In this document: piece by piece, positions 1 to 64,000 of the stretch
Layout: the number at the start of each line of letters is the position of its first letter
How positions within the stretch are numbered: position 1 is the stretch's first letter
Assembly (NCBI GenBank): GCA_963800895.1
Contig: CAWDDA010000022.1
Span: 9,243-73,242 of the forward strand
Direction: 5' to 3'
Length of the DNA stretch: 64,000 nucleotides
DNA from: an uncultured Acidobacteriota bacterium
Lineage (GTDB): Bacteria > Acidobacteriota > Blastocatellia > RBC074
Program-made: the position numbers and the translations under genes
Notes under the pieces: generated by a model
Database searches by the model: none
Told to the model about the DNA's origin: nothing
What the model saw: only the letters and a program-made list of their open reading frames with translations

Positions 1-1737
1 GGTCGGTTACTGTTTTTTCTCGAAAGTTTTTCGAGCGCGTTCCCTTTCTCACGGCGGGAATGCCCTTGCGCTTCGTGTAGGCCTGCATCGGGAACCGGAA
101 ATAGCGCGGCTTCCACTGCTCGGCCTTCTGGCGGCCGTTCGTACCGTCGAGGAACTGCCGGATCACGTCCTTCTGCTGGCGTGCCGTCTCCTTGATGTAC
201 TGCGAGGCGATGGTCTTGCCCGCGATCTCCGCCATCATGGCGTTGATCGCCGGTTTGTCGCGCAGGAGCTCGAAGAAGGCGTCGTCCGCCGTCCACCACT
301 TGTCCATGTCCACACCAAGGATCAAGCCAAGGGCTTCCACCGCGGCGCTCCCGGCCGGGAGCGATTCCGCCATGATGAAGGCCAGCACGCGCAGCACTTC
401 CGCGTCCGTCATCTGCAGGAGGCGGGCGAAGAGGGTGGCGGCGTCTCCGTTATTCCGCTCCCCTAGAAGGAACTGTTCGTTGTCCTTCAGCCCCAGCATT
501 TCCTTCACCGCAGCCAGCTCCGCGTCGAAGGCAGTTCTTGCCGAACTGCCCGCAAGCGAAGCGGCAATGCTTCTCGTTGCCGTTCGCGCTCTGGGCTTCC
601 GGGCGCACGTCCCAGAGCCCTTCGGAGCTGATGACGCTCGCCGCGATGAGGCGCAGCGCCAGGAGCGGGGATTTCAGAAGCTCCACCCGCACGGCGTTCT
701 GCCGGTGCAGATCGACGTAGCGGATCGCGGCCTGAGACAGCTCCGGCTTGTCCGCCGAAGGTTCTGCAGCGTCCTCCTTGCCCTCAGCGGTCGCCTTCGC
801 CGCCAGCTTGTCGCGGCGGGCTGCCTCCTTCTCCTCGAGATAGCCTTCGTGGAATCCGACCGTGCCGTCGGTCGGCACAGGCGATATAGACCTTGCCGCC
901 CTTCGTCCTGCCGCGTTTCACCTTGTCGTGGGTCCAGAAGCCTTTCCCGATTTCCATGATGACGACGTCGCTCCACCCGGCTTCCAGATAGGCGGCCTGG
1001 CGGTGGATGATCTCCTGCGTCTGGAGCTTCCAGAATTTGTCGGCGTCATCGAAATACCGGTCCTCGCCGAAGAGGTCGGAGACGATGTTGCCGGGGTACT
1101 GCTCGAGAGGGAACAAGGCCGACGACACCGGAATTTCCGCGCCAAACAGCCACGCCTTCAGCTGCCACCCGGTCGGGGCATTGCCCTTCTTGTGCAGCTT
1201 CAGCCATTTCGTCTGCTGCGCGGGCGTCGCCAGGGTGAGAAGCTGCAGCGTCCCCGGCTCGATATCGTCCTTGCGGTAAGCGTCAAGGATCGCCGGGATG
1301 AGGCTTGCGATCGCCAGACGCCGGTTGACCAGCAATTCGGTCACGCCGAACTGGCTGGCAATGTCCGGTACAGTGCGTCCTTGCGCCTTGATCGCGGCGA
1401 AGGCCTCGAACTGGTCGATCTCATCCATGGGCAGGCGCGCGATGTTCTCGGCAAGGGAGGCCTCGATCGCTTTCGCGTCGTCGCCATCCTCCAAGACGCC
1501 GCACGGCACCGGCTCGGCGCGGCCGGCTTCGTCCCCCAATGCCCGCAGGGCTAGAAGGCGGCGCTGCCCGGCGATGACGTCATAGCCTTCGCAGTTCTGC
1601 CGCACCAGAAGCGGCTGAATGATGCCGATGCTGCGGATGCTGGCGATCAGCTCCGGCAGCTCCTCGGCCCCGCCGTGCTTGCGCACGTTCAGCGGCGAGG
1701 GCTTGAGCTGCGAGAGGTCGATATGTTGAAGTTTCAT
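1..1737 (-). pseudogene. ParB/Srx-like nuclease-domain protein of ICE/plasmid type, 3' end beyond window, interrupted by frame changes
   Basis: Reverse translation starts MKLQHIDLSQLKPSPLNVRKHGG...IIQPLLV...VIAGQRRLLAL (ParB N-terminal motif). The protein continues through three frames: ORF 784-1779, ORF 450-878, and an untracked frame reading ...LLQMTDAEVLRVLAFIMAESLPAGS...WKPRYFRFPMQAYTKRKGIPAV to position 1. Frame breaks lie near 870 and 530. Confidence 0.75.
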
Positions 1738-1825
1738 AGTGGTTCTCCTTGGTAAAAAGGTGCGGAATTGCACCGGCAAAAGCGCGGGTCACCGGGGAGG
1801 CGGCCGCGCTCTCTGCGCTGCAATC

Positions 1826-2151
1826 TCACCACAGGAGGATCGTGAGCACGCGGTAGGTTTTGGAAGGATCGGCAGGGTCTTCGCTGCCGGTGTTCATATC
1901 GGGGGAGGCGTAGTAGTCAATTTCCAGTAGATGCGCTGCCCCGCATGATCGAACGCACCGAAGTCGTGTTCGCCGTAGGGGTCGGCATCCTCGGTGAAGA
2001 CGCTGAACTCGAGCACCTTGTTAAAGATGATATTTTTCGCCTCAGGCGGCAGGCTGTAAATTCCGGCGGTGATCACGACAATTCCCGGGATGTCGCAGTA
2101 TCCGAAGCTGCTGCGGAATCGGTCGTTGAGGGATGCGATTTGATTGCTCAT
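1826..2151 (-). pseudogene. DUF3768-like protein, one frame break
   Basis: MSNQIASLNDRFRSSF...VVITAGI...DPYGEHDFGAF...IYWK fits the DUF3768 pattern from memory. After an apparent 1-nt loss in an A-run near 1925 the other frame continues IDYYASPDMNTGSEDPADPSKTYRVLTILLW to a stop at 1826-1828. The start overlaps the upstream stop (ATGA). Confidence 0.7.
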
Positions 2152-2681
2152 GGCGCACCCCCTTGTGCCGCTGCGGCGGCTTCCTCGCGCACGGTATCCA
2201 TGCCGATGAAGCCCCAGCAGGAGCCGATTTCCTCTCCTGCTGTGTCGCAGACACGTAGCCGTAGCACTCACGAAAATTCTGCCAGCTCGTGTATTCGGCG
2301 GCAATGGCGGCTGCGTATTCAGAGAGTTTGTCGTCGGTCTCCGTGCCGCTTCCCCATTCGGAGCGCTTCAGGGCGATGATGCCGACACGGCCCGGATCCA
2401 AGGGCAGTGAAAGGGATTGCTCTGTCCGACGATACATTGTGCCGGAATGGTCAAGTAGAGAAAGAGAGGTATTGCGTACCAATCGGCGGCATTCTCCTGT
2501 TCCCACGCCGCAACTTCGTCCGGGTCGCTGCCGCAAGCGCCGTCAGACAGATCGATGTAGCGGCGGTGAGGATCACGATGCGCAGAGCGTCATCGCAAAC
2601 TGACGGCATTTCGACATCCTGGTCGTGGTAGATGCGCGCGGTCATGCCGTGCGCAAGCTGAAGGGTATCAACGGGTGTCAT
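2148..2681 (-). pseudogene. Conserved hypothetical protein of the ICE-like module, at least 3 frame breaks
   Basis: Coherent peptide segments sit in different frames: MTPVDTLQLAHGMTARIYHDQD...DDALRIVILT / RRYIDLSDGACGSDPDEVAAWEQENAADWYAIPLFLY / DHSGTMYRR...DPGRVGIIALKRSEWGSG...AEYTSWQNFRECYGYV / CDTAGEEIGSCWGFIGMDTVREE. ATGA overlaps occur at both ends. Confidence 0.45.
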
Positions 2682-2903
2682 AGCGCACCGCCTTGCACGC
2701 TCGCGATAACGCGGCCGTTCATGTCGCGCAGCTCAACGCACGGCGCTTTCAGGCAGGCGGTCGCGAATCGTCCGCGGCGTCGCCATGTCGTGATGCAGGC
2801 TCTGATACTCGCCGCTTGCGCCGTAGATTTCGCGAATGGTGTAGGTAAGGCGGTGCCCGTCTTCGAAATTCCGAAAGGCACGTTGGTGTTTTTCGTCGGT
2901 CAT
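2678..2903 (-). pseudogene. Small hypothetical protein, one frame break
   Basis: MTDEKHQRAFRNFEDGHRLTYTIREIYGASGEYQSLHHDMA... continues in a second frame as ...TACLKAPCVELRDMNGRVIASVQGGAL. The stop overlaps the next start (ATGA at 2678-2681). Confidence 0.4.
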
Positions 2904-3851
2904 GATCGTTTTCCTTTGCTGTTGATTGACTTCGAACAGCAAAAAAAAATGCAGCCGGACCGAGCCGGGTCATCCAAGATCCTCTTCGTTTCGCCTTGCT
3001 CGAAACGAAAGGATCTCTGGAAATTGACGCGGCGAAGCGGACGGCTGGTACAATGCGAAGTTCGTAAGAAAGCACACCACGGGAGTAGGGCGTGGCGCGA
3101 AGCGCGCGGCATTGCGCCGGGCAGGCGGGGAATGCGGCTGCGCCGCCGCGCTTTCTCATTGCCGGTCGGGGGCTTGCGGGGTGCCCCCGCTGGAAAGGGG
3201 TGTGCTCGAGACTACAGGCTCGAGCCAGGGGGAAGGCTTTCCCCCCTTTAAGACGGTAAAAACCGGCCCTGTGGTACAACCGCTAAATGCGAATCAAAGA
3301 GCCAGTTCCGAACGGCCATATCAGTGAGATCGACCCGGAATGAGGTGTACTATCTCATGGATAAAACCACATCCGGTCCAATCATTAGTTGTCGGCTTCC
3401 TTCCTATTGTTCGTCGTCAGCGGTGCGAGTCAAAAGCCCTCCTACGATCCCGGAAGCCCTTTTTTTAACGCTCGGACTTTCTCTCCAGGTCACTATCGAA
3501 GCGAGAAAGCCCTACAAAATGCTGTCACAAAGCTCTTCCCGACTGGCACTCCAAAAAAGAATTAGGATTGTATTTCAGGCGATATCGCGGGGTTGTGCTC
3601 TTCGTCACAAAGCACGGCACTAACTAATTTGAGGATGTTTTTTCCAAGGCGCTGGCGCACCGAGCCGCATCTCTTCCCCAGGCCCTATCTCTCAGCCCGG
3701 CCGTGCACGCTCACGCCACCAACACTTGAACTGGATATTCGCCGCACAGGCGGGGTAAAATTCCTCCTGATGAAGGGCGCGCGGTTGTTGCGTTGCGCTT
3801 CCAGGCGGCGCGGCGACCCGGCCGGCCGTTATTCAAGAACAGGAGGCTCTC

Positions 3852-4226
3852 ATGGCAGCTCTCTGGTTCAGGACCGGCTCGACGATGATCTTCGACACCT
3901 TCCGGCCCTCGAAGCGCTTCAAGGCCGTCATGGCCGAACGCATGCAATCGGAGCGTTTCACCGGCATCGTGGTTAACGATTTCCGAGGTCACCGTGGAAG
4001 GGATGGCGGATGGACCGCGCTCCACCCGGTGTGGCGAAGCGACATGGACGGCGGGCGTCAGGAATTCGTCTTCGTCGTCATGTGTGCCGCCGACAGCGAG
4101 GATGTCGCGAAGGGCAACGCCGGTGACGTTCAAGCCATGCGTCGGCTGGAACGACGATCTGTGGCCGCAGTAGCGTCGTGCTGGCCACCATGTTCGGCGT
4201 CACGAAGGGCGAGATTTTCGCCCTAA
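3852..4226 (+). CDS. Hypothetical protein
   Basis: ATG is preceded by AGGAGG 6 nt upstream (caggaggctctcATG). I recognise no motif, and the ORF may itself be frame-damaged. Confidence 0.3.
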   Translation: MAALWFRTGSTMIFDTFRPSKRFKAVMAERMQSERFTGIVVNDFRGHRGRDGGWTALHPVWRSDMDGGRQEFVFVVMCAADSEDVAKGNAGDVQAMRRLERRSVAAVASCWPPCSASRRARFSP

Positions 4227-4245
4227 TACTAAATTTGTCGGGAAT

Positions 4246-4440
4246 GTGACCTTGTCCGAGGATTGGGACGCGGAGCATTTCTTCGTCGACTATCATGGCG
4301 GAAGGAATGATAGCGACGGAGAAGCTATAAGAGTGCTCTACGATGATCAGGAACGTGTAACAGAAATTATTGCTACATCATTTGGCGGATCAATAGGTGG
4401 ATATGACTTTCCAAACTTTTTCACAAAAGAGTGCCAATAA
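4246..4440 (+). CDS. Small hypothetical protein (64 aa) in a low-GC islet
   Basis: ORF only. Its composition differs from the surrounding GC-rich DNA, and I recognise no motif. Confidence 0.25.
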   Translation: MTLSEDWDAEHFFVDYHGGRNDSDGEAIRVLYDDQERVTEIIATSFGGSIGGYDFPNFFTKECQ

Positions 4441-5435
4441 TCGCTTCGGCTAGTGGTGCGCTGCATCCCGCCGCGAGGATAGGAGAAATGGCGACGACAA
4501 GGACCCAGCCTACATACCGACGCAAGACGAAATGGAGTGCGATCTTGAGGCTGCATGGCAGTTAGCGCTCAAGCTCCATGGCTGTGTCGAGTGTGCGAGA
4601 GTGGATTTCATCCAGCGCCTGCGCTTCATGGCGATGAACAAAAACAACGAGATCATGGGGCCTGTGACGCTGCCCCTGGATGAAAAGCAGGAGCCTCCCC
4701 ATGGAGAGGGACGGGATCAGCCGCATATGCGTGCGCTGTCAGACGCCATTGCCGCCCGGCGTGGGCTTCTTCAAGCACGGCACGGATGAGCTGGCTGACT
4801 TCAAGGACGATGCGGAATAGGCGGGGATGACCTCTGTTAAACTGAAAGAGGTGAGGCAACCATGAGCGAGGACAAAAAACCGGAACATCTGAAAGGATGG
4901 CTTGATCGCCCGCCGCTGTCGGACTGGTCGGAGGAGGAGCAGGGCTTCGCATTTGATGCATTTCGGATCCCTCGCCGCGCTCGATCACGACAAGTCGATT
5001 TACTGCGCCCGGCATTTCGTGGAGTTCTTTGAGGAAGCGAAGCAGCCAGCGGGAATTGCCCTGGGAGAATCCATGGCGCTGAGAGGCAAATTCTTCGCGG
5101 TATCCTTGGACGGATTCCCTGCCTTCGCCTGAGCGGCTTCGCGCAGGCAGGCGGGACCGCTGGCGGGGTCGATGGGGTAAGATTGCCCGGGCGGTTTAGC
5201 GGGCTTGTACCACTCAAGGAGTATATCGAGCATCGCCCAATAAAATTCCGCGTCGGCTGTTCGCCCTTCGCGGTCTGCCAGCTCGGCGCTGTGCGCGGCG
5301 CGATCGCAGGCGAAAAGGACCGTATTCGTCAGCGGAGTATTTCGCGGCCTCCTCGGGGGTCGTGATTCCCAGCTCGCGGTATTCAGCGGAGCGTCGGGCA
5401 TGGCAGGGCCTCGGGCTGCGATTGGTGGTTATACC

Positions 5436-6061
5436 CTATTTGGACGGCGGTTCTGCGCGCAGAACGGAGGTCAAGCCGTTTGTCCATGCATCTTTAAGCT
5501 CACGGGTGGCGAAGTGCCGATAGTTGCAGTTCGTCTGGTTGGGGCCGTTCACGGCAAAGTCGCGCCCGGCCTCGAATGCTTCTTTTGTTGACTGGTCGGC
5601 CGGGTCTATGTGCCCGGCAATCGCGCGCAGGTCGGCGGCGGAAAATTCGCCGTGGAGCCTCAGTGTGACCGTCTCCGGCGTCCATTCGATATAGGGGACG
5701 CTGCACGACAAGCTGCCGTCGCTCTGGACTACGTTTCTTTTCTCTAAAACGGTGTCTGTCATGCGAGACTCGGGCTGCGGCTTGAACGGCTTCACCTTGA
5801 TCTTCGCGGCATGCTTCTCAGCCTGCGCCAGGTCGTAATCCATCTGCATCCCAAGCCAGAGCTCGGGGCTGCTGCCGAACGCCTTGGACAGGCGGATAGC
5901 CATTTCCGGGCTGACGCCGTTCTTGGCATTTACAAGGTTGCTGAGGGTCAGGCGGGTGACGCCAAGCACCTCGGCTCCTTTGGTGATGCTAAGGCCCAAC
6001 GAGGCTTCAGGCAATCCTCTAAAACATGTTCGCCGGGATGCGGCGGGTTCTTCATACGCAT
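5436..6061 (-). pseudogene. higA: HigA-family XRE antitoxin with an in-frame ~95-aa C-terminal extension, one frame break near 6005
   Basis: AGGAG RBS then MRMKNPPHPGEHVLEDCLKP, a frame change, then LGLSITKGAEVLGVTRLTLSNLVNAKNGVSPEMAIRLSKAFGSSPELWLGMQMDYDLAQAEK (HigA HTH signature). The ORF continues without a stop into an unrelated segment (MTDTVLEKRNVVQSDGS...). Confidence 0.65.
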
Positions 6062-6072
6062 GGTTCTCTCCT

Positions 6073-6290
6073 TCAATGGTAGTCGATCAAGTCAACGTCA
6101 ATCGTTACCTAATCTTCGCCAGGGCCGCCAATTCCGCACAAGCTCCTTGAGACCCTTTCCAACAGCTGCAGCACCCACTTCCGTACGGGTGAGCCAGTTC
6201 AGTCGGCCCTGGAAGGGGCGAGATGGCAAGGCAGCAGAAGATCCGAATTGAGGTATTTGCCGACTGAGCTGGACCCACGGGTGTGGACCA
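6073..6290 (-). pseudogene. higB: HigB/RelE-like toxin remnant, heavily frame-damaged
   Basis: It lies immediately upstream of higA in the usual toxin-first higBA order. The reverse frame ends ...VTIDVDLIDYH-stop, with the TGA inside the higA RBS region, resembling the ...VEIVDYH C-terminus of HigB. Upstream pieces are only weakly HigB-like and scattered over three frames. Confidence 0.3.
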
Positions 6291-6359
6291 CTGGATCGGA
6301 TTCTTAGTTGAGAGCGGGGCCGTTCCTCTCTTCTGACCTTGCTAGGTCCGGAGGCGAGC

Positions 6360-6840
6360 ATGCGCACAGCCATCGTCAACCTCGACAGGATCGTCACCGG
6401 CTCTCTCACCGAGCCTTTCGCGCCGGGCGACGGCTGCTGATGGAGGACGGCCGGATCACCGCCATCGGCACCCTGCCGGCCGACAAGGTCGCGGCGTGCG
6501 ACGTGGTCGTCGATGCCGGCGGCACGATCGCGATCCCCGGCCTCATCGACGGCCAGGTCCACTTCACCTTCGGCGACTACACGCCGCGCCAGAAGGTCGT
6601 CGGCTGTCTCGAAAGCTACGTCCATAGCGGCACGACGACGTCGAGCTCGGCGTCGGAAGTGCACGTTCCAGGCCGGCCCAAGGACCCGCCGGCATGAAGC
6701 CCTGGCGCTGGCCGCCCGTGCCTGCTTCCTCACCTATCGGCCTGGCGGCATGCGCGTCCATGCCGGCTCGATCATCCTCGAGCCCGGCCTGACCGAGGAC
6801 TACCTGAAGGACGTCGCCGCGCGGGGCCTGTCGACCACCT
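6360..6840 (+). pseudogene. Amidohydrolase-family protein, two frame breaks and 3'-truncated
   Basis: MRTAIVNLDRIVTGSLTEPFAPGD / RLLMEDGRITAIGTLPADKVAACDVVVDAGGTIAIPGLIDGQVHFTFGDY...SASEVHVPGRPKDP / MKALALAARACFLTYRPGGMRVHAGSIILEPGL. The G-x-IPGLID-x-H-x-H-like metal-binding N-terminus is present. Recognisable sequence ends near 6840. Confidence 0.55.
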
Positions 6841-6999
6841 TCACGGCGGTTGAGGCGGGAGCGCGCGGCTCAGTGAGCGGCGCCGGCGAAGTCCTGCGGC
6901 AGGCGGCATTGGGCAACAGCGCGCTGTTTCGCCGTGCTCGCGGGCGATGGCGATCGCCGCATCGAGGCTCTCGGGCCGGTGGAACGTGAAGCCCATCGC

Positions 7000-7856
7000 C
7001 TATCCCGTCGCCCGTCCAATGAAGTCTCGAACGGTTCGAAGGAACTTGGCGTTCTCTTCCCGCATGAGCCGATGGCCGCTTTCCTCGAAGATCATCTGCT
7101 CGGCGCCCGGTATGCCTTCACGATCTCGTCGGACGCGTCGGGCGGCGCGATCCTGTCGTGGCGCCCAGTGAGGACGAGAGTCGGAGCCGTGATCCCGGCC
7201 AGCCGGGATCTTACGTCGTAGGTCTTCCGGTCCTGCGCGAAGAACCAGTTCAGCATGTCGATATCGGCGATCGGCTTGAAGCCGCCCGGCGGCGTCCGCT
7301 TCGGGTCGTATTCGTAGAACGACGAGAGAGCGGCGAAGACGCGATCCAGGTCCTCGGCGGACTCGACTGTCCCATGCCGGAGGCGCGCTAGCGCCTCGCG
7401 CTGCTCGGGCGAGGCGATGTCGTGCAGGCGGGAAAGGCCGCGTTCCAGCGCTTCGTTGCTGGCCGCCGTCGCGCACGGGATGAGACCCGCGACGCTGTCC
7501 GGATAGGTCACGGCATAGGTCAGCGCGAGCATGCCGCCGAACGACATCCCGAACACCACGATGCGACCGAGACCCAGTGCCTGGCGCAGGGCCTCGAGAT
7601 CGTCGGCCATGTTGGCCAGCGTGCGCGTCTCGACCGGTGGGCGCGACGAGCGGCCGTTGCCGCGATGGTCGACGAGGATGAGCTGCGCCATGTCGGCGAT
7701 CGGGGTCAGCCACGGCACAAACTGCGAGTGGTCGATGCCCGGGCCGCCATGGAGGGCGACGACCACGGGCTTATCGACCAGCTCGTTGCCTCGCGCGCCA
7801 AGGCTGGAGCCGTGGACGTCGAAGAACAGCTCCACGCCGTTGACCGCGATGCGCAT
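7000..7856 (-). pseudogene. Alpha/beta hydrolase (proline iminopeptidase-like), one frame break near 7105
   Basis: MRIAVNGVELFFDVHG...VVALHGGPGIDHS...VDHRGNGRS...VFGMSFGG (GxSxG nucleophile elbow)...LVLTGRHDRIAP. The C-terminus continues in a second frame (IPGAEQMIFEESGHRLMREENAKFLRTVRDFIG). Confidence 0.75.
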
Positions 7857-7860
7857 CGCT

Positions 7861-8352
7861 CAGCGCGCCTTGTTCCGGGTCAGGACGGTGTCCTGTGAAG
7901 CCTCTTCGAATCTCATCGTCCGGCGCGTGCATTGAACAATGATGGTGCCATATCTTCCACACCGGATTGCCGGCGCCGTCGTCGCGTATCAGCACTTCGG
8001 TCTCGCGGACCCTGAACCACCTGTCCGGGGTGCCCGGGGGAAGCTGCCCGCCCGGCTTCGCGACGCGGCGGATGACGGCCTCGTGAGAGACCCACGCCAT
8101 GTCGCCCCGCACCTCGATCCGCATGTCGATGACCTCCAGTTGCGGGAGGCCGTAGTCGCGGCCGATCAGCTCCCAGAGCTGGGTCAGCTCATCGACCGAC
8201 CAGTAGGTATGCCCATTGAGGTTGTACTGCAGGAGCTTGTCTCCCGACGCAAAGCACGCGCGCATGCGCGGGATGTCGAGATTGGTGTTCGCAGCCCACC
8301 ACTCGTCGTGGATGCGTTTGACTTCGGCGATATCCTCTTCAACGGTCGGCAT
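7861..8352 (-). pseudogene. SnoaL/NTF2-like protein, probable frame break near 7905
   Basis: AGGAG RBS; MPTVEEDIAEVKRIHDEWWAANTNLDIPRMRACFASGD...WKIWHHHCSMH. The alternative frame ends ...FEEASQDTVLTRNKAR-stop at 7861, just before the next gene start. The tracked ORF otherwise runs 90 nt into that gene. Confidence 0.5.
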
Positions 8353-8369
8353 ATTCGAACTCCTGAACC

Positions 8370-9394
8370 CTAAGACTTCACGCGCGGCCAGACATCCTTG
8401 CCGAGCGTCACCAGTGTCTGCTCGGGGTCGAGCCTTCGCAGGGCAGCGGCATGACGATGAAGGAGTCGACGCCGGCGGCCTTGAGCTCGTTCATGTGCTG
8501 CACGACCTCGTCGGCCGTGCCGGCCAGGGTGAAGGCATCGACGTGGCGGTCGGTCACCAGCGGCAGCAGCGGCGTATAGGGTGCGGCGCCATCGGCATAA
8601 CGGACGTTGGCGAACGGCGCGATCTGCTCGTCCGTCAGGGTCAGGCCCTGCTTCTCGGCGGTCATGAACTTCAGCCGGCCCGCCGCCAGCATGCGCGCCA
8701 CACCTAGCCGCACGCCATCGCGCGCCTTCTTGCCGTCGGGCGCCAACGCAGGCATTGAGGCGCAGCCACCACCTTCACCGCGGCGGGATCGCGGCCCTTG
8801 CGCTTGGCGCCCTCGGCCAGGATGGCGCGGAAGGCCTTGACCTCCTCGACATTGCCGCAGCCTTCCATGATCGCGCCATCGGCGACGCCGCCGGTCATGC
8901 GCTGGCCGAGCGGCCCGTTGCTCGCGACATAGACGGGAATGTCGGCCCGCACCGGCTTGAAGGAGAGCTTGCCGTTGTTGAAGCCGACGACGTCGCCGTG
9001 GAAGTCGACCGACTCGCCCTTCAGCAGCGCGCGCATCGACCTCGATCGCCTCGCGGATCGCGGCGGCCGGCTTCTTGCGCACGATGCCGAGCTCGGCGAA
9101 GCCCGAGATGCCGGCGCCGATGCCCAGGATGGCGCGCTGGTCGGAGATCTCGTCGAGCGTGGCGATCGCCATCGCCGTCAGCGCCGGATGGCGCGCGAAG
9201 GGATCGGTGACGCAGGTGCCGAGCTTCACCCTCGTGGTATGCTGGGCGAGGATCGCCAGGGTCGAATAGACCTCGCGGTAGAAACGCTCGTCGGCCACCC
9301 AGAGCGTGTCGTAGCCGTTGGCCTCGGCAAGCTTGGCGCGCTCGACCATTTGCGCGATCGGCACATTGCCCAGCATCAGCAGTTCGAGAGACAT
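8370..9394 (-). pseudogene. Luciferase-like (LLM class) flavin/F420-dependent oxidoreductase, three frame breaks
   Basis: MSLELLMLGNVPIAQMVERAKLAEANGYDTLWVADERFYREVYSTLAILAQHT... The middle lies in ORF 8704-9036 (VDFHGDVVGFNNGKLSFKPVRADIPVYVASNGPLGQRMTGGVADGAIMEG). The tail is ...TADEVVQHMNELKAAGVDSFIVMPLP, then LDPEQTLVTLGKDVWPRVKS-stop in a third frame. Confidence 0.75.
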
Positions 9395-9406
9395 GTCAGC
9401 AACTCC

Positions 9407-10207
9407 TCACGCGGCTTCATTCCAGGACGGCGCCGAGAAGGCGGCGAAGCGCGTCGCCGTCCAGTACTCGTCGTCGAATTTCATGCCGACCTCGCAGCCG
9501 GCGCGCATCAGCAGCGTGACGATGCGCGACTTCTCGTTGGCCGAGATCATGGCCGCCGAATAGGAGATGCAGATCGCGACCCGCTCGCCGCTTTCGCGGT
9601 CCTCGACGCAGACCGCAATCGACTCGACGCCGGGCAGGCTCTCGTCGGTCGCCTGCGACCAGCCCTTCTCGCGCACCAGCGCGAGCACGGCAGGAGATCG
9701 TCGACGGTTTGCGGCGCGTTGGGCGACGGCGGCTGCAACGGCGCCGGATAGAGCGCGCGCACCGCATCGTCATCGAGTCGCGCCAGCATCGCGCGGCCGG
9801 TCGAGGAGCAGAAGGCCGGCAGCCGGTCGCCGGGCGAGGTCACCACGCGCAGCGGCTTGCTGCCCGGCCGCATCCGCAGGCCCAGCACATCGGTGCCGTC
9901 GAGGATCGCGACGTAACCCGTGTGGCCGGTCGCCTTGGCGATCCGCGCCAGCGCCTCGTCGGCGACCACGCTCAGGGTCGAATTGACCCTATGACGCCGC
10001 GAGGTCTCGAAGATCAGGTTGCCGACGCAGTAGCCCGAGGGCTGCATCGGTGGTGGCGAGCAGGCCGGTCTCGGCCATGGCTTTCAGCAGTCGCGACGAG
10101 GAACTCTTGGGCAGCGCCAGAAGCTGCGCGACTTCGGTCACGGACAGCACGCTGCGCTCCGGCGTGAACAGCCGGAGCACGCGTGCGACGTTGCCGACCG
10201 AATTCAT
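9407..10207 (-). pseudogene. IclR-family transcriptional regulator, two frame breaks
   Basis: MNSVGNVARVLRLFTPERSVLSVTEVAQLLALPKSSSSRLLKAMAETGLL (winged HTH) / GYCVGNLIFETSRRHRVNSTLSVVADEALARIAKATGHTGYVAILDGTDVLGLRMRPGSKPLRVVTSPGDRLPAFCSSTGRAMLARL / ...LALVREKGWSQATDESLPGVESIAVCVED. It is divergent from the ABC transporter genes. Confidence 0.75.
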
Positions 10208-10385
10208 GATCACGATCTCCACGTTCCATTTTTCCGAAGCTATCGACCTATAATTGGAACGCGCAACTCGTAAATGGCCTAAATCCTGCACACAGTCCTG
10301 CTGCATGCGTCGTGTGTTCCAGAAATCGACGATCGATTGACAAGACTGGAACGCTATGGACTGAATGAGGCGGGGCTCTGGAGGG

Positions 10386-12027
10386 ATGATGGTCATGGGG
10401 ATCAAGGCGGATCGGCGCACATTCCTGAAACTTTCGTCGGGAGCCGGCGCGCCGGCGCTGGGCGGCTTGGGCGCGCCTGCCGGCGCGGGCGCAGGCCGGC
10501 TCGACGCTGACCGTCGCCTGGGACACCGACATCGACAGCCTCGACCCGCACGTCTTCAAGTCGGTCGGCGGCTATGCCGTGCAGTGCAACCTCTACGACC
10601 CGATCGTCTCGTGGAAGGTGCGGCCGGTCGAGGGCACCAAGGGCCTGTCGCGCTCCTTCCCCAACGAGTTCGAGGGCAGCCTCGCCGAATCCTGGACCTT
10701 CGAGCGCGACGGCGCGACGATCGTGCTGAAGGTCCGGCCGGGCATGAAGTTCCCGAGCGGCCGGCCGGTCGATGCCGCGGCGCTCAAGTATTCGCTCGAC
10801 CGCGCGCTGCAGTCGCCGGGCTACATGCGGTTCATCATGCCGCGCATGATCCAGGTCTCCAAGCCGGAGGAGATCGTGGTGCGCGATCCATGCACCATCG
10901 CCCTCGACATGAAGGGGCCGACGCCGCAGCACGATGGTGCTGAACTTCCTGTCGCTGATGACCATCACCGCGCTCGATCCCGAGCTGGTGAAGCCGAACG
11001 CGACCGAGAAGGACCCGTGGGCCGCCGACTGGGCCAAGCGCAATGCCGGCGGGCTCCGGCCCCTACACGCTCGCCGCCAACACGCCGGGCGTCGAGGTCG
11101 TGCTCGAGGCGCGCAAGGACCATTGGCGCGGCAAGCCCGCGTTCCAGAAGATCGTCCTGAAGTTCGTGCCCAACGAGGCCGACCGCGTGCTGCTGCTGAA
11201 GCGCAAGGCGGTCGACCTGGTGATCGGCCGGCCGGGCCTGTCGCCGCGCAACATCAAGACCTTCGAGAACGAGAAGGACTTCCGCATCGTCACGGTGCCG
11301 GACACGACCTGCCACTGGCTGGCGATGAACCAGACCAAGAAGCCGCTCGACAACGTCAAGGTGCGGCAGGCGATCAACTACGCCATCCCGATCGCCGCGA
11401 TCGTGCCCAACGTGCTGATGGGCTACGGCTCGGCCATGAAGTCGCCGGTGCCGGCGCTGACGCCCGGCCACGACGCCAACCTCTCGCCCTACAAGTACGA
11501 TCTCGACAAGGCGCAAGGCGCTGATGAAGGAGGCCGGCGTCACCACGCCGGTCACGCTCGACCTCGCCGTGCGCATCGGCTGGCAGCCGCACGAGGAGGC
11601 CGCGGTGTGGATCCAGCGCGAGCTCGAGAAGATCGGCTTCAAGATCAACATCACGCGCCAGACCGACGCCACCTTCCGCCAGCTCGCCACCAAGGGCGAC
11701 TTGCAGCTTTCGATCGAGACCTGGCAGTCGTGGGTGAACGATCCGTTCTTCCACATGGTGCCGCTGTTCCATTCGACCTCGAAGGGCACCAACACGGCGT
11801 TCTACAGCAACCCGGCCCTGGACAAGATCCTCGACGAGAACTACCACGAGCCCAACGCCGAGAAGCGCCTGGCGGCCGCCAGGGCAGCCCAGAAGATCGT
11901 CATCGACGACGCCGTCTGGGGCATGCTCTGGTACGACAACTGGACGCGCGTGATGCGCAACGACCTGGTCGGCGTCGAGAAGCGCTGGGACACCTTCGAG
12001 CGCTTCACGTCGCTCAAGACCGGCTGA
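10386..12027 (+). pseudogene. ABC transporter substrate-binding protein (family 5, peptide/nickel type) with Tat signal, four +1 frame breaks
   Basis: GGAGGG RBS; MMVMGIKADRRTFLKLSSGAGA (twin-arginine motif). The reading frame steps 0>1>2>0>1 near 10490, 10925, 11050 and 11515, and each segment is typical SBP_bac_5 sequence (...AESWTFERDGATIVLKVRPGMKFPSGRPVDAAALKYSLDR...; ...HWLAMNQTKKPLDNVKVRQAINYAI...; ...AFYSNPALDKILDE...). Confidence 0.8.
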
Positions 12028-12042
12028 ACGGCAGCCAGCACG

Positions 12043-12556
12043 GTGGGTTTCCTCGGTTACTTCCTGCGCCGACTGTCGCTCGTCATCCCGACCCTGCTGG
12101 GCGTGACCATCATCACGTTCACGCTCACCTATGTCCTGCCGGGCAATCCGGCGGTCGTGAAGGCGGGGCCGCTGGTCTCGCCCGAAGTGGTGAAGGAGCT
12201 GGAGAAGGAGATGGGCCTCGACCAGCCGGCCTGGGTGCAATACTGGCGCTACATCTCGGGCGTCGCGCGCGGCGATCTCGGCCAGAGCTCGTCGACCGGA
12301 CGGCCGGTGCTGGAGGATTTCAGGCAGCGCCTGCCGGCGACGCTCGAGCTCACCCTGGCGAGCCTGCTGATCGCCCTCGTCATCGGCATCCCGCTCGGCG
12401 TGCAATCGGCCGTCCATCGCGACACCGCGATCGACCATATCGGCCGCATCGTCGGCGTCGCGGGCGTCGCCATGCCGACCTTCTGGACCGGCCTGCTGGC
12501 GCTCTACGTCTTCTTCTATCTGCTGGGCGTCGCGCCGCCGCCGTTGGGGCGATTGG
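12043..12556 (+). pseudogene. ABC transporter permease (DppB/OppB-like), 3'-truncated at the block junction
   Basis: MGFLGYFLRRLSLVIPTLLGVTIITFTLTYVLPGNPA...LELTLASLLIALVIGIPLGV...FWTGLLALYVFFYLLGVAPPPLGRL. Permease sequence ends abruptly at ~12,556, about halfway through a normal ~310-aa protein. Confidence 0.8.
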
Positions 12557-12570
12557 CAAGCGGTCACTCA
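12550..12570. other. Breakpoint between two unrelated sequence blocks
   Basis: A truncated permease gene abuts the interior of a PpiD-like gene. Composition, gene phylogenetic flavour, frame-break density and repeat content all change at this point. Confidence 0.8.
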
Positions 12571-14108
12571 GACTTCGAGGTGAAGACATCGGTCAGTACG
12601 AGGCCAATCTCAGGAAAGCCGCTGCTCTCACACGATTCCGCGTTTACCTCACATCAGCTGAACAGGTATCGGACCGTGAAATTGAGCGGACGTTCAAACA
12701 CGACAACACCAAGGTTGAAGTCTCCTACGCCATAATTGATCTCGAAAAGGTCCGCAGCAAGTTCAATCCGAATGATGCGGAGCTGCTCGCGTATTACGAA
12801 CAGCATAAGGATAAGTTCAAAGCTAACGAGACCGTAAGGAAAGTTGATTACATCTTCATCCCGACCGATGAAGTCGCGAAGACTCTCAAGTTCACCGATG
12901 AAGAGCTCAAGGCGCAGTACGATCAGAACAAGCAATTTGAACCGCGAGCGAGCATCATCAAACTCAACGTTCTCACGCCCAATGATGAAACGACTGTCAA
13001 AGCAAAAATAGATCAACTCAGCCAGAGAGTTCGGGGAGCTCCAGGCATTCCGGCAGAGGATTTTGCTGCAGTCGCCAAGGGCAATTCTCAGGATCCCTCA
13101 GCAGCCAAAGGCGGTGATCTGGGCTTTATAAAGAAGGAGCCCAACAACACTCAGGACTGGAAGCAGCGCGCCCACAACATTGAGCCGGGCAATATCGACG
13201 GACCGTTCCGTCATGGCAGTGCCTATTACATTATGAAGGTCACTGAGAAACGCGAAGTTCCTTTCGCGGCCATGAGAGCGACTGTCGAGGCTGGGCATCG
13301 CAATCGTCAGGGTTTCGCAAAGGCATCACAGATAGCGGACAAAGCTTACGAGAAGGCCACCGAATATAAGGACCTCAAGAAAGCCGCCGAGGAGATAGCG
13401 AAGGAACTCAACATTGGGGTCGACAAAGTATTCCGGACTACTCCTTTCTTCAAGAATGGCGATTCACTTCCGGGTTGGGGCAATGTCCCGCAGTTTGAAT
13501 CGACTGTTTCTGAGCTGAAGAAGGGGGAGATCGGTGACAAGGTCGCAATTCCCGACGGTCACGCGATTCCGCAGGTGGTTGACGAGAGAACGAACGGAGC
13601 GCAGCTGACATTTGATGAAGCGCGTAATCAGGTTGAACAGGAATTGCGCAAAGAACGCGAGCCGGACGTCGCGAAACAACGCGCAACCGAGATCGTTACC
13701 ACAGCCAAGACTCCTGCAGAATTCGCGTCAATGTTGAAGGCCGAAGGAATCGAGACGAAGACGAGCACCAATCTTGATAATCTTCAGGCGCCTGGTGCGG
13801 CTTCGGGTGGACTGCAGTTGTTGCAACAGGCAAGGACCACCGTCATCAATCTCAAGGAAGGCGAGATCTCCCAGATCCCAATAAAGTGGGGAGCAGGATA
13901 TCTGATCTTCGCGGCTACCAAGCGAACCGAACCTGATATGTCCAAGCTCACAACGGACCGGGAAGCGCTTCGCACGAAGATCCTGCAGGAGCGTCAGATG
14001 GCGGTCTATGACAGTTACATCAAGGCTGCCCGCAAACGCTACGAGCAGGACGGCTCTCTCAAGATCTACCAGGACCGGATCGACAATTTCCTGAATTCAG
14101 GACAGTAG
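12557..14108 (+). pseudogene. PpiD/SurA-like periplasmic peptidyl-prolyl isomerase, 5'-truncated at the junction
   Basis: The C-terminal ~515 aa of tracked ORF 11043-14108. It contains a parvulin core, AAVAKGNSQDPSAAKGGDLGFIKK...GPFRHGSAYYIMKVTEKRE, flanked by chaperone-type helical regions. No N-terminal TM or start is present. Confidence 0.8.
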
Positions 14109-14109
14109 C

Positions 14110-14256
14110 GAAGAAGGGGGTCGGGGGTCGGGGACCAGGGGTCGGGGTATGGAGTTCAAGCTTTAGCTTGCTGCTTCCAACCGAGCTATCGAAGAGCAAG
14201 CTAAAGCTTGAACTCCGTACCCCGACCCCTGGTCCCCGACCCCCGACCCCTTCTTC
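14110..14256. repeat. Heptamer-armed hairpin element E1 (G-rich arms + conserved core)
   Basis: GAAGAAGGGGGTCGGGGGTCGGGGACCAGGGGTCGGGGTAT-GGAGTTCAAGCTTTAGCTTGCT-22 nt loop-AGCAAGCTAAAGCTTGAACTCC-complement of the left arm. It lies between two convergent stop codons (14106-08 and 14259-61). Confidence 0.95.
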
Positions 14257-14258
14257 AT

Positions 14259-15275
14259 TCACTTCGCCAGCTGGTCGATTACCGCTGATGGGATCTTGAG
14301 GGTCAGCGTGACGTCGCTTGCTTCAGTCGCGATCTTTACCTGATCGAGCAGCTTCGCCCCCGTTTCGAACCGTGGGTCCTGATTACCCGAAAGAAATGAC
14401 TTCCCTAGAAATACCAGGCTCTTCAGACTGTCCTGCATCTGGATGGCGTGTTCCTTCGAGGCGGTGCGCAGGCGTGAATCGATGAGACCATCTTTCTCAG
14501 GCGTGAGATCAATGGTCCCAAAGATGACTTTCACAGCAGCCAGCTGCTCGAAAAGCTCACCCTGACTCTTAAGCACCTCGCGCAGCCCTTCGGGAAGCGT
14601 AAGACCAAAACGCATGAGCGCTGTCGTCCGTGTTTCTTTTAGCGCAGCAATCTGAGCCTCATTCGATTTGCCGGCTCCTTCGACAGGATGGAGCACAGCA
14701 GTGACTCCTTGAGTGTCCCCGACAACTACCCTTTGTGGACCGAGCGATGCAATAACCAGTTCGGCATCTTTTACTGGAGCCTGAGTGGGATTTGCGGGGT
14801 CGGCCGGTTTGAACCTGGTCAGGCGATACGCTGATTTGCCTTGAAGATCGAGAGTGTCGAACTGCCACTTCGCGGCTGCGGCCGACGTTTGAAGCCGTTT
14901 GACATCGAGCGCGACACCGTCAGCGATGAGTACTCCGCCACGCACGTTGATACCTTCCATCCTTAGTCCGATCAAAGTGGCTGTGACCTTGAGTGGATCG
15001 ATACCCGCCTTCTCCATGAAGGATTCGATGTCCTGGACGAGCTTTGAGACCCCTCCCGTCTGAATTGTTCTGAGGCGAGGTAAGAGATCTCGTGTCGCGC
15101 CGGGCAGATCGAGTGACGCTACGAGGTTCGACGGGGGAAGAAGCGCTGCCAACTCATCGAGTGTTCGTGTCGCAGCCGGTGGGACCGCAGCCTGAGGTCC
15201 TGTGACAGATTTCGATGTGGGATAAGAGAAAAGACCCACCGAAAGAATTGCTAAGAGAACAATCTGTTTGGGCAT
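14259..15275 (-). CDS. Hypothetical secreted protein
   Basis: The internal start MPKQIVLLAILSVGLFSYP gives a signal peptide. The ORF is long and uninterrupted, and I recognise no domain. Confidence 0.65.
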   Translation of the reverse strand: MPKQIVLLAILSVGLFSYPTSKSVTGPQAAVPPAATRTLDELAALLPPSNLVASLDLPGATRDLLPRLRTIQTGGVSKLVQDIESFMEKAGIDPLKVTATLIGLRMEGINVRGGVLIADGVALDVKRLQTSAAAAKWQFDTLDLQGKSAYRLTRFKPADPANPTQAPVKDAELVIASLGPQRVVVGDTQGVTAVLHPVEGAGKSNEAQIAALKETRTTALMRFGLTLPEGLREVLKSQGELFEQLAAVKVIFGTIDLTPEKDGLIDSRLRTASKEHAIQMQDSLKSLVFLGKSFLSGNQDPRFETGAKLLDQVKIATEASDVTLTLKIPSAVIDQLAK

Positions 15276-15364
15276 TGATTCAATCTCTCCATTTAGCGAC
15301 CTTGACAGTTGCACGAACCGGGAAGTACTTTCCAATTATAGCAGAACGCGATGGATAGATATCG

Positions 15365-15934
15365 ATGAGGGCTGCAGACACCGGGCGAAACGCATCGAAG
15401 GGCGGGCGCTCAGAAGAACACCTTTGGATGGTCGCACTTTACGAAGAGGAAGAGCGCACGGCGGAACTGCTCGACCGGCTGGCGGCCCTTGGGATTGACA
15501 CCAGCGAAGCGAGCATCGTTCGGGTTGAGCTAAGTCACACTGCGGAGACCGCTAAGCCATTTCCTTCCATCGCACCGATTACCCCAAAGTCCGTCGCTCC
15601 AACGGCGCGAAACTCTATTACAGGCGGGGTTCTGGGAAGCGCTGTGGGACTCGTTGCCGGAATTTTTGTTTACGCATCCGCCGCTGTACGGTTACCGCTT
15701 CCTGACAGAATGTTCGTTTACGCTTTCGTGTCGGCAATCTTGGGAGGCCTGTTGGGAGGAGTTAGCGGTGCTATATGGAGTGCGCTCGGACGGAATGTTC
15801 AGGCTAACGAGATTATTCGGAGGATTCCCCCCGATCGTGACGGGTTTCTGGTTGCAGTGAAGATGCGGCCTCAGATTGCGGAACAGGCCGAAGAGATTGC
15901 CCGCCGCCTTGGTGCCAAGGAGGTTCTCCTTTGA
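15365..15934 (+). CDS. Hypothetical membrane protein with glycine-rich TM segments (start may be 15428)
   Basis: Soluble N-terminal part (MVALYEEEERTAELLDRLAALGIDTSEASIVRV), then GGVLGSAVGLVAGIFVY and AILGGLLGGVSGAIW helices. Confidence 0.5.
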   Translation: MRAADTGRNASKGGRSEEHLWMVALYEEEERTAELLDRLAALGIDTSEASIVRVELSHTAETAKPFPSIAPITPKSVAPTARNSITGGVLGSAVGLVAGIFVYASAAVRLPLPDRMFVYAFVSAILGGLLGGVSGAIWSALGRNVQANEIIRRIPPDRDGFLVAVKMRPQIAEQAEEIARRLGAKEVLL

Positions 15935-15956
15935 ATTGCGATCCTTTGAGCTTCAA

Positions 15957-17102
15957 GTGGCTGAATACGATGTCATTGTCGTAGGGGCTGGACCAGCCGG
16001 CTCGAGCCTTGCCGCGCGGCTTGCAGCAACGGGGATTCGGGTTCTTCTGGCAGATCAAAGCCGTTTCCCTCGTGCCAAGCTATGCGGCGAATTCATCAGT
16101 CCGGAATGCATTGGAAAGCTTTCAGACCTGGGTGTCCTTGACAGTGTCATCGCTGCTGGCGCACAGCCTATAACGCAGATGACTCTGTATGCTTCAGACG
16201 GAAAGTTTGTATCTCTGCCAATGAACTGGCTCGCTGACGGCACTGGACCTGGCCTGGGTCTTTCCCGATTGCGCCTGGACTCTATACTGCTCAATCGGGC
16301 GAAAGAGGCTGGTGCAGAGGTGCGCGAAGGGCTTCGGATTTCATCATCGCCCTTGCAGACACGGGCTGGATGGAAAGAGGTCAAAGCGACTCATTCGGGC
16401 GACCTGTCGTCCGAGCGACTGAGAGCTCAGATAGTCGTCGATGCATCGGGCCGGTCGGCGGCCCTGAGCAGCGGATCACGAGTTGCCCGCGGTGGCAGGC
16501 TTTTTGGTTGCAAGGTGCATCTCACTGGCGTTGAAATTGACGCCCAAACCGGAAGCTTGTTCTTTTTTGAGAACGGCTATGGAGGCATCGTTCGGGTCGA
16601 AGACGGCTACGCAAACTTGTGTATGCTACTAAGCGAACGAGCTTTTCAACAGGCAGGCGGCGATCGGAAAGCGCTAATGGAAAACACGATTCTTCGAAAT
16701 CCGGCGGCGTCCGAGATGTTGAGCGGTACACGTGTTGCTAGTGCGTGGTTGGGCACTGGTCCTGTGCGATTTGGCCGCCAGCCTCCTGTTTCCGGAGTTA
16801 TTGCGGCGGGAGATGCCCATGCATTTATAGATCCCTTTACGGGCAGCGGGATTCTTCTTGCTCTCGAGAGTGCGGAATTGATAGCGCAGTCAATTATTCG
16901 CGGGTTCAAGAAGAAGAGCCCGGATGTCAATTTCATCGAGCGCGATTGCGAGACTGCAAGCAGGACGGCATTTTCAAGAAGGCTCCGCGCGTCATCCGTA
17001 TGGAGGAGAGTTGCCGATAATCCTGCGGCGCGCGAGGCGTTTCGAGCCATTATTGCGCGAGTTCCGAGTCTTGCGAGGGCGGTCGCCAGAAGTACGAGGT
17101 GA
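15957..17102 (+). CDS. FAD-dependent oxidoreductase (geranylgeranyl reductase-like family)
   Basis: A GTG start gives VAEYDVIVVGAGPAGSSLAARLAATGIRVLLADQSRFPRAKLCGEF (Rossmann GxGxxG, with the C-G-E motif typical of this family). A later GD motif is AAGDAHAFIDPFTGSGI. Confidence 0.8.
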   Translation: MAEYDVIVVGAGPAGSSLAARLAATGIRVLLADQSRFPRAKLCGEFISPECIGKLSDLGVLDSVIAAGAQPITQMTLYASDGKFVSLPMNWLADGTGPGLGLSRLRLDSILLNRAKEAGAEVREGLRISSSPLQTRAGWKEVKATHSGDLSSERLRAQIVVDASGRSAALSSGSRVARGGRLFGCKVHLTGVEIDAQTGSLFFFENGYGGIVRVEDGYANLCMLLSERAFQQAGGDRKALMENTILRNPAASEMLSGTRVASAWLGTGPVRFGRQPPVSGVIAAGDAHAFIDPFTGSGILLALESAELIAQSIIRGFKKKSPDVNFIERDCETASRTAFSRRLRASSVWRRVADNPAAREAFRAIIARVPSLARAVARSTR

Positions 17103-17113
17103 GCTGAGGCATG

Positions 17114-17182
17114 ACGTTCAAAGCTTCAGCTTTCCTCCTGTTCAGGCGAGCTAACCAACCAGCAAGCTATAGTTTGAAACTC
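17114..17182. repeat. Decayed copy of the conserved core hairpin
   Basis: GTTCAAAGCTTCAGCTT...AGCAAGCTATAGTTTGAAAC resembles GGAGTTCAAGCTTTAGCTT...AGCAAGCTAAAGCTTGAACTCC. It has several substitutions and no heptamer arms. Confidence 0.5.
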
Positions 17183-17287
17183 TATGTGTCCACTCCCTGA
17201 TTGATTTAGCGAATAAAGTGGATTACGATTCGTGACGTTGAAGCATCCTTCGAAAGGCGCATCACTTTTTACCCATTACAATCAGGC

Positions 17288-18853
17288 ATGAGTGAAGTCT
17301 GCCCAAATTGCAAGACCCCGCTACCGAGCCCGGACACTCGATTCTGTAATCAGTGTGGCCACGATTTTCGGCCGGGCACCGAAGAAGTGGAGCAGCTCAA
17401 ATCCGAGGACGTGTTCGAGACCAGTTCAGTCGAAGGACCGGCGGCCGCGCCGGCGGCATCCTTGCGGATTCTGCTCCGCGATGGTGGCGTGATCGAACGC
17501 CAGCTCGCGAAGGCAGAGACGACAATCGGCAAGGGCCCTCAGAACGACATAACACTTGCTGATCCGGCTGTATCCACCTCTCATGCGGCGATTCGCTTTG
17601 AGGCACAAGGCTATACGATTGTTGACCTTGGCAGCCGCAACGGCACGTTCGTGAATGATGCCAAACTTGAGGCTCCACGAGCCCTCGCTCACGGTGATGT
17701 CATTCGCATGGGGCGTTGTTCGCTGACCTACCGTCTGGCTCATGCCAGCGAGACCGCCGTGCTTGCACCGGCCGCAGTTGCTGCCATCGTCCAAAGCACC
17801 CAAGTGCGCGTGACCCAGGACGCACTTGCCAGTGCGGTGGTTGCCGCCGGGCTGAGTGATGAAGCTACCATCAAGGGCCTTCGCTCACGCCATCCATCAG
17901 GAGGAAGTCTGGTCAAGGCTCTGGTCGAAGAGCTCAAAATCAGCGATGGTGCTCTTCGCGATCTGATGAGCAGCAAGTTCAGCATTCCTACTGTGGACGT
18001 CTCACTTGCGAAGCTCGATCAAGGCATTACGGCTGCACTCAGTTCATCGGTACTGCGGGACGGTCTGGTCTTTCCCGTTGTTGGAAGACCGGGGCATCTG
18101 ACATTGGTTGTAGCCGATCCCACGGACGACGAGACAATCAAGAAGGTTAAACAAAAGTTCAAAGGCACGGTCGAATTGCGCCTGGCATCGGTCGGCGAGA
18201 TTCGATCAGCTCTTGACGCAGTCTACGCACCGAGGCTGGTCGGGGTGCTTCCGTCAGGCGAAAAGATCGAAGCCTTGTTAACCGAGCCCGAAATCGAGAT
18301 CGGAAAAGCATCGCACAATCAGATTGTGCTGACCCAGCCAACTGTAAGCAACACACATGCAGTCATCCTCGCACGTAACGGAGGGTACAGCATCGTAGAC
18401 CTGGGTAGCAGCAACGGCACCTTCGTGAACGGAGAGCGGCTTGGCGACGAGGCACGCACGCTTCAGCACGGTGACAAGATACAGATCGCGGAAGCGCTTA
18501 TGACGTTCCGGAACCCTTCCGAAACGACAGAGAACAAGACTGCAAGGCTTACACCGGACATACTGGAGGAGGTCCGAAGACGCGCAGGGCTCGGACTTCC
18601 CATCTCGACGACGGCGGTGCCAGTCGCGCGCCCTAAGGCTGTCGATCCGACAAAGCCACAGCTCTCGGAAGAGGAAAAAGAAGAGAAGAAGAAAAAGAAG
18701 AAGAAATCGGACGACAATCGCATAAAGGCCGCACTTATCGGTTCTGCCAGTCGCCTCGTTGCGCAGGTGATTGCAGGAATCGTCACCATTGGAGCGACAA
18801 TCTATCTGCTCAACCCGAATCAGGGAGGCTCAACACCCGACAAGGATACCTAA
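17288..18853 (+). CDS. Zinc-ribbon / FHA / T2SS-E N-terminal-like / FHA / C-terminal TM signalling protein
   Basis: CPNCKTPLPSPDTRFCNQCG (zinc ribbon). Two FHA cores: TIGKGPQNDITLADPAVSTSHAAI...VDLGSRNGTFVN and EIGKASHNQIVLTQPTVSNTHAVI...VDLGSSNGTFVNG. The central segment resembles the GspE/MshE N-terminal domain (LVKALVEELKISDGALRDLMSSKFSIPTVD...). It ends with a poly-Lys run and the TM helix LVAQVIAGIVTIGATIYLL. Confidence 0.85.
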   Translation: MSEVCPNCKTPLPSPDTRFCNQCGHDFRPGTEEVEQLKSEDVFETSSVEGPAAAPAASLRILLRDGGVIERQLAKAETTIGKGPQNDITLADPAVSTSHAAIRFEAQGYTIVDLGSRNGTFVNDAKLEAPRALAHGDVIRMGRCSLTYRLAHASETAVLAPAAVAAIVQSTQVRVTQDALASAVVAAGLSDEATIKGLRSRHPSGGSLVKALVEELKISDGALRDLMSSKFSIPTVDVSLAKLDQGITAALSSSVLRDGLVFPVVGRPGHLTLVVADPTDDETIKKVKQKFKGTVELRLASVGEIRSALDAVYAPRLVGVLPSGEKIEALLTEPEIEIGKASHNQIVLTQPTVSNTHAVILARNGGYSIVDLGSSNGTFVNGERLGDEARTLQHGDKIQIAEALMTFRNPSETTENKTARLTPDILEEVRRRAGLGLPISTTAVPVARPKAVDPTKPQLSEEEKEEKKKKKKKSDDNRIKAALIGSASRLVAQVIAGIVTIGATIYLLNPNQGGSTPDKDT

Positions 18854-18855
18854 CC

Positions 18856-19719
18856 GTGAAGTCAAAGTTTGTAAAGCCAGGAACTTTTTCGAGCTTTGAG
18901 GGTGGTCCCTACGAAGCGTCTGGGGTCTCCTGGGTCCAGGACTCAAACACGCTTCTGATTGTGAATGACGGAAAGCCCGGCGAGATTTTGATGATGACGA
19001 TCAACGAGAAGGGAAGGCAGGAAGGTCCAATGGCTTCTCTCCCTCTGAACGCTCAGATCATCGATCCCGAGGCAATCTCAAGTGATGGCCACTGGTTTTA
19101 TATTGTTGGCTCGCAATCCGAGCCGCAGAATGGGGCATTGAATGCGCTCGTGAGATTTGCATTCGATCCTGCGACCAAGACCATCAGGGGAAACCCTGAG
19201 GTAATTCCCGACTTTCGCAGCCTGCTGCTCTCGCGTGTGCCAGACGTTACTGGGCAAGGCAGCAAGCCGGGCAAAGAAGGTGGATTGAATATCGAGGGAC
19301 TTACATTTGATCCGATCAATAATCGTCTGCTGCTAGGGTTGCGTTCCCCAGTTATCGGCGGAAAGGCAGCGGTTATTCCAATGCGCTTGAAAGATCCTCT
19401 CGGGCCGTTGTCCGCAGACAATGTCCAGTTCTCCCCACGCATAATCCTCGACCTTGGAGGGCAGGGGATTCGCGGAATCGACTACAATCCAAAGCTCAAG
19501 GTGTTTACTATCTTATCGGGATCGACCGAGTTGGAGAAAAAGAATGACTTTGGATTTTGGGAATGGGGAGGCGCGCCTGAGGATGTGCCGCGCCTGTTCT
19601 TCAATCTCGACGAGAACGCCAAACCCGAAGGCGTGACAAATGTCACGATTAACGGTAAGGAGTTCGTAATCATTGTTGGCGACGCGAGCAAGTACCTGAA
19701 GCTCGATTACGCGCCCTGA
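18856..19719 (+). CDS. DUF3616-like (beta-propeller-like) protein
   Basis: GTG start 3 nt after the FHA gene stop. GLNIEGLTFDPINNRLLLGLRSP and IRGIDYNPKLKVFTILSG match the DUF3616 pattern from memory. Confidence 0.65.
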   Translation: MKSKFVKPGTFSSFEGGPYEASGVSWVQDSNTLLIVNDGKPGEILMMTINEKGRQEGPMASLPLNAQIIDPEAISSDGHWFYIVGSQSEPQNGALNALVRFAFDPATKTIRGNPEVIPDFRSLLLSRVPDVTGQGSKPGKEGGLNIEGLTFDPINNRLLLGLRSPVIGGKAAVIPMRLKDPLGPLSADNVQFSPRIILDLGGQGIRGIDYNPKLKVFTILSGSTELEKKNDFGFWEWGGAPEDVPRLFFNLDENAKPEGVTNVTINGKEFVIIVGDASKYLKLDYAP

Positions 19720-19743
19720 GTCCTTGTTTCCAGGAGGCAATAG

Positions 19744-20754
19744 ATGAATCGACGGTATTCCACATATCGTTTACTGATCCTTGCGCTTTTCATTGCCAGC
19801 ATGGCAGGTGCAGCCCTCGGGCAGAAGGAAAAGGATCAGGAAAAAAAGAGCAAGAAGTCTAAAGGCGACTCAGCCGCACCTTCCTCAACCGGAACGCCGG
19901 CACTGTGGACTGATCGTGGAGATGTTTCAAAGCTTAATCTGCGCTGGGGCATCGGAAGTGAGGAAGGTCAGCCAAAACCACCGTTCACGTTTGTGAAGGA
20001 AGATACGTCGGGTTCCAATCCCAAGGTCAGAGTCACCGATGCTACAGGTGCGAGCTGGAACATAAAGTTCGACGAAGAGGTCCACGCAGAGGCTGCTGCA
20101 AGCCGCATCGTGTGGGCTGCAGGGTACATGGTTGAAGAGAATTATTTTGTCCCTTCGGGAACGATCTCAGGCGTTGGAAAACTCGGACGTGCCGCGAAGT
20201 TCGTAGGTTCGGGCGGCAACTTTTCCAACGGCGTGTTCGAGAGACGCCCCGACAATGTGGCAAAGCGCGGCATCTTCTGGCACTGGGACTCGAACCCCTT
20301 TCGCGGAACCAAAGAACTCTCGGGCCTGGCGATTCTGAATGTGCTTCTGAACAACTGGGATGCGAAGAATACAAATAACAACGTCCTCGGGATGTATGAC
20401 GCCGATGGCACGACTGTAAAGGAATGGTATCTGGTAGCTGACTGGGGCGGGACATTCGGCAAGATGGGCGGCGTTATGTCGCATAACAAGTGGGACCTCG
20501 ACGCCTACAACAAGGAGGCCTTCCTGGATGGTGTTGCCGGTGGGCAACTCAAACTTAACTATAGCGGCAAGATGGGAAGGGTCTCCGTGCCGCTTGAACA
20601 TGCCCGCTGGTTTGCCGGGATTATTGGACAATTGACCGATGAACAGATCAAAGATGCGTTCCGTGCAGCCGGAGCAACGCAAGCCGAGGTCGAAGGATTC
20701 TCCCGACGGCTGCGACAGAAGATCACTGAGCTGAAAACAGCTGTTGGTAGCTAA
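19744..20754 (+). CDS. Secreted protein with protein-kinase/HipA-like catalytic motifs
   Basis: Signal peptide YRLLILALFIASMAGAALG. WNIKF (Lys) ... EVHAEAAASRI (Glu) ... LLNNWDAKNTNN (D-x-K-x-x-N spacing) ... LVADWGGTFG (DFG-like). Confidence 0.7.
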   Translation: MNRRYSTYRLLILALFIASMAGAALGQKEKDQEKKSKKSKGDSAAPSSTGTPALWTDRGDVSKLNLRWGIGSEEGQPKPPFTFVKEDTSGSNPKVRVTDATGASWNIKFDEEVHAEAAASRIVWAAGYMVEENYFVPSGTISGVGKLGRAAKFVGSGGNFSNGVFERRPDNVAKRGIFWHWDSNPFRGTKELSGLAILNVLLNNWDAKNTNNNVLGMYDADGTTVKEWYLVADWGGTFGKMGGVMSHNKWDLDAYNKEAFLDGVAGGQLKLNYSGKMGRVSVPLEHARWFAGIIGQLTDEQIKDAFRAAGATQAEVEGFSRRLRQKITELKTAVGS

Positions 20755-20770
20755 GAGTTGAAGTGCCGTG

Positions 20771-20892
20771 GAAGGTGCTGAGTGCTGAGTGCTGAGTGCT
20801 GAGTATGGAGTTCAAGCTTTAGCTTGCTTTCACAAGTTCGATGCTAGAGCCAAGCTGAACTCAGCACTCAGCACTCAGCACTCAGCACCTTC
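20771..20892. repeat. Hairpin element E2 (GTGCTGA x4 arms, core with right-side deletion)
   Basis: GAAG-(GTGCTGA)x4-GTAT-GGAGTTCAAGCTTTAGCTTGCT...AGAGCCAAGCTGAACTC-(AGCACTC)x3-AGCAC-CTTC. Confidence 0.9.
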
Positions 20893-20935
20893 ATCCCGGC
20901 TTCGGTGCCCGCCTTCCTCTCTCCCGCTGTAGATC

Positions 20936-21793
20936 ATGATCAAGCCAATTGTTGAGCCACGCGATGGCATCGGACTGCTTGTTGACGCGATCAGCGGTGC
21001 AACAAAAAGCATTGAAGCTACTATCTATCGCGCCGACCGACTCGAGATCGAGCAGGCGCTGATTGACGCCGTGGCGCAGGGTGTCGAGGTTCACATCCTG
21101 ACGACAAGGACAAATCGGGATGATGAAAAGAATTTGAGGGGCATGGAAAGCCGTCTCGCTAAGGCGGGTGTCCGTGTCTCTCTGACTCCTGAAGATCTTG
21201 TGCGCTATCACAACAAGATGATGATCATCGATAGGCGCACACTCTATCTTTTGACCTTCAATTTCACTTTTCTTGACATCCATCACAGTCGCGGCCTCGG
21301 GATCATTACTGACGAGCGGGAGGCAGTCCAGGACGCCATTCGGATATTTGAGGTGGACTCAATGCAGACCAAATCTCCGCCCGTACTCGAGAGGCTCATC
21401 GTTAGTCCGTTAAACGCGCGACCTTCCATTACTGATTTCATTAACGGCGCTGAGCGTCAGCTGCTCATCTATGATGGACGCCTTAATGACGCGCGGATCA
21501 TTCGCGTCCTTGAACGCAAAGCGCGCGCCGGAATTGAGGTCAAGGTAATCGGCAAGACCGACCGGAGGGCTCGAGATGTCGAGGTCCGGCCAATGCCTGA
21601 CATCCTTCTTCACGCACAAGCAATCATAAGAGACGGAACCTCGGTCTTCCTTGGCAGCCAAAGCCTGCGCAAGGCTGAGCTCGACGATCGCCGCGAAGTG
21701 GGCATCATCATCGGCCATCGCTCAGTTGTAAAACAGTTTCGCGCGCTTTTTGAACTCGATTGGGGCGACATCATAGCGGAATATCCGGAATGA
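20936..21793 (+). CDS. Phospholipase D-like (HKD superfamily) protein
   Basis: The first motif is intact (RYHNKMMIIDRRTLYLLTFNFT). The second has Gln in place of Lys (LHAQAIIRDGTSVFLGSQSL). Confidence 0.8.
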   Translation: MIKPIVEPRDGIGLLVDAISGATKSIEATIYRADRLEIEQALIDAVAQGVEVHILTTRTNRDDEKNLRGMESRLAKAGVRVSLTPEDLVRYHNKMMIIDRRTLYLLTFNFTFLDIHHSRGLGIITDEREAVQDAIRIFEVDSMQTKSPPVLERLIVSPLNARPSITDFINGAERQLLIYDGRLNDARIIRVLERKARAGIEVKVIGKTDRRARDVEVRPMPDILLHAQAIIRDGTSVFLGSQSLRKAELDDRREVGIIIGHRSVVKQFRALFELDWGDIIAEYPE

Positions 21794-21803
21794 CTGTCAG
21801 AAG

Positions 21804-22697
21804 ATGAAACGAACACTATACGTTGCTGTTTTAGCGATTCTCGCGGTTGTCGCGATTCACACGGCGGCACAGGGCACCTGGCATGAAAGCCAGGATGCGC
21901 GAGCAACCAGTACCAGTTTTGCCGTCATAGGCGATACGGGAACAGGGGAGGCCCCTCAATTCGAGATCGCACGTCAGATGGTAACGGCGCGAGCCCGCGT
22001 ACCTTTCGACTTTGTAATCATGCTCGGCGATAACATTTACAGTGGAGGCAAACCGACGCTCTTTAAGCCCCGCTTTGAGGATCCCTACAAGGAGTTGCTT
22101 GCGGCGGATGTCAAATTCTACGCCTCGCTTGGCAATCATGATTCACCGTATGCCGAGGAGCACACGAAGTATGAGAAGTTCAACATGGGTGGCAATCGCT
22201 ATTATTCCTTCGTAAAAGGTGACGGTCTGATTGAGTTGTTTGCTCTCGACACGAATGACAATAACGGCGCGGGACTCAGAGAGGACCAGCTCGGATGGCT
22301 CGAGGGTGCCCTTAAGAAGTCGAAGGCAGACTGGAAGGTAGTCTATTTCCACCATGCAATATACGCATCCGGCAAGATGCACCCGCCGTACCTGAGGCTT
22401 CGTGCTCAGCTCGAACCGCTCTTCATCACACATAAAGTGAATGTTGTCTTCTCGGGTCACTATCATGTCTATGAACGGTTAAAGCCGCAGAAGGGAGTTC
22501 ATTATTATGTCGCCGGTTCCGGTGGCAAGCTCATGAAGGACAACCTTGATCGCCGAAGCACGATGACAGCGGCTGGAAATGATCAGACGCAGATATTCCT
22601 TATCGTAGAAGTGGACAAGGAGACCATGAAGGTGACTGCGATCGACTCCCGGGGGAAGGTGGTCGACAACTCGTTAGTGAGCCGTGAAGGACGCTAA
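21804..22697 (+). CDS. Secreted metallophosphoesterase (purple acid phosphatase-like)
   Basis: Signal peptide. Metallophosphoesterase motifs are present in order: GDTG, GDNIY, GNHD, FHH, GHYH. Confidence 0.85.
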   Translation: MKRTLYVAVLAILAVVAIHTAAQGTWHESQDARATSTSFAVIGDTGTGEAPQFEIARQMVTARARVPFDFVIMLGDNIYSGGKPTLFKPRFEDPYKELLAADVKFYASLGNHDSPYAEEHTKYEKFNMGGNRYYSFVKGDGLIELFALDTNDNNGAGLREDQLGWLEGALKKSKADWKVVYFHHAIYASGKMHPPYLRLRAQLEPLFITHKVNVVFSGHYHVYERLKPQKGVHYYVAGSGGKLMKDNLDRRSTMTAAGNDQTQIFLIVEVDKETMKVTAIDSRGKVVDNSLVSREGR

Positions 22698-22791
22698 ATT
22701 TGACAAAGATTTGAGTAGAGGATAACGAAACGTTTATGCAGGACAGCTAGACTTACCGTCATTAAGGTGCCTAGTCCTGTGTTTTCGAAAT

Positions 22792-22822
22792 GCCTCTCAT
22801 CTCCCGGTGAGAGGCTTTTTTT
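22792..22822 (+). terminator. Rho-independent terminator
   Basis: GCCTCTCA-tctcccgg-TGAGAGGC followed by TTTTTTT. Confidence 0.7.
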
Positions 22823-23016
22823 AAGAAGGGGTCGGGGGTCGGGCGAGCCGGGGGCCGGGAATCAGAATATTTTCCATTTGTCATTTTAGATTTGTCATTT
22901 GTTATTGATTCCGATTCGTCCTCAAGGTGAATGACAAATGAGAAATGACAATTGGGAAATCCTCTACTTCCCGATCCCCCGACCCCCGACCCCCGACCCC
23001 CGGCCCCCTCTTCTTC
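22823..23016. repeat. Nested hairpin element E3 (outer G-rich heptamers, inner TGTCATT heptamers, no conserved core)
   Basis: AAGAAGGGGTCGGGGGTCGGGCGAGCCGGGGGCCGGG ... CCATTTGTCATTTTAGATTTGTCATTTGTTATT ... AATGACAAATGAGAAATGACAATTGG ... CCCGATCCCCCGACCCCCGACCCCCGACCCCCGGCCCCCTCTTCTTC. Confidence 0.9.
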
Positions 23017-23034
23017 AAATTACTAATTTTTTAA

Positions 23035-23063
23035 TTGACAAACCGTTTTTCAGAGAATATTCT
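23035..23063 (+). promoter_or_regulatory. Candidate sigma70-type promoter of blaI with a palindrome over the -10
   Basis: TTGACA (23035-40), a 17-nt spacer, then TATTCT (23058-63). The 10-bp perfect palindrome AGAATATTCT (23054-63) overlaps the -10. Confidence 0.3.
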
Positions 23064-23111
23064 TGCCGCGAATTCTTTAGTAGCACATTTTTCTGCGGAG
23101 GAGGGAAACGA

Positions 23112-23486
23112 GTGGCGCGTCGAAAGTCACCTACACTTACTGAGGTTGAGCTCGAAATGATGGAAGTTCTCTGGCAAAAGGGACAGGCGACGGTTGCTGA
23201 TATCGTCGAAGCCCTGCCAGCTTCGCGGCTCGCCTATAGCTCCGTTCTGACGATGATGCGTATCCTCGAACAAAAGGGATATGTCGAGCACGAGAGGGAG
23301 GGTCGCGCTTTCCTTTACCGCGCTGTCGTCGACAGAGACCAGGCACGCAAATCTGTTGTTGGATATCTGCTGAAACGCTTTTTCAACAACTCTCCCGAGT
23401 TGCTTGTCGTTAACCTGCTTGAACACGAAGAGATTGGTGACGCCGAACTCGAGAGGCTCAGGCGTCTCATTGATGAGGCCAAATAG
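23112..23486 (+). CDS. blaI: BlaI/MecI/CopY-family transcriptional repressor
   Basis: GGAGGAGGG RBS and GTG start. LTEVELEMMEVLWQKGQATVADIVEAL...AYSSVLTMMRILEQKGYVEHEREGRAFLYRAVV is the penicillinase-repressor winged-helix signature. Confidence 0.85.
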   Translation: MARRKSPTLTEVELEMMEVLWQKGQATVADIVEALPASRLAYSSVLTMMRILEQKGYVEHEREGRAFLYRAVVDRDQARKSVVGYLLKRFFNNSPELLVVNLLEHEEIGDAELERLRRLIDEAK

Positions 23487-23541
23487 ACAGGAATCGATTA
23501 TTTAGAATAAGAAAGTGATAGAGGTATAGAGGAGGCGAACA

Positions 23542-25955
23542 ATGATGGGCTGGCTGCTAGAGACTATTGATCCTCACTCGCGCACGCTTCTTCAAGGTCT
23601 GCTTAATAGCATCGGTCCGGGGCTGATGGTGGTTGCTGTCACCTGGATCTCACTGAGATCTGCCACGAAGACAAGTGCTGCCACACGGCATGCCGTGTGG
23701 CTTGTGGCGTTGATAGCCCTGGCCGGGCTCCCGTTTCTGCCTGTCATTACCACAATAGACAAGAGCGTTCCGGCATCATTTGCACAACAGACGAAATCAG
23801 GTGCGGCGCAGCCGATTCAGGGCTTGCTTGACACGCTGACTGTGGCATCGACAGTAATCACGCCAATTTTCCGTGAGACGTCGGTTACCGCTCCAGCAGC
23901 AGCGCCCCGGCCGCAGGACGCAGCGCGTTCATCGTTTGCGGCTGCAGGAACGCCAGCGAAGTGGGTGGCATGGCTTAAGGGCTCACTCAGCGGAAAGCTT
24001 CCGCTGATAATCGTTGCGATATGGGCATTGATTGCCAGCGCTTTGCTCGCACGGATTGTCTGGAGTTTTGTTTTTCTTATGCGCGTCAGGCGCAGGCTCG
24101 AACCGCTTTCTGCATCGCTTGTCGAGGCGGGTCGAGAGCTTCAGGGGCATTTCGGAATCGGGCGGAAGGTCGGCTTTTTCGCTTCGTCGCTGATTGGTGT
24201 GCCGATGACCATCGGTTGGGCGAGACCGCTTGTGATCCTTCCGCCCGAACTGCTTCAGAGGCTCAGTCAGGTTGAGCTCGAAGGAATTGTCGCGCATGAA
24301 CTCGGTCACATTAAACGATGGGACTATCTGACAAATCTCGTCCAGCAGATAGCGCAGGCGCTGCTCTTCTTCCATCCAGGCATGTGGGTGGTGGGACGAA
24401 GCATGTCGATTGAACGCGAGCTGGCTTGTGACGATTGGGCAGTCAAGCTCACCGGAGAACCGCGCAGATACGCCGGATGTCTGACAAAGGTTGTGGAATC
24501 ACTGCGCGGTGCCCGGCCACTCGCTATGGCAACCGGAATTATTTTTAGAAAGAACGTACTCTCAAGGAGGATTGAAATGATACTTAACCGCGATCGAAAC
24601 GCGGCCGTCTCGGTCTCGACATCGGCGCTGCTTTCAGCAGCTGCAGCCGCCGTAATGGTGGTCGCGCTCTCGAGTCTCGTTGTGCCTGCGATCGGTGTAC
24701 CGCTCAGGGAGAAGGGGTCTGATCTTATCGCTTCCAACGATAACGGGAATATCCAGACAGTTCGAGAGACGAGTCTCGACAGTGCGGCGCCAGTTGTCCG
24801 CCCTGAAGTTGCCGCACTTATTCGCGCGCGTCTCGCAACAGGCTCGAATCTGATTGTTGAGCCAATAACTGGCGGAGAGGACGTCGAGGCTGAGCCGGTG
24901 TACGAATTGCTCGAATCGTCATCTGACAGCGATACTGAGGTCTTCATCGCGCCTCGCCGCGAACCTGGGAGGAGCGACCTCTTTACGATTTCGTATCAGC
25001 AGGACCCCGCACCGGCGCCCGCCGCGCCAGCCGTTCGAACTACAACTCCGGCTGTTGTCGCAGCACCGGGAGCTGCAGTCGCCGTTCAGGAACCTACGCC
25101 CACTTCACCTCGTGCACCGATAAGGGTTCCGCCCGGCGCCGTCATCGCGGGAGTGGGCTGGGATGATCAGCGAAGCTCGACGCCGTTGATCCCGGAAGCG
25201 GAACTGATCACGATTCTCAGCGACATCGTGAAACGCGATGCAGATCCTACTGTTCGAAGTGAAGCGCTTCGCGGAATCTACCGTGTGCGCTCGGATTCCG
25301 GAATCAATGCTCTTCTGAGCCTCTATGATGGTATCGCGGACACAAAAACCAAAGCTGAGATTCTTGACAACCTGGTGAGAAGCAAAGGTGACAACAGTCG
25401 AGCGATGGCAAAGCTTGTGCAGGTTGCACGGTCAGAGAAAGACGAGACACTGCGCAGTCGTGCACTTCGGCAGCTCGGACGCGTACCTGGAGATGATGGG
25501 GCGACGCAATTGATCTCGATCTACGATTCTTTGCAGGATTCCAAGGAAAGCAGCTCGTCATCCGATATCTTGGAGTGAACAAGAGCAAGAAGGCGGCGGA
25601 CAAGCTTGTTCAGATCGCCAAGAACGATACCGATCCTGCAGTCCGGTCGAGTGCTATTCGAGCATTGTATGCGATTGATAATCGTCTCTATCTCGATGTT
25701 CGCGACAAGATCAGCACCGAACTCCATTACGCTCCATTCGCCCTTGAGAACCTGAATGCCAATATCGACTTCACGTTCGACAAAGAAGCGTTTCAGCTTC
25801 ACGGGGACGAAATCAAACGAGCCTTTGAAAAAATGGAAGATTTCAAGTTCGACCATGATTTTCATCTCAAGTGGAACGATGACACTCGAAAACTGAAGGA
25901 TGAGACTCGAAAAGAACTCGAGAAGCGTAAAGAAGTCGAGAAGAAGATTCGCTAG
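23542..25955 (+). pseudogene. BlaR1-like M56 peptidase with C-terminal HEAT repeats, one frame break near 25545
   Basis: TM segments followed by the zinc site VAHELGHIKRWD. The C-terminal repeats (DPTVRSEALRGI..., ETLRSRALRQL...) continue after a -1 frame change as KQLVIRYLGVNKSKKAADKLVQIAKNDTDPAVRSSAIRALYAID (ORF 25575-25955). Confidence 0.8.
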
Positions 25956-25957
25956 GT

Positions 25958-25992
25958 CCCGGGAGCGCCAGGCTGAGCCTGGCGCTCCCAGG
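25958..25992. repeat. Type-B palindrome (GGGAGCGCC motif)
   Basis: CCCGGGAGCGCCAGGC-TGA-GCCTGGCGCTCCCAGG. The same motif recurs at 58951-59020. Confidence 0.7.
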
Positions 25993-25998
25993 TAAGTG

Positions 25999-27897
25999 AT
26001 GATGAAACGGCTTTATCAAGCGAGCACGATCGTGATCATTCTTCTCATTGTCGCAGTGTCAGTGGCATTCGCGCAGGAGAAGCTCACAAAGGCTCCGGCA
26101 CCCGACAAGAAGGGTGCCGAATCCGAAATCAGCGCGCTCGAACTTCGCGGAATTGAACTGATTCGCGAAGCGGGCCGCGACGCGTCGACTTTGGTGGACC
26201 GCCGTCAGGCGGTGCGAATTCAGGCTTCAGCTGCTGACAGTCTCTGGAAGCACGACGAGAACACGGCGCGATCGTTCTTTGCGCAAGCCTTCGAAAACGC
26301 TTCGACCTATTATCGCGACAGCCGTGACGAGAATGTTGACAAGATCGGCGGAGCGAGCTTCGTTCCTCGGAGTGATCTCAGGCTCGAGGTCATTCGACTT
26401 GCGAGCAGGCACGATGGTGCACTCGCAAAGACGTTCACAGATCAGTTTGTAGCCGAGAAGAAACGCGAAGCAGAATCAAAAACCGCTCAATCCAACTATG
26501 ACCGAAAGGTGGCTGGTGACCCGGCGCTTTTTGGAACTGCTGCACCGGCGACTGCAGACCTCATGATGGCTGCCAACTCGCTTCTCAATACCGACCATAA
26601 AATGGCTGCTGACCTCGCGATGCGCGCGATTGCGGGCGGGATTACCCAGCCGGTACCAAACTTTCTGGCAGAGCTTTCGGCACGTGATCGTGCTTCTGCC
26701 GACCGAGTATTTCAGGCGGCGCTCGAGCGTGTGGCCGCTGAGCCGCAGGTTGTTCCCGGACAGTTGCTCTTACTTGCCGCTTATCCTTTTGGCGAGAACC
26801 GCGTTTGGATTTCAGACGGGAACAGCACAAGCTCAATTGGATTCTCGCGTCTCCCGAAGTTTGAAGTTAACGAGCGACAGATTACCGGATTTCTGCGGAT
26901 CAGTGCTGCTGTTCTAAACCGCGCATCGGAGATCGACATTACGCAGAATCCCGATCTGGCGCGGCGCTTCAACTCCGCTCTTTTTGCGGCTCGAGTTCTC
27001 GAGCCAAAAGTAGCAAAACACGACCCGGCACTTCTCGAAAACTGGCGAGCGCTTCTCTCGAAACTGCAGTCCGCTGCTCAACAGAAGACACGGGATGGCA
27101 TCGACAATACGCTTCGAGAGATGACTGCCGAGAATCAGGGTCCGCAGGAACGTTCAGCGGACCGCGTGAAGTCGATGCTTGATGCCGCCGAGCGAACGTC
27201 GGACCTCGTTGAAAGAGACAACCGTTTTGGCTCGGCAGCGACTGCTGCGATGCAAGGCGGAGATTTCGCGCGCGCACTCGAAATTGCCGATCGCATAAGT
27301 GATATGGACTACAGGCAGCGGGTGCGCGAATGGATTAACTCGAGGGCAGCGACCAAGGCTATAGAGGAGAAGCGTATCGATGATGCGCTCAGGTTTGCCG
27401 GTGAAGTGAGCGCGACTGATGAGCGCGCTTACCTCTACTATCAGATCGCAAATATTGCCCTTGGCAGCCAGGACAAGGCGCGAGCGCTTCAACTGGCCGA
27501 AGATGCTGCGAACTATGTGTCCAAGGCAGAAAACGGTCTTGGAAAGCTGCGAGCGCTCATAGGGCTTGCCGGGTTGTATTCAAAGGTGGATGTGGCGCGC
27601 AGCTTTGAGCTTCTGAGTGAAGCTGCGAAGGTCGCAGACAGAATCGGTGACTACAGTCCGGAACAGGCAAGGCTCGTCCGCACGCTGAGCAATCGTAACG
27701 GGTCCAACAACATGGTCTCGTCGACGACTGTCGAGGCATTCGACCTTGGAAAAACGTTTGCCATCTTCGCGGCGATTGACTTCGACCGCACGCTTGGACT
27801 GGCAAACGCGTTTGAATCGAAAGCACTGAAGCATTCGACCGTCATCGCCGTGGCGTCAACGCTCTTTGACCGGAAGCCAGCAAAGACAGGTTCGTAG
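25999..27897 (+). CDS. Hypothetical secreted helical-repeat protein (~632 aa)
   Basis: Signal peptide MMKRLYQASTIVIILLIVAVSVAFA. The ORF is long and Ala/Leu-rich, and I recognise no domain. Confidence 0.7.
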   Translation: MMKRLYQASTIVIILLIVAVSVAFAQEKLTKAPAPDKKGAESEISALELRGIELIREAGRDASTLVDRRQAVRIQASAADSLWKHDENTARSFFAQAFENASTYYRDSRDENVDKIGGASFVPRSDLRLEVIRLASRHDGALAKTFTDQFVAEKKREAESKTAQSNYDRKVAGDPALFGTAAPATADLMMAANSLLNTDHKMAADLAMRAIAGGITQPVPNFLAELSARDRASADRVFQAALERVAAEPQVVPGQLLLLAAYPFGENRVWISDGNSTSSIGFSRLPKFEVNERQITGFLRISAAVLNRASEIDITQNPDLARRFNSALFAARVLEPKVAKHDPALLENWRALLSKLQSAAQQKTRDGIDNTLREMTAENQGPQERSADRVKSMLDAAERTSDLVERDNRFGSAATAAMQGGDFARALEIADRISDMDYRQRVREWINSRAATKAIEEKRIDDALRFAGEVSATDERAYLYYQIANIALGSQDKARALQLAEDAANYVSKAENGLGKLRALIGLAGLYSKVDVARSFELLSEAAKVADRIGDYSPEQARLVRTLSNRNGSNNMVSSTTVEAFDLGKTFAIFAAIDFDRTLGLANAFESKALKHSTVIAVASTLFDRKPAKTGS

Positions 27898-27950
27898 GTG
27901 TGAATTCGACGCCTTCGGCGTCAGTTGAACTTAATATCGAGAGGTTATAC

Positions 27951-28780
27951 ATGACATTCAGAAGAGGCCTGCTTCTTGTTCTTCTTGTATCCGCGTTTGG
28001 TGTTCAGCGTTACAGCGCAGCAACCGCGCGTCTATACGAGGGCCGATTTCATCAATATCGATGGTGGAAACCTGAGCAGCCGGATCGATCGCGCTGTGAA
28101 GCAGTTCAAAGGAAGCAATCAGGGAACATCGGTCTGGCTTGCATATCATTTTCCGCAGATTGAGGGAGTTTCGATGGGCCCTTATTCGGGCATGATCTAT
28201 CGTGACGATGATGGCATCAGACTTGATCGCACAGACAAGCCATCGGATGCGGCAGTATTTCTGCTCGCCGATTCGTCTGGCGACCGGCCACGTCTTCAAA
28301 CGTGTGACAACGCTTAATCTGAATGAGCCATATAAATTCGAGGACAAGCCTGTCTACTGGCTCGGCAACGTTGATGCAAACGAAAGCATCGCGTTGCTGG
28401 ATTCGATTCGCAAAGAGAACCAGACAAACGTGCCGATCGCGCGCAGCGCTCTTCGCGCCATCGCAATCCACGACAGTGCGCGCACTGTCCCACTTCTCAA
28501 GGATGTCGCGCTCAAAGATACCAATTTGGAAATTCAACGCGCCGCCGTCTCAGCACTTGCAAGAACGGGCAAGAGTGAGAGCGTTGCGGTACTCTCAGAT
28601 ATCTATCGGACTTCGACTGTTGATCCACTCAAAGAGGAAGTCATCGCCGCTTTGGGCCGATCGACTGAGCGAAGCGCGGCTGACAAACTCCTGGAAATTG
28701 CGAGGACCGACTCCAACGCTACACTTAGAAAGGCTGCAATCAGACGGCTTTCAACTCAGATGAGTGCGAAAGTGAATTGA
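27951..28780 (+). pseudogene. HEAT-repeat protein, two +1 frame breaks (~28020, ~28285)
   Basis: GAGAGG RBS; MTFRRGLLLVLLVSAFGVQRYSA / QQPRVYTRADFINIDGGNLSSRIDRAVKQF...AAVFLLADSS / ...HVFKRVTTLNLNE...RSALRAIAIHDSARTVPLLKDVALKDTNLEIQRAAVSALARTG...TLRKAAIRRL. Confidence 0.6.
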
Positions 28781-28801
28781 GGTTCGGCTGTTTCTGATCT
28801 C

Positions 28802-28869
28802 CCTTCGTTGCCTTTGTTTCCTTCTGTTAATAAGAGGATCACAACAGAAGGCAACAAAGGCAACGAAGG
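28802..28869. repeat. 27-nt inverted repeat built from GGCAAC-containing short repeats
   Basis: CCTTCGTTGCCTTTGTTTCCTTCTGTT-14 nt-AACAGAAGGCAACAAAGGCAACGAAGG (26/27 complementary). Confidence 0.75.
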
Positions 28870-28923
28870 TCTATGCCCTTGCCTTGACAGGCATCCTGCC
28901 GGTATTGATACTAAATTCCTTGC

Positions 28924-29014
28924 GGAGACATGGCCGAGCGGCTGAAGGCGGCGGTTTGCTAAACCGTTATAGGGGCTAAAACTCCTATCGAAGGTTCGAA
29001 TCCTTCTGTCTCCG
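28924..29014 (+). tRNA. tRNA-Ser (anticodon GCU)
   Basis: Manual cloverleaf: acceptor GGAGACA/TGTCTCC; 3-bp D stem GCC/GGC with GG in the loop; anticodon stem GCGGT/ACCGT; loop TT-GCT-AA; long variable arm (ATAGGGG...CTCCTAT); T arm GAAGG-TTCGAAT-CCTTC; discriminator G. Confidence 0.9.
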
Positions 29015-29072
29015 CCTTTCCTTATCCCGACCAAATCCCATTAAGAACAAGTAATGTCTGAGACATGCAGTC

Positions 29073-30266
29073 ATGCCACCAAGATTCCGGCTTAAGGCGG
29101 TACTACATGCATTGATCGTGGTAATGCTGGTCCAGTGTTTTAGTGTTCATGCGCAGGATGCGAGGACGATGTTCAAAACTTTCTATGAAGAAGGGTTGCG
29201 GCGGACTGGAATCGTTGGAAGCAGCTTCATGCTCATCCACGGCGGAAAGGTCGTTGACAGGCACTTCTATGGATTGGCGAATGCTGATGAAAAGCGTCCC
29301 ATCGACGAAGACACGATCTATCACTGGGCTTCTATCACAAAGACATTCACCGGGATAGCGATCATGCAATTGCGTGATCGCGGTCGATTGAAGCTCGACG
29401 ATCCCGTGATCAAGTATGTTCCTGAGCTTGGCGACGTGCACAATCCGCACGGATCTATGAGCGATATCACAATCCGTCATTTGTTAAGCCACAGCGCAGG
29501 CTTTCGCGCCTCTACCTGGCCCTGGGGCGGCAACCGTGACTGGCATCCACACGAGCCTCGCAGCTGGAATCAGCTGGTGGCGATGATGCCATACACTGAG
29601 ATCGAATTCCGGCCAGGAACAAGGTTCAGCTATTCGAATCCTGGAATTGTGTTTCTAGGGCGGATAATCGAGCGAATTTCGGCGGATGACTACGAAGTTT
29701 ACATTGATAAGAATATTTTCAAACCGCTCGAGATGTATCGAAGTTATTTCGATGCCACACCATACACGTTACTTCGGCATCGTGCACATAGCTACACGCG
29801 AATCGGTGAGACAGTGAAACCTGGCCGCTTCGATGTCGATACGGGGATTACGGTTTCGAACGGAGGCCTGAATTCGCCATTTACGGACATGGCGAAATAC
29901 ATGTCATTCTTAATTGGTGCGCCGGATGACGCTCGGAGACAGGCGACTTACGATCAGGTGCTCAAGCGGACCTCGCTCGAAGAGATGTGGGCGCCGGTAG
30001 TGAGTATTCGGGATGGCAAGGATCGAAAGGAAGCAATGGGTCTGACATTCTTCATTGAGGATCATTCGGGCCGGCGGTTCATCGGGCACAGCGGGCATCA
30101 GAACAGTTTTGCGAGTCATTTCTATGTTGAGCCTGCCAGAAAGGCTGGCTATGTCGTCGCATATAACACATTCGCGGGCACCGAGAAGAATCCTTCAGAA
30201 TACACGGACAAGCTGGATAACGAGATCAGGGCGTTTGTCTTCGAAAAGGTGTTTCCTGGCAAGTAA
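29073..30266 (+). CDS. Serine hydrolase of the beta-lactamase/transpeptidase-like family (class C-like)
   Basis: Signal peptide; S-x-x-K motif in HWASITKTFTGIAIMQL; a later YSN motif (FSYSNPGIVFLG). Confidence 0.85.
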   Translation: MPPRFRLKAVLHALIVVMLVQCFSVHAQDARTMFKTFYEEGLRRTGIVGSSFMLIHGGKVVDRHFYGLANADEKRPIDEDTIYHWASITKTFTGIAIMQLRDRGRLKLDDPVIKYVPELGDVHNPHGSMSDITIRHLLSHSAGFRASTWPWGGNRDWHPHEPRSWNQLVAMMPYTEIEFRPGTRFSYSNPGIVFLGRIIERISADDYEVYIDKNIFKPLEMYRSYFDATPYTLLRHRAHSYTRIGETVKPGRFDVDTGITVSNGGLNSPFTDMAKYMSFLIGAPDDARRQATYDQVLKRTSLEEMWAPVVSIRDGKDRKEAMGLTFFIEDHSGRRFIGHSGHQNSFASHFYVEPARKAGYVVAYNTFAGTEKNPSEYTDKLDNEIRAFVFEKVFPGK

Positions 30267-30387
30267 GAAAGTGCTGAGTGCTGAGTGCTGGTTGGAGTTC
30301 AAACTTGGCTTGCTCGTATCATTCGAGTTACGTGACCGCAGGCTAAAGATTGAAGTCCATACTCAGCACTCAGCACTCAGCACTTTC
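30267..30387. repeat. Hairpin element E4 (GTGCTGA x3 arms, diverged core)
   Basis: Starts directly after stop TAA: GAAA-(GTGCTGA)x2-GTGCTGG-TT-GGAGTTCAAACTTGGCTTGCT...GCAGGCTAAAGATTGAAGTCC-ATACTCAGCACTCAGCACTCAGCAC-TTTC. Confidence 0.9.
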
Positions 30388-30457
30388 CAACATACCCTGT
30401 GGACTCAACTTAGGAAGTTATGTTATCTTCTCCGAGGTTCTTTTATTTTGATGATCA

Positions 30458-30510
30458 ACGCGTGGCGATTTAAGGCTACTTGCTCCACCTAAAAAACTGC
30501 TAAAGAGTCG
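30458..30510 (+). ncRNA. Candidate SAM-II/SAM-V-like riboswitch aptamer
   Basis: AACGCGTGGCGATTTAAGGCTACTTGCTCCACCTAAAAAACTGCTAAAGAG contains the CGAUUU...GGCU..UUG...AAAAA..GCUAAAG pattern I recall for SAM-II. It sits in the leader of a methionine-cycle gene. Confidence 0.4.
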
Positions 30511-30518
30511 GGAAGAGA

Positions 30519-30553
30519 CCTCGCGTTGGAGACGGCGCGAGGATTTTTATTTT
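30519..30553 (+). terminator. Leader hairpin + U-run (attenuator / RBS sequestrator)
   Basis: CCTCGCG-ttggagacgg-CGCGAGG then ATTTTTATTTT running into the ATG at 30554. The only GAGG upstream of the start lies within the 3' stem arm. Confidence 0.55.
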
Positions 30554-32408
30554 ATGAGCGCTTTTCGCGAATTTATTCAGGAAGACCGTGTCCGCGTCTT
30601 TGATGGGGCCATGGGCACGATGATCTACTCCAAAGGCGTTTACATCAATCGTTGCTATGACGAGTTGAACCTGTCGGGTCAGGACATTGTGCTCGCCATT
30701 CATCGCGAATACGTCAAGGCGGGAGCCGAGATCATCGAGACCAACACGTATGGAGCTTCCCGGCTCAAGCTTGCCAACTACGGGCTCGATGAAAGGCTGA
30801 CGGAGATCAACGTGACGGCGGCTCGGCTCGCGCGACAGGCAGCGTCCAAAGCGGGGCACGAAGTTTTTGTTGCCGGAGCAATCTCGCCGCTTGGGGTCCG
30901 TATCGAGCCCTACGGTCCAACTTCACTCGAAGAGGCAAAGGAGCTTTTCAAGGAGCAGGCGCTGGCGCTGCTCGAAGGAGGTGTGGACTGCTTCGTTCTC
31001 GAGACATTCCACGATCTGGTTGAGATGGAACAGGCGATCAGAGCCGTGCGCGAGCTTTGCGATCTGGTGATCATTGCCCAGATGACCATCACTGATAACA
31101 GTGAAACGGTCTTCGGCACTGCACCGGAAGTGTTCACAGCAAGGCTTGATGGATGGCTCGACAATGCCGGAAGTGATGTCATCGGCATCAACTGCTCCGT
31201 CGGCCCGCAGATAATTCTTAGCGCCATTGAAAGAATGCGTGCCCTCACAGCGCGCAGGCTGGCAGCGCAACCCAATGCGGGTATGCCGCGAGATATTCAG
31301 GGCAGGCAGATGTACATGTGCTCGCCTGAGTACATGGCCAAATACGCCAAACGGCTGATAAGTGCGGGCGCGAAATTCGTCGGTGGATGTTGTGGCACTA
31401 CACCTGAGCATATCAAGCTGATCGTCGATGCCGTGCGGGCGCTCAGCCCGGGACGTCGCACAGTGCGTGCGATTACCATTGAAGAAAAAGCCACTGAGGT
31501 CGAGCCGGTCCCGTTTGAGCAAAGGTCGCGTTTTGCGGCGAGGATCGCTAAAGGCGAGTTTGTAACGAGCGTGGAAATAGTTCCTCCCAAAGGATGCGAT
31601 GCTTCCAAGATGCTCGAGGGCGTTCGACTGTTGAAGGAGGCGGGCGTAGATGCGGTGAATGTCCCGGATGGACCAAGAGCGCAATCACGCATGGGCGCGC
31701 TTGCCGTATCGCTGCTAATAGAACAACAGGTAGGCATCGAGGCGGTGACCCACTATGCGTGTCGGGACCGTAACCTGCTTGGAATGTTTTCTGATCTGCT
31801 GGGCGCGGCAGGTCTCGGCCTGCGAAACTTTCTTCTAGTGACGGGTGACCCTCCCAAGATGGGCCCTTATCCTGATGCGACGGCGGTCTTTGACATCGAC
31901 GCGATCGGACTCACGAATATGGTGAATCGGCTCAACCACGGCCTCGATCCAGGTGGCAACCCTATCGGTAAGCCGACGGCATTTGTAATAGGAGTAGGAG
32001 TAAACCCCGGGGCAATCGATCTCGATCACGAGATCACGGAGATTTGAGTGGAAGGTCGAGGCGGGAGCAGAGTTCGCGATCACGCAACCCGTGTTTGATT
32101 CAGGACAGTTGAAACGATTCCTGAAACGAATCGAGCATTGTCGGATTCCAATTGTCCCGGGTGTATGGCCACTGGTGAGCTACCGCAACGCAGAGTTTCT
32201 CAACAATGAGGTCCCAGGTGTCGAGGTTCCGCAGGCTGTTCTCGACCGCATGCGTAAGGCAGAAGACGGCGCTGCCGCACTCAAGGAAGGCGTTAAGATT
32301 GCAAGAGAGATGCTCAGTGACGTGAGAGAGTTTGTGCAGGGTGTGCAGGTATCCGCACCTTTTGGGAGGATACCGCATGCGTTGGAGGTGTTTGAGGAGT
32401 TGAGATAG
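30554..32408 (+). pseudogene. Bifunctional homocysteine S-methyltransferase / methylenetetrahydrofolate reductase, one +1 frame break near 32040
   Basis: The N-terminal Hcy-binding domain is [11 protein letters not shown]...IIETNTYGA...[11 protein letters not shown]. The MTHFR domain continues after the frame change as RFEWKVEAGAEFAITQPVFDSGQLKRFL... (ORF 32091-32408). Confidence 0.85.
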
Positions 32409-32556
<148 letters not shown>

Positions 32557-32572
32557 GTTCGGAGGATCCTAC

Positions 32573-35500
32573 ATTATTTCAAAGCATCAAAAACTGGAAT
32601 CGCTAATCCGTCAACGCATCGTAATCATCGATGGGGCGATGGGGACGATGATTCAACGCTACCGGCTTGATGAAGAAGGGTATCGCGGCGCGCGCTTCCG
32701 CGACTGGCCGAAGGACCTTCAGGGTGCGGCGGATCTGCTTTCGCTGACGCAACCGGAGATTATCGGCGAGATCCATCGCGCGTATCTCGACGCCGGAGCC
32801 GACATCATTGAGACCAATACATTCAATGCTCAGGTGATCTCACTTGCCGATTACGGACTCGAAGAGTTCGCGTATGAGATGAATGTTGAATCGGCAAAGA
32901 TTGCCCGGCGCGCCGTCGATGATTACATGAGAATCAATCCTGAGCGCGAGTGCTTTGTCGCCGGATCACTGGGTCCAACGAATCGCGCGGCCTCGCTTTC
33001 GCCGGATGTTGGCAACCCGGCGTACAGGGCGGTCACCTTCGACCAGCTTGTGCAGGCCTACCACGAACAGGCGCGAGGACTCATTGATGGCGGTGCCGAC
33101 ATCATCCTGGTTGAAACGGTCTTCGACTCTCTGAATTCAAAAGCCGCGCTCTTCGCAATCGAGAAACTCTTTGAGGAGCGAGGTGCGCGGCTTCCCTTGA
33201 TGCTCTCTTTCACGATCACTGACTTGAGCGGCAGAACGCTCTCAGGTCAGACGGTTGAAGCCTACTGGAACTCGGTTTCGAATAATGGCGTTTTGAGTGT
33301 CGGCATCAACTGCGCCCTCGGCCCGACTGAGATGCGTCCATTTATCGAAGAGCTTTCGACGATCGCGCCTGTCTACACGAGCGCATATCCGAATGCCGGT
33401 CTGCCGGATCCGCTCTCGCCGACGGGATTCCCGGAGACTCCGGAATCTATGGCGGTGCACCTCAAAGAGTGGGCAGCCTCCGGATTTCTGAACCTGGTTG
33501 GCGGTTGCTGCGGGACAACGCCCGACCATATTCGCGAGATTGCTGAGGCGGTGCGCGAATTCAAGCCTCGTATTCCTCCAGTGGTCGAGCCATATCTGAG
33601 GCTGAGCGGGCTTGAGGCATTGACGGTCCGGCCCGAGACAAATTTTGTCAATGTCGGTGAGCGGACGAACGTCACCGGATCTCCGCGTTTTGCTCAGCTC
33701 ATTCTTTCAGGTCAATACGAGGATGCGCTCAGGGTAGCGCGCCAGCAGGTGGATAACGGCGCGCAGATGATCGACATCAACATGGACGAGGGGATGCTCG
33801 ATTCAGAAAACGCGATGGTCACCTTTCTGAATCTCATCGCCACCGAGCCCGATATTGCGCGCGTACCAATTGTCGTCGACAGCTCCAAGTGGTCGATTAT
33901 CGAGGCCGGCCTGAAATGTGTTCAGGGGAAGGGGGTCGTCAATTCGATCAGCCTGAAGGAAGGCGAGGAAAAGTTCATCGAGCAGGCGAAGCTCATCCGA
34001 AGATACGGCGCGGCCGTGATTGTTATGGCATTTGATGAGCAGGGTCAGGCAGACACATTTGAGCGCAAGACCACGATCTGTGAGCGTGCGTATCGCATAC
34101 TGACCGAAGATGTGGGATTCCCGCCACAGGATATTATTTTCGATCCGAACATCCTCACGGTAGCGACCGGAATCGAGGAGCACAGCGAATATGCCCGCGC
34201 ATTCATTGATGCGACACGGTGGATCAAGCAGCATCTCCCGCTGGCAAAAGTGAGCGGAGGAGTGAGCAACATTTCGTTCTCATTCCGAGGGAACAATGCC
34301 GTCCGCGAGGCAATGCATTCTGCATTTCTTTACCACGCAATTCGCGCCGGGATGGATATGGGGATTGTCAATGCCGGTCAGCTTGCGGTTTATGATGAGA
34401 TTCCCAAAGACCTGCTCGAACTTGTCGAGGATGTCCTTCTCAACCGCAGGACGGACGCCACGGAGCGGTTGACTGCGTATGCGGAATCGCTCAAACACGA
34501 GGAGAAGGGCGCGGCAAAGCCTGATGAATGGCGATCTGCTCCCGTCGAGGAACGGTTATCGCACGCTCTCGTCAAAGGCATTGTGGATCATATTGAAGCT
34601 GACGCTGAGGAAGCGCGCCTCAAGTATGGCCGACCTCTGAGCGTGATTGAAGGCCCTCTCATGGCAGGGATGAACATCGTAGGCGAGCTTTTCGGCTCGG
34701 GTAAGATGTTCCTTCCGCAGGTTGTGAAGAGCGCGCGAGTGATGAAGAAGGCCGTTGCCTATCTGCAGCCATTCATGGAGTCTGAGAAAGACGCGAACGG
34801 TAACAGTCATCATCAGGGAAGAATTCTGCTCGCGACTGTCAAGGGCGACGTACACGACATCGGAAAAAATATCGTCGGTGTGGTCCTGCGCTGCAATAAC
34901 TACGATGTCATCGATCTTGGCGTGATGGTTCCTACCGAGAAGATCCTCAGAGTAGCGCGCGAAGAGGGTGTAGATTGCATCGGCGTCAGTGGATTGATTA
35001 CGCCATCGCTTGATGAAATGGTGCACGTCGCGCGCGAGTTGCAGCGTGAAGGTTTTTCGACGCCGCTGCTGATCGGAGGAGCGACAACGAGCCGTGTTCA
35101 CACCTCCGTGAAAATTGCGCCGAACTATGAGCCACCAGTTGTGCATGTACTCGATGCGTCTCGCGCCGTAGGCGTTGTCGGGAGTCTGCTTGGTGAGACG
35201 ACCAAGCCGGCATTCGCGTTCCAGAATCAGAGAGAGCAGCAGCGCGACCGTGAAAGGTATGAAGCCAGCCGTGAGGCGCGCGATCTGTTGACACTTGAAG
35301 CAGCACGCTCGCGGAAGCCCGCCATTGTATGGCGCTCTGAAGAGATCGAGACCCCTTCGTTTACAGGCGTGCGTTCTCTCGAACCGGCTCTTGAAGAGTT
35401 GGTGCCATACATCGATTGGACGCCGTTCTTTCACACCTGGGAGCTTCGAGGGAGCTATCCAAAAATTCTTGGCGACCCGGTTGCCGGAGAGCGTGCGCGA

Positions 35501-36279
35501 GAGCTTTTGGCTGATGCGAAGCAGTTGCTTGAAGAGATCATCGCAAAGAAGTGGTTCAAGGCCCGTGGTGTTTACGCATTCTTTGCAGCAAATTCGAAAG
35601 GTGACGACATTTCAGTTTTCGCCGATGAGACACGACAGGATGAGCTCGCTGTCCTTCATACGTTGCGGCAGCAGTTAGACAAGGGACCGTCTCAACCGAA
35701 CCTTGCGCTGTCAGATTTCATCGCACCGTTTGACACCGGGCTCAAGGATCACATTGGTCTCTTTGCGGTAACTACAGGTCTTGGCGTTGACGAGTTGTGC
35801 GCGCGTTTCGAGGCAGATCATGACGATTACAATTCGATCATGTACGAAGGCCCTTGCTGACCGCCTGGCCGAAGCCTTTGCAGAGTTTGCTCACAAGAAG
35901 GCGAGAGACGCATGGCGGATACGGGCTAAGCGAAAACTTGAGCACCGATGAACTCATCAAAGAAAAGTATCGAGGCATCCGGCCCGCTCCTGGCTATCCC
36001 GCATGCCCTGATCATACTGAGAAGAAAGCGATCTTTGAGCTGCTGAATGCCGAGTCCAATGCAAGTGTCCGTTTGACGGAGAACTATGCCGTACTGCCGG
36101 CGAGCTCGGTCTGTGGCCTCTATTTTGCGCACCCGGAATCGCGCTATTTCACCGTTGGAAAGATCGATCGCGATCAGGTGGCAGACTATGAGCGGCGCAA
36201 AGGAATGACCCGCCGCGAAGTGGAACTCTGGCTCTCGCCCAATCTCGCATATGAACCGGAACGAGTGTTAAGCATGTAG
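32573..36279 (+). pseudogene. metH: Cobalamin-dependent methionine synthase MetH, two +1 frame breaks (35843 and ~35913); start codon uncertain
   Basis: All MetH modules are present: Hcy domain ([11 protein letters not shown]...[11 protein letters not shown]), pterin-binding, B12-binding ([11 protein letters not shown]), and AdoMet activation ([18 protein letters not shown]). Between the tracked ORFs the intermediate frame reads [24 protein letters not shown]. The conserved N-terminus ([20 protein letters not shown]) lies upstream of the first ATG (32639). Confidence 0.9.
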
Positions 36280-36290
36280 GAGTGTGTATA

Positions 36291-36427
36291 GAGTGCTGAG
36301 TGCTGAGTGCTGAGTGCTGAGTATGGAGTTCAAGCTTTAGCTTGCTGGTGTGGCATTCGAATGTGCACGACAGCAAGCTAAAGCTTGAACTCCATACTCA
36401 GCACTCAGCACTCAGCACTCAGCACTC
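36291..36427. repeat. Hairpin element E6 (GTGCTGA x4 arms + perfect core)
   Basis: GA-(GTGCTGA)x4-GTAT-GGAGTTCAAGCTTTAGCTTGCT-25 nt-AGCAAGCTAAAGCTTGAACTCC-ATAC-(TCAGCAC)x4-TC. It ends 8 nt before the ATG at 36436. Confidence 0.95.
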
Positions 36428-36435
36428 TCCTCTTT

Positions 36436-37941
36436 ATGAATTGTTTGTTTTCAGTTCTGGTAGTGGCGGCACTTTCTTTTATGCCTCAAACGCCGTTGCG
36501 GTTCGAGGTAACTGTCAGCGCGCAGCTTAGCCCTCAGGCGCGTGATGGTCGTTTGTTCATTATTCTCGCGAAACCAGATGCCGGCGAGCCAAGGCGGGTT
36601 GCCGGGAATCCAGGAATGAACGCGCCACGAATGTTTGCGCGTGATGTAGCACGTATCTCTGAGAATGAGGCGGGCGTGATCGATGACAAGTGTGTCGCGT
36701 TTCCTCTGGAGGGCCTGCGAGATATCGAACCTGGCGAATACAACGTTCAGGCAGTCTACGACACCAATAGAGACTTGAAGGGTCTCAATTCTCCGGGGAA
36801 TATCGTTAGCCGTCCGCAGCGAATGAAGCTCGATGCAGCACGGACAGGGACCATTCGCATCACACTGAGCGAACAGATTCCAGTAGAAACATTGCCTCCC
36901 AACACTGACCTCCTGCGATTTATCAAGTTCGAATCCCCGATACTTTCAAAGTTCCGCGGACGTCCGACTTATCTGCGGGCTGGAATTCTGTTACCGCGCG
37001 ACCACGCTCGCGAGACCACACGCCGCTATCCCCTGAGAGTACACATTGGAGGTTATGGATCGCGTTACACGCAAGTCTCGCAGTTTCTGACTGCCGATGA
37101 TGCTGCTGGACCGCGAAGTCTGTGGCTCGCGAATGATACTCCTCGAATGATTCTCGTTCATCTCGACGGTGCCGGACCTTATGGTGATCCATATCAGGTG
37201 AACTCGGAGAACAACGGCCCATACGGCGATGCATTGACCGGTGAACTTATTCCTTTTATTGAGCGGGAGTTTCGAGGCAATGGCAGGCGTGTTCTGGACG
37301 GAGGGTCTACCGGTGGTTGGGTATCGCTTGCGCTCCAGATCTTTTATCCCGACTTTTTCAGTGGCGCATGGTCATCTTGTCCCGATGGCGTTGATTTCCG
37401 CGGATTCCAGCTTGTCGACATCTACCGCGACGCGAACGCATACGTGAATGATAATGGAGCCGAACGGCCCGCCGCGCGTAATGTGAAGGGAGACATCCGC
37501 TACACAATGCGCCACGAATGCAGCCTCGAGAATGTGCTCGGTCGTGGCGACAGCTGGACGCGTTCGGGAGGGCAATGGGGAGCATGGAATGCCGTCTATG
37601 GACCGCGCGGTGCCGATATGCTTCCAGTTCCCTTATGGGACCCGAAGACCGGCGCTCTCAATCGCAGTGTGGTTGAACATTGGAAGAAGTATGACCTGCG
37701 GCTGTACGTTGAGCAGAATTCACCAAAGCTCGCCGAGAAGCTCAAAGGCAGGCTCAACATATGGATGGGAGATGCTGACGATTACTTTCTCAATAATGCG
37801 TTGCATCTCTTTGACGATGCGCTCAAGCGACTGAGTCCGTCACCGGAAGCGAGAATTTTCTTCAAGCCCGGACAGGGCCATTGCTGGCAGGGAATTAGTC
37901 AACGCGAAATGATGCTAGAGATGGCCGCGGCCACAAAATGA
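36436..37941 (+). CDS. Secreted esterase (enterochelin-esterase-like alpha/beta hydrolase)
   Basis: Start at MNCLFSVLVVAALSF (signal). GGSTGGW nucleophile elbow, plus the ...LVHLDGAGPYGDPYQVNSENNGPYGDALTGELIPFIE region typical of putative esterases. Confidence 0.7.
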   Translation: MNCLFSVLVVAALSFMPQTPLRFEVTVSAQLSPQARDGRLFIILAKPDAGEPRRVAGNPGMNAPRMFARDVARISENEAGVIDDKCVAFPLEGLRDIEPGEYNVQAVYDTNRDLKGLNSPGNIVSRPQRMKLDAARTGTIRITLSEQIPVETLPPNTDLLRFIKFESPILSKFRGRPTYLRAGILLPRDHARETTRRYPLRVHIGGYGSRYTQVSQFLTADDAAGPRSLWLANDTPRMILVHLDGAGPYGDPYQVNSENNGPYGDALTGELIPFIEREFRGNGRRVLDGGSTGGWVSLALQIFYPDFFSGAWSSCPDGVDFRGFQLVDIYRDANAYVNDNGAERPAARNVKGDIRYTMRHECSLENVLGRGDSWTRSGGQWGAWNAVYGPRGADMLPVPLWDPKTGALNRSVVEHWKKYDLRLYVEQNSPKLAEKLKGRLNIWMGDADDYFLNNALHLFDDALKRLSPSPEARIFFKPGQGHCWQGISQREMMLEMAAATK

Positions 37942-38092
37942 AGTAGTGGTCAGTGGCCAGTGGCCAGTGGCCAGAGGTAGTGACCAGTGGCCAGTAATGC
38001 AAATCACTGACCACCAAGCACTACAACTGACCACTGACCACTGACCACTGACCACTGACCACTGACCACTGACCACTGACCACTGACCACTG
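37942..38092. repeat. Hairpin element E7 (AGTGGCC/AGTGGTC vs GACCACT heptamers, asymmetric copy number)
   Basis: The left arm has ~7 imperfect units (AGTGGTC AGTGGCC AGTGGCC AGTGGCC AGAGGT AGTGACC AGTGGCC). The right arm has 9 perfect GACCACT units (38029-38091). It ends 2 nt before the rluB ATG. Confidence 0.9.
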
Positions 38093-38094
38093 TC

Positions 38095-38859
38095 ATGCAG
38101 GAACGATTACAAAAGATCATCGCAACGGCTGGAATCGCATCACGCAGAAAGGCTGAGGAACTGATTGTTGCTGGCGCGGTAACTGTCAACGGCAAAACGG
38201 TAACCGAGCTTGGCGTGAAGGCTGACGCAAGCAAGGATCACATCAAGGTAAACGGCAAGTTGATCAATCCGCTGCTTGCGCGCCGTGAGCTTATATACAT
38301 ACTTCTGAACAAGCCTGTAGGGTATCTGACATCGACAGCAGATCCGGAAAGCCGTCCGCTCGTGATTGATCTCATTGGCAAGTATCGTGACAAAGTTCAT
38401 CCCGTGGGCCGCCTCGACTTCAACTCTGAGGGTCTGCTTCTCCTGACCAACGATGGCAAGCTGACCAACCTCATCACAAGCGCCTCTCGGAAAGTCCCGA
38501 AGGTTTATGAGGTAAAGGTGAAGGGCAAGCCGAATGTCGAGCAGATAGACCGTCTACGGCGGGGGGTACGGATAGATGCCGTTAGAACCTATCCGGCTGA
38601 GATTCGTGAATTGCCGTCAACTGATGCAAATTCCTGGTATGCGGTGACGCTTTATCAGGGGCGTAATCAACAGATCCGCAAGATGTTTGACGTGATTGGC
38701 CACTCAGTGATGAAGCTTCGACGAATCGCCATTGGGACTTTGAACGATGAGGGGCTGAAGCCCGGGCACTATCGGCTGGTTGATGAATCTGAGGTAAAGC
38801 GGTTTTTCAAGGAGAAGCCCGCGAAAAAAGCTACGCGAAAACGAAGGGTTAGGGGTTGA
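38095..38859 (+). CDS. rluB: 23S rRNA pseudouridine synthase (RluB/RsuA family)
   Basis: S4 domain MQERLQKIIATAGIASRRKAEELIVAGAVTVNG; catalytic HPVGRLDFNSEGLLLLTNDG; basic C-terminal tail. Confidence 0.85.
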   Translation: MQERLQKIIATAGIASRRKAEELIVAGAVTVNGKTVTELGVKADASKDHIKVNGKLINPLLARRELIYILLNKPVGYLTSTADPESRPLVIDLIGKYRDKVHPVGRLDFNSEGLLLLTNDGKLTNLITSASRKVPKVYEVKVKGKPNVEQIDRLRRGVRIDAVRTYPAEIRELPSTDANSWYAVTLYQGRNQQIRKMFDVIGHSVMKLRRIAIGTLNDEGLKPGHYRLVDESEVKRFFKEKPAKKATRKRRVRG

Positions 38860-38862
38860 GTG

Positions 38863-38900
38863 AAAAGAAGGAACCGCAGAGAGCGCGGTTCCTTCTTTTC
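38863..38900 (+). terminator. Terminator-like hairpin sharing the GAA-AGAAGG clamp of the large elements
   Basis: GAAAAGAAGGAACCGC-agaga-GCGGTTCCTTCTTTTC directly after the rluB stop. No separate U-run follows the stem. Confidence 0.5.
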
Positions 38901-38994
38901 AACTCAAAGCCCCAACCTCCAAACCAATCCTTGACAATAACTCCCCGAAACGCTTAGAGTTATGTCTAAGCATATTGAGAAGTGATCTGACAAC

Positions 38995-39906
38995 ATGGAG
39001 ATTCTGATCGCCGAAAGTCTCGGCTTCTGCATGGGAGTCAAGCGTGCAGTCGATCTGGCGCAAAAGGCGGTGGAGAAGTCGGACGATCTGCCCGTAGTGA
39101 CTCTTGGGCCGTTGATCCACAACGCTCAGGAGACCGCTCGCCTCGAAACACAGGGCATCCGGGAGGTCAGCGAACTGAGCTTGCCCGACGCGGGCACGGT
39201 GGTAATTCGCGCTCACGGAGTCACACCTCAGGTGTACCAGTCACTGAAGAATCGCGGCCTCAAGGTAATGGACGGAACGTGCCCGTATGTTCATTACTCT
39301 CAACGAAAAGCTATTGAGCTCAAGGAAGACGGCTACGAAGTCGTAATTGCCGGTGATCGTAATCACGCGGAAATAATAGGTATCCTGGGCTGCATTGACA
39401 ACGATGCGCACGTGGTAAAGACGGTCGACGAAGCGCTTGCTTTGCCGTTCATGGCGAGAGCGGGTGCAATAGCTCAAACAACTTTGAGCGCAGAGAAATA
39501 CGGGGCGATCGTGAATGCCCTTGAGTCGCGCGCGGGTGAGTTGAAAGTATGCGAAACAATTTGTGATGCGACTGTGGAAAACCAGTCGTCAATTACGGAA
39601 CTCGCCGCTGCGGTAGATGTTGTGTTCGTGATTGGCGGCCGACATAGCGCTAACAGCAACAAGCTTGTCGAGAGAGCGATGGCGCTCTGCAAGCGGTCGT
39701 ATCTCATCGAGACGCCTGATGAGATCACTCACGAGCAGATCGATGGCGCAAATTCGGTGGGAGTGAGTGCCGGGGCTTCGACTCCGGATTGGATGATACG
39801 CAATGTAGTCAAAAGGCTTCGTGCTCTTGAACGCAGTATCGAAGGGCCCGCCGCAATGAGCGTTAATAAGGCGTCTGCTGATAAAGATTTGGAAAATCGG
39901 TTGTGA
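38995..39906 (+). CDS. ispH: 4-hydroxy-3-methylbut-2-enyl diphosphate reductase
   Basis: MEILIAESLGFCMGVKRAV...GPLIHN...RAHGV...DGTCPYV...GDRNHAEIIG...CDATVENQ...GGRHSANSNKL carries the conserved Cys triad and LytB motifs. Confidence 0.9.
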   Translation: MEILIAESLGFCMGVKRAVDLAQKAVEKSDDLPVVTLGPLIHNAQETARLETQGIREVSELSLPDAGTVVIRAHGVTPQVYQSLKNRGLKVMDGTCPYVHYSQRKAIELKEDGYEVVIAGDRNHAEIIGILGCIDNDAHVVKTVDEALALPFMARAGAIAQTTLSAEKYGAIVNALESRAGELKVCETICDATVENQSSITELAAAVDVVFVIGGRHSANSNKLVERAMALCKRSYLIETPDEITHEQIDGANSVGVSAGASTPDWMIRNVVKRLRALERSIEGPAAMSVNKASADKDLENRL

Positions 39907-39998
39907 AGGTTTATCATTCGGGTTCTCTTTTAAATAATGAGAAAGTGGGCTGCATAGATCAGCTCGCATAGAAAGTCCAGGGAGGAAGTCCAGTTTAA

Positions 39999-41942
39999 AT
40001 GTCAATTACAATCCCCGATCCACACGCTGCAGGAACGGGCGTAGAGGCACAGGAGGAGGCACTACGCACGTCTGAAAGCGATAATCCCCCTGCGACCACG
40101 GAGGTCTCAGAGGTAGCACCGGAGCCAGAGGCGCCTGAAGCGCCGAAGGAATCGGCAGTAAGTGTCTCCGAAGCGGAAAAAGACGCCGAGGCAGTTGAAG
40201 CCACCACGCCAAAAACATCCGGAGTCGGTGCAGAATCGACTGGAACTGATAATGGTGACGCGGTCAGCGAGGATTTCGCTTCGATCCTCGAGCGGCACGA
40301 ACGCCAGCATCATGCGGAGATAAGCGAAGGCGAGGTCGTCAAGGGTACGGTCGAGAAGGTAACTGATCAGGCTGTCATCATTGACATCGGTTTTAAGTCC
40401 GAAGGAATCGTATCGCTCGATGAGTTCAAGGATGGTGATCGCATCACCGTCAAGCCTGGTGACGAAGTCGATGTTCTCGTCAAGCAGCTTGAAAATGCAG
40501 AAGGATACGTCGAGTTGTCGCGTGCTGACGCGATTCGGATGAAGACATGGGATCAGATTGAGATCGCCTATCGTCAGGGAACCAATCTGGTCGGTCGTGT
40601 CGTCGATCGCATCAAAGGCGGTCTGAGAGTCGATATCGGAGGTATCTCGGCATTTCTGCCGGGGAGCCAGGTGGACGTGCGTCCGGTTCGCAACCTGGAC
40701 AGCTTCCGCAATAAAGATATTGAAGTCAGGGTTCTCAAGGTCAACAAGAAGCGCGGCAACATAGTTCTCTCGAGGAAAGAAGTTCTCGAAGAAGAGTTGA
40801 ACTCGCGCAAGAATGAGACGCTCAAGAGCCTTGAAGACGGGATCATCGTCGAAGGCCAGATCAAGAACATCACCGAGTACGGTGCGTTTGTCGATCTCGG
40901 CGGAATAGACGGACTTCTTCACATCACCGATATGTCGTGGGGAAGAATCCAGAATCCGAATGAGATCTTCAAGGTAGGCGAGACGATTCAGGTAAGGATC
41001 CTGAAATTCGATCACGACCGCGAGCGCGTAAGTCTCGGGTACAAGCAGCTTCTTCCGGACCCCTGGGGAACGATTTCAGAGCGCTATCCTATTGGGACGC
41101 GGGTCAAAGGGAAAGTTGTTTCGCTGACCGACTACGGTGCCTTTGTCGAGCTTGAGTCTGGCATCGAGGGTCTGGTCCATGTATCTGAGATGAGCTGGTC
41201 AAAGCGCATCAAACATCCTTCAAAGATTCTCGCTATCGGGCAGGAAGTCGAAGCGGTCGTCCTTGAGGTTGACGCGCAGAACCGGCGCATAAGTCTCGGT
41301 CTGAAACAGATTGAAGCCAATCCGTGGGACACGCTGACGCAGCGGTACGTCGTCGGCATGAAGGTCAAGGGGAGGGTGCGTAATCTGACTGATTTTGGCG
41401 CCTTCGTCGAGATCGAGGATGGAATTGACGGGCTGGTCCATGTCTCAGATGTGTCGTGGACAAAGCGGATCAAACACCCGTCCGAAGCACTAAAGAAGAA
41501 CCAGGAGGTTGAAGCCATGATCACGGCGATCGACGTCGAGAACCGGCGCCTTTCGCTTTCGATCAAGGACCTTGAGCCAAATGCCTGGGATGTCTTCTTT
41601 GATAGTCACCGGCCTGGTGATCTGGTTACGGGCAAGGTAACGCGGTTCGCCAATTTTGGAGCGTTCGTTGAGCTCGAGGATGGCATTGAAGGTCTATGTC
41701 ACGTCTCCGAGCTCTCGGATCAGCACGTCGACAAGCCCGAGGATGCAGTAAAGATCGGGCACAAACTTCCCTTCAAGATCCTCAAGATGGATCGCGAAGC
41801 GAAGAAGATCGGACTTTCGGCCCGCGCGGTCGGGAAGGACGAGCCAATCATCGACGTTCGCAGCTACACACAGAGCGATTCAGGAATGGCGAGTCTTGGC
41901 GAGATCGCTGACTTCAATACCGCGAGTGAGAGCGACAAATAA
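39999..41942 (+). CDS. rpsA: 30S ribosomal protein S1 with acidic N-terminal extension
   Basis: Six S1 repeats (e.g. GTVEKVTDQAVIIDIGFKSEGIV, GRVVDRIKGGLRVDIGGISAFLPGS, GQIKNITEYGAFVDLGGIDGLLHITDMSW). It follows ispH, a common arrangement. Confidence 0.9.
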   Translation: MSITIPDPHAAGTGVEAQEEALRTSESDNPPATTEVSEVAPEPEAPEAPKESAVSVSEAEKDAEAVEATTPKTSGVGAESTGTDNGDAVSEDFASILERHERQHHAEISEGEVVKGTVEKVTDQAVIIDIGFKSEGIVSLDEFKDGDRITVKPGDEVDVLVKQLENAEGYVELSRADAIRMKTWDQIEIAYRQGTNLVGRVVDRIKGGLRVDIGGISAFLPGSQVDVRPVRNLDSFRNKDIEVRVLKVNKKRGNIVLSRKEVLEEELNSRKNETLKSLEDGIIVEGQIKNITEYGAFVDLGGIDGLLHITDMSWGRIQNPNEIFKVGETIQVRILKFDHDRERVSLGYKQLLPDPWGTISERYPIGTRVKGKVVSLTDYGAFVELESGIEGLVHVSEMSWSKRIKHPSKILAIGQEVEAVVLEVDAQNRRISLGLKQIEANPWDTLTQRYVVGMKVKGRVRNLTDFGAFVEIEDGIDGLVHVSDVSWTKRIKHPSEALKKNQEVEAMITAIDVENRRLSLSIKDLEPNAWDVFFDSHRPGDLVTGKVTRFANFGAFVELEDGIEGLCHVSELSDQHVDKPEDAVKIGHKLPFKILKMDREAKKIGLSARAVGKDEPIIDVRSYTQSDSGMASLGEIADFNTASESDK

Positions 41943-41950
41943 CGTGATGT

Positions 41951-41973
41951 GAGGCCCCTCGAGAGGGGGCCTC
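41951..41973 (+). terminator. Possible terminator hairpin after rpsA
   Basis: GAGGCCCC-tcgaga-GGGGGCCTC. The downstream U-run is weak. Confidence 0.4.
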
Positions 41974-42080
41974 GCTCTCGTTTGAGGAGCAGGCAGCGCA
42001 TCCCCCGCCGGCTGTTTTCGTTCCTTTCCTCGCGCACCGTGATGTCCCCGCCGCGTTAGCCCCGCCATGAGCATTTCGTT

Positions 42081-43017
42081 ATGAAAAGAAGTGGTCTGAT
42101 CTGGATTCTAGTCTTCGCGGGCATTCTTGTAGCCGTCTTTAGTGCCGTGCTCATTATCGGCGCAATCATGATGTCCGAAAGCAGCGGCTTCAGCGGTATT
42201 GGCGGCAGTCGGATTGCGGTCATCCCGGTTGAAGGTGTAATCAACGACGAGATGGCAAAGCGTGTGTCGCGCCATCTAAAGCAATACGCCGAAGACGGCC
42301 GCGTCCGGGCCATCCTTATGAGGGTCGATAGTCCCGGTGGAGGCGTTGCCGCTTCACAGGAGATATACCGCGAAGTCAAACGAACACGGCAGGACAAAGA
42401 AGAAGCTGATTGTTGTATCTATGGGTACTGTGGCGGCATCTGGCGGGTACTACATCGCCTGTCCCGCTGACCATATCCTTGCCAACCCAGGATCTATCAC
42501 AGGTAGCATCGGAGTGATTGCGGAATGGCTGAACGTAAAGGACCTGGTAGGGTGGGCCAAGCTTCGTCCCGAGGTTTTCAAGAGCGGTGAGTTCAAGGAC
42601 ACAGGATCGCCGACACGCGAAATGACAGACCGTGAGCGTCAATATTTCCAGGGGATGATAACTGAGCTCTACAACCAGTTCGTGCGGGCCGTTACCGATG
42701 GACGTAGCGGAAAAAAGAGTCTGGACGAAGAGCAAGTGCGCAAACTGGCAGATGGGCGCGTCTACACCGGCGAGGCGGCGCTGGCAAACGGATTGATCGA
42801 TGAGATCGGAAACTACGAGGACGCGATAAAGCGGACGGCTGCGCTTGCAGGAATAAAGGGAGAACCACAAATTATTACTCCACCGAAGCCGCGTGAAGGT
42901 TTTTCGGTATGGGATCTTCTGGGGCAAACAAAGCTCGAAACGCTGCTTCCGAGTAATCTTCCCGAAGCTATCGGTGAAATCGATACTTCGGTTAGGTTCA
43001 AATACCAATGGAAGTGA
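42081..43017 (+). pseudogene. sppA: Signal peptide peptidase SppA (36K type), one +1 frame break near 42395
   Basis: N-terminal TM, then IAVIPVEGVI...AILMRVDSPGGGVAASQEIYREV / KKKLIVVSMGTVAASGGYYIACPADHILANPGSITGSIGV (Ser nucleophile context) ...GRVYTGEAALANGLIDEIG. Confidence 0.85.
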
Positions 43018-43095
43018 TCCTATCAACTTGGCAAGTTGGCAATGTGGCGGGATGTCAGAGCTGGCAAAGAGAAGCTCTGGTAACTGGAGGGGACG

Positions 43096-43452
43096 ATGAC
43101 CAAAGCTGAACTTGTTGAAGAAGTCGCGCGCGCAGCGGAATTGACCAAAAAAGACTCGGAAGTCATAGTCGAAGAGGTTTTCAAGAATATCATCGAAGCG
43201 CTCAATCGCGGCGAGAAGATAGAGCTCAGGGGTTTTGGCTCATTCCGCGTGCGGCAACGCGATGCGCGGCGCGGTCGCAATCCGAAAACAGGTGCTCCGG
43301 TAGACATACCAGCAAAGCGCGTCCCTTATTTCAAGCCAGGTAAAGAACTGAAGGAGTTGATCAACGCCGCACTCGACGAAGAGCCAACTGACGGTGAAGT
43401 TTTGTCGCCAGCGATGGAACCGCGTCGAACAGGAGAGGGTGAAGCCGTCTAG
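43096..43452 (+). CDS. HU/IHF-family DNA-binding protein with C-terminal tail
   Basis: MTKAELVEEVA...ELRGFGSFRVRQRDARRGRNPKTGAPVDIPAKRVPYFKPGKELK is the canonical IHF/HU arm sequence. Confidence 0.85.
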   Translation: MTKAELVEEVARAAELTKKDSEVIVEEVFKNIIEALNRGEKIELRGFGSFRVRQRDARRGRNPKTGAPVDIPAKRVPYFKPGKELKELINAALDEEPTDGEVLSPAMEPRRTGEGEAV

Positions 43453-43487
43453 AGATGAACCTCGAAGCATGACACGCCGAGTGAGTT

Positions 43488-43973
43488 ATGGACGTTCTGT
43501 GGAGCCCCTGGCGTTCGACTTACGTGATGGCCTCGGACGCGAAGAGTGGCTGCGTTTTCTGTAGTCTCGCGAAGAATTCCGAACCCGAAGCCGATAAGGC
43601 CTCATTTGTTCTTTTCCGTGGAGAGTTTAATTTTGTAGTGCTCAACCTGTACCCCTACGCGAGTGGGCACATGATGCTGGTCCCGTTTTCGCACGTGGCC
43701 TCTCTCAGTGAAGCCGAAAAAAGGATCACTGATGAGCTTATGGACCTGGCGAAAAAAGGCGAGAAGGCACTCAAGGTTGAGTACGGACCTGATGGTTTCA
43801 ACATTGGCATGAACCTGGGTCAGGCAGCAGGTGCCGGTGTCGCTGATCACTTCCATCTGCACATTCTGCCACGCTGGGTAGGCGACACTAACTTTGTCAC
43901 CACAATAGGTCAGACCCGAGTTCTTCCCGAGGCTCTTGAAGTGACCTATCAACGCTTGAAAAAGCATTTCTAA
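43488..43973 (+). CDS. HIT-family (histidine triad) protein
   Basis: NLYPYASGHMMLVPFSHV and the triad DHFHLHILPRW. Confidence 0.85.
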   Translation: MDVLWSPWRSTYVMASDAKSGCVFCSLAKNSEPEADKASFVLFRGEFNFVVLNLYPYASGHMMLVPFSHVASLSEAEKRITDELMDLAKKGEKALKVEYGPDGFNIGMNLGQAAGAGVADHFHLHILPRWVGDTNFVTTIGQTRVLPEALEVTYQRLKKHF

Positions 43974-44096
43974 GGTACGTGGTACCAAGGTACTGTGTGC
44001 CGTTTGGAGTTCAAGCTTTTAGCTTGCTTCTTACACGCTCGAGTGCAAAGAGCAAGCTAAAGCTTGAACTCCAAACGGTACAAAATGCCTTGGTAC
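43974..44096. repeat. Hairpin element E8 (GGTAC-rich arms + core)
   Basis: Directly after stop TAA: GGTACGTGGTACCAAGGTACTGTGTGCCGTTT-GGAGTTCAAGCTTTTAGCTTGCT-loop-AGCAAGCTAAAGCTTGAACTCC-AAACGGTACAAAATGCCTTGGTAC. It ends 1 nt before the ATG at 44098. Confidence 0.9.
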
Positions 44097-44097
44097 T

Positions 44098-45183
44098 ATG
44101 TACTCTTCCGTGAGGTGGCGTATGAAGCGATACTCGTCTTTTGCTTCTCTAGTCCTCGGCGTCATGTTTTTGAGCACGCTTGCAGTGTATGGTCAGAATC
44201 CAAGCCAGCCGAGCAACAATCCACCAGCGAGGAGTTCTCCCGGTGTCTCCTCGTCTCACACGATACGTGGAAAAGTCTATCTCCCGAGCGGCGCAATGCC
44301 GGATCAACGAATTCGTGTGGTTCTCGAGCTCAACACTGGCGGCGTAGCCTCCGAAGTTTTTACAGATTCGGTAGGAAACTTTGAATTCCGTGGCGTGACA
44401 GCAAACTCATACAAGATCACAGTCCCCTCGGACCACCAGACGTACGAAACGACGTCGGAGATGGTCGAGGTGTATGGCACTTTCGCCAGAACTTTCATCG
44501 TCCAGTTGTACCTGAAAGACAAAGAAAGCGGACTTGGTGTCGCACCCAGGGGAAGGATGCTCAGTGTTGCGGAGATGCAGGAGGTCCCCAAGCCTGCGAA
44601 GAAACTCTACGAGCAGGGCATAAAGAGAGCAAAAGAGGGCAAACCCGCTGATGCCATTCCTCTTTTCGAAAATGCGATCCAGACTTTCCCTGAATATCTT
44701 CTCGCGATCAACAAGCTTGGTGAGCAGTACATGGTGCTCAACAGACTGGATGAGGCGCAGAAGGCATTCGAACGCGCAATCGAAGTGAGCGGAAAGTACC
44801 CTCTCGCGCGGATCAATCTGGGGATGCTCTTCGTCAAACAGAAACAGTATCCTGAAGCGATCAAGCACCTCGAAGAAGCGAACCGCCTCGATGGCGACTT
44901 TCCGATGTGCCACCTCAATCTGGGACTGGCGCTCATGGACTCGACTCCCCCCGATGTCGACCGGGCAGAAAAGGAGCTTCAGCGAGCAATTGAAACGGGA
45001 GGCAAAGAGTTCAGTTACGTCAGACTTTATCTCTTCAATCTCAACATTCGCCGGAACTCACTCGATAAGGCTGCGGGTCAGCTGGAAGCCTATTTGAAGG
45101 AGGCACCCGACGCGACAAATGCTCCGCAGGTGCGGGAGAAACTCAATCAGATCAAGAAGACAATCTCCGAAAAGAAGAAGTAA
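44098..45183 (+). CDS. Secreted CarboxypepD_reg-like + TPR-repeat protein (start possibly 44122)
   Basis: Signal MKRYSSFASLVLGVMFLSTLAVYG; IRGKVYLPSG...DSVGNFEFRGV (carboxypeptidase-regulatory-like fold motif); several TPR-like helices (AIPLFENAIQTFPEYLLAINKLGEQY...). Confidence 0.75.
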   Translation: MYSSVRWRMKRYSSFASLVLGVMFLSTLAVYGQNPSQPSNNPPARSSPGVSSSHTIRGKVYLPSGAMPDQRIRVVLELNTGGVASEVFTDSVGNFEFRGVTANSYKITVPSDHQTYETTSEMVEVYGTFARTFIVQLYLKDKESGLGVAPRGRMLSVAEMQEVPKPAKKLYEQGIKRAKEGKPADAIPLFENAIQTFPEYLLAINKLGEQYMVLNRLDEAQKAFERAIEVSGKYPLARINLGMLFVKQKQYPEAIKHLEEANRLDGDFPMCHLNLGLALMDSTPPDVDRAEKELQRAIETGGKEFSYVRLYLFNLNIRRNSLDKAAGQLEAYLKEAPDATNAPQVREKLNQIKKTISEKKK

Positions 45184-45324
45184 ATCGTGTAGTTCTTACC
45201 CGATATCGTCCATATGGCGCATCCATTCACGGGTGCGCCATTGCCATTTCCAGCCTTTTCAATAACTTACACCCCGCTCTCTGTGGCAGGCTTTTTGCCC
45301 TCATACCGGCAGGAGGTGATGGAC

Positions 45325-45876
45325 ATGAACAGAGGAAGATGGATGGTGCTCGCTTTCGCAAGTGCGCTCCTGCTGACAGGATTTATCGTTGGCCGTTCAA
45401 CAAGCCCAGCCCCGACGGCAGCGGCGATTGCGGTGCCGAGTCCGAACGCGAATCCGAGTCGGATGCCGGCGGCAAGCCCAACCAACCTGCCTACGGCAAG
45501 CCCCGCCAACCTGCCGGTGGAGAGCTCGACAGAATCCGCAGAAGCATTGCCAGCAGATTTCAGAACCGTTTATGGTGATGGTTTCAAAGAGGGCTTTGCT
45601 GAAGGGCTCAAGGCCCGTGAGTCTACGCAATCGTCTGTGAGCTCACCGCGGAGGGCTACGACATCTGTCCGGCGCGTCTACTATCAGCAGGCGCCTCGAC
45701 CGGTCTTTTACGAGCGCAAGAAGAATTCAACGCTCAAGACTGTGTTGACAATTGCCGCCCCTGCGGCGATCGGAGCAGGTGTTGGTGCTGCAGTCGGCGG
45801 TGGTAAGGGTGCCGGCGCCGGTGCGCTGATAGGCGGTGGTGGTGGTGCACTCTATCATTTGATTAGGAATCGGTGA
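45325..45876 (+). CDS. Hypothetical membrane protein with C-terminal glycine zipper
   Basis: An AGGAGG RBS favours MNRGRWMVLAFASALLLTGFIV as the start. The middle is Pro/Ala-rich, and the C-terminus reads AIGAGVGAAVGGGKGAGAGALIGGGGGALY. Confidence 0.55.
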   Translation: MNRGRWMVLAFASALLLTGFIVGRSTSPAPTAAAIAVPSPNANPSRMPAASPTNLPTASPANLPVESSTESAEALPADFRTVYGDGFKEGFAEGLKARESTQSSVSSPRRATTSVRRVYYQQAPRPVFYERKKNSTLKTVLTIAAPAAIGAGVGAAVGGGKGAGAGALIGGGGGALYHLIRNR

Positions 45877-46029
45877 GAAGAAGGGGGTCAGGGGATCAGG
45901 GGCCGGGGGTCGGGGTTTGGAGTTCAAGCTTTAGCTTGCTGTTCGCATTCCACCTGCAAAGAGCAAGCTTAAGCTTGAACTCCAAACCCTGGCCCCCGAT
46001 CCCCGACCCCCGGTCCCCTCGATTTCTTC
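45877..46029. repeat. Hairpin element E9 (G-rich heptamer arms + core)
   Basis: Directly after stop TGA: GAAGAAGGGGGTCAGGGGATCAGGGGCCGGGGGTCGGGGTTT-GGAGTTCAAGCTTTAGCTTGCT-loop-AGCAAGCTTAAGCTTGAACTCC-AAACCCTGGCCCCCGATCCCCGACCCCCGGTCCCCTCgatTTCTTC. Confidence 0.95.
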
Positions 46030-46053
46030 GCCTTCGGTGGTTAATCTATTGGA

Positions 46054-47538
46054 ATGAATTATCCGCTGACGGTTGGAGAGCTACGGGCACAAGGCTACAG
46101 GCGATGCTCAGTCAAAGATGAAATCAGGCGAAATCTGATTTGCAGGATCAGATCTCGCGAGCCTCTCTTTCCCGGAATTGTCGGTTATGACGATTCCGTG
46201 ATTCCCCAAATCGTCAACGCACTTCTCGCACGGCACAACTTCATTCTCCTTGGCCTTCGGGGACAGGCAAAGAGCCGCATTCTGAGAGAGCTCCAGAACC
46301 TGCTCGACGAGCGGATCCCGATTCTTTCAGGTTCAGAAGTGAACGATGATCCGTTTGCACCCATTAGCGCGTACGGGAGACAGGTCATCGCCGCCCAGGG
46401 AGATCAGGCACTGTTGTCCTGGGTAGAACGTGACGCGCGATATGTAGAAAAGCTCGCAACACCCGATGTTACGATCGCTGACCTGATCGGTGATGTAGAT
46501 CCGATTAAAGCGGCGCGCTCAGGCCATCTGCTCTCGGACGAATTGACGATCCATTATGGACTGTTGCCGCGAGCCAACCGTGGCATCTTTGCAATCAACG
46601 AACTTCCAGACCTTGCCGGCAAGATCCAGGTTGGGCTCTTCAACATCATGCAGGAAGGTGACGTCCAGATTCGCGGCTATCCGGTGAGGATGCCGCTCGA
46701 CGTTCTTCTCGTCTTCTCAGCAAATCCGGAGGATTACACTGCGCGCGGCAAGATCATATCGCCACTCAAGGATCGCATTGGCGCTGAGATTCAGACTCAC
46801 TATCCTGCGAGTGTAGAGGAAGGCATGGCCATTACGGAACAGGAGGCCTGGACGTCCCGCGCGCATGAAAAGGCTGATCCTTCCGGTGGCCTCCAAATAG
46901 AAGTTCCGCCAATCATCCTTGAATTGATCGAGCGGATCGCTTTTCTTGCCCGTTCAGACCGCAGGATCGACAACAAAAGTGGAGTCAGTCAACGGTTGCC
47001 GATTTCCGTGCTCGAAACGGTGGTTTCGAATGCCGAGCGGCGCGCCCTGTTCAATGGCGAGCGTCGAGCGACTCCGCGGATCAACGATGTTTACGCCGCA
47101 CTTCCCTCGATTACCGGAAAGATCGAGCTCGAATATGAAGGAGAGCAGGTCGGCGCCGCGCGCATTGCACGTGAACTGATTCGAAAGGCTGCGCACGAAA
47201 TCTTTGGCGAGTCCTATGCAGGAGTGGACATGCGCGAGGTTCTCGATCATTTCAAAGACAAAACCGAGCTGCTCGTAGGTGAACTGTCAAGTGACGAGGA
47301 GACTCTCAACCGGTTAAGAGGCGTTAACGGACTGACGGAGGCGGCGATGGCAGGCCGTGGGGATGAAAGCGAATCGAACGGGAGCTTAATTGTAGCGTGC
47401 GAGCTGATCCTTGAAGGCCTTCACGCGAACAAGAAACTGGAACGTAAAGAAGCTCGTGGCGCAGCGAGCTACGGTAAAGCTGAATCTCCAAAACGACCCG
47501 CCTACTACGACGATTTTACCGGCGGAAAACTAAACTGA
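46054..47538 (+). CDS. ChlI/BchI-like AAA+ ATPase
   Basis: Walker A context FILLGLRGQAKSRIL, Walker B context RGIFAINELPDL, and GYPVRMPLDVLLVFSANPEDYTARGKIISPLKDRIG typical of the Mg-chelatase-like clade. Confidence 0.8.
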   Translation: MNYPLTVGELRAQGYRRCSVKDEIRRNLICRIRSREPLFPGIVGYDDSVIPQIVNALLARHNFILLGLRGQAKSRILRELQNLLDERIPILSGSEVNDDPFAPISAYGRQVIAAQGDQALLSWVERDARYVEKLATPDVTIADLIGDVDPIKAARSGHLLSDELTIHYGLLPRANRGIFAINELPDLAGKIQVGLFNIMQEGDVQIRGYPVRMPLDVLLVFSANPEDYTARGKIISPLKDRIGAEIQTHYPASVEEGMAITEQEAWTSRAHEKADPSGGLQIEVPPIILELIERIAFLARSDRRIDNKSGVSQRLPISVLETVVSNAERRALFNGERRATPRINDVYAALPSITGKIELEYEGEQVGAARIARELIRKAAHEIFGESYAGVDMREVLDHFKDKTELLVGELSSDEETLNRLRGVNGLTEAAMAGRGDESESNGSLIVACELILEGLHANKKLERKEARGAASYGKAESPKRPAYYDDFTGGKLN

Positions 47539-47547
47539 AGTCCGATC

Positions 47548-48852
47548 ATGCGATTTACAAGGTATTCAAAGTGGACTGGTGCTAACTGGGACGATCTGAG
47601 TCTTGAAGACCTGATGAACGCCCTGGCGGATCATCTCCTGAAGAGTGGTTTCGAATCGCAGTTCACGCGAAGGAGAGCGCGCAACAGAGGCTTTGGCTCC
47701 GACTTCGACGAGGATTCCGACGAAGAGAGTGCTCTCGACGCGCTTCGCCGCGCGATTCGCGAGGCATTGAGGACATCCGGTCTGCTTGATGATGAACAGT
47801 ATGACCAGCTCTTCGATGAGAACGGCGAACCTCGCGATCAACGGCTCGAGAAACTGATCGATCAGCTGATAAGGAGGCTGCTGCAGGAAGGTTATCTTCG
47901 TGCAGAGGGCGATCGCGATGCCCTGGATGCGATGCTTGATCCCGAGAGGCGTGGTCCGGGTCGCGAGGAAGATTACAGCAACGTGCGCATAAAGTTCGAA
48001 GTCACCGAGAAGGGACTCGACTTTTTAGGGTTCAAGACTCTGCGAGATCTTATGAGCTCGCTCGGAAAATCATCAATCGGACGCCACGAAACAAAGCATC
48101 TGTCGACTGGAGTCGAAGCATATGAAGCATCCAGGCGCTACGAGTTTGGCGATGCACTGAACCTCGACGTGAATGCGACGCTTGGTTCGGCGATTTCACG
48201 GCACGGTCCGGGAGTGCCGATCGAGCTCGACTATGAAGACCTGATGGTGCGGCAATCGGAGTACGAGTCTTCGTGCGCCACGGTCCTCATGCTCGACTGC
48301 TCTCATTCGATGATCCTTTACGGCGAGGACCGGTTTACTCCAGCCAAGCGCGTAGCTCTCGCTCTTTCACATCTGATCAGGACGCAATACCGTGGTGATT
48401 CACTAAGGCTCGTGCTCTTTCACGATTCGGCGGAGGAAGTTCCGCTTGCAAAGCTTGGAAGTGTCCAGGTCGGTCCTTATCACACCAATACCTGTGAAGG
48501 TTTGAAGCTTGCAAGAAGGATTTTGCTCTCACAACGTAAGGACATGCGTCAGATCGTTATGATTACTGATGGAAAGCCTTCAGCTCTTTTCGTTGAAAAT
48601 GGCCGGCTTTACAAGAATCCTCTCGGACTCGATCCGATGATCGTCGATGCCACACTCGCAGAGGTCGCAAAGTGCCGGAAGGCCGGAATCCTCGTCAATA
48701 CATTCATGCTGACCGATGACTACTACCTCGTCGACTTTGTCAAACGGGTGAGCGAGATCGCGCACGGCAAAGCCTACTTCACAACCAGCCTGAGTCTTGG
48801 CGAGTATGTGATGATGGATTTTCTTAAACGCAAGACAAGAAAAGTGAAATAG
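47548..48852 (+). CDS. von Willebrand factor A (VWA) domain protein
   Basis: C-terminal VWA with [15 protein letters not shown] (DxSxS), ...ITDGKPSA..., and NTFML. The N-terminal half is acidic and helical. It starts 10 nt after the ATPase gene. Confidence 0.8.
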
Positions 48853-48885
48853 GCACCCCTAAGGGCCGCCTTCTGGCGGAATCTT

Positions 48886-50043
48886 ATGTCGAAACATGCT
48901 TCCGGTGCCACGACGCGCATATTAGGGTCCCACCAGGCAAACCAGACGAGAGACTTGCTGTCCCCTGGCGAGCTGATTACCAGCCCCGAAACAAACCTCA
49001 AGTACGTTATCGATCGGCTTCTGGGCGCTGGTGGCTTTGGCCAGGTTTTTCTTGTGAGGCGTCTTGGGCGCTCCGAGCGGGTACCGGAACTGGTCTGCAT
49101 AAAGATCAGCGAACGTATAGACGGCTGGCTGCGCGAGGCATACTTCGGTCAGTTACTCGACGGGCATCCACGAGCAATCCAGGTCTTCGATGCGTTTCCT
49201 TTAGTGCGTCCAAACGGGAAGGTACTCTACTGTCTTGCGCTGGAATACGCGTGTCATGGTGACCTCAGCGCATACCTGTATCGTGCCGGCAAGGCATGGT
49301 CTGAAAGTACCGCTCGCCGCGAGATAGCCGGCATTCTTCAGGTCCTCGGCAAGCTGCATCGTGGCCAGATGCTTCATCGTGATCTGACACCAATGAATGT
49401 GTTTGTCTGTGACGGAAGGCGTCTGAAGCTTGGCGATTTTGGAATCGTTCGGCACCAGAGCGACCGGCGAGGGATCACAGTTCGAACGCTGAATCTCTCG
49501 ATGGCGCCAAGCGATATCCTCGACGGTGCCGTTGCGAAGTGGCAGTCGCGAGACGATGTGTACCAGGTAGGCCAGTTGCTGGGGATGCTTGTTAAGGGCG
49601 ACGCGCGTGCAAGGATTCGCACCCCGGAGGTTCGAGGCCTCCCGTGCAGCGATCATCTGAAAGAAATCATATATCGTTGCATTGGCGAGCGCCGTAAGAG
49701 GTATGAGACAGCGGATCAACTGATTGAGGCGCTTCGCAATCCGCCTGCTTCGCTAAAACCTCAAGCGTTGAAGAGCTTGAAAGGCGTTCATCTTGCCTTC
49801 ACAGGAATTCTGAGCAAGCCTCGCAACGACGCGGTTCGGGCAGCAAAGCGTGCTGGAGCGATTGTTCACAGTATGCCGTCCGCACGGACCACGGTGGTCG
49901 TCCGCGGGCGGCCAAATGCACTCCAGGCAGCGGGCCGTGACGCAGGCGTGAAGCTGATGGAGATCAAGAGGCTGCGCGAAAAGGGGCACACCATAATCCT
50001 GCTTAACGAAACACAGTTCTGGCGGCTCGCAGCGAAGCGCTAA
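48886..50043 (+). CDS. Ser/Thr protein kinase-like domain fused to a C-terminal BRCT domain
   Basis: LGAGGFGQVFLV (G-loop), VCIKI (Lys), LHRDLTPMNVFV (catalytic loop with Thr at the usual Lys position), LKLGDFGIVRH (DFG). The C-terminus LKGVHLAFTGILSKPRNDAVRAAKRAGAIVHSMPSARTTVVVRG...IILLNETQFWRL aligns by eye with LigA-type BRCT. Confidence 0.8.
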   Translation: MSKHASGATTRILGSHQANQTRDLLSPGELITSPETNLKYVIDRLLGAGGFGQVFLVRRLGRSERVPELVCIKISERIDGWLREAYFGQLLDGHPRAIQVFDAFPLVRPNGKVLYCLALEYACHGDLSAYLYRAGKAWSESTARREIAGILQVLGKLHRGQMLHRDLTPMNVFVCDGRRLKLGDFGIVRHQSDRRGITVRTLNLSMAPSDILDGAVAKWQSRDDVYQVGQLLGMLVKGDARARIRTPEVRGLPCSDHLKEIIYRCIGERRKRYETADQLIEALRNPPASLKPQALKSLKGVHLAFTGILSKPRNDAVRAAKRAGAIVHSMPSARTTVVVRGRPNALQAAGRDAGVKLMEIKRLREKGHTIILLNETQFWRLAAKR

Positions 50044-50167
50044 GAAAGTGCTGAGTGCTGAGTGCTGAGTGCTGAGTATGGAGCTCAAGCTTTTAGCTTG
50101 CTGTCGTACAATCGGTAATTTATGAGCAAGCTAGAAGCTTGAACTCCAGACTCAGCACTCAGCATTC
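50044..50167. repeat. Hairpin element E10 (GTGCTGA arms + core) between convergent genes
   Basis: Directly after stop TAA: GAAA-(GTGCTGA)x4-GTAT-GGAGCTCAAGCTTTTAGCTTGCT-loop-AGCAAGCTAGAAGCTTGAACTCC-AGACTCAGCACTCAGCATTC. The ppa stop codon (50152-54) lies inside the right arm. Confidence 0.95.
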
Positions 50168-50703
50168 AGGCGGACAGTTCCACTTGCGTCCTTGTAGAGT
50201 TCGATCGCCTTCACGATGATATCCAGTGCTTCGACACGGCCCATGAAGCGTTCGACTTTCACTTCCTTGAGCTCCAGAGCCTTGTAGTCTTCGAAGAACC
50301 GTCTCAGTGCCTTTAAACGGTGTTCTGGGAGTTCTGAAATGTCACGAAAATCGCGATACTCAGGATCGTCGGCATGGACTGCGATGATCTTATCGTCCTC
50401 TTCATTCTGATCGACCATCTGCATAACGCCAATGGTCTTTGCACGCACTATGCATAGTGGAACGACCTCGACTTGCCCGAGCACGAGCACATCCAGAGGA
50501 TCTTTGTCGTCACAATATGTTCTCGGAATGAAACCGTAATTGGCAGGATAGTGGACGGCGCTATAAAGCAGTCTGTCGACTTTCAACAGCCCCGTAACCT
50601 TATCGAGTTCGTATTTGACTCTCGAATCGATAGGAATCTCGATGATCGCGTTGCATATCTCGGGAGCGTGGGGGCCGATATCGACATCGTGCCAAGGATT
50701 CAT
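50152..50703 (-). CDS. ppa: Inorganic pyrophosphatase (family I)
   Basis: [15 protein letters not shown]...[24 protein letters not shown]...DDKIIAV are the canonical family I PPase motifs. Confidence 0.9.
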
Positions 50704-51236
50704 GATCGCTCAGCTTTCGCCATCGATCGCAGCAGCTTGGGCGTCGCGTGCCATAGGAGCAATCCGGGACCTCGCGGGGGAATACTCGTAACTTCAATCG
50801 CACAGACCGCACCTTTCTTGAACTCGATATTCAGATTTCGATGTCCGGTGAGCAAATACGAAGCGAGTTCGGAAAGGTCAGGCTGATGTCCGACGAGAAG
50901 CACGCGATCGAAACTGTGCGTTCCCATCTCAATAAAGATCTCAGCTTGCCCGGATGCGGCGCCCTCAAGGCCCTGACCCGGCGCCAGTGACTCGAGCACC
51001 TTAACCTTGTTCTGCATACCAAGTGCGACTGCGACCACCTCAGCAGTCTGTCTTGCGCGTAATAGCGAGCTTGTAAAGATGAAATTGTATTTTGGGTTGA
51101 GCCTGCGCAGGCCAAGCGCGGCTTGCTCGAGTCTTGCGCGTCCCTCAGGGGTTAGTGGCCGTTCAGCGTCGCGGATCACCCCGCCCTCGCCGAGCTCTGC
51201 CGCAATGCCGTGACGCATCAGAGAAATGGTGATCAA
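50700..51236 (-). CDS. sixA: Phosphohistidine phosphatase SixA
   Basis: [12 protein letters not shown] (RHG catalytic motif) ...LTPEGRARL...[11 protein letters not shown]...LLVGHQPDL. It overlaps the ppa start by 4 nt. Confidence 0.8.
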
Positions 51237-51267
51237 TGATAGGCCTCCTTTTGCAAACCCTATCTTA

Positions 51268-53044
51268 TCATTCCAATGAACTGCGGCGCAGGTTTCGCTG
51301 ATAGAAGTAAGACACTGCCAGCAGTATGGCTCCCAGCGCGAAGAAGGACATAATCCGGTAGATCTTATCGAGCTGCTGAAGGTCTACGAAAAACACCTTC
51401 AGAATAGTGAGTGCCAGGATCGAAATTGCTATCAACCGGAGCGACCTTCGCGACCTGAGTACGCCAGCCGCCAGAAGGACAGCTCCGTAAAGAGTATAGA
51501 TGATCGATAACGACATCTGTTGTGCAAACTCGTCATCGCGGTAGAAGTTTCCGGCTTCGAGGCTGAGCACAATGAGAGCGAGCACGTTTGCAGCGATGAC
51601 GAGTGCTTCTGGAGCGATCCTTCCTTCCAGCGAGTCTTTAAGGCTATCACTCCTCCGGTACCATCGACTGGCAATCACAAAACATGCGATCAGCGTCAGG
51701 CAGCCTGAAGCTCTGGCGTTGAAAAATAACCTCAAGTCGACGGCACCCTCAGCATCAACTACAAACCAGTGGAACAATGCCAGGCCGAAAACTACAAATG
51801 CGGCAGCACGCGCAACCGGAAGTGAAAGGCGAAATCCGCAAGCGAGTATGACAAGCGCTTCAAGCGCCAGTAATATTGTGACCGTCTGGCGGTCAAACTG
51901 AGCAGGTATGAAAAGCGTCAAATAACCGACGGCCATTCCGGCATAGGCTATGACCAGTCTGCGACCTGACTTTTCCCGACCATAGAGCAGCCCCGCAATC
52001 AGAGCGTGCGGAATTGCAAACAGTGCCACTGCCAGGCCGTAGTACGCCTCATGACGCTTGCCGAGCGCATAAATTACAAGGAACGTAGTCAGGACACCGT
52101 TGGCGATGATGAGCGCCACGTCGAAGCGTCGGAACTCAGCGCGCCGGCCTATAGCGTGCATAACCGGAACCAGCGCAAAGATCAGAAACAGAGCTGTAAG
52201 GAATGCGATCGTTGACCAGACAAGATGTGGTTCGAACCACTCGAATGCCCATCCAATCGACAACTGAGCAGTACCGACAAATGCGAGATAGTCGAGCGAT
52301 CTCCATCCCTTGAAATAAGCGACGGCGAGCACACTCAGATCTAGAATGATGAGATAGGAATAGAGGGCTACTTGTGCGTTTTCGCCTTTCGATAGAAGGA
52401 CGGGCGTCAGAAAAGCGCCTACCAATCCAATAATGGCGAGCGAACGCGCATTCTGCCTGACTGCAAGCCATGTTGCCAGCACAGCGATTGCAGCCATACA
52501 GATGAATGCGACCGTGTGCGGAATCAGCTTATAGAAGTCATACGCTGCGAAAACTGACAAATAAAGTATCGCGACACCGCCACCGGAAATTACCTGGGCG
52601 TATGCCCGCATACCCCTGGCGCGAAACCGCTCACCGAAGAAAAGAAGTACAAACCCGGCAGCGAGCCCTGCCAGCACCCGCTGGCCTGGCCCGATCCACT
52701 GGCGGTCGAACGCGTATTTCACGAAGAAGCCAGTAGAAAGAACGATCGCGACCATGCCAATCTTGCTGAACCAACTGCCACCTATCCGCTGCTCGAGCTG
52801 TGCAGCCATTCTGGTGGTGTTGTGGGAGACGTGCTGGTCTCACCTCAGCGACCTGAACAGGAGGGCAACAGGAGGAGCAACAGGGGAGCAGCAGAGGCTC
52901 AATAGAAGGAGTCACCCGCTGAGATTCCTGTTGTCCTATTCCTAAGTGCTGTTCAATTCTGTAGAGGCGCGCGATTTGATCCCGGACCGCAAGCTCGAGG
53001 TACTCGAGCCGTTCACTCAGTCCGTCGTTTTGTTCGTCATTCAT
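51268..53044 (-). pseudogene. DUF2339-like polytopic membrane protein, at least one frame break near 52830
   Basis: N-terminal coiled segment MNDEQNDGLSERLEYLELAVRDQIARLYRIEQHLG, a Pro-rich linker, then after a frame change MAAQLEQRIGGSWFSKIGMVAIVL and ~14 TM helices. Confidence 0.7.
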
Positions 53045-53071
53045 GCGTTATTGGCGTTGCTTAGCAGAGTC

Positions 53072-54683
53072 TCAGAAAGTAATGCCAAAGGGTCCGATAT
53101 GAGAAGACCGATTATTGAGTGAAGTTCGCAAGGCGAGCTCGAGCGCCTGGCGTACGTCCTCGGGTGCCAGCACTGCATCGACAAATCCACGCGATGCTGC
53201 AAAGCGTGCGTCGAGCTGCCGCTCATAATCAGCTCTTACACGGTCCATATCGGCGCGAAGATTCCTCATCCGGCTGACGACCCTGCTCTTTCAGCTTCTC
53301 GAGCTGCGACGAGAAGAGTGCCATTACCGCCGATTCTCCTTCCATTACTGCCATTCGCCCTGTCGGCAGTGTGAAGATAAAATCCGGGTCAAATCCCTGT
53401 CCCGCCATTGCATAGTATCCAGCGCCACTCGCGTGATTCACCGTGATCACAATCTTCGGCACCATCGCTGTCGACATCGCTTCGACAAACCGCGCACCCG
53501 CTCGAATAATTCCTGAGGCTTCAGCTTCTGGTCCGACCATGAAACCGGCAACATCCTGGATAAAAAGGAGCGGAGTTCCGTGCCGGTTGCAGGTTTCTAT
53601 GAAATAAGCCGTCTTCTCTGCGCCGTCAGTGTAGATGATGCCGCCGAACTTTGGCTGTTGACCCTGACGGTTTTGGATCAATCCGCGGCTGTTGGCTATC
53701 ACGCCTACTGTGATGCCGCGGATTCGGCTCATTCCGGTAATCATCTCCAGTCCGTAATAAGCCTGAAACTCATCAAAGCTATCCTCATCGACGATACAAT
53801 CAAGCATTGCCCTGGCGTCATATGGCGCGCGGTGATCAGCCGGAAGGATATCGTAGAGATCTGTTGCGGGCCGCTTCGCCTCCCGCGCCTTTGCATTGCT
53901 GTCGACGCGCGAGCAGCCTGGTGGAAGCTCGGAGACCAGAGAACGGATACGCTCGATGCAATCGCGATCATTCTTTTCAAGATAGTGCGCCACACCAGAA
54001 ACTGCATTGTGCATCCGCGCACCGCCGAGTGTTTCACTATCAACCTTGCGTCCCGTAGCGCCCTTCACCAGGTTCGGCCCGCCCAATCCCATGAATGACG
54101 TTCCTTCTACCATGAGAATCACATCCGAGAGAGCTGGCAGATAGGCTCCGCCTGCGACGCATTGACCCATTACCGCCGCGATCTGAGGAACCTTCAGATA
54201 GCGTCGCATGATCGAGTTGTAATGGAATATCCGCGCGGCTCCGTACTGGCCCGGAAAGACGCCGTCCTGGTATGGAAGGTTAACTCCGGCTGAGTCGACA
54301 AGATAGACAATCGGCACGCGCGAGCGCATCGCAATTTCCTGCGCGCGCAGAATCTTCCTGATCGTCTCTGGCCACCACGAGCCTGCTTTTACAGTAGCGT
54401 CGTTGGCGACAACTATTGACTCACGACCGGCGATGAGACCGATTCCGGTAACGACGCCAGCGGCCGGAGCTTGACCCGCATATTCGTCATAGGCAATAAG
54501 AAGGCCAATCTCCTGGAACGGGGAATCAGCATCAAACAGCACTCGCGTTCGCTCACGTGCTGTCAGTTTGCCCTGCTGATGCTGCCGCTCGATCTTCTCG
54601 GGGCCGCCCCCCAGACGCAGGCGCTCTTCAATAGTCTTGAGTTCGCGGACGAGCCCTTCCAAGTGTGCTCGATTCTCAGACAT
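53072..54683 (-). pseudogene. Acyl-CoA carboxylase carboxyltransferase (beta) subunit, one frame break near 53270
   Basis: MSENRAHLEGLVRELKTIEERLRLGGGPEKIERQHQQGKLTARERT...ANDATVKAGSWWPETIRK...VYLVDSAGVNLP...GGAYLPALSD. The C-terminus continues in ORF 53072-53269 (RADYERQLDARFAASRGFVDAVLAPEDVRQAL). Confidence 0.85.
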
Positions 54684-54723
54684 GACAGCGGATAGCTTGG
54701 AGGGCACGAGCCAGGATGTCAAA

Positions 54724-54926
54724 TCAGGGGTTAGGGATCAGAGGTCAGGGGCCAGTGGTATAGGACCAAAGCATTTGTCATTTATCATTTGTCATTCGCT
54801 TGGCTTGGACTCAAATAACAAATGACAAATGACAAATGACAAATGCTAAATGTCTTGGTCCTATACTCCTGATCCCTAACCCCTAACCCTTCCCCTGACC
54901 CCTGATCCCCGACCCCCGATCCCCTC
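54724..54926. repeat. Three-tier nested hairpin element E11
   Basis: Outer G-rich heptamers (TCAGGGG TTAGGGA TCAGAGG TCAGGGG... vs ...CCCTAACCCCTAACCCTTCCCCTGACCCCTGATCCCCGACCCCCGATCCCCTC). A unique 11-bp middle stem TATAGGACCAA/TTGGTCCTATA. Inner TGTCATT/AATGACA heptamers. It abuts the stop (54927-29) of the minus-strand TonB receptor gene. Confidence 0.9.
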
Positions 54927-57900
54927 TTAGAAAACAATCTTCACCCCAAACTGCATGACTCTGGGTCCGCCGATTGTGTTGCTGATCGTGCCAAAGTCAG
55001 TGAGATCCTGGAGGTCATTGGCAGGATTTGCGAAGTTGGCTTGATTGAAGATGTTGAAAATATCCCATCGGAACTCAAGTCCGACGCGTTCAGTGATGGG
55101 CGTGTTCTTCGAGAGACCAAAGTCGAATCGCTTCTGAGACGGTCCTCGGAGGACGTTTCGTCCCAGGTTTCCGAAGCCGAGATTCCCCGGATAACCTCCC
55201 GCAGCAGTCAAAGGCGAGCAGAGAACCGACGCGTTGAAATAACCTGTCGTGATGTCGCTGTTTTGTTGACGCAGTTGGTCGATAGTCCCACAGAGTGATG
55301 GCCGGCCGAATCCGAGACGGTAAAGACCACCAGCTCCAAGACGGAGTGTTCCGTACTGGGAAACATTGCCGACTTCCGGTTCGGCTGAGAAGATCGAGAA
55401 TGGGCTACCCGACTGCACCTGTGCGAACCCGGAGATCTGCCAGCCCTTGAGAAACCCAGAATCGCCGAGCGGAAGCTGATAGACAAAGCTCGCGCTGAAC
55501 CGGTGAGTACGATCGAAGTCCGACACGGCACGATTGCTTTTCAGATTCCGCTGATCTCCCTGGACCACGAATCCAGTGTTAGGTGTATCTGGCTTCCCGC
55601 TTCCAGCCGTGCTTCCCGGATCCGACGAAATGTAGTCCATCGACTTTGACCAGGTATAGAACGTGTTGAACGAGAGTCCTTTTGAGAACCGCTGAGTGAG
55701 TCCCAGTTGCAGGCCGTGATAAATCGAGTTGGCAGAGGACTGCAGAAGTAAAGCTTCCGGCACGTTGAACCCAAGGATTGACCCGCGGGCTTCAAACCCT
55801 AGTAAGGCGCCTGCGGCGTTGCTTAGATTGTAGTCGAGTGCACCACCGAGAGCAGAGTTGGGGAAACCGAACGCGATTCCGCGCCCCCGCTCCCGCTGTG
55901 TGGATGCGGCGCGCAACGGCCCGTTAAGGACATTTGGATTGCCCGTTGACTGAAGCTGCTTCTGATATGCGGCATCGTATGCATCATTGAATCTTTTGAA
56001 GATTGCGTCTGGCGCTGCCGAGCTGTTCAAGTCGTAGCCCTGATTGAACGCGATTGCCTGTAGGAGCTTTGTTCCCTTTGTCCCCACATAGCGCGCTTCT
56101 ACCATCATGTTCTGAGTGAGCTCGTACTGGACTCCAAGATTCCATTGCTGTATGTAAGGTGTCCTAAGATTGCGGTCGACTGACCGGAATTCGAACGTCT
56201 CCGCGACATTGCCCAGCGCCGGAAGACCGGTTGCCAGATCAACCGGATTGTTGGTTCCGTCCGATTGCCGGGTCACGGGCGTGCCGTCGCGAATTACGTA
56301 TGTGCCACCGGTCTGATAAACCATCCGGTTCGGAAGATAGCGATTGAACGGAAGATTGACATCCTGCTGCGAGAAGGCGGTAGTGATCGGAACCTGACGA
56401 GTCGGAGCCGTCACTTCGATTTCCCTCAGGAAGGGATAGTTGCTGAAAATCGTGTTAATGAATGCAGCTGAAGGCCGGTCAAAAAAGAATCCGTACCCTC
56501 CGCGAATAACCAGCTTGTTGCTGCTGAACGGCGAGAATGCAAATCCGAACCGCGGAGCAAAGTTGTTAAGATCCTGACCGTTCAGTGTGTGGTCATTGTC
56601 TGCCTTCAGTGATGTAGCAATCGCGCCGTTGATCGCCGCGAACTCTGTATTTTGCACATTTGCCGGCACGAGGAACGACGCTAAAGGGTTTTCCGGGTTC
56701 GTCAAACCTTCGAAGTCGAAGTTGCCGATCCGCCCGATTCTTCTCTGTAGGCCAGCCGAACCACTCCCAACGGAGTCCCAGGTTGAGGGTCAGGCGGTTG
56801 GAAGCTTTCCAGTCTGTTGCGATATAGGCGCCAAGATCCTGAAAGCGAAAACTCTTGTCAGTAATCCCAAACTGTGTGTCACCTTCGGTCGCACGGCCTG
56901 CAAGAAACTGTGTGAAGTTTTCCCACTTTTCAAATTCAGTGGCCTGTTCTTCCGGCAAGTTCGAATCGTAGCTATGATGTTTGTACTCAAATCCAAATCG
57001 ATAGACGTTCGCTCCACGCGAGTAGGTGACGTTGTCAGAAAAGCTTAGCGTCTTCTGCTGCCGGCGGTTGAACGAGTCATTTGGGCCCGCGAAGGACAGA
57101 TTCGAGAGATTGTTTCGAAAGATATAGTGGCCGAGTCTTCGCGTTGCATTGCTGTCGTCGAAGAACACTGCCGGATTTGGAATCCCAACAGATTCATTTG
57201 TGATCCCAAGAAACGGTTCATCAAGACTACGCGTGTTGTTGAGAAAGAAGTAACCGAAACGAGCTTCATTGATTACCGTCGGACTGAAAGTATGAATGTC
57301 GGATAGGGCAAACGTCCGATTCCTGTCATTCCGCAGAAGTGTGACCGGTGATGCCAGGCTTGAAGGATCGGGAAATGGATCAAATCCCGGGAAATTCGTA
57401 AAGAAAAATACTCCGCTCAGGCGGTTCGCCTCGCTCACTTGTCCATCAAGCCGTGTCGTGAATTGATTTTGCTCGAACTGTGCCGGTTGAACATTCCGCT
57501 GCCGTATCAACGGGTTGCCTCCAGTCCAGGGTGCAACGGTCGTATCCGAGCCCACGCGCGCACCACCCGGGCGCGGCCCTGGAATGAAAAACCCGCCGGT
57601 GACGGGGTTGATTAGATTGAGTAAACGTACGCTCGTCGGTGAAATCTGTGCTTCTGTGAGAGGGAAGGTTGGGTTCAATTGTCTGAAAGCGGCTACGAGA
57701 TTTGCTGGGGTTCGCTCGCCCTGAATCAGAGCGAGAGCCTCGGGAAGAACGCTGATGCTCGATGCAGTCGGAACAAACCCTGTGTCCGCTTTCGTGTATT
57801 GGTAACCGCCGAAGAAGAAGAATTTGTCCGCAATCACGGGGCCGCCTACAGTAAATCCGCCTTCATGCCGTCGCGCCTTTGGCTTGTCGATCCCGTCACG

Positions 57901-58746
57901 ATTGTAGAAGTAATCGTTCGCATTCAGAGCCTCGTTCTGAATGTAGTAATAAAGCGAGCCGTTAAAGGTGTTTCCTCCGCTTTTGGTCACCAGCTGGAAA
58001 TTTCCGCCGCCTGACCTTCCAGTAGAAGCATCGTAGAGGCTTGTCTGTAATTTCACTTCAGACAGCGTTTCGGGCGCTGGTGAAATGTTGTCGCTGAACG
58101 AGCCTTCGTTGGTTGTCAAATTGGTCGCGTCGATTCCATTGAATGTCAGACTCGTGCTCGTCGTTCGCGTTCCGTTCACCGACGGTGAGATATTGCCGGT
58201 TCCATTAGTAAGGACCGGCGGCAGATCGGAACTGACCCCAGCATCGGAAGAAAGCAAGTGTGTGAAGCTCCGCGTCGACGTGGGCAGCTCGACCAGCTCT
58301 TTGCCGCTCAGTTGGCGAAAGGTCGTAGCGGTCGTTGGTGTCACGAGGGGTGCCGTATCAGTAATATTTACCTCGATTGCGACTTCACCGACCTGAAGGT
58401 CCGTATCGAGGACGCGCGGGACTGAAGCTTCTATCGCAACGTCTTCACGAACGGCTCTTTTAAAGCCGGCAGCTTCGATTGCGATCTTATAAATGCCAAC
58501 CGGCAGAACTGTTATTACCCAGCGCCCCTCGACGTCGGCGGTGGCTGTACGTGTAAGGCTCGTTGCCTGATTCACTGCCGCAATCTTAGCACCCGCCACT
58601 GCTCCGCCGCTGGCGTCTCGAACTGTACCACTCAATGATCCGGTTGGGCCGGACTGACTGAAGACCGAAGCACACAACAAAGCTAAAAGCGCGAAGGCTG
58701 ACAGCGTTCGACTACTCTGGACGAACTCAAAACCACTTCTTTTCAT
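54927..58746 (-). pseudogene. TonB-dependent receptor with N-terminal carboxypeptidase-regulatory-like domain, one frame break near 56735
   Basis: AGGAGA RBS; signal MKRSGFEFVQSSRTLSAFALLALLCASVFS; GSLSGTVRDASGGAVAGAKIAAVN...EGRWVITVLPVGIYKIAIEAAGF. The barrel continues across the break (…WEWFGWPTEKN / GRIGNFDFEGLTNPENPLASFLVPA…) and ends with the terminal F (GVKIVF). Confidence 0.8.
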
Positions 58747-58950
58747 GGATATTTCTCCTGGCGTCGCGGACTCCTGTGCGCTTTTGGTCGGAGACCGCAA
58801 CCTGAGTTTCAAAAATGCTGATTAATGCTTCTCAAAAGGCTGGTGAATCACCAGACGGCCTGCGAGATTAAACCCCTAAGTTTCGAGACTAGCAGTGGAG
58901 TGTTAAACGCAATTTAGGTGACCGTTAATTCTGTCTTAACAAGGCCGCTC

Positions 58951-59020
58951 CCGGGAGCGCTGGCCTCTGGCCGGCGCTTGATCCCAGGAGACGCGCCGGT
59001 CAGAGACCGGCGCTCCCAGG
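58951..59020. repeat. Type-B inverted repeat (GGGAGCGC motif) in a divergent promoter region
   Basis: CCGGGAGCGCTGGCCTCTGGCCGGCGC-15 nt-GCGCCGGTCAGAGACCGGCGCTCCCAGG. The arms are complementary apart from a few mismatches, and the terminal motif is shared with 25958-25992. Confidence 0.6.
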
Positions 59021-59053
59021 GTGTGCTAATCTCTCAATCCGAGGTAATTCGTT

Positions 59054-60733
59054 GTGGAACTGTTGGATACTCTTTCCGGGTTTACTGAATCAGAACGCCA
59101 GACGGGGGCGCGGCTGTTGCGGCTTGCAACCGAGATTGACCGAATCGAGGGCTACATCGAGCCTCATGCTGTCGCGGTAACGAGTCTCGCCACCAGAATA
59201 GCCGAGCGTATGGGTTTGCACGGAGCGGACCTGCAGGCTCTCAAGTTCGCGTCTCTCGTTCATGATGTTGGCGAGCGAGCGCTCAAGCGTCAATACCTTC
59301 TTCGGCGAGCACCGCTAACACTTGAGGACCGCGTAGACCTCGCACGCCACCCGATCCTCGGCGAACAGGCAGCTTCGGAGTTTCGACTTCCTCGGAAGAG
59401 TCAGCTGCTTATTCGTTGGCATCACGAGTGGTGGAATGGAAAGGGCTATCCAGACGCGCTCGCGGGCGAGCAGATTCCGCTTGGCGCGAGAATACTTCGA
59501 GTCGCTGATACCTGGACAGCGCTGGTCTCTGATCGTCCATTCCGGCCAAGCCTGAGTCATGTACAGGCACGTCGATCATTGAGGACTTTTGCCGGACTCG
59601 AGTGCGATCCCGAGGTTGTGAGAGTTCTGCTGGAAATCCTTGAGGAGGACGATCCCGAGCGCCCGTCAGTTGTTTCGAGTTGGCAGGATAATGGTGAAGA
59701 GACCTTTCCATTCAACCCGTTTCTTCTCAATCAGGTGGCCGTTGATACGCTTCACGATTCAGGAGCAATACCGCGAGATCACTCGCCCGCTTCACCCTCA
59801 ACGAGCTTTCTGACACCCAGAGCGCGCTGCTGGATAGGATTTGAATTGAGCGTCCTCAGGCGAATAAAGTTCGATTCGATTGCCATTCCCTTTTCGGGTC
59901 GTCCCGATCTCGAGTGGCACCTGAATTTCTGGGGAAAACAGATTGTGACGAACGACATCTGCCGCTGGGCATGGTTTGAGGCCCGCGCACTATTTGAAGG
60001 TAGTGCGCCGCGTATTGACCTCACAAACCTGCTTCAAAGCGTAGACGATCCCGGTCTTTATCTGCATAACCCCGCGTTGCGCAACTGGATGAATTTAAGC
60101 GACGCGCGATGGTTCGACCGGCTCTGGCAGAATATTCAACAGATCGAAACTCAATCGCTGCGTCTGAGCGCCATGAAGACTGGCCTCGAGCTTGGTGATT
60201 ACGTCTTTTCGTTCAAGACCCGGACCGAGGGTCTGCGACGTCCACTCTCCGAGGTATTTGAAGAGCTTTGGCTGAGTGAGAAGCCGTGGCTCGACAAAGG
60301 ACGGCGGCATTATGCGGGTAACCATGATGCTCACGATTTTGTGAAGGAAGTACAGGCTGACCTCTGTTTTATCCGGCTGCCTGGCCCTGAAGGTCTTCGG
60401 TTTTCGCTCGACAGAACTGTTTCGGGCTGGAGGGAGACATGGGTTCGCGGCGAAGATGGCTGGCTTGATTCCGTTGTAGAAGCTCGCAAGGGACGACTTG
60501 GAGGCGCGGTACTTTCTAAAGAGCACTACCTCGCACATGTATCAGCCTTTTTGGAGCAGGCGCGGCATATCCCAACCTGGGCGATAGTGCATGTCGATGA
60601 TGGATCGCTCTCGGCCGCTGATCTGGGCGATGTGATCCGGCAGCTCCGTCGCCGGGTTGAAGTAGCCTACTCCAAGGATTTTACGGGAGTTCTTGGCGGC
60701 GGTCAGGCATACATTATTATGGCGAATGCGTAG
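59054..60733 (+). CDS. HD-GYP domain protein with ~350-aa uncharacterised C-terminal domain
   Basis: GTG start 9 nt after GAGG; ...ASLVHDVGE...HPILGEQ...[17 protein letters not shown]...[18 protein letters not shown] (HD-GYP signature). I recognise no motif with confidence in residues ~215-559. Confidence 0.8.
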
Positions 60734-60828
60734 GATCGAGTGCCGGAATTCCGCCTGAAGGCGGTACAACATGCCGCGCCACCGAGGACCGCGATATAAT
60801 TTATGAATAAAATTCTTACGAGGTAATA

Positions 60829-61164
60829 ATGGAAGTTAACGTCCGCGAGAGCGGTCAGGTAACAATCATCGATCTGCATGGAAATCTCACCATTGGCCGC
60901 AGCGAAGAGAGTTTGCGCGAAACGATCACTCGACTCCTCGCTGAGGACCGGAAACTTCTTCTTATCAATTTGGCTGATGTCCCGACAATTGACAGTTCCG
61001 GCATTGGTGCAATGATCAAGTCGTACAACAGCGTCAAAGAAGCGGGAGGCCGGATCAAGCTCATGAATCCTTCGAGAATTGCTCGCCAGTTGCTGTCTAT
61101 CACCGGCCTTCTTTCTGTTCTCGAGACGTTTGACGACGAGGAACAGGCAGTCAAGTCCTTCTGA
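60829..61164 (+). CDS. STAS-domain anti-sigma-factor antagonist (SpoIIAA/RsbV-like)
   Basis: [13 protein letters not shown]...[21 protein letters not shown] (phosphorylatable Ser in the DSSG context)...[22 protein letters not shown]. Confidence 0.85.
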
Positions 61165-61181
61165 ACTCACGTCGCCTCCGA

Positions 61182-62862
61182 ATGCAGAAATCAGCTCAGC
61201 TAAAAGTCACGACCCGTTTTGGTGGTGAGCGCGTGATCTCGCTCAGCAAACCGGTCTTTACAATCGGACGAAAAGCAGAGAATGACCTGCAACTGCTGCA
61301 CGACACTGTTTCGAGGCAGCATGCCGAGATCATCTGTGAAGACGATAGCTTCTTCCTGGTTGATGTCGGTAGCAAACGGGGGACATTCGTCAACGGCCAG
61401 AGGATAGAGCGTATTGAGCTTCAACACCTCGACAGGATTCTGGTCGGCGGAGACGAGGACCAGCAGCTTCAGTTCTTTGATGAGAACGTCTCCGAGGCTT
61501 CAGCGATCTTTGACTCTCACTCGAATCTCAATACTCACACAGTCGCTCTCCGACAGAATGCGCCTCGCATCAGCGAATGAAGAGCTTCAGAAGCTATCGC
61601 GCTTTGTCGAAGTCAATCAGGCGTTCAAATTCTCGATGACTCCTGACGATGTTCTATGTCTGATTGTCGATGCGGCCATCGAGATCACGCAGGCGGACCG
61701 CGGCTTTCTCATGCTGCGCAACAATGAAGGAAACCTCGAGTTCAAGGTTGCCCGGGATCGCGACCGAAACTGGCTTGTTGGAAACGAGTTCGAGATGAGC
61801 CGGTCCGTCGTGGAAGAGGCATTCAAGCAGAATCGAAGTATTGTCATCAACAGTCATGTCGATAATGACCCGCGAGAGAGTGTCCGGCATCTCGAACTGA
61901 GATCTATCGCGTGCATTCCACTTCGACGCTTTCAAATGTCGGAGAACATGGACGCGACGACCGTGTTCAAGCGCGATGTGATCGGGGTGCTTTATGTTGA
62001 TAGCCACGTGCTGAGAGGCGCGCTTACAGAGACCTCTCTTCGACTTCTCGAGTCCCTCGCGTTTGAAGCTACCAAATCGCTTGAGAGCGTGCGCCTGATG
62101 CACGAAGAGCAGGAGAAGAAGAACCTCGAGGGCGAACTGGGCACTGCCCGTCAGGTCCAGGTTGCCCTTTCACCTACCAGCTTCAAGCATCCTCAACAGT
62201 TCGAGGTCGCCGCGGCGAGCATTCCATCAAGGCATCTCGGAGGAGATTTCTATGACCTGATTGCATGCGGTGATGGAAGCTCGGTCTTTGTTCTGGGTGA
62301 TGTATCAGGGAAGGGAATTCCAGCAGCTTTGCTGGCAGCGATGTCTCAGGGTGCCCTCCAGGCACAGTTTCTGGGTGGTAGCATGTCGCTCGACGCGATC
62401 ATCTCGAGTCTTAACCGCGTGCTCGTGCAGAAATCCGCGTCGGGCCGCTTTCTGACACTTTTCTGCGCAGTGCTGCACAAGGATGGCACTTTCAACTATA
62501 TCAACGCCGGCCACAACCTTCCCATCGTGGTTCGAAATGACGACCAGATCGAATTTCTGACCACGAAATCGGTGCTCCTCGGCGCCTTTGAATCCGCCAG
62601 ATACGATATGAGGACGACGGTCCTCGAGCCGGGCGATATAGTTGTTATGTATACCGATGGCGTAACTGAGGCAATGAACGCTGCTAACGAGATGTTTGGA
62701 GATGAGCGGCTCGAGCGTTTGATCGTCAGCGTTCGTGACTTGAGCGCAGAGCAGATTCAGAACCGGATCCTTGAAGAAGTTGTCACCTTCACCGGTGACT
62801 TGCCGCAGAGCGATGACATTACGCTTCTGACGTTGAAGATGCGGCCTCCCCGGATCGCGTGA
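61182..62862 (+). pseudogene. FHA-GAF-PP2C (SpoIIE/RsbU-like) phosphatase, one +1 frame break near 61550
   Basis: FHA: [25 protein letters not shown]...[13 protein letters not shown]. After the break comes GAF ([25 protein letters not shown]...IACIPL...GVLYVD), then PP2C (GGDFYDL...[17 protein letters not shown]...YINAGHN...MYTDGVTEA...DDITLL). Confidence 0.85.
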
Positions 62863-63688
62863 GCAGGACGCCACCGATGATCATCACTGCACCAGCCGCC
62901 TGCCACCACGTCGGACGTTCACCGAGCACAGGCCATGCGACTGCAGCCGCAATCAACGGAATGACACTTCCGTAAACCGACGTCTGTACGGCGCCAATCC
63001 TTTGCACTGAGCGGCTGTAGAAAAGGTAAGCAATCGTCATCGAGAACCAGGCTGAAAATAGCAGTCCGAACCAGACGACGCCGCTCAATTCAAAAAGATC
63101 AATGCGCATCAGGTCAGGAGCTGCGATCGCAACAAGACCCGGCGTTCCCGCGATCATCGTGAGAGTGGTCAGGCGCAGCGTCGAAATCCTGCCTGCGAGC
63201 GTCCTCATTCCAAGAACGTAGACTACCCAGCACAGGGCTGACGCCAGCGAGAGAAGATCGCCCAGGATCGTTCGCAGTGAAAACGAAGCTCCGCGCGAGA
63301 CCATGACCACGACAATGCCCAGTGATGCGATTACAATGCCGGCCGCCATGCGTCGCGTGACCCGCTCAATTCCGATGATCGCGCCTGCGAGTGCGACAAA
63401 TGCCGGAGTTGTTGAGAGGATCATTGCGCTGTTGGCTGTGGTCGTGCGGGAAAGACCCTGAACGAAGAGAGCCTGGTAGAGCGTGTGTCCGACGATGCCA
63501 AGCAAAACGAGCCGCCAGAAGGTACCTTTGGGGACCATCAGGCTGCCTTCGCGCCAGCGAAGCAGGGGAACCAGCGTGATCGATGCGATGACAAATCTAA
63601 GGGCGGCGAATGAGAGCGGAGCGATCTCAGCGAGCGATGCTTTGACAAAAGCAAAGTTTGCGCCCCAGATAACGACAACAATCGCCAT
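62819..63688 (-). CDS. EamA/DMT-family transporter
   Basis: Ten predicted TM helices in two EamA halves ([12 protein letters not shown]..., ALCWVVYVL...). The 3' end overlaps the convergent phosphatase gene by 44 nt. Confidence 0.8.
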
Positions 63689-63764
63689 CCCTGGATCGAA
63701 TCGAAACCATCGAGATTGGCTACGTATGTTTACTTCCAGTGCGCACGCCCCGAAATTGAAGGTT

Positions 63765-63787
63765 TAGAGTTCAAGCTTTAGCTTGCC
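63765..63787. repeat. Solo left half of the conserved core
   Basis: TAGAGTTCAAGCTTTAGCTTGCC matches GGAGTTCAAGCTTTAGCTTGCT. No complementary right half appears in the following 200 nt. Confidence 0.6.
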
Positions 63788-63845
63788 GGTAGCCCTTCAC
63801 ACGGGAAGTAATGGGAGGGAATCCGAGAATTACCGACAAAGGCCG

Positions 63846-64000
63846 TCATCGATGGTAAGGCCCCTCGATCTGATCTAGAAGTCCGGCGATATCGTCGTAC
63901 TTCAGGCCAGGCCTCAAGCCGAGGTCCCGTGTTCTTACCTTAAACGTGACAGCGGAACTCGCTTCCGCATCGACAAGCAGCCCGCGTCTTAGTGTCTCAT
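63846..64000 (-). CDS. 3' end of an unidentified gene (5' part beyond window)
   Basis: The reverse frame is open from the window edge: ...ETLRRGLLVDAEASSAVTFKVRTRDLGLRPGLKYDDIAGLLDQIEGPYHR-stop (stop 63846-48). It is too short to classify. Confidence 0.25.
   Translation of the reverse strand, partial: ETLRRGLLVDAEASSAVTFKVRTRDLGLRPGLKYDDIAGLLDQIEGPYHR

What the first reader, a model, noticed from the sequence alone, without database searches (positions are those of the whole stretch)
12540..12580. Abrupt junction of two unrelated genomes through two truncated genes
A DppB-like permease ends at ...YLLGVAPPPLGRL, about half of normal length. The sequence then continues directly in the interior of a PpiD-like isomerase gene. 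Five properties change at the same point:
- base composition (about mid-60s % to low-50s % GC by eye);
- codon style;
- taxonomic flavour of the proteins;
- frame-break density;
- presence of the hairpin elements.
I find no IS end, integrase, att-like direct repeat or tRNA at the join. The 1021-aa tracked ORF 11043-14108 is an artefact of read-through across this join. The most economical reading is an assembly or binning chimera. A real illegitimate-recombination insertion into ppiD is the alternative.
Basis: partly seen in the sequence, partly recalled or inferred. Interest (0 to 1): 0.6.

Follow-up and report, generated by a model that had tools for sequence, protein, structure and literature searches.

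The report
Cross-phylum assembly chimera inside one contig
The abrupt join is real in the sequence, but it is almost certainly an assembly error that glued DNA of a soil alphaproteobacterium (Reyranella family) onto the end of an acidobacterial (Blastocatellia) contig; it is one of ten such foreign ends in this draft genome and matters only for quality control.

Summary
Left of window 12551 the DNA is Reyranellaceae (Alphaproteobacteria). It is 91.7% identical over 5.6 kb to a Reyranella MAG contig, and every reference alignment stops at 12551. Right of 12557 it is the Blastocatellia host. It is 97% identical over 11.6 kb to an independent ENA contig whose ppiD is intact (661 aa) and preceded by the mreBCD-PBP2-rodA cluster. 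Five bases (ATTGG) between them are unassigned.

The join leaves dppB with residues 1-174 of 338 and ppiD with residues 146-661. Neither missing half is anywhere in the 4.26-Mb bin. GC, GC3 (0.92 versus 0.61), a 5-mer model, frame-break density and the host's REP-type hairpins all switch at this point. There is no tRNA, integrase, IS end or flanking repeat.

Ten high-GC foreign blocks (177 kb, 4.2% of the bin) sit at contig ends. Five of the six other junction frames scanned show a domain cut off mid-profile. The donors come from at least two phyla, Pseudomonadota and Actinomycetota.

My reading is an intra-contig assembly chimera, not a binning error and not horizontal transfer (about 0.9).

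The parts
6918..12551 (.). Reyranellaceae (Alphaproteobacteria) chromosomal segment: alpha/beta hydrolase, luciferase-like monooxygenase, IclR regulator, family-5 solute-binding protein and the 5' half of dppB. It is rich in frame breaks.
   Evidence: blastn gives 91.7% identity over 5673 nt to L014 (Reyranella sp. MAG) and 82-88% to seven further Reyranellaceae-like contigs. Nine of the twelve reference contigs align up to exactly 12551 while their own sequence goes on.
10324..12024 (+). Family-5 ABC solute-binding protein gene of block A, broken into four frame segments.
   Evidence: tblastn of the intact 583-aa L014 orthologue gives HSPs in frames 1, 2, 3 and 1. The SBP_bac_5 profile is split over separate ORFs. 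Single-base indels against L014 lie at 10890-11515.
12043..12551 (+). 5' fragment of a DppB/NikB-type ABC permease gene (residues 1-~170 of 338).
   Evidence: NCBIfam Opp2B 1-159/300 and DppB 2-156/339; Pfam BPD_transp_1_N plus only positions 1-44/184 of BPD_transp_1. It is 96.6% identical to L014 DppB residues 1-174. The C-terminal half is absent from the whole bin.
12552..12556 (.). Five bases (ATTGG) that match neither parent: the joint itself.
   Evidence: Three-way base alignment of the window with the Reyranella reference L014 and the native Blastocatellia contig L099.
12557..14108 (+). 3' fragment of the host ppiD (periplasmic PPIase chaperone), residues 146-661 plus the stop. The membrane anchor and SurA_N domain are missing.
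   Evidence: 99.4% aa identity to L099 PpiD residues 146-661. Nucleotide identity with L099 starts at 12557. Pfam Rotamase domains and NCBIfam PpiD profile from position 150/626. The N-terminal 145 aa are not found in the bin.
11043..14108 (+). Artefactual 1021-aa ORF: the ppiD frame stays open backwards through GC-rich block A.
   Evidence: ORF list. Upstream of residue K at 12558 the translation is low-complexity R/A/G/P text with no PpiD homology.
14110..14256 (.). First host REP-type hairpin element, just after the ppiD stop. It marks host DNA.
   Evidence: Inverted repeat with 56-nt arms, 98% complementary. The element family has 205 copies, none in the terminal foreign blocks.
1..6917 (.). 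Remainder of block A, running on to the contig start. It has mobile-element-like content (ParB_N protein, HTH_3/XRE-type helix-turn-helix (HTH) protein) and variable GC of 0.56-0.65. A second sharp homology break at 6917/6918 separates it from the Reyranella-syntenic part.
   Evidence: Six references start aligning at exactly 6918. Window 6080-6917 has no real match in seven Reyranellaceae genomes.

Best explanation
The join at window 12551/12557 (C22:21793/21799) is a misassembly inside a contig of a metagenome-assembled genome.

The host contig, from a soil Blastocatellia acidobacterium, really ends somewhere inside ppiD. There the assembler carried on into DNA of a co-occurring, less well covered Reyranellaceae alphaproteobacterium and followed it for 21.8 kb until the contig ended. 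The link was most likely a chimeric long read or a false overlap (inferred).

The error-rich consensus of the foreign part explains its many single-base frame breaks. The fusion ORFs (the 1021-aa ORF and the 230-aa DppB-plus-tail ORF) are by-products with no biology behind them. The same error happened at nine other contig ends of this bin.

Shown here: the two origins, the base-level breakpoint, the intact native locus in a conspecific, the absence of both missing gene halves, and the genome-wide pattern.

Inferred: the sequencing platform (long reads), the lower coverage of block A, and the chimeric-read or false-overlap mechanism.
For: - Two parents at base resolution. Nine of the twelve Reyranellaceae-like reference contigs align up to exactly 12551 and then continue with dppB. 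The native host contig L099 aligns from 12557 at 97.0% over 11,576 nt.
- Native state. In L099 (same species, PpiD 99% aa) and L100 (a relative, 92% aa), ppiD is full length and preceded by a PQQ beta-propeller gene and mreB-mreC-mreD-PBP2-rodA. Nine family-level relatives matched at E <= 1e-148; in the five whose frames were read on the right strand the gene is full length, 662-674 aa.
- Missing pieces. L099:1-10434, the PpiD N-terminus, the DppB C-terminus and the downstream Reyranella operon are all absent from the 27 contigs.
- Position. Block A reaches the contig end.
- Genome-wide pattern. Ten foreign blocks of 4.5-46 kb and GC 0.64-0.74 each abut a contig end, with a step change within about 100 nt. 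They total 176,970 bp.
- Other junctions also cut genes mid-domain: PGI 1-290/486 fused in frame to Methyltransf_11 29-93/95; OMP_b-brl_4 1-297/838; CTP_transf_3 1-67/217; MacB_PCD starting at 93/207.
- Several donors. C22 is Reyranellaceae (96% aa). The C26 PGI is only 72-75% identical to the same Reyranella genomes. The C23 block's nearest named relatives are Mycobacterium/Mycolicibacterium at 80-83%.
- Frame-break density is about ten times higher in block A than in block B.
- Host REP hairpins are absent from all terminal blocks.
- No mobile-element hallmarks at the join.
- Cross-phylum chimeric contigs are documented in long-read metagenome assemblies. They are recognised by sudden shifts in GC, coverage and gene taxonomy (bioRxiv 10.1101/2025.04.22.649783). 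They escape marker-based contamination estimates (bioRxiv 10.64898/2026.10.15.759294). This bin is scored at 2.17% contamination.
Against: No reads or coverage could be examined, so the join has not been shown to lack read support.

There is no shared k-mer or microhomology at the joint. That excludes a repeat-collapse error, but it does not by itself separate a chimeric read from real illegitimate recombination.

The assembler and platform of this bin are not known to me. The long-read origin is inferred from the error pattern and from the contig naming of sister assemblies.

Real genomic islands also tend to lie at contig ends, so the terminal position alone is weak evidence.
Confidence: 0.9

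Rival explanations
1. This is real horizontal acquisition. A Reyranella-derived segment of 21.8 kb or more integrated into the Blastocatellia chromosome by illegitimate (end-joining-type) recombination. It disrupted ppiD and displaced the mre cluster, which lies in the unassembled 26% of the genome.
For: The joint is blunt with a 5-nt filler and no homology, as end-joining products can be. ppiD is dispensable in model bacteria (established knowledge from E. coli). The bin is only 74% complete, so a far side could simply be missing. Block A contains mobile-element-like genes further left (ParB_N, HTH_3/XRE-type helix-turn-helix (HTH) protein).
Against: It would have to have happened ten times, each time next to a contig end, with donors from at least two phyla. 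Among the genes cut are ones for central functions (PGI, a KdsB-like cytidylyltransferase).

The foreign DNA shows no amelioration: GC3 is 0.92, and it is 92% nt identical and syntenic to a free-living Reyranella MAG. It carries sequencing-type single-base indels in four of five genes.

There is no integrase, att site, tRNA or IS end at the join. A conspecific has the intact locus. No host repeat element has colonised any foreign block.
Confidence: 0.05
2. This is a binning error: two genuine contigs from different organisms were placed in one bin.
Against: The two parts are contiguous in one contig, with no run of N and only 5 unassigned bases between them. Binning sorts contigs and cannot fuse them. 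No contig in the bin is wholly foreign: whole-contig GC is 0.544-0.576, and in the segmentation foreign blocks larger than 4 kb occur as end pieces of host contigs, plus one interior repeat-gene segment in C24.
Confidence: 0.02
3. The join was made after assembly by a scaffolding, gap-filling or contig-merging step rather than by the assembler itself.
For: All ten foreign blocks are terminal, which is what end-to-end merging of contigs would give. The joints tested have no overlap sequence.
Against: There are no N gaps at the joints. Merging tools normally need an end overlap, and none exists here. The outcome is in any case still an artefact, so this is a sub-variant of the best explanation. 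Its probability is counted inside that explanation's 0.9 and is not added to it.
Confidence: 0.1

Closest known systems
Inter-species (cross-phylum) chimeric contigs in metagenome assemblies, as catalogued for metaFlye, metaMDBG and hifiasm-meta by Trigodet et al. (bioRxiv 10.1101/2025.04.22.649783) and for MAGs by Ding et al. (bioRxiv 10.64898/2026.10.15.759294)
   Same: There is a sudden shift of GC and gene-level taxonomy inside one contig, and the two parts belong to different phyla. The chimera is invisible to marker-gene contamination scores (2.17% here against 4.2% foreign bases). Several junctions occur in one bin.
   Different: Read clipping and a coverage step, the diagnostic used in those papers, could not be checked here. 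In this bin every foreign block is terminal and error-rich, a detail those papers do not emphasise.
Genomic island or integrative element acquired by horizontal transfer
   Same: It is a block of deviant composition and foreign taxonomy next to native genes, and some mobile-element-like genes lie in its distal part.
   Different: There is no integrase, tRNA, att repeat or IS end at the border. Both border genes are cut mid-domain. Only one border exists. The content is ordinary chromosomal operon DNA, 92% identical to a free-living donor lineage, and it is full of frameshifts.
Chimeric reads from library preparation (blunt-end ligation of unrelated fragments) that carry through into long-read assemblies
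   Same: It is a blunt joint with a few untemplated bases and no homology, between DNA of two organisms from the same sample.
   Different: This is inferred only. Block A (21.8 kb), and still more the 46-kb block of C21, probably exceed a typical read length (read lengths are unknown here). A chimeric read could therefore only have seeded the link, and the assembler must then have extended into the donor's own reads.

Membership tests
Inter-species chimeric contig (assembly artefact) | Abrupt change of nucleotide composition or k-mer signature at one point within a contig | tested here: met
   GC falls from 0.72 to 0.47-0.55 within 100 nt. GC3 is 0.917 against 0.607, and the 5-mer score flips sign at 12551. 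An independent Viterbi change point lies at C22:21793.
Inter-species chimeric contig (assembly artefact) | The two sides are assigned to different organisms by homology, each collinear with its own reference up to the breakpoint | tested here: met
   The left side matches Reyranellaceae contigs, whose alignments end at 12551. The right side matches the Blastocatellia contig L099 from 12557 at 97% over 11.6 kb.
Inter-species chimeric contig (assembly artefact) | Reads do not span the junction (systematic clipping) and coverage steps at the junction | not testable with these tools
No coverage information is attached to the contigs.
Inter-species chimeric contig (assembly artefact) | The native, uninterrupted locus exists in the same species | tested here: met
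   ENA ERZ25039547 contig_121225 (L099) has an intact 661-aa ppiD that is 99% identical, with the mre cluster upstream.
Inter-species chimeric contig (assembly artefact) | The error recurs elsewhere in the same assembly | tested here: met
   Ten terminal foreign blocks lie in 9 of 27 contigs. Five of the six other junction frames scanned show a domain cut off mid-profile. Donors come from at least two phyla.
Genomic island / integrative element (real HGT) | Integrase or transposase, tRNA or other att target, and flanking direct repeats at the border | tested here: not met
   No tRNA lies in window 1-20000 and there is no Rfam hit near the join. No significant repeat brackets the join. The neighbouring genes are ABC-transporter, IclR, monooxygenase and hydrolase genes.
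Genomic island / integrative element (real HGT) | Host sequence on both sides of the insert, with the interrupted gene's other half on the far side | tested here: not met
   Block A runs to C22:1. The PpiD N-terminus and L099:1-10434 are absent from all 27 contigs. The bin is only 74% complete, so absence from the organism is not proven.
Binning contamination | The foreign DNA forms separate contigs | tested here: not met
   Foreign and host DNA are contiguous in one contig without N.

The most novel reading that the evidence does not exclude
The junction is genuine. A soil Blastocatellia strain took up at least 21.8 kb of unameliorated Reyranella chromosomal DNA and integrated it by homology-free end joining inside ppiD. 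On this reading, this bin records repeated very recent cross-phylum captures of chromosomal DNA.
Probability: 0.04. Interest if true: 0.6.

Novelty: not a real feature. Interest (0 to 1): 0.08.

Why it matters
The finding has no biological significance. It has practical value for quality control.

About 177 kb (4.2%) of this bin, in ten terminal blocks on nine contigs, belongs to other organisms. These include Reyranellaceae and an actinobacterium with Mycobacterium-like proteins. The marker-based contamination estimate is only 2.17%.

Any gene content, fusion protein (for example the 1021-aa ORF or the PGI-methyltransferase fusion in C26) or horizontal-transfer inference drawn from these contig ends would be false. 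The affected contigs should be split at the listed breakpoints before further use. Other findings of this scan that fall within C22:1-21793 (window 1-12551), or in the other nine blocks, should be attributed to the donors and not to the acidobacterium.

Tried and rejected
- Exact-protein look-ups of three host proteins next to the join found nothing. The route through a 99%-identical PpiD homologue worked instead.
- I searched JGI metagenome contigs for the 32-nt chimeric junction and for the 33-nt native sequence. Both gave zero hits, so the comparison is uninformative.
- Upstream synteny in family-level relatives: the upstream genes of G004, G005 and G009 map to C26:366.6-372.3 kb, but there C26 continues with miaA and not ppiD. 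The closest relative, G010, has different neighbours. Synteny at that distance is not conserved, so I dropped it as evidence.
- An rRNA operon as the cause of the lower-GC stretch in block A (window 2000-5400) is rejected: there are no Rfam hits.
- Overlap between terminal foreign blocks of different contigs would have suggested a bridging island. None was found.
- Self-similarity of the junction elsewhere in the genome (a repeat-collapse misjoin): none beyond chance 15-25-mers.
- The interior GC-rich segments flagged by the GC scan (C24, C26, C16, C27) are not counted as chimeras. Those tested are internally repetitive host genes.

Full report
**What is in the sequence**

The window is G000:C22:9243-73242 of a 4.26-Mb, 27-contig bin with 55.3% GC. 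The bin is scored 74% complete and 2.17% contaminated.

- In 1-kb windows, GC is 0.64-0.69 from 6 to 12 kb and 0.50-0.57 from 13 kb to the end.
- In 100-nt windows, GC drops from 0.72 (12450-12549) to 0.55 and then 0.47 within 200 nt.
The 230-aa ORF 12043-12735 begins as a DppB-type permease. The 1021-aa ORF 11043-14108 ends as a PpiD-type isomerase.
- The first ORF carries only profile positions 1-~165 of a ~300-340-residue DppB/NikB/Opp permease.
- The second matches the PpiD profile only from position ~150 of 626, with complete rotamase domains.

**Origin of the left side**

A back-translated search with the 170-aa permease fragment found 96%-identical matches in MAGs named Enhydrobacter, Reyranella, Rhodospirillales and Reyranellaceae.

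- At the DNA level, window 6918-12551 aligns with L014 (Reyranella sp. Bin_33_5_sub) at 91.7% over 5673 nt. It aligns at 82-88% with seven further such contigs.
- Nine of the twelve reference contigs align up to exactly window 12551. The references continue there with the rest of dppB.
- Against L014 there are 25 single-base and 5 two-base indels in 5.6 kb.
- Proteins of intact L014 genes map onto the window in pieces that change frame:
  - the 583-aa solute-binding protein in frames 1, 2, 3 and 1;
  - the 365-aa luciferase-like monooxygenase in frames -1, -2, -1 and -3;
  - the IclR regulator in frames -1, -2 and -1;
  - the hydrolase in frames -3 and -2.
- DppB residues 1-174 of 338 map in one frame at 96.6%. 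Residues 175-338 are missing.

**Origin of the right side**

Nineteen of the 21 genomes searched (the bin itself and 18 of 20 relatives) matched the PpiD fragment. Nine family-level relatives matched at E <= 1e-148. In the five whose frames were read on the right strand, the gene is full length at 662-674 aa.

- A protein search found P0001, a 661-aa protein 99% identical over the whole fragment. Named relatives are Blastocatellia/Acidobacteriota.
- P0001 lies on ENA ERZ25039547 contig_121225 (L099).
- In L099 ppiD is intact. It is preceded, on the other strand, by a PQQ beta-propeller gene and then mreB, mreC, mreD, PBP2 and rodA.
- A 92%-identical relative on another ENA contig (L100) has the same arrangement.
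- L099:10435-21986 aligns with C22:21799-33346 at 97.0% over 11,576 nt. L099:1-10434 matches nothing in the bin.
- The N-terminal 145 residues of PpiD are not encoded anywhere in the bin. tblastn hits begin at C22:21794-21800. The only SurA_N hit is an unrelated interior gene of C23.
- The C-terminal half of the Reyranella DppB and the DNA downstream of it are likewise absent.

**The joint**

A three-way alignment shows the following:

- Identity to Reyranella runs through ...GGGGCG (12551).
- Identity to the native host sequence starts at CAAGCGG (12557).
- The five bases ATTGG (12552-12556) match neither parent.
- There is no microhomology and no shared k-mer.
- The junction region has no other copy in the genome.
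- No direct or inverted repeat brackets it.
- No tRNA or other Rfam family is nearby.
- The neighbouring genes carry no mobile-element domains.
- GC3 is 0.917 in the dppB fragment and 0.607 in the ppiD fragment.

**The genome-wide pattern decides the interpretation**

A GC scan and a two-state segmentation found large foreign segments only at contig ends. The segmentation used a 5-mer model trained on contigs other than C22. The ten terminal segments are:

| Contig end | Length | GC |
|---|---|---|
| C5, end | 7.8 kb | 0.69 |
| C15, end | 4.5 kb | 0.65 |
| C17, start | 6.0 kb | 0.71 |
| C17, end | 10.9 kb | 0.64 |
| C19, end | 33.8 kb | 0.66 |
| C21, start | 45.9 kb | 0.69 |
| C22, start | 21.8 kb | about 0.63 |
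| C23, end | 20.7 kb | 0.66 |
| C26, start | 14.1 kb | 0.68 |
| C27, start | 11.5 kb | 0.74 |

- The C22 change point from this model is 21793, which is window 12551. That is the same base the homology analysis gives.
- The ten blocks total 176,970 bp, or 4.2% of the bin.
- Each junction is a step within about 100 nt.
- The blocks do not overlap one another.

Open frames across other junctions are also cut mid-domain:

- C26: phosphoglucose isomerase 1-290/486, fused in frame to a methyltransferase domain 29-93/95.
- C17 start: an acidobacterial outer-membrane barrel, 1-297/838.
- C15: a cytidylyltransferase, 1-67/217.
- C17 end: a MacB periplasmic domain starting at 93/207.

The donors differ between blocks:

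- The C26 isomerase is only 72-75% identical to the Reyranella genomes that match the C22 permease at 96%.
- An oxidoreductase of the C23 block has Mycobacterium and Mycolicibacterium as its nearest named relatives, at 80-83%.

The host's palindromic REP-type element has 205 copies in the bin and none in the terminal blocks (8.5 expected; binomial P = 1.7e-4). In C22 the first copy lies just after the ppiD stop.

In block B most genes map in one frame onto L099 and L100 proteins. There are about two frame changes in 11 kb, both in one FHA-domain gene.

**Interpretation**

Taken together, these results fit an assembly chimera:

- There is one blunt join between two genes cut mid-domain, and neither missing half is present.
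- The foreign side runs to the contig end and is full of consensus-type indels.
- The same happens at nine other contig ends, with donors from at least two phyla.
- A conspecific has the intact locus.

The likely mechanism is inferred and not shown. At the end of a host contig, a chimeric read or false overlap linked it to reads of a rarer organism.

Cross-phylum chimeric contigs of this kind are documented for long-read metagenome assemblers. They are recognised by sudden shifts in GC, coverage and gene taxonomy (10.1101/2025.04.22.649783). They are known to escape marker-based contamination estimates (10.64898/2026.10.15.759294).

It is not a binning error, because the two parts are contiguous within one contig.

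A real illegitimate-recombination event cannot be strictly excluded for this single junction without reads. It would, however, have to be repeated ten times next to contig ends. It would also have to leave unameliorated, frameshifted foreign DNA and truncated central genes. I put it at about 5%.

**Limits**

- Searches for the junction and for the native sequence in JGI metagenome contigs were both empty and therefore uninformative.
- The platform and assembler of this bin are unknown to me.
- Inside block A there is a second sharp homology break at window 6917/6918. Six references begin aligning at exactly that base, and the DNA to its left has no counterpart in seven Reyranellaceae genomes. 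Whether this is a strain-specific mobile element (ParB_N and HTH genes lie further left) or a further chimeric joint is unresolved.

**Verdict**

The feature is not biological. Its value is as a quality flag for this bin.

Noticed in passing
G000 contig ends: C5:129541-137352; C15:504997-509525; C17:1-5987 and 177053-187983; C19:169318-203112; C21:1-45907; C23:184527-205196; C26:1-14053; C27:1-11493: Nine further terminal high-GC foreign blocks (GC 0.64-0.74) have step-like junctions. Several cut genes mid-domain, for example a PGI-methyltransferase in-frame fusion at C26:~14053. The C23 block looks actinobacterial, with Mycobacterium-like proteins. Any finding of this scan that lies in these stretches belongs to other organisms.
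   Followed up: partly
window 6917/6918: There is a second sharp homology break inside block A. Six Reyranellaceae references start aligning at exactly 6918. The GC-rich DNA to the left (6080-6917) has no counterpart in seven Reyranellaceae genomes. It is either a strain-specific insertion border or another chimeric joint.
   Followed up: partly
window 1-6100: The distal part of block A has lower and uneven GC (0.56-0.65) and mobile-element-like genes: a ParB_N-domain protein (784-1779, minus strand) and an HTH_3/XRE-type helix-turn-helix protein (5436-6014, minus strand). A roughly 2-kb stretch (3300-5400) has no ORF of 150 aa or more and no Rfam hit.
   Followed up: no
window 17292-19716: The host FHA-domain gene (809 aa in L099) maps onto the window in three frames (changes near 17441 and 18814-18850). 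L099 and L100 show their own splits nearby. These are probably consensus indel errors in one or more of the assemblies.
   Followed up: no
G000:C26:380001-386500 and C24:20862-26272: These interior GC-rich segments are flagged by composition. They consist of long internal tandem or dispersed repeats (74-86% identity), apparently host repeat-protein genes and not chimeras.
   Followed up: partly
G000:C20:1-4000 and 55625-60223: Both ends of C20 show short, patchy GC-rich segments (0.68-0.69). They were not resolved as foreign or native.
   Followed up: no
G000:C22:2816-3320 and 7240-7757 (left of the window): A 523-nt direct repeat at 86% identity lies inside the foreign block of C22, outside the window.
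   Followed up: no
G001 (same-genus genome): The only same-genus genome held (82% complete) gave no match at all to the PpiD fragment, although 18 of the 20 relatives searched did. It is probably incomplete at this locus.
   Followed up: no
G000:C26:364873-372353 versus relatives G004, G005 and G009: In three family-level relatives, the genes upstream of ppiD are the orthologues of C26:366.6-372.3 kb (ending with a DsbD-like protein). In this bin that cluster is followed by miaA, and in the conspecific L099 ppiD is preceded by the mre cluster. So the ppiD neighbourhood has been rearranged within the family.
   Followed up: partly

Follow-up and report, generated by a model that had tools for sequence, protein, structure and literature searches.

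The window analysed here, a stretch of 64,000 nucleotides from an uncultured acidobacterium, raises the question of what kind of element occupies its intergenic gaps in the form of very long palindromes. A first-pass annotation, made from the sequence alone, listed eleven near-perfect inverted repeats, and all of them are present: 11 of 11 intergenic hairpins, 120–200 nt long, with 50–80 predicted pairs per stem and RNA minimum free energies of −37 to −141 kcal/mol. Folded as single-stranded DNA, five of the eleven gave −23 to −85 kcal/mol (z-scores −6 to −22), and 0 of 200 shuffles folded as well as the real hairpin. A twelfth hairpin at 28802–28869 (z −11), whose arms are tandem repeats of roughly 9 nt, had been overlooked. 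It is true that no element occurs before 14 kb, but the contrast drawn with this upstream part (block A) is trivial and carries no biological information: GC content drops from 67% to 49% across 12.45–12.75 kb. The ORF spanning this GC step is a frame artefact, and several genes in the window are split by frameshifts.

We suggest, with a probability of about 0.72, that these are composite intergenic palindromes in which a REPIN centre is combined with STRR-like heptamer arms, placed past stop codons. Their modular anatomy, from the outside in, is as the annotation described it, and the outer GAAG/CTTC clamp is present in six elements; the loops, given as 21–25 nt, actually range from 13 to 39 nt.

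The 22-nt core is a REP unit consisting of the tag GGAGTT, a covarying 5-bp stem and a TTYA loop, and its inverted doublets are REPINs. It has nine matches with at most three mismatches versus none expected, and a covariance model finds 13 units at E<0.05 in the window, which cover all seven copies said to bear the core (E1, E2, E4, E6, E8, E9 and E10): five clear inverted doublets, a one-armed sixth (30267–30387) and singles at 20803 and 63762. The first clear doublet, 14147–14173(+) and 14194–14220(−) with a 22-nt loop, lies in the hairpin 14110–14256, which has a GAAGAAG clamp, GGGGTCG/GGGGACC heptamer arms at 14116–14147 and 14220–14250, a DNA fold of −84.7 kcal/mol (z −20) and convergent genes on either side, with stop codons at 1 nt and 2 nt. 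The hairpin 36291–36427 (z −21.7; stop codon 11 nt upstream) holds the doublet 36321–36347(+) and 36371–36397(−) between GTGCTGA arms of 4.6 copies each. At 43974–44096 the doublet 44002–44029(+) and 44050–44076(−) lies between outer arms that belong to a second palindrome family (GGTACGTGGTACC...); at 45877–46029 the doublet 45915–45941(+) and 45961–45987(−) is enclosed by a GAAGAAG clamp and GGGGTCA/GGGGATC arms (TGA stop at 0 nt); and at 50044–50167, between convergent genes and overlapping the stop codon of the gene for inorganic pyrophosphatase, a GAAAG clamp and GTGCTGA arms surround the doublet 50076–50103(+) and 50124–50151(−).

Decay is visible at other copies. The hairpin 20771–20892 (GTGCTGA arms, 4.3 copies each; stop codon 16 nt upstream) has an intact unit at 20803–20829(+) and a decayed right-hand one, while in 30267–30387 (GAAAG clamp, GTGCTGA arms, TAA stop at 0 nt) the doublet is degenerate, with one arm at 30290–30315 scoring 22.8 bits and its partner visibly decayed. 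Two more sites had been called decayed copies: 17114–17182 is a weak decayed doublet (11.9 bits, partial match; 11 nt past the stop of ORF 15876–17102), but the other proved to be a lone plus-strand REP unit at 63762–63788, which scores 37.3 bits and lacks a partner. A second REP-like family is represented by a single unit at 60745–60775 (GGAATT-CCGCC-TGAA-GGCGG-TACAAC).

The exact 20-mer of the core occurs in more than 110 stretches from MAGs of Verrucomicrobiota, Acidobacteriota, Planctomycetota and Lentisphaerota, and the REP unit gave 212 matches versus 0 in shuffles. These stretches come from many projects, with contig names (k141_, NODE_) that suggest short-read assemblers, and independent assemblies carry the same elements at orthologous sites; that the elements are artefacts of assembling or sequencing a long-read MAG, as the frameshift-split genes might hint, is therefore of practically negligible probability. 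Doublets are mostly inverted with heads outward (122 pairs, versus 17 in the opposite orientation and 70 in tandem). The mini-stem of the second arm covaries (AU 35, CG 25 and GC 16 at one position, GC 64 and CG 10 at its neighbour), also in cases where pairing with the first arm is thereby lost, which indicates that selection acts on the small hairpin, as it does for REPs. The 14-nt dyad emphasised by the annotation is the part that covaries across phyla. Outside this lineage, bare doublets are seldom found inside longer palindromes (6.6% versus 1.7% in the control), and the embedding of the REP doublet in arms is lineage-specific. Rfam contains no family that matches the elements, as had been supposed; the implied conclusion that they belong to no known kind does not stand, since the centre is a REPIN and 7-bp-repeat hairpins are known as STRR in cyanobacteria.

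The advice to look for a RAYT gene was apt. Judged by sequence, the core is a REP unit which in other genomes flanks a conserved single-gene RAYT-type HUH/Tyr transposase. In loci L034 and L042, REP units bracket a 201-aa protein that has LPNHYH as its HUH motif and NYVHHNP as its tyrosine motif, and a decayed copy of its gene lies beside a doublet in L076. The family comprises 1852 homologues; three members scanned with NCBIfam NF047646 (REP_Tyr_transpos) scored 66–83 bits, one of the three above the cut-off of 80, and the family profile matches PDB 4ER8, the structure of E. coli TnpA-REP, at E=7e-9. In 80 metagenome loci with the RAYT gene (280 kb), the covariance model detects 288 REP units. 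They number 0.91–0.93 per 100 nt up to 100 nt from the gene in either direction and do not exceed 0.06 per 100 nt beyond 300 nt; a strict pattern places units within 200 nt of the gene on both sides in 37 of 65 loci. Neither the window nor the syntenic loci of the four relatives contain a RAYT gene, and the TATGGAGTT flank that typifies the present lineage is absent from all 80 RAYT loci, so the window copies are tied only indirectly to an active RAYT.

These data also bear on the idea that the hairpins are classical MITEs, which arise from an insertion sequence by deletion and are mobilised by a DDE transposase through their terminal inverted repeats. The GAAGAAG...CTTCTTC clamp gives them defined ends, several of the arm types found inside 50 kb are nearly identical, and orthologous sites show presence and absence, as MITEs would. 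However, the conserved part is internal rather than terminal, no gene family other than the Y1/HUH RAYT was found with the core on both sides, the window contains no parent insertion sequence and a target-site duplication is seen at no copy, which makes such an origin highly unlikely.

The arms represent the second module. Period-7 arrays are present in both arms of every element, with 2.9–12.7 copies (Tandem Repeats Finder), and in 4 of 11 hairpins they occur without the core. The hairpins 22823–23016 and 54724–54926 are nested, with GGGGTCG-type and G-rich heptamers outside, respectively, and TGTCATT arms inside; the latter adjoins the stop (54927) of a minus-strand gene for an outer-membrane protein. 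The hairpin 32409–32556 has TGTCATT/AAATGAC arms, its paired stem (32448–32552) beginning about 39 nt into the element, and 37942–38092 pairs an AGTGGCC arm (7 copies) with a GACCACT arm (12.7 copies). Core-less heptamer hairpins are also found in loci of Verrucomicrobiota, Planctomycetota and Acidobacteriota. Period-7 arrays stand in inverted pairs in 54 of 162 cases, most beginning 0–30 nt past a stop codon. When permuted cyclically, TGTCATT reads as TTTGTCA, which is one of the variants of STRR2 TT(G/T)GTCA, and TTGGTCA is present in the Pirellulales loci L093 and L096.

The heptamer sequences vary (dozens, unrelated) while the period stays at 7, which could be expected if the arrays bind a nucleoid or single-strand-binding protein (IHF/HU, gyrase or a cold-shock-like protein) with one site per heptamer. 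Paired 7–9-mers of Geobacter metallireducens were read as global-regulator sites (PMC2700814), and a passage of MacGregor 2015 (PMC4679880) cites CspB as a binder of heptamer repeats. Nevertheless, dozens of unrelated heptamers are contrary to one sequence-specific binder, arm complementarity is left unexplained and no candidate protein was identified; we consider this function very unlikely.

Comparison of four syntenic relatives (IspH identity 95, 87, 85 and 75%) corroborates the annotation's proposal that pairing is kept while sequence changes: heptamers and centres differ across orthologous gaps, and the arms are always complementary. Some gaps hold the same element with identical arms and a diverged loop, others have another heptamer within unchanged boundaries or the same arms around another centre, and some are empty (33–36 nt); an inverted loop and a bare armless doublet are also seen. 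For example, L193 has an orthologous copy of 32409–32556, the same element as 36291–36427, and the counterpart of 45877–46029 with the loop inverted, and doublets of the second REP-like family occur in L193–L195. The same gaps are thus hot spots, with modules swapped among relatives. The loops of separate copies within the window are unrelated to each other, which is unexpected under recent copy-and-paste of whole elements.

The claimed abutment on stop codons holds for ten of eleven elements, at 0–16 nt (about seven at 0–2 nt), measured to the annotated boundary or to the first base of the array; the 22823 element lies 125 nt downstream, directly past a canonical terminator. Stable hairpins past genes, two of them between convergent genes, could be taken for rho-independent terminators. 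This is even less probable than protein binding or a MITE origin: no element is followed by a T run, whereas the organism has its own T-run terminators at 22792–22815 (the one just mentioned) and 30519–30542, with stems of 10 pairs as against the far longer stems here, the conserved core is atypical of terminators, and several hairpins lie between closely spaced genes of the same strand.

The same placement would suit RNA elements selected by the host for mRNA stabilisation, RNase III processing or stop–start coupling, the DNA repeats being a mere substrate. The adjacency to stops and the survival of arm complementarity through sequence turnover speak for it, as does the hairpin 37942–38092, which, like its orthologues in L193 and L194, runs exactly from TGA to 2–3 nt before the next ATG (2 nt in the window); in L195 its place is taken by a short spacer that looks like a ribosome-binding site. 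The same roles were proposed for cyanobacterial STRR hairpins (PMC2670836). On the other hand, close relatives in which the sites are empty or hold remnants show that the genes work without hairpins, there is no strand bias (sense more stable in 15 hairpins, antisense in 7; 56 and 62 G–U pairs), conservation is dyad-symmetric on both strands, and the core adjoins a transposase-family gene. We regard host-selected RNA elements as rather unlikely to be the primary explanation, although this reading is compatible with that of REPIN centres in STRR-like arms.

For the latter, we propose the following scenario. If E. coli TnpA-REP and the IS200/IS605 transposases are taken as models, the RAYT would recognise, in single-stranded DNA, the small hairpin together with its 5' tag and, by the same analogy, would copy the REP doublet in trans to new sites. 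The heptamer arrays presumably gain and lose copies through slippage, and the comparison of orthologous sites suggests that complementarity is kept because the palindrome corrects one arm by the other, by template switching or inter-arm recombination. Both modules would build up just past stop codons, often at the centre of a pre-existing hairpin, and in this way the same gaps would be reoccupied and modules exchanged. Their location is probably a matter of which sites tolerate insertions, and possibly also of a preference for hairpin targets. In transcripts, very stable 3' or inter-cistronic hairpins would form, which, as a plausible side effect, may shield the mRNA upstream of them or draw a stop codon and the following start together.

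Nunvar reportedly dealt with REPIN–RAYT systems in 2010. In these systems, REP doublets form hairpins and are accompanied by a REP-associated tyrosine transposase (Bertels & Rainey 2011, PMC3116915; Bertels 2017, PMC5581495). Our elements resemble them in having a short palindromic unit that carries a conserved 5' tag, in forming inverted doublets whose spacer is less conserved, in lying outside genes in many copies, in having units that bracket an HUH/Tyr transposase gene and stand in tandem clusters beside it, and in transposase protein clusters mostly confined to one or few contigs each. They differ in the tag ([G/A/T]GAG-TT versus GTAG or CGTC; Di Nocera 2013, PMC3733652), in a stem of just 5 bp, in a 20-mer identical over at least four phyla, whereas published REP sets hold species-specific and shared families, and in a RAYT clade outside the groups with taxonomy in PMC5581495, where Verrucomicrobia and Planctomycetes are not mentioned. 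The setting of the doublet in heptamer arms in this lineage is a further difference. In E. coli, BIMEs are mosaics in which REPs and linker motifs are combined around inverted REPs, and they are found downstream of genes and within operons. Our elements are likewise mosaics around inverted REPs, past genes or inside operons, but BIMEs have fixed linker motifs instead of tandem heptamer arrays, and the REP sequence and RAYT clade differ.

The arms find their closest counterpart in STRR, said to have been originally described by Mazel et al. in 1990. In filamentous cyanobacteria, these 7-bp repeats form hairpins between genes such as hupS and hupL, for which transcript stability or translational coupling was proposed (PMC2670836). 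Intergenic tandem 7-bp units able to form hairpins are common to both; here, however, the host is an acidobacterium (with Verrucomicrobiota and Planctomycetota) rather than a heterocystous cyanobacterium, the heptamer types are far more numerous, the arms enclose a REP doublet, and stop-codon adjacency and turnover at orthologous sites are documented. Geobacter metallireducens, compared by description only, has 3–5 tandem 7–9-mers paired on opposite strands with variable spacing in many intergenic copies (Aklujkar 2009, PMC2700814), but the sequences and phylum are other, no REP core is described and the arrays were interpreted as IHF/HU sites. The REPIN class and the 7-bp-repeat intergenic hairpins of cyanobacteria are already known, and the elements described here differ from both in setting REP doublets inside heptamer-repeat hairpins, in an acidobacterium.

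The hairpins are a real and abundant feature of the window. All eleven inverted repeats reported in the first-pass annotation were recovered at the same positions, and their RNA folding energies range from -37 to -141 kcal/mol. Folding of five of the eleven as single-stranded DNA gave -23 to -85 kcal/mol with z-scores of -6 to -22, and none of the 200 shuffles made for each of these five folded equally well. Tandem Repeats Finder confirmed the heptamer architecture, with period-7 arrays on both arms of every hairpin, and the 22-nt core gave 9 matches with up to 3 mismatches (0 expected). The outer clamp GAAG...CTTC, described as part of the same architecture, is present in six hairpins. The proposed abutment on stop codons describes most copies: measured to the annotated boundary or to the first base of the array, the stop-to-hairpin gap is 0–16 nt in ten hairpins and about 0–2 nt in seven, the exception being the hairpin at 22823, located 125 nt past the stop and immediately behind a canonical terminator (22792-22815). 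In the element at 32409-32556, the paired stem begins only ~39 nt inside. Four of the eleven hairpins lack a REP unit, and two of these are nested (G-rich heptamers outside, TGTCATT inside); loop sequences are unrelated between different copies. A twelfth hairpin, missed previously, occupies 28802-28869; its arms are ~9-nt tandem repeats (CCTTTGTTG / CAACAAAGG), and its DNA fold has -28.1 kcal/mol (z -11). It lies ~20 nt past a stop codon, just upstream of a tRNA-Ser promoter-like site.

Two conventional readings were rejected. An intrinsic terminator would have a T-run, which follows none of the eleven hairpins, and the terminator scan finds canonical terminators elsewhere. A MITE would imply target-site duplication and a parent insertion sequence; the flanks display no visible duplication, and the window has no such parent.

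The centre of the core-bearing hairpins is of the REPIN-RAYT type and stands out in that its DNA unit is identical between phyla. The exact 20-mer GGAGTTCAAGCTTTAGCTTG, searched in one genome per species, occurs in more than 110 stretches, at the least, of other genomes; among the matches listed, the sources are mostly Verrucomicrobiota, and also Acidobacteriota, Planctomycetota and Victivallales, with single cases from further groups. The motif in these loci is GTT-GGAGTT-CAAGC-TTTA-GCTTG, a loop of 6–40 nt, and then CANNC-TRAA-GNNTG-AACTCC-AAC. The mini-stem of the second arm has compensatory variants (AGC/GCT, CGC/GCG, GGC/GCC, CGG/CCG, GCC/GGC, CAC/GTG, and ACC/GGT), and where it is changed its pairing with the first arm is lost. 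Because the second-arm stem covaries even where this pairing is lost, the conserved object is a REP-type unit of ~27 nt, comprising a tag (GGAG, AGAG or TGAG, then TT), a small hairpin and a TTYA loop. In an alignment of 78 distinct units, 98.5% of the cells of the 5-bp stem are paired, and both sides are changed in four of the five stem pairs; the units had been pre-filtered to at least 4/5 pairs, and the search pattern dictated one arm of each element. The covariation score is 0.417 versus 0.091 in shuffles, none of which (0/500) attains 0.417, and slid structures likewise fall short of the values of the true stem.

Over all loci, 122 pairs of units are inverted and head-outward versus 17 in the opposite orientation and 70 in tandem. 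Since the ~27-nt unit and its mostly head-outward doublets match the published definition of REP (palindromic unit) and REPIN (inverted doublet; PMC3116915), the core is assigned to REP/REPIN. The window has 13 units in 51 kb, every one between ORFs, and its doublets include five clear ones and a sixth in which one arm scores and the other is decayed. The earlier remark that the element was not recognised as a named REP, BIME, MITE or Rfam family is retained for Rfam, where no family matches the hairpins, and withdrawn for REP. At gathering thresholds, tRNA was the sole Rfam pass in the window, and the E-value mode returned just generic microRNA-hairpin models far under their thresholds; a literature search with the core strings matched unrelated primer sequences. 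An integron attC site, whose consensus is R''(RYYYAAC)...R'(GTTRRRY), was rejected by reasoning from this consensus, as the outer GTTGGAG...CTCCAAC stem is opposite to it in polarity.

REP units were also observed in tandem, with array periods of 26–71 nt and often beside a RAYT gene (L023 6236-6508; L029 6441-6592; L042 1421-1632 and 2254-2342; L088 768-918; L182 1867-2852, all outside the window). Three cores of L023 at 71-nt spacing might be read as a CRISPR; the “spacers” are identical, and therefore these are tandem duplications.

The REP family that includes the core brackets a clade of RAYT genes. When all ORFs of the first 110 loci were searched with E. coli RayT, six Y1-type proteins were obtained, and those of L034, L042 and L076 (the last a decayed copy) comprise one protein family with the HUH motif LPNHYH and the tyrosine motif NYVHHNP. 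REP units abut all three genes: in L034 a full doublet lies within ~10 nt of each gene end, and in L042 tandem unit arrays flank the gene on both sides. The other three Y1 transposases (L002, L096, and L032) were set aside as members of different families with different flanking repeats. The RAYT family has 1852 homologues, and the best 120 of them are mostly exactly 201 aa long and 54–79% identical to the query; the few source-named ones are labelled Verrucomicrobia, Aureliella (Planctomycetota), candidate division BRC1 and KSB1. Three members scanned with NCBIfam REP_Tyr_transpos (NF047646) scored 66–83 bits, one of the three above the cut-off of 80, and the family profile matched the E. coli TnpA-REP structure (PDB 4ER8) with E=7e-9.

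The association was also found in 80 metagenome loci fetched via the RAYT protein (280 kb in total). The covariance model of the unit gave 288 matches in them, and a strict pattern gave 212 versus 0 in shuffled sequence. Per 100 nt, the units number 0.91 and 0.93 in the first 100 nt flanking the RAYT gene on its two sides, 0.41 and 0.28 over the following 100 nt, and no more than 0.06 past 300 nt; no unit lies inside the RAYT gene in the 80 loci. Among the 65 loci with both flanks, 37 have strict-pattern units within 200 nt on both sides, and in several loci where this pattern found none the covariance model recovered diverged units. The flank TATGGAGTT, typical of the window lineage, was found in 0/80 RAYT loci. 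A RAYT gene of the source genome would be expected to have GTATGGAGTTCAAGC-type units on both sides; the RAYT profile found no match among the ORFs of the window and of four syntenic relatives (L193–L196). Spread by phages was rejected: among 2.9 million viral contigs just 2 have the exact core, and RAYT relatives are absent from this set and from those two loci. One of the two, an IMG/VR contig (L197), has two outward REP units bracketing a ~730-nt cassette at 11658-12430, with no RAYT relative in it.

The heptamer arms are a separate and more general module than the REP core. Seven is the commonest tandem-repeat period in the other loci (85 arrays in 794 kb), and a strong linkage of these arrays to REP units is not supported, the enrichment within 100 nt of a unit being just ~2.3-fold (8/85 arrays in 4.1% of bases). 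In the loci and the window together, 54 of 162 period-7 arrays form inverted complementary pairs, most of which begin 0–30 nt past the stop of an ORF that is 100 aa or longer. Their heptamers are many and unrelated (AATTGGT, GAACGTC, ATTTACG, AATGACC/TTGGTCA, CAGTAGG, and others). REP doublets are not generally nested in longer palindromes either: elsewhere, 6.6% have complementary flanks, and therefore the embedding is lineage-specific. The elements closest in architecture to those of the window are from CAWEYR01, an Acidobacteriota MAG (L019 and L110).

Some resemblances between the modules were seen. The heptamer arrays GAGTTGA and AGTTCGG resemble the REP tag GAGTTCA (L006 5099-5130; L009 6656-6687; L109 5234-5265), the tag itself is a tandem AGTTCAG-AGTTCAA in several lineages (REP flanks of L133, L162, and L169), and many heptamers have GTCA/TGAC or CTGA in common; such similarity hints that arrays and tag may be linked. 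In addition, the window GGGGTCA-G heptamers fit the motif GGGGWSAS of the inverted repeats flanking some RAYT-like (TIRYT) genes (PMC3733652), which we regard as a lead.

Turnover of both modules was traced in four relatives that share the gene order of window positions 29–50 kb, with IspH identity to the window of 95% (L193), 87% (L194), 85% (L195) and 75% (L196); BLAST of the window versus the first 190 loci gave no synteny. In the metH/esterase gap, the window has GTGCTGA arms with a REP doublet, L193 the same element with arms differing at 1 of ~55 positions and a diverged loop, L194 a bare doublet without heptamer arms, and L195 a palindrome of a second family; in L196 the gap is empty (33 nt). 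The AGTGGCC hairpin of the esterase/rluB gap recurs in L194 with other copy numbers and is a GGGGGTC/GGGGGCC hairpin with unchanged boundaries in L193; L195 has a ~20-nt spacer, and a hairpin is not evident in L196. Between the hypothetical and the 494-aa genes, the G-rich heptamers and REP doublet of the window are of the same type in L193, where the loop is the reverse complement, and in L194, with another loop; L195 keeps the arm type around a different centre, and L196 has an AGTGGCC hairpin. The HIT/TPR gap, compared without L195, where it is coding sequence, has GTAC-type arms and a REP doublet in the window; in L193 the left end is shared and the centre is a TGTCATT hairpin, L194 has a second-family palindrome, and L196 has no element (36 nt).

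The first-pass proposal that pairing is kept while sequence changes is borne out, since the arms are complementary throughout at these orthologous gaps. Modules turn over or are swapped at the same gaps and some sites are empty, and therefore the gaps are hot spots; the empty ones demonstrate that the genes function without hairpins. Occupied, empty and remnant gaps fit gain and loss of possibly mobile elements, and the comparison is consistent with hairpins being gained, lost and remodelled at fixed positions past stop codons. The inverted loop (window 45941-45962, the reverse complement of ~16950-16975 in the 95% relative L193) represents either a spacer flip or re-insertion of the element in the opposite orientation.

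The units of the second REP-like family, GTACrTTGTAC-CGCC-TTYA-GGCG-GAAT(T)CC, share the format of the first, with the tag GGAATT, a 5-bp stem and a TTYA/TRAA loop; the tags of its doublets face inward, and at some orthologous gaps this family takes the place of the first. It was observed at window 60745-60775, in the outer arms of 43974-44096, and at L193 1329-1390, L194 15121-15215 and L195 7605-7672.

By analogy with TnpA-REP and IS200/IS605, the RAYT would mobilise the doublet via single-stranded hairpin recognition. Heptamer copy number may shift by slippage, and arm complementarity might be upheld by correction within the palindrome, either template switching or recombination between arms; the two sides of the arms change together, and the inverted loop agrees with inter-arm recombination. 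Hairpin apices are perhaps favoured insertion points, and the position past stops may reflect tolerance of insertion or, possibly, hairpin targeting. RNA-level roles are possible; the test for them by strand asymmetry gave no signal, with the sense strand favoured in 15 hairpins and the antisense strand in 7, and 56 and 62 G-U pairs. A more far-reaching reading is that heptamer-arm hairpins are distinct, widespread self-renewing palindromes (those of Acidobacteriota, Verrucomicrobiota and Planctomycetota together with the cyanobacterial STRRs), for which a dedicated mechanism fixes the period at 7 and restores one arm by copying its partner, which home to the first bases past a stop codon, whose apex is where REPINs and other palindromes land, and which the cell may use as a bridge from stop to next start. 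Taken jointly, we consider it improbable, at roughly 15%.

The source-named IspH homologues (~65–69% identity) are labelled Acidobacteriota, Acidobacteria or Blastocatellia, and the window encodes an outer-membrane receptor with a CarboxypepD_reg domain, an architecture common in Acidobacteria. For the S1 protein encoded in the window, an exact look-up gave no record. Cyanobacterial origin was rejected, as HIP1 (GCGATCGC) is not enriched (6 matches versus 4.7 expected). The reported absence of hairpins from the first part of the window (block A) has no meaning as a biological contrast: GC falls from 67% to 49% within 12.45–12.75 kb, and the ORF spanning this drop (11043-14108, 1021 aa) combines an SBP_bac_5 solute-binding fragment, an Arg-rich stretch of GC-rich DNA read out of frame, and a PpiD/SurA-like rotamase gene truncated at its 5' end. 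Blocks A and B give the impression of separate sequences that have been joined, at either a chimeric join or an island edge.

Elsewhere in the window, a candidate SAM-II aptamer (RF00521; 18.8 bits versus a gathering score of 36) at 30452-30542 is followed by a canonical terminator (30519-30542) with a T-run; the homocysteine S-methyltransferase/MTHFR gene is downstream of it, and L193–L196 show the candidate conserved. Three genes are apparently split by frameshifts, namely the MTHFR fusion (32047/32091), metH (35854-35860; intact in L194, 1232 aa) and a TonB-type outer-membrane protein (56593-56705), possibly as long-read indel errors or pseudogenes.

To our knowledge, REPIN-RAYT systems have been studied mainly in gamma-proteobacteria. 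Their range is extended here by a RAYT clade in Verrucomicrobiota, Planctomycetota, BRC1 and KSB1, and that of the REP unit further, to Acidobacteriota and Lentisphaerota. A DNA unit of ~20 nt is identical across phyla, and the RAYT is 54–79% identical among the homologues listed; the two represent a natural, well-defined enzyme–substrate pair for studying REP recognition. STRR-like hairpins extend beyond cyanobacteria, and the orthologous sites display their evolution (arms co-change, loops become divergent or inverted, and modules are exchanged between boundaries that stay in place), so that the old question of STRR nature becomes approachable via comparative genomics. Where palindromes with 50–80 predicted stem pairs and repeat arms abut coding sequences, they can distort gene calls, and assemblies of these soil phyla are likely to be troubled by them.

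Compared with cyanobacterial STRR hairpins, the window elements are alike in being tandem 7-bp repeats, intergenic and hairpin-forming, and differ in their host, which is no cyanobacterium, filamentous or heterocystous, and in their units, of which TGTCATT alone matches an STRR type, as a variant of STRR2, among STRR1-3. In filamentous cyanobacteria, STRRs usually consist of 7 bp repeats and are capable of hairpin formation, as between hupS and hupL; roles in transcript stability or in translational coupling have been proposed for them (PMC2670836). Tandem 7–9-mers paired on opposite strands occur in Geobacter metallireducens (PMC2700814), and heptamer direct repeats also in Beggiatoaceae and cyanobacteria (PMC4679880). 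The arms are thus STRR-like hairpins outside cyanobacteria. The REP super-families of Di Nocera 2013 have the terminal tetranucleotides GTAG and CGTC (PMC3733652), from which the window-type units differ; the strings GGAG and GAGTT are absent from the text of that paper. With REP/REPIN-RAYT systems they share a tagged palindromic unit with a compensated stem, many extragenic copies, inverted doublets and, in other genomes (L034, L042, L076, and the 80 metagenome loci), a RAYT gene bracketed by units. The REP doublet inside heptamer arms, together with the behaviour of its sites, is a variation on known kinds rather than a categorically new system.

Follow-up and report, generated by a model that had tools for sequence, protein, structure and literature searches.

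Layered extragenic palindromes with REPIN-type cores at gene 3′ ends in an uncultured Acidobacteriota bacterium

RAYT tyrosine transposases recognise REP units and move them as single-stranded DNA hairpins. Descriptions of REPIN/RAYT systems usually portray them as specific to a lineage and inherited vertically. REPs are found near or overlapping ORFs, and their termini can supply a stop codon (PMC3733652). E. coli REPs that lie no more than 15 nt from a stop codon are reported to stall ribosomes during termination (Liang, Rudd and Deutscher, 2015, work summarised by PMC12306157). Extragenic heptamer repeats have also been described. The Xanthomonas heptamer (GGGAATC) usually occurs in arrays of about four units, often in inverted pairs able to form stem-loops, lies very close to or overlaps the upstream stop codon, and is conserved in position between species while varying in length; this heptamer and those of Nostoc and Calothrix (GGGGAYT, STRR) are transcribed, and their function is unknown (PMC4692102; Rehm et al., 2015). 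Direct TAACTGA heptamers are present in Beggiatoaceae, Cyanobacteria and Bacteroidetes, in 169 direct sets and one indirect set (MacGregor, 2015; PMC4679880).

The palindromes analysed here come from a 64,000-nt stretch of contig CAWDDA010000022.1 of an uncultured soil Acidobacteriota bacterium (hereafter the window). With the REP/REPIN-RAYT systems (E. coli REP/BIME, Pseudomonas REPINs) they share a hairpin unit of about 20 nt whose 5′ tag is fixed and whose stem covaries, inverted unit pairs around a short spacer, many extragenic copies situated mostly at gene 3′ ends, near or overlapping stop codons, and an association of the same units with RAYT genes in other genomes. They differ in that the REP class, even as an exact 21-mer, spans several phyla and in that the REPIN lies at the apex of much longer tandem-heptamer palindromes. 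The tag is GGAGT(T/C) instead of the classical GTAG or CGTC (PMC3733652), a departure, in its GGAG(T) part, that counts against the REPIN reading.

In common with the Xanthomonas, Nostoc and Calothrix heptamers, the present repeats are 7-nt intergenic units, about four per array, and convergent pairs, stop proximity and conserved position with varying length are seen here as well. However, several unrelated units coexist (GTGCTGA, GGGGTCR, CATTTGT and CCACTGA, plus 8- and 9-mers), only one class is G4-prone, and the arms are layered, many of them enclosing a REPIN core, such that the resemblance is one of kind and not of sequence family. The TAACTGA repeats are matched by NNNCTGA arrays that end a few nucleotides before RBS-less starts, as in (CCACTGA)12.7-TC-ATG at rluB, and by a patchy distribution across phyla, but those are almost all direct arrays without an inverted partner, whereas here the arrays are complementary hairpin arms. 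The E. coli stop-near REPs, as presented in PMC12306157, likewise place a stable stem 0-15 nt after the upstream stop, although the stems here are 3-4 times longer and in two cases also reach the next start; by analogy, slowed termination and lower upstream output might be expected. Bacterial MITEs (ERIC, Correia/CREE, RUP, Nezha) are similarly 100-200 nt long, palindromic, non-coding, dispersed, co-transcribed with flanking genes and polymorphic for presence or absence; unlike in these, the bulk of the arms here is tandem repeat, with the unit type differing between copies, and neither IS-matching terminal inverted repeats nor a target-site duplication was found.

Anatomy of the palindromes

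A near-perfect hairpin (36280-36435) lies between the metH stop codon and the ATG of a downstream esterase gene. Its parts and boundaries are as follows.

36277..36279, + strand: TAG stop codon of metH; the Met_synt_B12 C-terminal domain ends here and the next base is the element start
36280..36289: outer linker, GGAG + TGTGTAT + A; GGAG pairs with CTCC at 36428-36431 (minimum-free-energy fold)
36290..36324: 5′ arm, (GAGTGCT / GTGCTGA) x4.6, then GTAT; repeats at 36291-36322
36325..36345: 5′ REP unit, GGAGTTCAAGCTTTAGCTTGC; tag GGAGTT, stem CAAGC/GCTTG, loop TTTA
36346..36372: core spacer and apex; inner part still paired, 13-nt loop at 36353-36365
36373..36393: 3′ REP unit, inverted, GCAAGCTAAAGCTTGAACTCC
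36394..36435: 3′ arm, ATAC + (ACTCAGC) x4.6 + pyrimidine-rich end CTCTCCTCTTT; repeats at 36396-36427
36436..36438, + strand: ATG start codon of the esterase gene; at the helix base, predicted partner of the CAU in the last metH codons

The two arms (36290-36352 and 36366-36428) are 63 nt each, are 97% complementary and each contain (GAGTGCT)x4.6 with 100% repeat matches and a period of 7 (Tandem Repeats Finder). The predicted RNA fold has a free energy of -132.5 kcal/mol (z = -17.5 against shuffled sequences). Its strong stem is 10 nt from the metH stop and 7 nt from the esterase ATG, and in the minimum-free-energy fold the whole gap is bridged by additional, weaker pairs further out (GGAG/CTCC and CAUG/UAUG). 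The metH tail (...EPERVLSM*) is identical to that of the relative L104, and the esterase ATG is also used by the orthologues in L103 and L104, which have the same ATGAAYTG start.

At least 12 related hairpins lie within 51 kb of 54%-GC sequence. The other family members in the window are listed below.

14110..14256: GAAGAAGG + (GGGGTCG)n + REPIN core + mirror image; 56-nt arms, 98% complementary; between convergent genes, 1 nt after a TAG and 2 nt from the opposing stop
17103..17186: degenerate REPIN core and GCTGAG remnant, right after TGA 17100-02 (direct reading)
20771..20892: GAAG + (GTGCTGA)4 + core (3′ REP decayed) + mirror image; 16 nt after a TAA, or 0 nt with what looks like a degenerate outer heptamer layer included
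22823..23015: two-layer, core-less hairpin, outer G-rich heptamers and inner CATTTGT heptamers; begins directly after the canonical T-run terminator 22793-22822, not after a stop
28802..28869: 9-mer hairpin, (CCTTTGTTG)3 / (CAACAAAGG)3, upstream of the tRNA at 28924-29014
30267..30387: GAAA + (GTGCTGA)3 + variant core + mirror image; 0 nt after a TAA
32409..32556: G-rich remnant (32409-32428), then CATTTGT/GAGATTT heptamer hairpin, no core; 0 or 20 nt (from 32409 or 32429) after the true MTHFR stop, TAG 32406-08
37942..38094: heptamer-only hairpin with unequal arms, about 7 AGTGGCC units (5′) against 12.7 CCACTGA units (3′); spans the esterase TGA to the rluB ATG, starting 0-2 nt after the esterase stop
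43974..44103: GGTAC-type outer arms around a REPIN core; 0 nt after the HIT stop TAA
45877..46029: GAAGAAGG + G-rich heptamers + REPIN core + mirror image; 0 nt after a TGA, ends 24 nt short of ATG 46054
50044..50170: GAAA + (GTGCTGA)4 + core + shortened 3′ arm; 0 nt after the kinase stop TAA; the convergent ppa stop TGA (50152-54) is inside the 3′ arm
54723..54926, - strand: two-layer hairpin, G-rich outer and CATTTGT inner layer; 0 nt after the OMP stop TAA 54927-29, ends 39 nt before the carboxyltransferase ATG 54683
63761..63786, + strand: solitary REP unit, GGTTTAGAGTTCAAGCTTTAGCTTGC

The window contains several genes with frameshifts and, at about 12.6 kb, an abrupt GC junction; given the frameshifts, exact unit counts and 1-nt bulges may include assembly indels.

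The elements, which the preliminary description had treated as one kind, combine at least two classes of repeat in a layered architecture. A REPIN core is present in 8 of about 13 elements and, where present, is always the innermost layer. The REP unit has the form GGAGT(T/C) + C-A-N-N-C + TT(T/C)A + G-N-N-T-G, and inverted pairs of such units with a short spacer make up the focal core and seven further cores in the window, as well as many loci in other genomes. The spaces between ORFs in the 51 kb contain 8 cores in all, of which one is degenerate, together with a solo unit and a REP-like unit. The REP stem covaries: the 97 distinct 20-mers that have the REP tag and loop, both invariant, include at least 12 fully complementary 5-bp stems that differ in sequence (e.g., CAAGC/GCTTG, CACGG/CCGTG, CAGCC/GGCTG and CCGGC/GCCGG). 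Contigs with the exact core 21-mer number at least 102 and belong to several phyla.

The core, or a plain loop in its place, is enclosed by complementary arms of 7-9-nt tandem repeats (GTGCTGA, GGGGTCR, CATTTGT, CCACTGA), every arm having a period of 7 and 3-12.7 copies by Tandem Repeats Finder. The outermost layer is a short segment, purine-rich on the 5′ side and pyrimidine-rich on the 3′ side, that varies between loci. The arms contain no G-quadruplex unit of the G-rich GGGNATC / GGGGAYT type: the only G-rich class, GGGGTCR, is a different unit, and the GTGCTGA, CCACTGA and CATTTGT units are not G4-prone. Fixed terminal inverted repeats and target-site duplications of the kind that mark IS-derived MITEs were not detected at the window elements; the TTAA...TTAA that flanks an 8-mer hairpin in L105 belongs to the palindrome itself. 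A search of Rfam 15 yielded the tRNA as the sole match in the window and no family for the elements, and on the focal element itself only generic miRNA-hairpin models scored, far under their thresholds.

Orthologous junctions and RAYT linkage

At the metH/esterase junction, the relative L105 has an element-free 23-nt gap with a Shine-Dalgarno (SD) sequence (AAGAGGAGA), L103 has the core only, and both the window and L104 have core and arms. The HIT/TPR junction is an empty site of 36 nt, with an SD, in L124; elsewhere, identical outer arms enclose a REPIN, a CATTTGT hairpin or other sequence depending on the genome, the core being present only in the window among the compared relatives. Such presence or absence and interior swapping at orthologous sites are a sign of mobility and dispensability. 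Unit counts vary among orthologues (e.g., 3 vs. 13), and at one shared junction the repeat unit itself has changed (CCACTGA vs. CGCAGAGA). The hairpin nevertheless persists at the same junctions, though the esterases of the relatives are only 66-88% identical, and its retention despite the changed unit could mean that it is selected for there. Nested copies, such as GTGCTGAGTGC/AAGAAG/GTGCTGA, interrupt heptamer arrays and not stop codons; these suggest that arm-plus-linker units may move whole, which the REPIN model does not predict.

In the window, no RAYT gene was detected by tblastn, which weighs against the REPIN reading. An ORF of L055 (2009-2611) matches NCBIfam NF047646 (REP-associated tyrosine transposase) over the full profile length with E = 1e-20, its score being 74 bits against a cut-off of 80, and a second match, to E. 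coli TnpA-REP (PDB 4ER8, E = 3e-6), aligns the HUH and Tyr motifs. The REP core is found on both sides of this ORF. REPs of this class also flank the RAYT homologues of L125 (BRC1) and L128, and three genomes, or four with L027, thus show the arrangement. In the genome analysed here, a RAYT would presumably mobilise the elements.

Stop-codon proximity and expression signals

The elements start very close to the upstream stop codon, as the preliminary description had observed: ten hairpins begin 0-2 nt past it if degenerate outer layers are counted, and 22823-23015 follows a canonical terminator instead. For the eight same-direction junctions, the stop-side bias compared with uniform placement within the spacer gives a Fisher p of 0.0015, and among 13 usable flanks in unrelated metagenome contigs, 7 have the stop of a long ORF no more than 9 nt ahead of the first GTGCTGA unit. 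All three stop codons are used, the following bases differ (G, A, C), and unique, non-repeated hairpins in the window likewise start 0-14 nt after stops. In two cases the stop codon is inside the element, namely in the ppa tail (...AEC*, in the window and L122) and in the metH tail of L103. Stop-codon proximity, already documented for REPs (PMC3733652) and for Xanthomonas heptamer repeats (PMC4692102), is the usual seating of bacterial extragenic palindromes and not a new kind of signal. The bias is accounted for by asymmetric constraint, because nothing is required after a stop whereas an SD or a promoter is needed before a start.

On the start side, the picture initially drawn has to be modified. 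The HIT/TPR element does not end 1 nt before the next start: it ends at 44103, ATG 44098 falls within its arm, the real TPR ATG is at 44122 (the gene call of the L103 orthologue uses the later ATG), and the 18-nt gap holds a free SD, GAGGTGG. The 2-nt distance given for esterase/rluB is right for the repeat array but not for the predicted stem, which already ends at 38078 and leaves the last 16 nt and the AUG predicted unpaired. Similarly, the supposed lack of room for a promoter or free SD holds for the two filled gaps as regards promoter-like sites and fails at HIT/TPR; since an SD-like motif accompanies only 9 of the 27 starts in the window, the lack of a free SD carries little weight.

Neither filled gap (metH/esterase, esterase/rluB) contains a promoter-like or terminator-like site, and it is only after rluB that a canonical A-tract/stem/T-tract terminator (38863-38905) and a promoter-like site (38931-38960) are found. 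The 23-nt metH/esterase gap of L105 leaves no room for a promoter and so points to an ancestral operon. Thus, co-transcription of the downstream genes through the stems, one of two options raised originally, is indirectly supported. The other option, that the elements supply initiation signals, conflicts with their pyrimidine-rich, anti-SD-like 3′ ends (CTCTCCTCTTT-ATG) and with the absence of promoter-like hexamers inside them. As had been stated, by direct reading none of the window elements is followed by a T-run of the kind that completes an intrinsic terminator. Mismatches within the arms, in a small test with 62 informative positions, comprise 29 G.U and 33 A.C on the sense strand; there is no bias toward sense-strand RNA pairing and no sign of selection on the sense-strand RNA. 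By analogy with REPs situated no more than 15 nt from a stop (Liang et al., 2015, in PMC12306157), effects of the elements on RNA stability, RNA processing or translation are plausible.

Explanations for the palindromes

Retention of the hairpin at the same junctions in several relatives, despite a different unit, is what would be expected if the hairpins were selected as RNA-level operon punctuation, with 50-70-bp stems cut by RNase III or blocking 3′ exonucleases and thereby uncoupling the stability of cistrons, and with a stem at most 15 nt after the stop slowing termination and lowering upstream output, as shown for the REPs of E. coli. Perfect duplexes of more than 20 bp are RNase III substrates. 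The stems start 0-2 nt after the stops, within the 15-nt ribosome-stalling range reported in PMC12306157, and unique hairpins are also common right after stops in the window. However, the element-free junctions of L105 and L124 indicate that the hairpins are dispensable, the sense strand lacks an excess of G.U over A.C, the same units are found between convergent genes and after a terminator, and length, unit type and symmetry vary freely; selected punctuation accordingly appears unlikely. An insertion machinery that targets stop codons or the base after them, as the preliminary description suggested, would account for the 0-2-nt starts of most elements and for a stop-side bias that recurs in independent metagenome contigs. 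This is nonetheless quite improbable, given the use of three stop codons with different next bases, the lack of a conserved flanking motif or direct target-site duplication and the outermost segments that differ by locus, the start of element 22823 at a terminator T-run, the nested copies that break heptamer arrays, the ppa and L103 metH genes that read into the element, and the identical outer arms with different interiors at the same junction across genomes. Furthermore, unique hairpins lie similarly near stops, and the bias is already expected from purifying selection acting on the start-proximal side alone.

Strong stems at gene ends, pyrimidine- and T-rich 3′ ends and the T7 run that follows the L122 orthologue of the 45877 element could all suggest intrinsic terminators devoid of a U-tract, the downstream genes having their own promoters or mis-called starts. 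Yet canonical stem-plus-T-run terminators exist apart from the elements (30519-30542, identified by a scan; 22793-22822 and 38863-38905, by direct reading), one of them about 130 nt downstream of 30267-30387 and another immediately upstream of 22823. Conserved N-termini establish where the esterase and rluB genes start, contrary to the mis-calling envisaged earlier, and the spacers, including the ancestral 23-nt metH-esterase spacer, are too short for promoters, which makes terminators very improbable. The frameshifted genes and the GC junction could also raise the suspicion that the palindromes are assembly or sequencing artefacts of a long-read metagenome-assembled genome, but independent assemblies from ENA, JGI and Logan (L103, L104, L122, L108-L121) carry orthologous elements at the same junctions. 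These assemblies refute an artefact as the full explanation, only unit counts and 1-nt bulges being doubtful, and we regard this possibility as extremely remote.

The interpretation that we favour, with moderate confidence, is one of layered extragenic palindromes: the elements would be repeated DNA of a selfish or near-neutral nature and not dedicated expression signals, dispensable, persisting at gene 3′ ends and read through inside operons. The innermost layer would be a REPIN of the type moved by RAYTs, composed of two inverted REP units (GGAGT(T/C)C, 5-bp stem, TT(T/C)A loop), and the copy number of the arm repeats would change by slippage. Layers may accumulate, probably on top of gene-end hairpins, in "nests" that are long-lived and lie at gene 3′ ends, with new units entering or replacing the apex of the palindrome. 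Because no sequence is required there, the palindromes could extend to the stop codon and sometimes past it, donating a stop; they would stop short of the start side wherever an SD or a promoter is needed, and would reach the ATG only where the downstream gene is inside an operon and SD-less, as in metH-esterase-rluB, where RNA polymerase would read through the stems. REP-like side effects are likely to include a stable 3′ hairpin on the processed upstream mRNA, RNase III sensitivity and slowed upstream termination. We know of no mechanism that would spread identical heptamer arms to many loci, and this counts against the REPIN reading.

A more specific proposal, which we consider rather improbable, is that in a fully filled gap the hairpin serves as a looped-out bridge for translational coupling: with the stop codon set opposite the next start, the terminating ribosome would melt the base of the stem and re-initiate at the SD-less start thereby exposed, a helix-width away. 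On this proposal, the CAU that precedes the metH UAG would pair with the esterase AUG, and the esterase stop UGA would pair with a UCA, the A of which is the first base of the rluB AUG. If correct, this would parallel, in a bacterium, both ribosome shunting past hairpins and split ribosome-binding sites. It would also explain why the SD of the empty site in L105 is absent once the element is present, and how 150-nt insertions are tolerated inside operons without breaking coupling.

Layered hairpins at the metH/esterase junction and elsewhere in the window

The gap between metH and a putative esterase gene is occupied by a long palindromic hairpin repeat (36280-36435), the parts and neighbours of which are as follows.

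36277-36279: stop codon TAG of the metH C-terminal part, upstream of the element
36290-36352 and 36366-36428: palindrome arms, 63 nt each, 97% complementary and 13 nt apart
36436: start codon ATG of the putative esterase gene, downstream of the element

Each arm contains 4.6 perfect copies of a heptamer (GAGTGCT/GTGCTGA; ACTCAGC in the other arm), and the arms enclose the conserved core GTATGGAGTTCAAGCTTTAGCTTGC together with its inverted copy. The RNA fold predicted for this region reaches -132.5 kcal/mol (z = -17.5 compared with shuffled sequences). The strong stem leaves 10 nt free on the stop side and 7 nt on the ATG side, and in the predicted fold the remaining gap is closed by weaker pairs, GGAG with CTCC and CAUG with UAUG, so that the last metH codons would pair with the esterase AUG. 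The esterase start, ATGAAYTG, is identical in two orthologues.

Repeat searches combined with direct reading of the window delineate the following family members.

14110-14256: hairpin element
20771-20892: hairpin element
22823-23015: hairpin element
30267-30387: hairpin element
32409-32556: hairpin element
36280-36435: hairpin element, metH/esterase
37942-38094: hairpin element, esterase/rluB
43974-44103: hairpin element, HIT/TPR
45877-46029: hairpin element
50044-50170: hairpin element, kinase/ppa
54723-54926: hairpin element
28802-28869: 9-mer hairpin (CCTTTGTTG), upstream of a tRNA
17103-17186: decayed copy
63761-63786: solitary unit

The core is present in eight elements and, wherever present, is always the innermost layer. 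The hairpins at 37942-38094 and 32429-32556 consist of heptamers only, and those at 22823-23015 and 54723-54926 have two heptamer layers, a G-rich outer and a CATTTGT inner one. No matching family was found in Rfam at either gathering or E-value thresholds. In relatives, 8-mer arrays and hairpins also occur (CGCAGAGA, CGCAAAGG; 9540-9599 and 4210-4245 of contig L105, 12440-12500 of contig L103), the 8-mer hairpin of L105 being bracketed by TTAA...TTAA. A further small repeat family in the window comprises two similar GC-rich hairpins, 25957-25990 and 58949-58978 (TCCCGGGAGCGCC...GGCGCTCCC), the former of which begins 1 nt past a stop codon and occupies the gap up to the start at 25996.

Every family member lies within the 54%-GC part of the window, and none was found in the window to the left of the GC junction near 12.6 kb. 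At 12500-12700, GC drops abruptly from 0.65-0.70 to 0.48-0.54, and the ORF at 11043-14108 joins a truncated SBP_bac_5, about 350 Arg/Pro/Ala-rich out-of-frame residues and a PpiD-like rotamase. The junction resembles either a foreign island or a chimeric join made in assembly, and the window may contain such a join. In general, the window resembles a long-read metagenome assembly: metH, the MTHFR-fusion gene, an outer-membrane beta-barrel gene and an S49 peptidase gene each appear as two overlapping ORFs (at 35854-35860, about 32047, 56593-56705 and 42337-42470, as listed), with intact orthologues in L103, L105 or L122, and are either products of long-read indel errors or pseudogenes. The split genes and the possible chimera make the unit counts and single-base bulges of the elements uncertain; independent assemblies confirm that the elements exist and where they lie.

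Orthologous junctions and contacts with stop and start codons

Homologues of the esterase and ppa identify the organism as a Blastocatellia-type Acidobacterium and led to five syntenic contigs of relatives (L103, L104, L105, L122 and L124). At metH/esterase, L105 has a 23-nt spacer that lacks the element and includes a good Shine-Dalgarno (SD) sequence (AAGAGGAGA), L103 has the core alone, and L104, like the window, has the core plus GTGCTGA arms. At esterase/rluB, the CCACTGA hairpin of the window recurs in L103 with different unit counts, and L105 carries another hairpin, built of CGCAGAGA octamers. The HIT/TPR junction is empty in L124 (36 nt including an SD); in L103, L122 and the window, common outer arms, GGTACGTNGTACC, directly follow the stop codon and enclose, respectively, unrelated sequence, a CATTTGT heptamer hairpin and the REPIN core. 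At the junction at 45877, G-rich heptamers plus the core are found in three genomes; in L124 the outer arm is purine-rich and 47 nt long, and AGTGGCC heptamers lie within it. At kinase/ppa, L122 carries 3 units in one arm and 13 in the other.

Gene ends vary too. The ppa products end in ...KEKVLSAEC* in L122, ...LNAEC* in the window and ...ELYNKTIKV* in L124, and in the first two GTGCTGA units encode the last residues and the TGA (L122 10520-10540; window 50152-50175). The ppa tail of L124, which has no element at this site, is shorter and different. The metH frame of L103 runs into the REPIN ('GMEFRAFSLQAS*') and stops on the REPIN's own TAA (L103 9934-9974). The orthologous sites and gene tails together indicate that the elements are old and dispensable, that their interiors and unit numbers vary, and that they can run past the ends of genes. 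The L105 SD at metH/esterase (L105 7985-7993) is absent from the window; its exact reverse complement, TCTCCTCTT, directly precedes the esterase ATG (36428-36435), which may be a coincidence or a trace of flanking sequence copied in inverted orientation.

The stop-codon adjacency noted in the preliminary description is real: at 14110 (on both sides), 30267, 37942, 43974, 45877, 50044 and 54926 the elements lie 0-2 nt from the stop, with the correction that at kinase/ppa the ppa stop falls within the arm. At 36290 the distance is 10 nt, or 0 nt with the outer pairs, and the distances at 20771 (16 nt) and 32429 (20 nt) both become 0 nt when degenerate outer heptamer remnants are counted. Compared with uniform placement within the residual spacer, eight same-direction junctions give a Fisher p of 0.0015. 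Unrelated metagenome contigs show the same stop-side bias in the GTGCTGA subfamily; a metagenome scan for the arm/core junction gave no more than 14 contigs, all short and mostly broken within the element. Among 129 core hairpins in all fetched loci, many long-ORF stops lie 0-20 nt away, but this survey is too noisy for quantitative use: it was made without gene calls, high-GC contigs yield spurious ORFs, and the core's own TAG produces artefacts at -19/-20.

The near-contact described for HIT/TPR was mistaken, as the element ends 18 nt short of the real ATG (44122), leaving GAGGTGG free, and an ATG at 44098 sits inside the element arm. At esterase/rluB the repeat array does end 2 nt before the ATG, but its arms are unequal (about 7 versus 12.7 units); the stem is predicted to end 16 nt upstream and thus to leave the rluB AUG unpaired. 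The argument that the elements leave no free SD is weak because just 9 of the 27 presumed starts in the stretch from 14 kb to 61 kb of the window are preceded, within 18 nt, by an SD-like motif; initiation without an SD appears to be common in this organism.

The core as a REP unit and a linked transposase in other genomes

All units with the tag GGAGT(T/C)C and the loop TT(T/C)A were included in a comparison of stems. The 5-bp stem covaries freely, with CAAGC/GCTTG, CACGG/CCGTG, CAGCC/GGCTG, CAGGC/GCCTG, CCGGC/GCCGG, CACGC/GCGTG, CCGCC/GGCGG and CAAAC/GTTTG among the variants. With this covarying stem the core unit is built like a REP unit, and a pair of inverted units constitutes a REPIN. 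At least 102 contigs of a species-representative genome collection contain the exact 21-mer GGAGTTCAAGCTTTAGCTTGC. They represent Acidobacteriota, Verrucomicrobiota, Planctomycetota, KSB1, Calditrichota and others (at least six phyla), and the 21-mer is usually arranged as GTTGGAGTTCA-hairpin ... hairpin-TGAACTCCAAC. REPIN/RAYT systems are described as lineage-specific, and a distribution this broad is unusual for them. The only matches to the core sequence in a literature search were unrelated primers.

Genes of one clade of REP-associated tyrosine transposases (RAYTs) are flanked by REPs in contigs of other genomes.

L055 1932-2717: RAYT and flanking REPs
L027 7347-7696: RAYT and flanking REPs
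L125 2380-3145: RAYT and flanking REPs
L128 2380-3300: RAYT and flanking REPs

In L055, a contig from Verrucomicrobiae, a 201-aa ORF lies between two REPINs of this class. Its product matches the full NCBIfam profile 'REP-associated tyrosine transposase' (E = 1e-20; 74 bits, narrowly missing the 80-bit cut-off) and aligns with E. coli TnpA-REP (PDB 4ER8; E = 3e-6) across the HUH and tyrosine motifs; it went unrecognised in a Pfam search. About 1,800 proteins belong to this family at E <= 1e-20. Same-class REPs flank a RAYT from candidate division BRC1 (57% identity) and a further one (54% identity) in which the stem has changed to CCGGC/GCCGG. A RAYT-like gene in contig L001 (28% identity) has no flanking REP of this class, and no RAYT gene was found in the window.

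Head-to-tail REP arrays with periods of 71 nt and about 145 nt occur in L004 6240-6510, L051 1008-1937, L084 and L089 (Luteolibacter MAG). The 71-nt-spaced copies in a Luteolibacter MAG raised the possibility that the core is a CRISPR repeat; this was rejected, since the intervening sequence is repeated too, which indicates tandem arrays of a longer unit.

Transcription context, origin of the elements and implications

As the preliminary description stated, no T-run follows any element of the window. Canonical stem-plus-T-run terminators are present and distinct from the elements.

22823: terminator immediately before the element
30519-30542: terminator about 130 nt past the element 30267-30387
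38863-38905: terminator directly after rluB
38931-38960: promoter-like site after the rluB terminator

We infer that MTHFR, metH, the esterase gene and rluB form one transcription unit in which three elements would be read through, because the ancestral spacer in L105 is only 23 nt long and no promoter-like or terminator-like site was found in the two filled gaps; the proposed co-transcription through the stems is supported to this extent. Among arm mismatches of 16 aligned elements of known sense strand, 29 would be G.U and 33 A.C in the sense RNA; G.U is not in excess, and this small sample thus gives no sign of pairing kept specifically in the transcript. The pattern is compatible with palindromes that arise or are maintained as DNA. 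By analogy with REPs, plausible effects in RNA are stabilisation of the upstream mRNA by a 3' hairpin, slower termination, and cutting of the long duplex by RNase III.

The elements are read here as layered extragenic palindromes, in which a RAYT-type REPIN forms the apex, heptamer simple-sequence arms surround it and a purine/pyrimidine segment lies outermost; they would accumulate at gene 3' ends, in nests that persist. At HIT/TPR the outer arms are identical and the interiors swapped, which favours a model in which new units enter, or take over, the apex of a hairpin already present. Nested copies, e.g., GTGCTGAGTGC|AAGAAG|GTGCTGA, suggest that arm-plus-linker units could also move whole. 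Selection of stop codons as targets, suggested by the strict adjacency, is not supported: there is neither a motif nor a duplication, the elements differ in their termini, and one of them begins at a terminator instead. Furthermore, unique, non-repeated hairpins likewise start 0-14 nt past stops in the window, making gene-end hairpins a general habit there. Stop adjacency is better attributed to these gene-end hairpin sites, to the lack of a sequence requirement just past the stop and to the elements' ability to donate stops, the start side being spared where a gene depends on an SD or promoter. The notion that the purine-rich outer segment is a displaced SD of the downstream gene was dropped, as elements between convergent genes and after terminators carry the same segment. 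The layered-palindrome reading does not account for the spread of identical heptamer arms to many loci or for the purine-rich terminus.

The positional observation itself is already documented for related repeats. REPs lie close to or overlap ORFs, and their termini can supply stop codons (Di Nocera et al., 2013, PMC3733652). The heptamer repeats of Xanthomonas, usually of about 4 units and with 70-75 inverted pairs, are strongly biased to adjoin or overlap the upstream stop, have conserved positions and varying lengths, and are transcribed, with unknown function (Rehm et al., 2015, PMC4692102); the window elements present essentially the same positional phenomenon. Arrays of NNNCTGA-type heptamers end just ahead of SD-less starts (MacGregor, 2015, PMC4679880), and E. 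coli REPs within 15 nt of a stop are reported to slow termination (Liang et al., 2015, via PMC12306157). New, to our knowledge, are the combination of a REPIN with layered heptamer hairpins at whose apex it sits, the evidence that interiors are swapped at orthologous sites and the occurrence of this REP/RAYT class across phyla.

In practical terms, the hairpins mislead gene callers, as seen in N-terminally extended esterases (P0001), in the L103 metH reading through the REPIN and in the false starts at 44098 and 36385, both within arms, and they break short-read assemblies, most metagenome matches ending inside one. The locus joins two separately studied repeat classes, RAYT-linked REPINs and the heptamer repeats of Xanthomonas and cyanobacteria, as layers of one gene-end palindrome. 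How heptamer arms originate and spread is a question dating from about 1990, for which layer swapping at orthologous sites offers a concrete system. The two fully filled operon junctions are natural tests of how ribosome and RNA polymerase deal with 50-70 bp stems placed exactly between stop and start, and the occurrence of this REP class and its roughly 201-aa RAYT clade in several phyla bears on the view that REPIN/RAYT systems are inherited strictly vertically.

Follow-up and report, generated by a model that had tools for sequence, protein, structure and literature searches.

Many bacterial genomes are enriched in heptamer repeats, and to our knowledge the IVS elements and the PF05635 proteins have stood without explanation for decades. 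The 23S IVSs of Coxiella and Leptospira are inserted in helix 9, 25 or 45 of the rRNA, their long terminal inverted repeats form a stem and some of them contain an S23p (PF05635) ORF in the loop; the Coxiella IVS combines an AGAAGA motif, tandem GACAGAT heptamers in variable number and an S23p ORF, and its stem is cut by RNase III (PMC4990558). Inverted arrays of the GGGAATC heptamer were described in Xanthomonas campestris and X. axonopodis, where G-rich units, about four in an array, form convergent pairs on opposite strands at less than 50 nt from stop codons and are depleted between divergent genes; the part of that article which presents the arrays treats one class with a focus on G-quadruplexes, and it describes no nesting of classes and draws no link to S23p or REP (Rehm et al. 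2015, PMC4692102). In Geobacter metallireducens paired sites of 3-5 tandem 7-9-nt repeats lie on opposite strands at variable distance, some of them in two classes at once; they were read as IHF/HU binding sites, and no nesting order, gene link or turnover was reported (Aklujkar et al. 2009, PMC2700814). Finally, the REP, BIME and REPIN elements are extragenic high-copy hairpin doublets after genes, made of imperfect palindromes of 20-40 nt whose 5' tag (GTAG or similar) is conserved; a Y1 (RAYT) transposase gene is bordered by copies of the same repeat, and REPINs were reported to insert into or beside other REPINs (PMC3116915, PMC2817692, PMC3333891, PMC3733652).

In this article we describe E11, a palindrome of 203 nt at positions 54724-54926 of a 64,000-nt stretch of DNA (the window), and the family of hairpins to which it belongs. 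Four main heptamer classes were distinguished in the genome and are designated G (TCAGGGG), W (TCAGTGG), S (GTGCTGA) and T (ATTTGTC); A and B stand for the units REP-A and REP-B, X>Y means that module X lies outside and module Y inside, and G000 and G001 are this genome and that of a sister species. Since G000 is a draft MAG (27 contigs, 74% complete), the exact copy numbers in E11 rest on the assembly. The first-pass annotation had read the palindrome as G-rich heptamers outside, a perfect 11-bp stem and T-class heptamers inside, and all of this was found in the sequence, by TRF, which recovered the arrays, and by an inverted-repeat search, which recovered the arms. The outer left G arm (54724-54758) consists of five heptamers (TCAGGGG, TTAGGGA, TCAGAGG, TCAGGGG, CCAGTGG); because the AAGAAG outer end typical of the class is missing here, the short left arm may have been truncated. 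It is followed by the left half of the middle stem, TATAGGACCAA (54759-54769), 7+4 nt in register with both arrays, and by the inner left T arm (54770-54796; AGCATTT, GTCATTT, ATCATTT, GTCATT). The locus-specific loop CGCTTGGCTTGGACTC of 16 nt (54797-54812) has no significant similarity to 81 other T-hairpin loops. The inner right T arm (54813-54854) contains six AAATxxx units (AAATAAC, three AAATGAC, AAATGCT, AAATGTC), exceeding the left arm by one unit at the junction and by another beside the loop, and after it come the right half of the middle stem, TTGGTCCTATA (54855-54865), a perfect complement of 54759-54769, and the outer right G arm (54866-54924) with about 8.4 C-rich units (CTCCTGA, TCCCTAA, CCCCTAA ... 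CCCCCGA, TCCCC), then TC and a stop codon. As a single strand E11 folds at -103.1 kcal/mol versus -51.7 +/- 4.4 for its shuffles (z = -11.6), and the sense-strand arm holds at least eight G tracts. Both T arms are colinear with those of the T-class master cassette, the innermost GTTATTT unit included.

With the 23S IVS this hairpin has in common the long terminal inverted repeats forming a stem, and its family has the AG-rich motif (AAGAAG instead of AGAAGA) followed by tandem heptamers in variable number, with a PF05635 ORF in the loop of the full-length members. It differs in its location, since E11 lies between two protein-coding genes and not in a 23S rRNA helix, its loop of 16 nt is without an S23p/PF05635 ORF, and the present elements are mostly ORF-less, occur in hundreds of copies and four heptamer classes and are nested in one another. 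The outer arms of E11 are tandem G-rich heptamers, 5 and about 8.4 units and thus above the two required for an array of the Xanthomonas type, convergent and on opposite strands; what sets the present family apart from those arrays, as far as their published description goes, are the several classes and their nesting. It resembles the REP elements as an extragenic, high-copy inverted doublet, and REP-A and REP-B of this genus are themselves of the REP kind and sit in the centre of heptamer shells; however, E11 contains neither a REP-A nor a REP-B unit, its arms are tandem heptamers, and the arrays do not flank Y1 genes. In contrast to MITEs, which have a target-site duplication and an autonomous element with a transposase, the flanks are inverted (AAGAAG/CTTCTT) and not direct, and the full-length members encode a four-helix bundle, for which we know of no transposase function.

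Genome-wide 805 period-7 arrays were recognized, with 241 inverted pairs in which both arms belong to one class; all 241 have their G/T-rich arm on the 5' side, and none has the opposite polarity. The G, S and W arrays carry AAGAAG/CTTCTT outer ends and usually surround an inverted pair of the 25-nt REP-A unit TATGGAGTTCAAGCTTTAGCTTGCT, which is present in about 600 copies in G000, about 670 in G001 and few elsewhere. T arrays were found alone, around REP-A, inside REP-A, or within pairs of the GTAG-tagged REP-B. The nesting counts are 39 for G>A, 28 for S>A, 14 for W>A, 3 for T>A and 1 for A>T, and there are 9 G>T composites according to strict criteria and about 20 according to loose ones, by eye. 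The reverse order was sought throughout the genome, and G, S or W inside another module gave 0 cases and no T>G composite; since the counts never place G, S or W inside, the G-outside, T-inside order is a genome-wide rule. A single-layer version is present for every module. The T hairpins have a conserved order of variant units, common to the T-class master cassette and to orthologous T hairpins. Their loops are unrelated save for a few small groups, those of E11 and of E3 (below) being unique, and one loop is common to three composites on contig C23, in both orientations. A TTGACATCCTG motif beside two elements was considered as a further module and set aside, having only 4 occurrences in the genome. 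The other array pairs with long loops (C15:48274, C23:164752, C17:99414) enclose ordinary ORFs or, at C17, no convincing ORF, and no mobility gene was seen in them.

Two further elements of the window, E3 and E5, had been cited as parallels of E11, and rightly so. E3 (22823-23016) is a second G>T composite, with G outside and T inside, and its left arm has the family junction GGAATCAGAATATTTTCCATTTG; in E5 (32409-32556), a T-class hairpin, only the left side bears a G-rich stub, GGGGGCGGGGATTGG. A canonical intrinsic terminator at 22783-22812 (GCCTCTCATCTCCCGGTGAGAGGC then T7) directly precedes E3, which was therefore added downstream of the terminator and did not replace it.

The 11-bp stem of E11 is unique, as had been noticed: the 11-mer occurs twice in the 4.26 Mb genome, both times in E11's own arms. 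Its standing as a separate tier fared less well. In most G>T composites the junction reads TCAGGGA TCAG/AAYATTT RTCATTT, and that of E11, TATAGGA CCAA/AGCATTT, has the same length (7+4 nt). Because the stem is exactly 11 nt long and, like the family junction, stands in register with both arrays, it is probably not an independent layer; the three layers are present in the sequence, and the middle one is probably either a family junction that has diverged or what is left of a REP-A stem, and not a mobile layer of its own. The second of these origins is kept here as a possibility and not as a finding, because a REP-A profile built from 530 copies gave no match in E11 and a gapped alignment of the REP-A consensus was significant on the right arm only (score 23, shuffle p = 0.005, above 30 other junctions; left arm 16.5, p = 0.13).

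It was also claimed that copy number drifts independently on the two sides of E11, where the right G arm is indeed the longer one. Genome-wide, a difference of one unit or more between the two arms is seen in 36-59% of the pairs. Nevertheless, arm similarity is higher within than between elements, both in the G class (0.919 vs 0.882, p = 5e-6) and in the T class (0.932 vs 0.882, p = 6e-9), and at five orthologous sites the arrays have switched from W to G on both arms around the same core. The arms are therefore not fully independent in their drift, and those of one element change partly in concert.

The origin of the heptamer classes was approached through the genes which they enclose. G000 possesses four PF05635 genes, all in loops of inverted heptamer pairs and one per class (loci L289-L292): C26:448926 in the G class, C25:147475 in a W-like class, C12:3825 in the S class and C15:13442 in the T class. 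All four proteins match TIGR02436 ('four helix bundle protein') and weakly the DGR protein Avd, and their identity to the G-class protein (W 60%, S 30%, T 24%) ranks them as heptamer similarity does. At the best PF05635 loci of 28 other genomes of the family inverted period-7/8 arrays stand on both sides in 21, each with its own unit, versus 1 of 249 control short genes under the same test. The closest solved structure is Xanthomonas campestris XCC0516 (PDB 2GSC), and a GGGAATC array abuts this PF05635 gene too, overlapping its start codon (Rehm et al. 2015 supplement, repeat #15, PMC4692102); the account of the arrays in that article does not discuss the link. From the PF05635 gene in the loop of each class, the loci of the relatives, the layout of the Coxiella IVS and the colinearity of the T arms we conclude that each layer of E11 is a copy, without the ORF, of an IVS-like cassette, the two layers belonging to different classes.

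REP elements offered another candidate for the mover of the arrays. Five PF01797 (Y1 transposase) genes are present (C19:87572, C13:87708, C19:17801, C25:306868, C15:303336), each flanked by its own, different REP family (copy numbers 8-81), so that the genome hosts at least seven REP families; heptamer arrays flank none of the five. A RAYT-like gene (HYH ... YIHHNPV) has REP-A pairs on both sides in G001 (locus L045, 1195-2000), its homologue in G000 (C25:269115-269700) has REP-B-like flanks, and both are read in two frames. As the Y1 genes are flanked by other repeats and the RAYT-like genes accompany REP families and not heptamer arrays, RAYT was rejected as the enzyme moving these arrays.

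G001 is syntenic with G000 (median protein identity 87.8%), and 1.03 Mb of it was compared; elements were mapped by both flanks, sites were called empty by length and fold, and the direction of the exchanges is unpolarised in this comparison of two species without an outgroup. About 77% of the element sites are occupied in both species, and the architecture is alike at only about 30%. Of 89 multi-module G000 elements, 26 have a counterpart of the same architecture at the G001 site and 26 one of a different architecture, 16 face some other hairpin and 20 face an empty site; with the species interchanged, the corresponding numbers are 25, 30, 3 and 17. Within the compared 1.03 Mb no G>T composite is common to both species. 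Seven G>T composites were mapped: four face G>A, two another hairpin, and one was scored empty by the automatic classifier, with a W-type arm visible in the sister sequence. G>T stands against G>A, with flanks and G shell alike, at C26:271015, C26:274633 and C25:206162 of G000, and in the pair G001 C26:67.2k versus G000 C26:246291. Two G>T composites face shells holding a hairpin of the CGCAGAG type. Exchanges of the same kind were found in other shells: S>REP-B versus S>REP-A, W>A versus an empty W hairpin shell, a T hairpin versus the same T hairpin with a REP-A pair replacing its loop, and, at C25:75974, G>REP-A>T in G000 versus G>REP-A>another palindrome in G001; the last element is three-tiered as E11 is, and its innermost part differs between the species. 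In further cases an entire layered element (W>A, G>A, S>A) stands opposite an empty site, for example a complete S>A element at G000 C26:278134-278260 versus a spacer of 1 nt at G001 C26:35325. The first GTGCTGA unit of this S>A element supplies the TGA stop codon of the upstream gene. Two types of element seen in G001 (C4:78336-78569 and C26:157580-157907) are not among the main classes of G000, namely hairpins whose arms consist of CGCAGAG/CTCTGCG and whose ends are (GAA)n, and a REP with the core CACGAGCCGCGAAGCGTGCGAGTC.

The modules are thus separable, the shells persist while their centres are exchanged, and in this lineage elements do become nested by arriving in the centre of a hairpin. 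The simpler versions for which a search at orthologous loci of related genomes had been recommended do exist, as the same G shell with another core and as single-layer modules, and the proposal of modular, element-within-element assembly is supported for the family. For E11 itself the order of events is a matter of inference, because no orthologue of its locus was found in any collection searched: the junction of its two neighbouring genes was absent elsewhere among 31 relatives, metagenome contigs and GTDB genomes. G001 lacks the E11 region, and more distant homologues of the receptor gene beside E11 (see below) end in plain terminators followed by other genes. In a related MAG (locus L144, 4800-4900) the receptor homologue is followed by a long AT-rich palindrome with arms of GACGAAAT-like repeats, a different kind of hairpin in the same relative position.

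The account which we favour, with moderate confidence, is that E11 represents two nested gene-less hairpin cassettes, a G-class shell with a T-class hairpin inside, from a family with PF05635-bearing full-length members and persistent shells with exchanged cores, and that the T hairpin arrived in a resident G shell. According to this model the hundreds of short hairpins would be ORF-less derivatives of PF05635 cassettes, whose layout is that of the 23S IVS, an AG-rich end, then heptamers, then the ORF. The shells would outlast the age of the species at their intergenic sites, and the contents of their centres, which may be a T hairpin, a REP doublet, some other palindrome or nothing at all, would be inserted, excised or replaced. 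E11 would most likely have originated at the 3' end of the receptor gene by the entry of a T-class hairpin into the middle of a G-class shell already resident there, perhaps by way of a G>REP-A>T intermediate of which the 11-bp stem could be the remnant, and unit slippage and outer truncation of the left arm would have followed. Against this account, we know of no nuclease or transposase activity of PF05635 proteins by which the parts could be moved, and G001 has many arrays but a single PF05635 gene, which is decayed and lies between S arrays, (AGTGCTG)14 and (CAGCACT)21.

The most serious alternative, in our judgement unlikely, is that E11 arrived as a ready-made G>T composite, or was copied as such by gene conversion through homologous G arrays, without stepwise nesting on the site. 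The junction GGGATMAGAAYATTT is found on 19 arms in G000 and on 1 in G001, the rest of the family being essentially without it, and the modal G-to-T register, present in 17 of 36 arms versus about 5 expected by chance, is kept on both arms of E11; such a pattern would suit the spread of finished composites, as would the whole layered elements facing empty sister sites, down to the 1-nt spacer, and the three C23 composites with one loop. However, no donor can be named for E11, since its junction and loop are unique in the genome, and the mapped G>T composites face G>A (4 of 7) or another hairpin (2 of 7), which indicates change inside a resident shell.

The genes around E11 bear on a second alternative, in which the structure would be kept mainly by selection as an RNA signal (a substitute of a terminator, an RNase III site or a stabiliser of the mRNA) and the nesting would be incidental. 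Both flanking genes are on the minus strand. E11 begins 2 nt past the TAA (54929-54927) of a TonB-dependent-receptor-like gene, of which the C-terminal part (54927-56705, ending in ...GVKIVF) adjoins it, and an acyl-CoA carboxyltransferase gene (53229 to about 54683) has its ATG at 54683, 40 nt beyond the left end of E11. The upstream receptor gene consists of two overlapping ORFs in different frames (54927-56705 and 56593-58812, minus strand), owing perhaps to a sequencing error or a frameshift. In the carboxyltransferase gene a truncation or frameshift may have affected the 3' end, because the open frames of its orthologues run to about 550-600 codons and its alignments to them end at residue 475 of 485. 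The GC content is 63-68% over most of positions 1-12000 of the window (58-59% at 2-6 kb) versus 51-57% in the remainder.

Such a role in RNA would agree with the closeness of E11 to the stop codon and with the intrinsic terminators which the homologous receptor genes of relatives carry at its position. Elements start at a median of 13 nt after stop codons genome-wide, and, by the crude ORF calls of the census, they are enriched between convergent genes (30% vs 17%) and depleted between divergent ones (12% vs 18%), 88% of the classifiable elements lying in non-divergent spacers. IVS stems are cut by RNase III (PMC4990558), and by analogy the long stem of E11 might serve as an RNase III site or protect the 3' end. 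Against it, E11 is not the short GC-rich stem followed by a U tract of an intrinsic terminator: its stem is followed by CCCCUGAUUUGACAUCC without a U tract, scans for promoters and terminators at E11 gave no match, and Rfam returned no family at threshold, only sub-threshold matches to generic microRNA-precursor hairpins. Selection for an RNA of one strand is not detectable in the 204 elements between same-strand genes, because the sense and antisense strands fold equally well (106 vs 96 more stable, p = 0.48; G-U pairs 455 vs 467), and the contents of the sites turn over between the species. We consider this reading improbable for E11.

Purely local growth, in which one continuous 7-nt array would have expanded by slippage with its unit type changing along its length and without any foreign insertion, is very improbable. 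The 7-nt register, which on both sides is kept from the G units through the 11-nt stem into the T units, would fit it, as would the difference of exactly one unit between the arms of E11 at the junction and the in-place switches from W to G; nevertheless, slippage would not recreate the conserved order of variant units which the T arms have in common with the master cassette and with orthologous T hairpins, and at orthologous sites the cores are swapped wholesale. An artefact of assembly at a repetitive palindrome, conceivable in a 27-contig, 74% complete draft, has a negligible chance, as it is opposed by hundreds of consistent copies and by the same architectures at orthologous sites of an independently assembled genome.

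Returning to the nested cassettes, the results link heptamer repeats, IVS elements and PF05635 proteins with each other, through one paralogue per class in this genome and through the arrays at 21 of the 28 loci of relatives, compared with 1 of 249 control genes. Tentatively, the heptamer hairpins could represent a widespread, so far unrecognised mobile cassette with PF05635 (S23p/Avd) as its signature gene, each paralogue recognising its own 7-nt repeat, of which the 23S IVS would be the special case residing in rRNA, and the gene-less shells would be long-lived intergenic 'sockets' in whose centre other palindromic elements, such as REPINs and cassettes, would preferentially land and be exchanged. 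This raises the question whether each four-helix-bundle protein binds the repeat of its own class, be it in DNA or in RNA. For intergenic DNA it is an unusual mode of evolution that palindromic shells persist while their centres can be exchanged, and this mode bears on the choice of targets by REPINs and on the remodelling of the 3' ends of bacterial genes.
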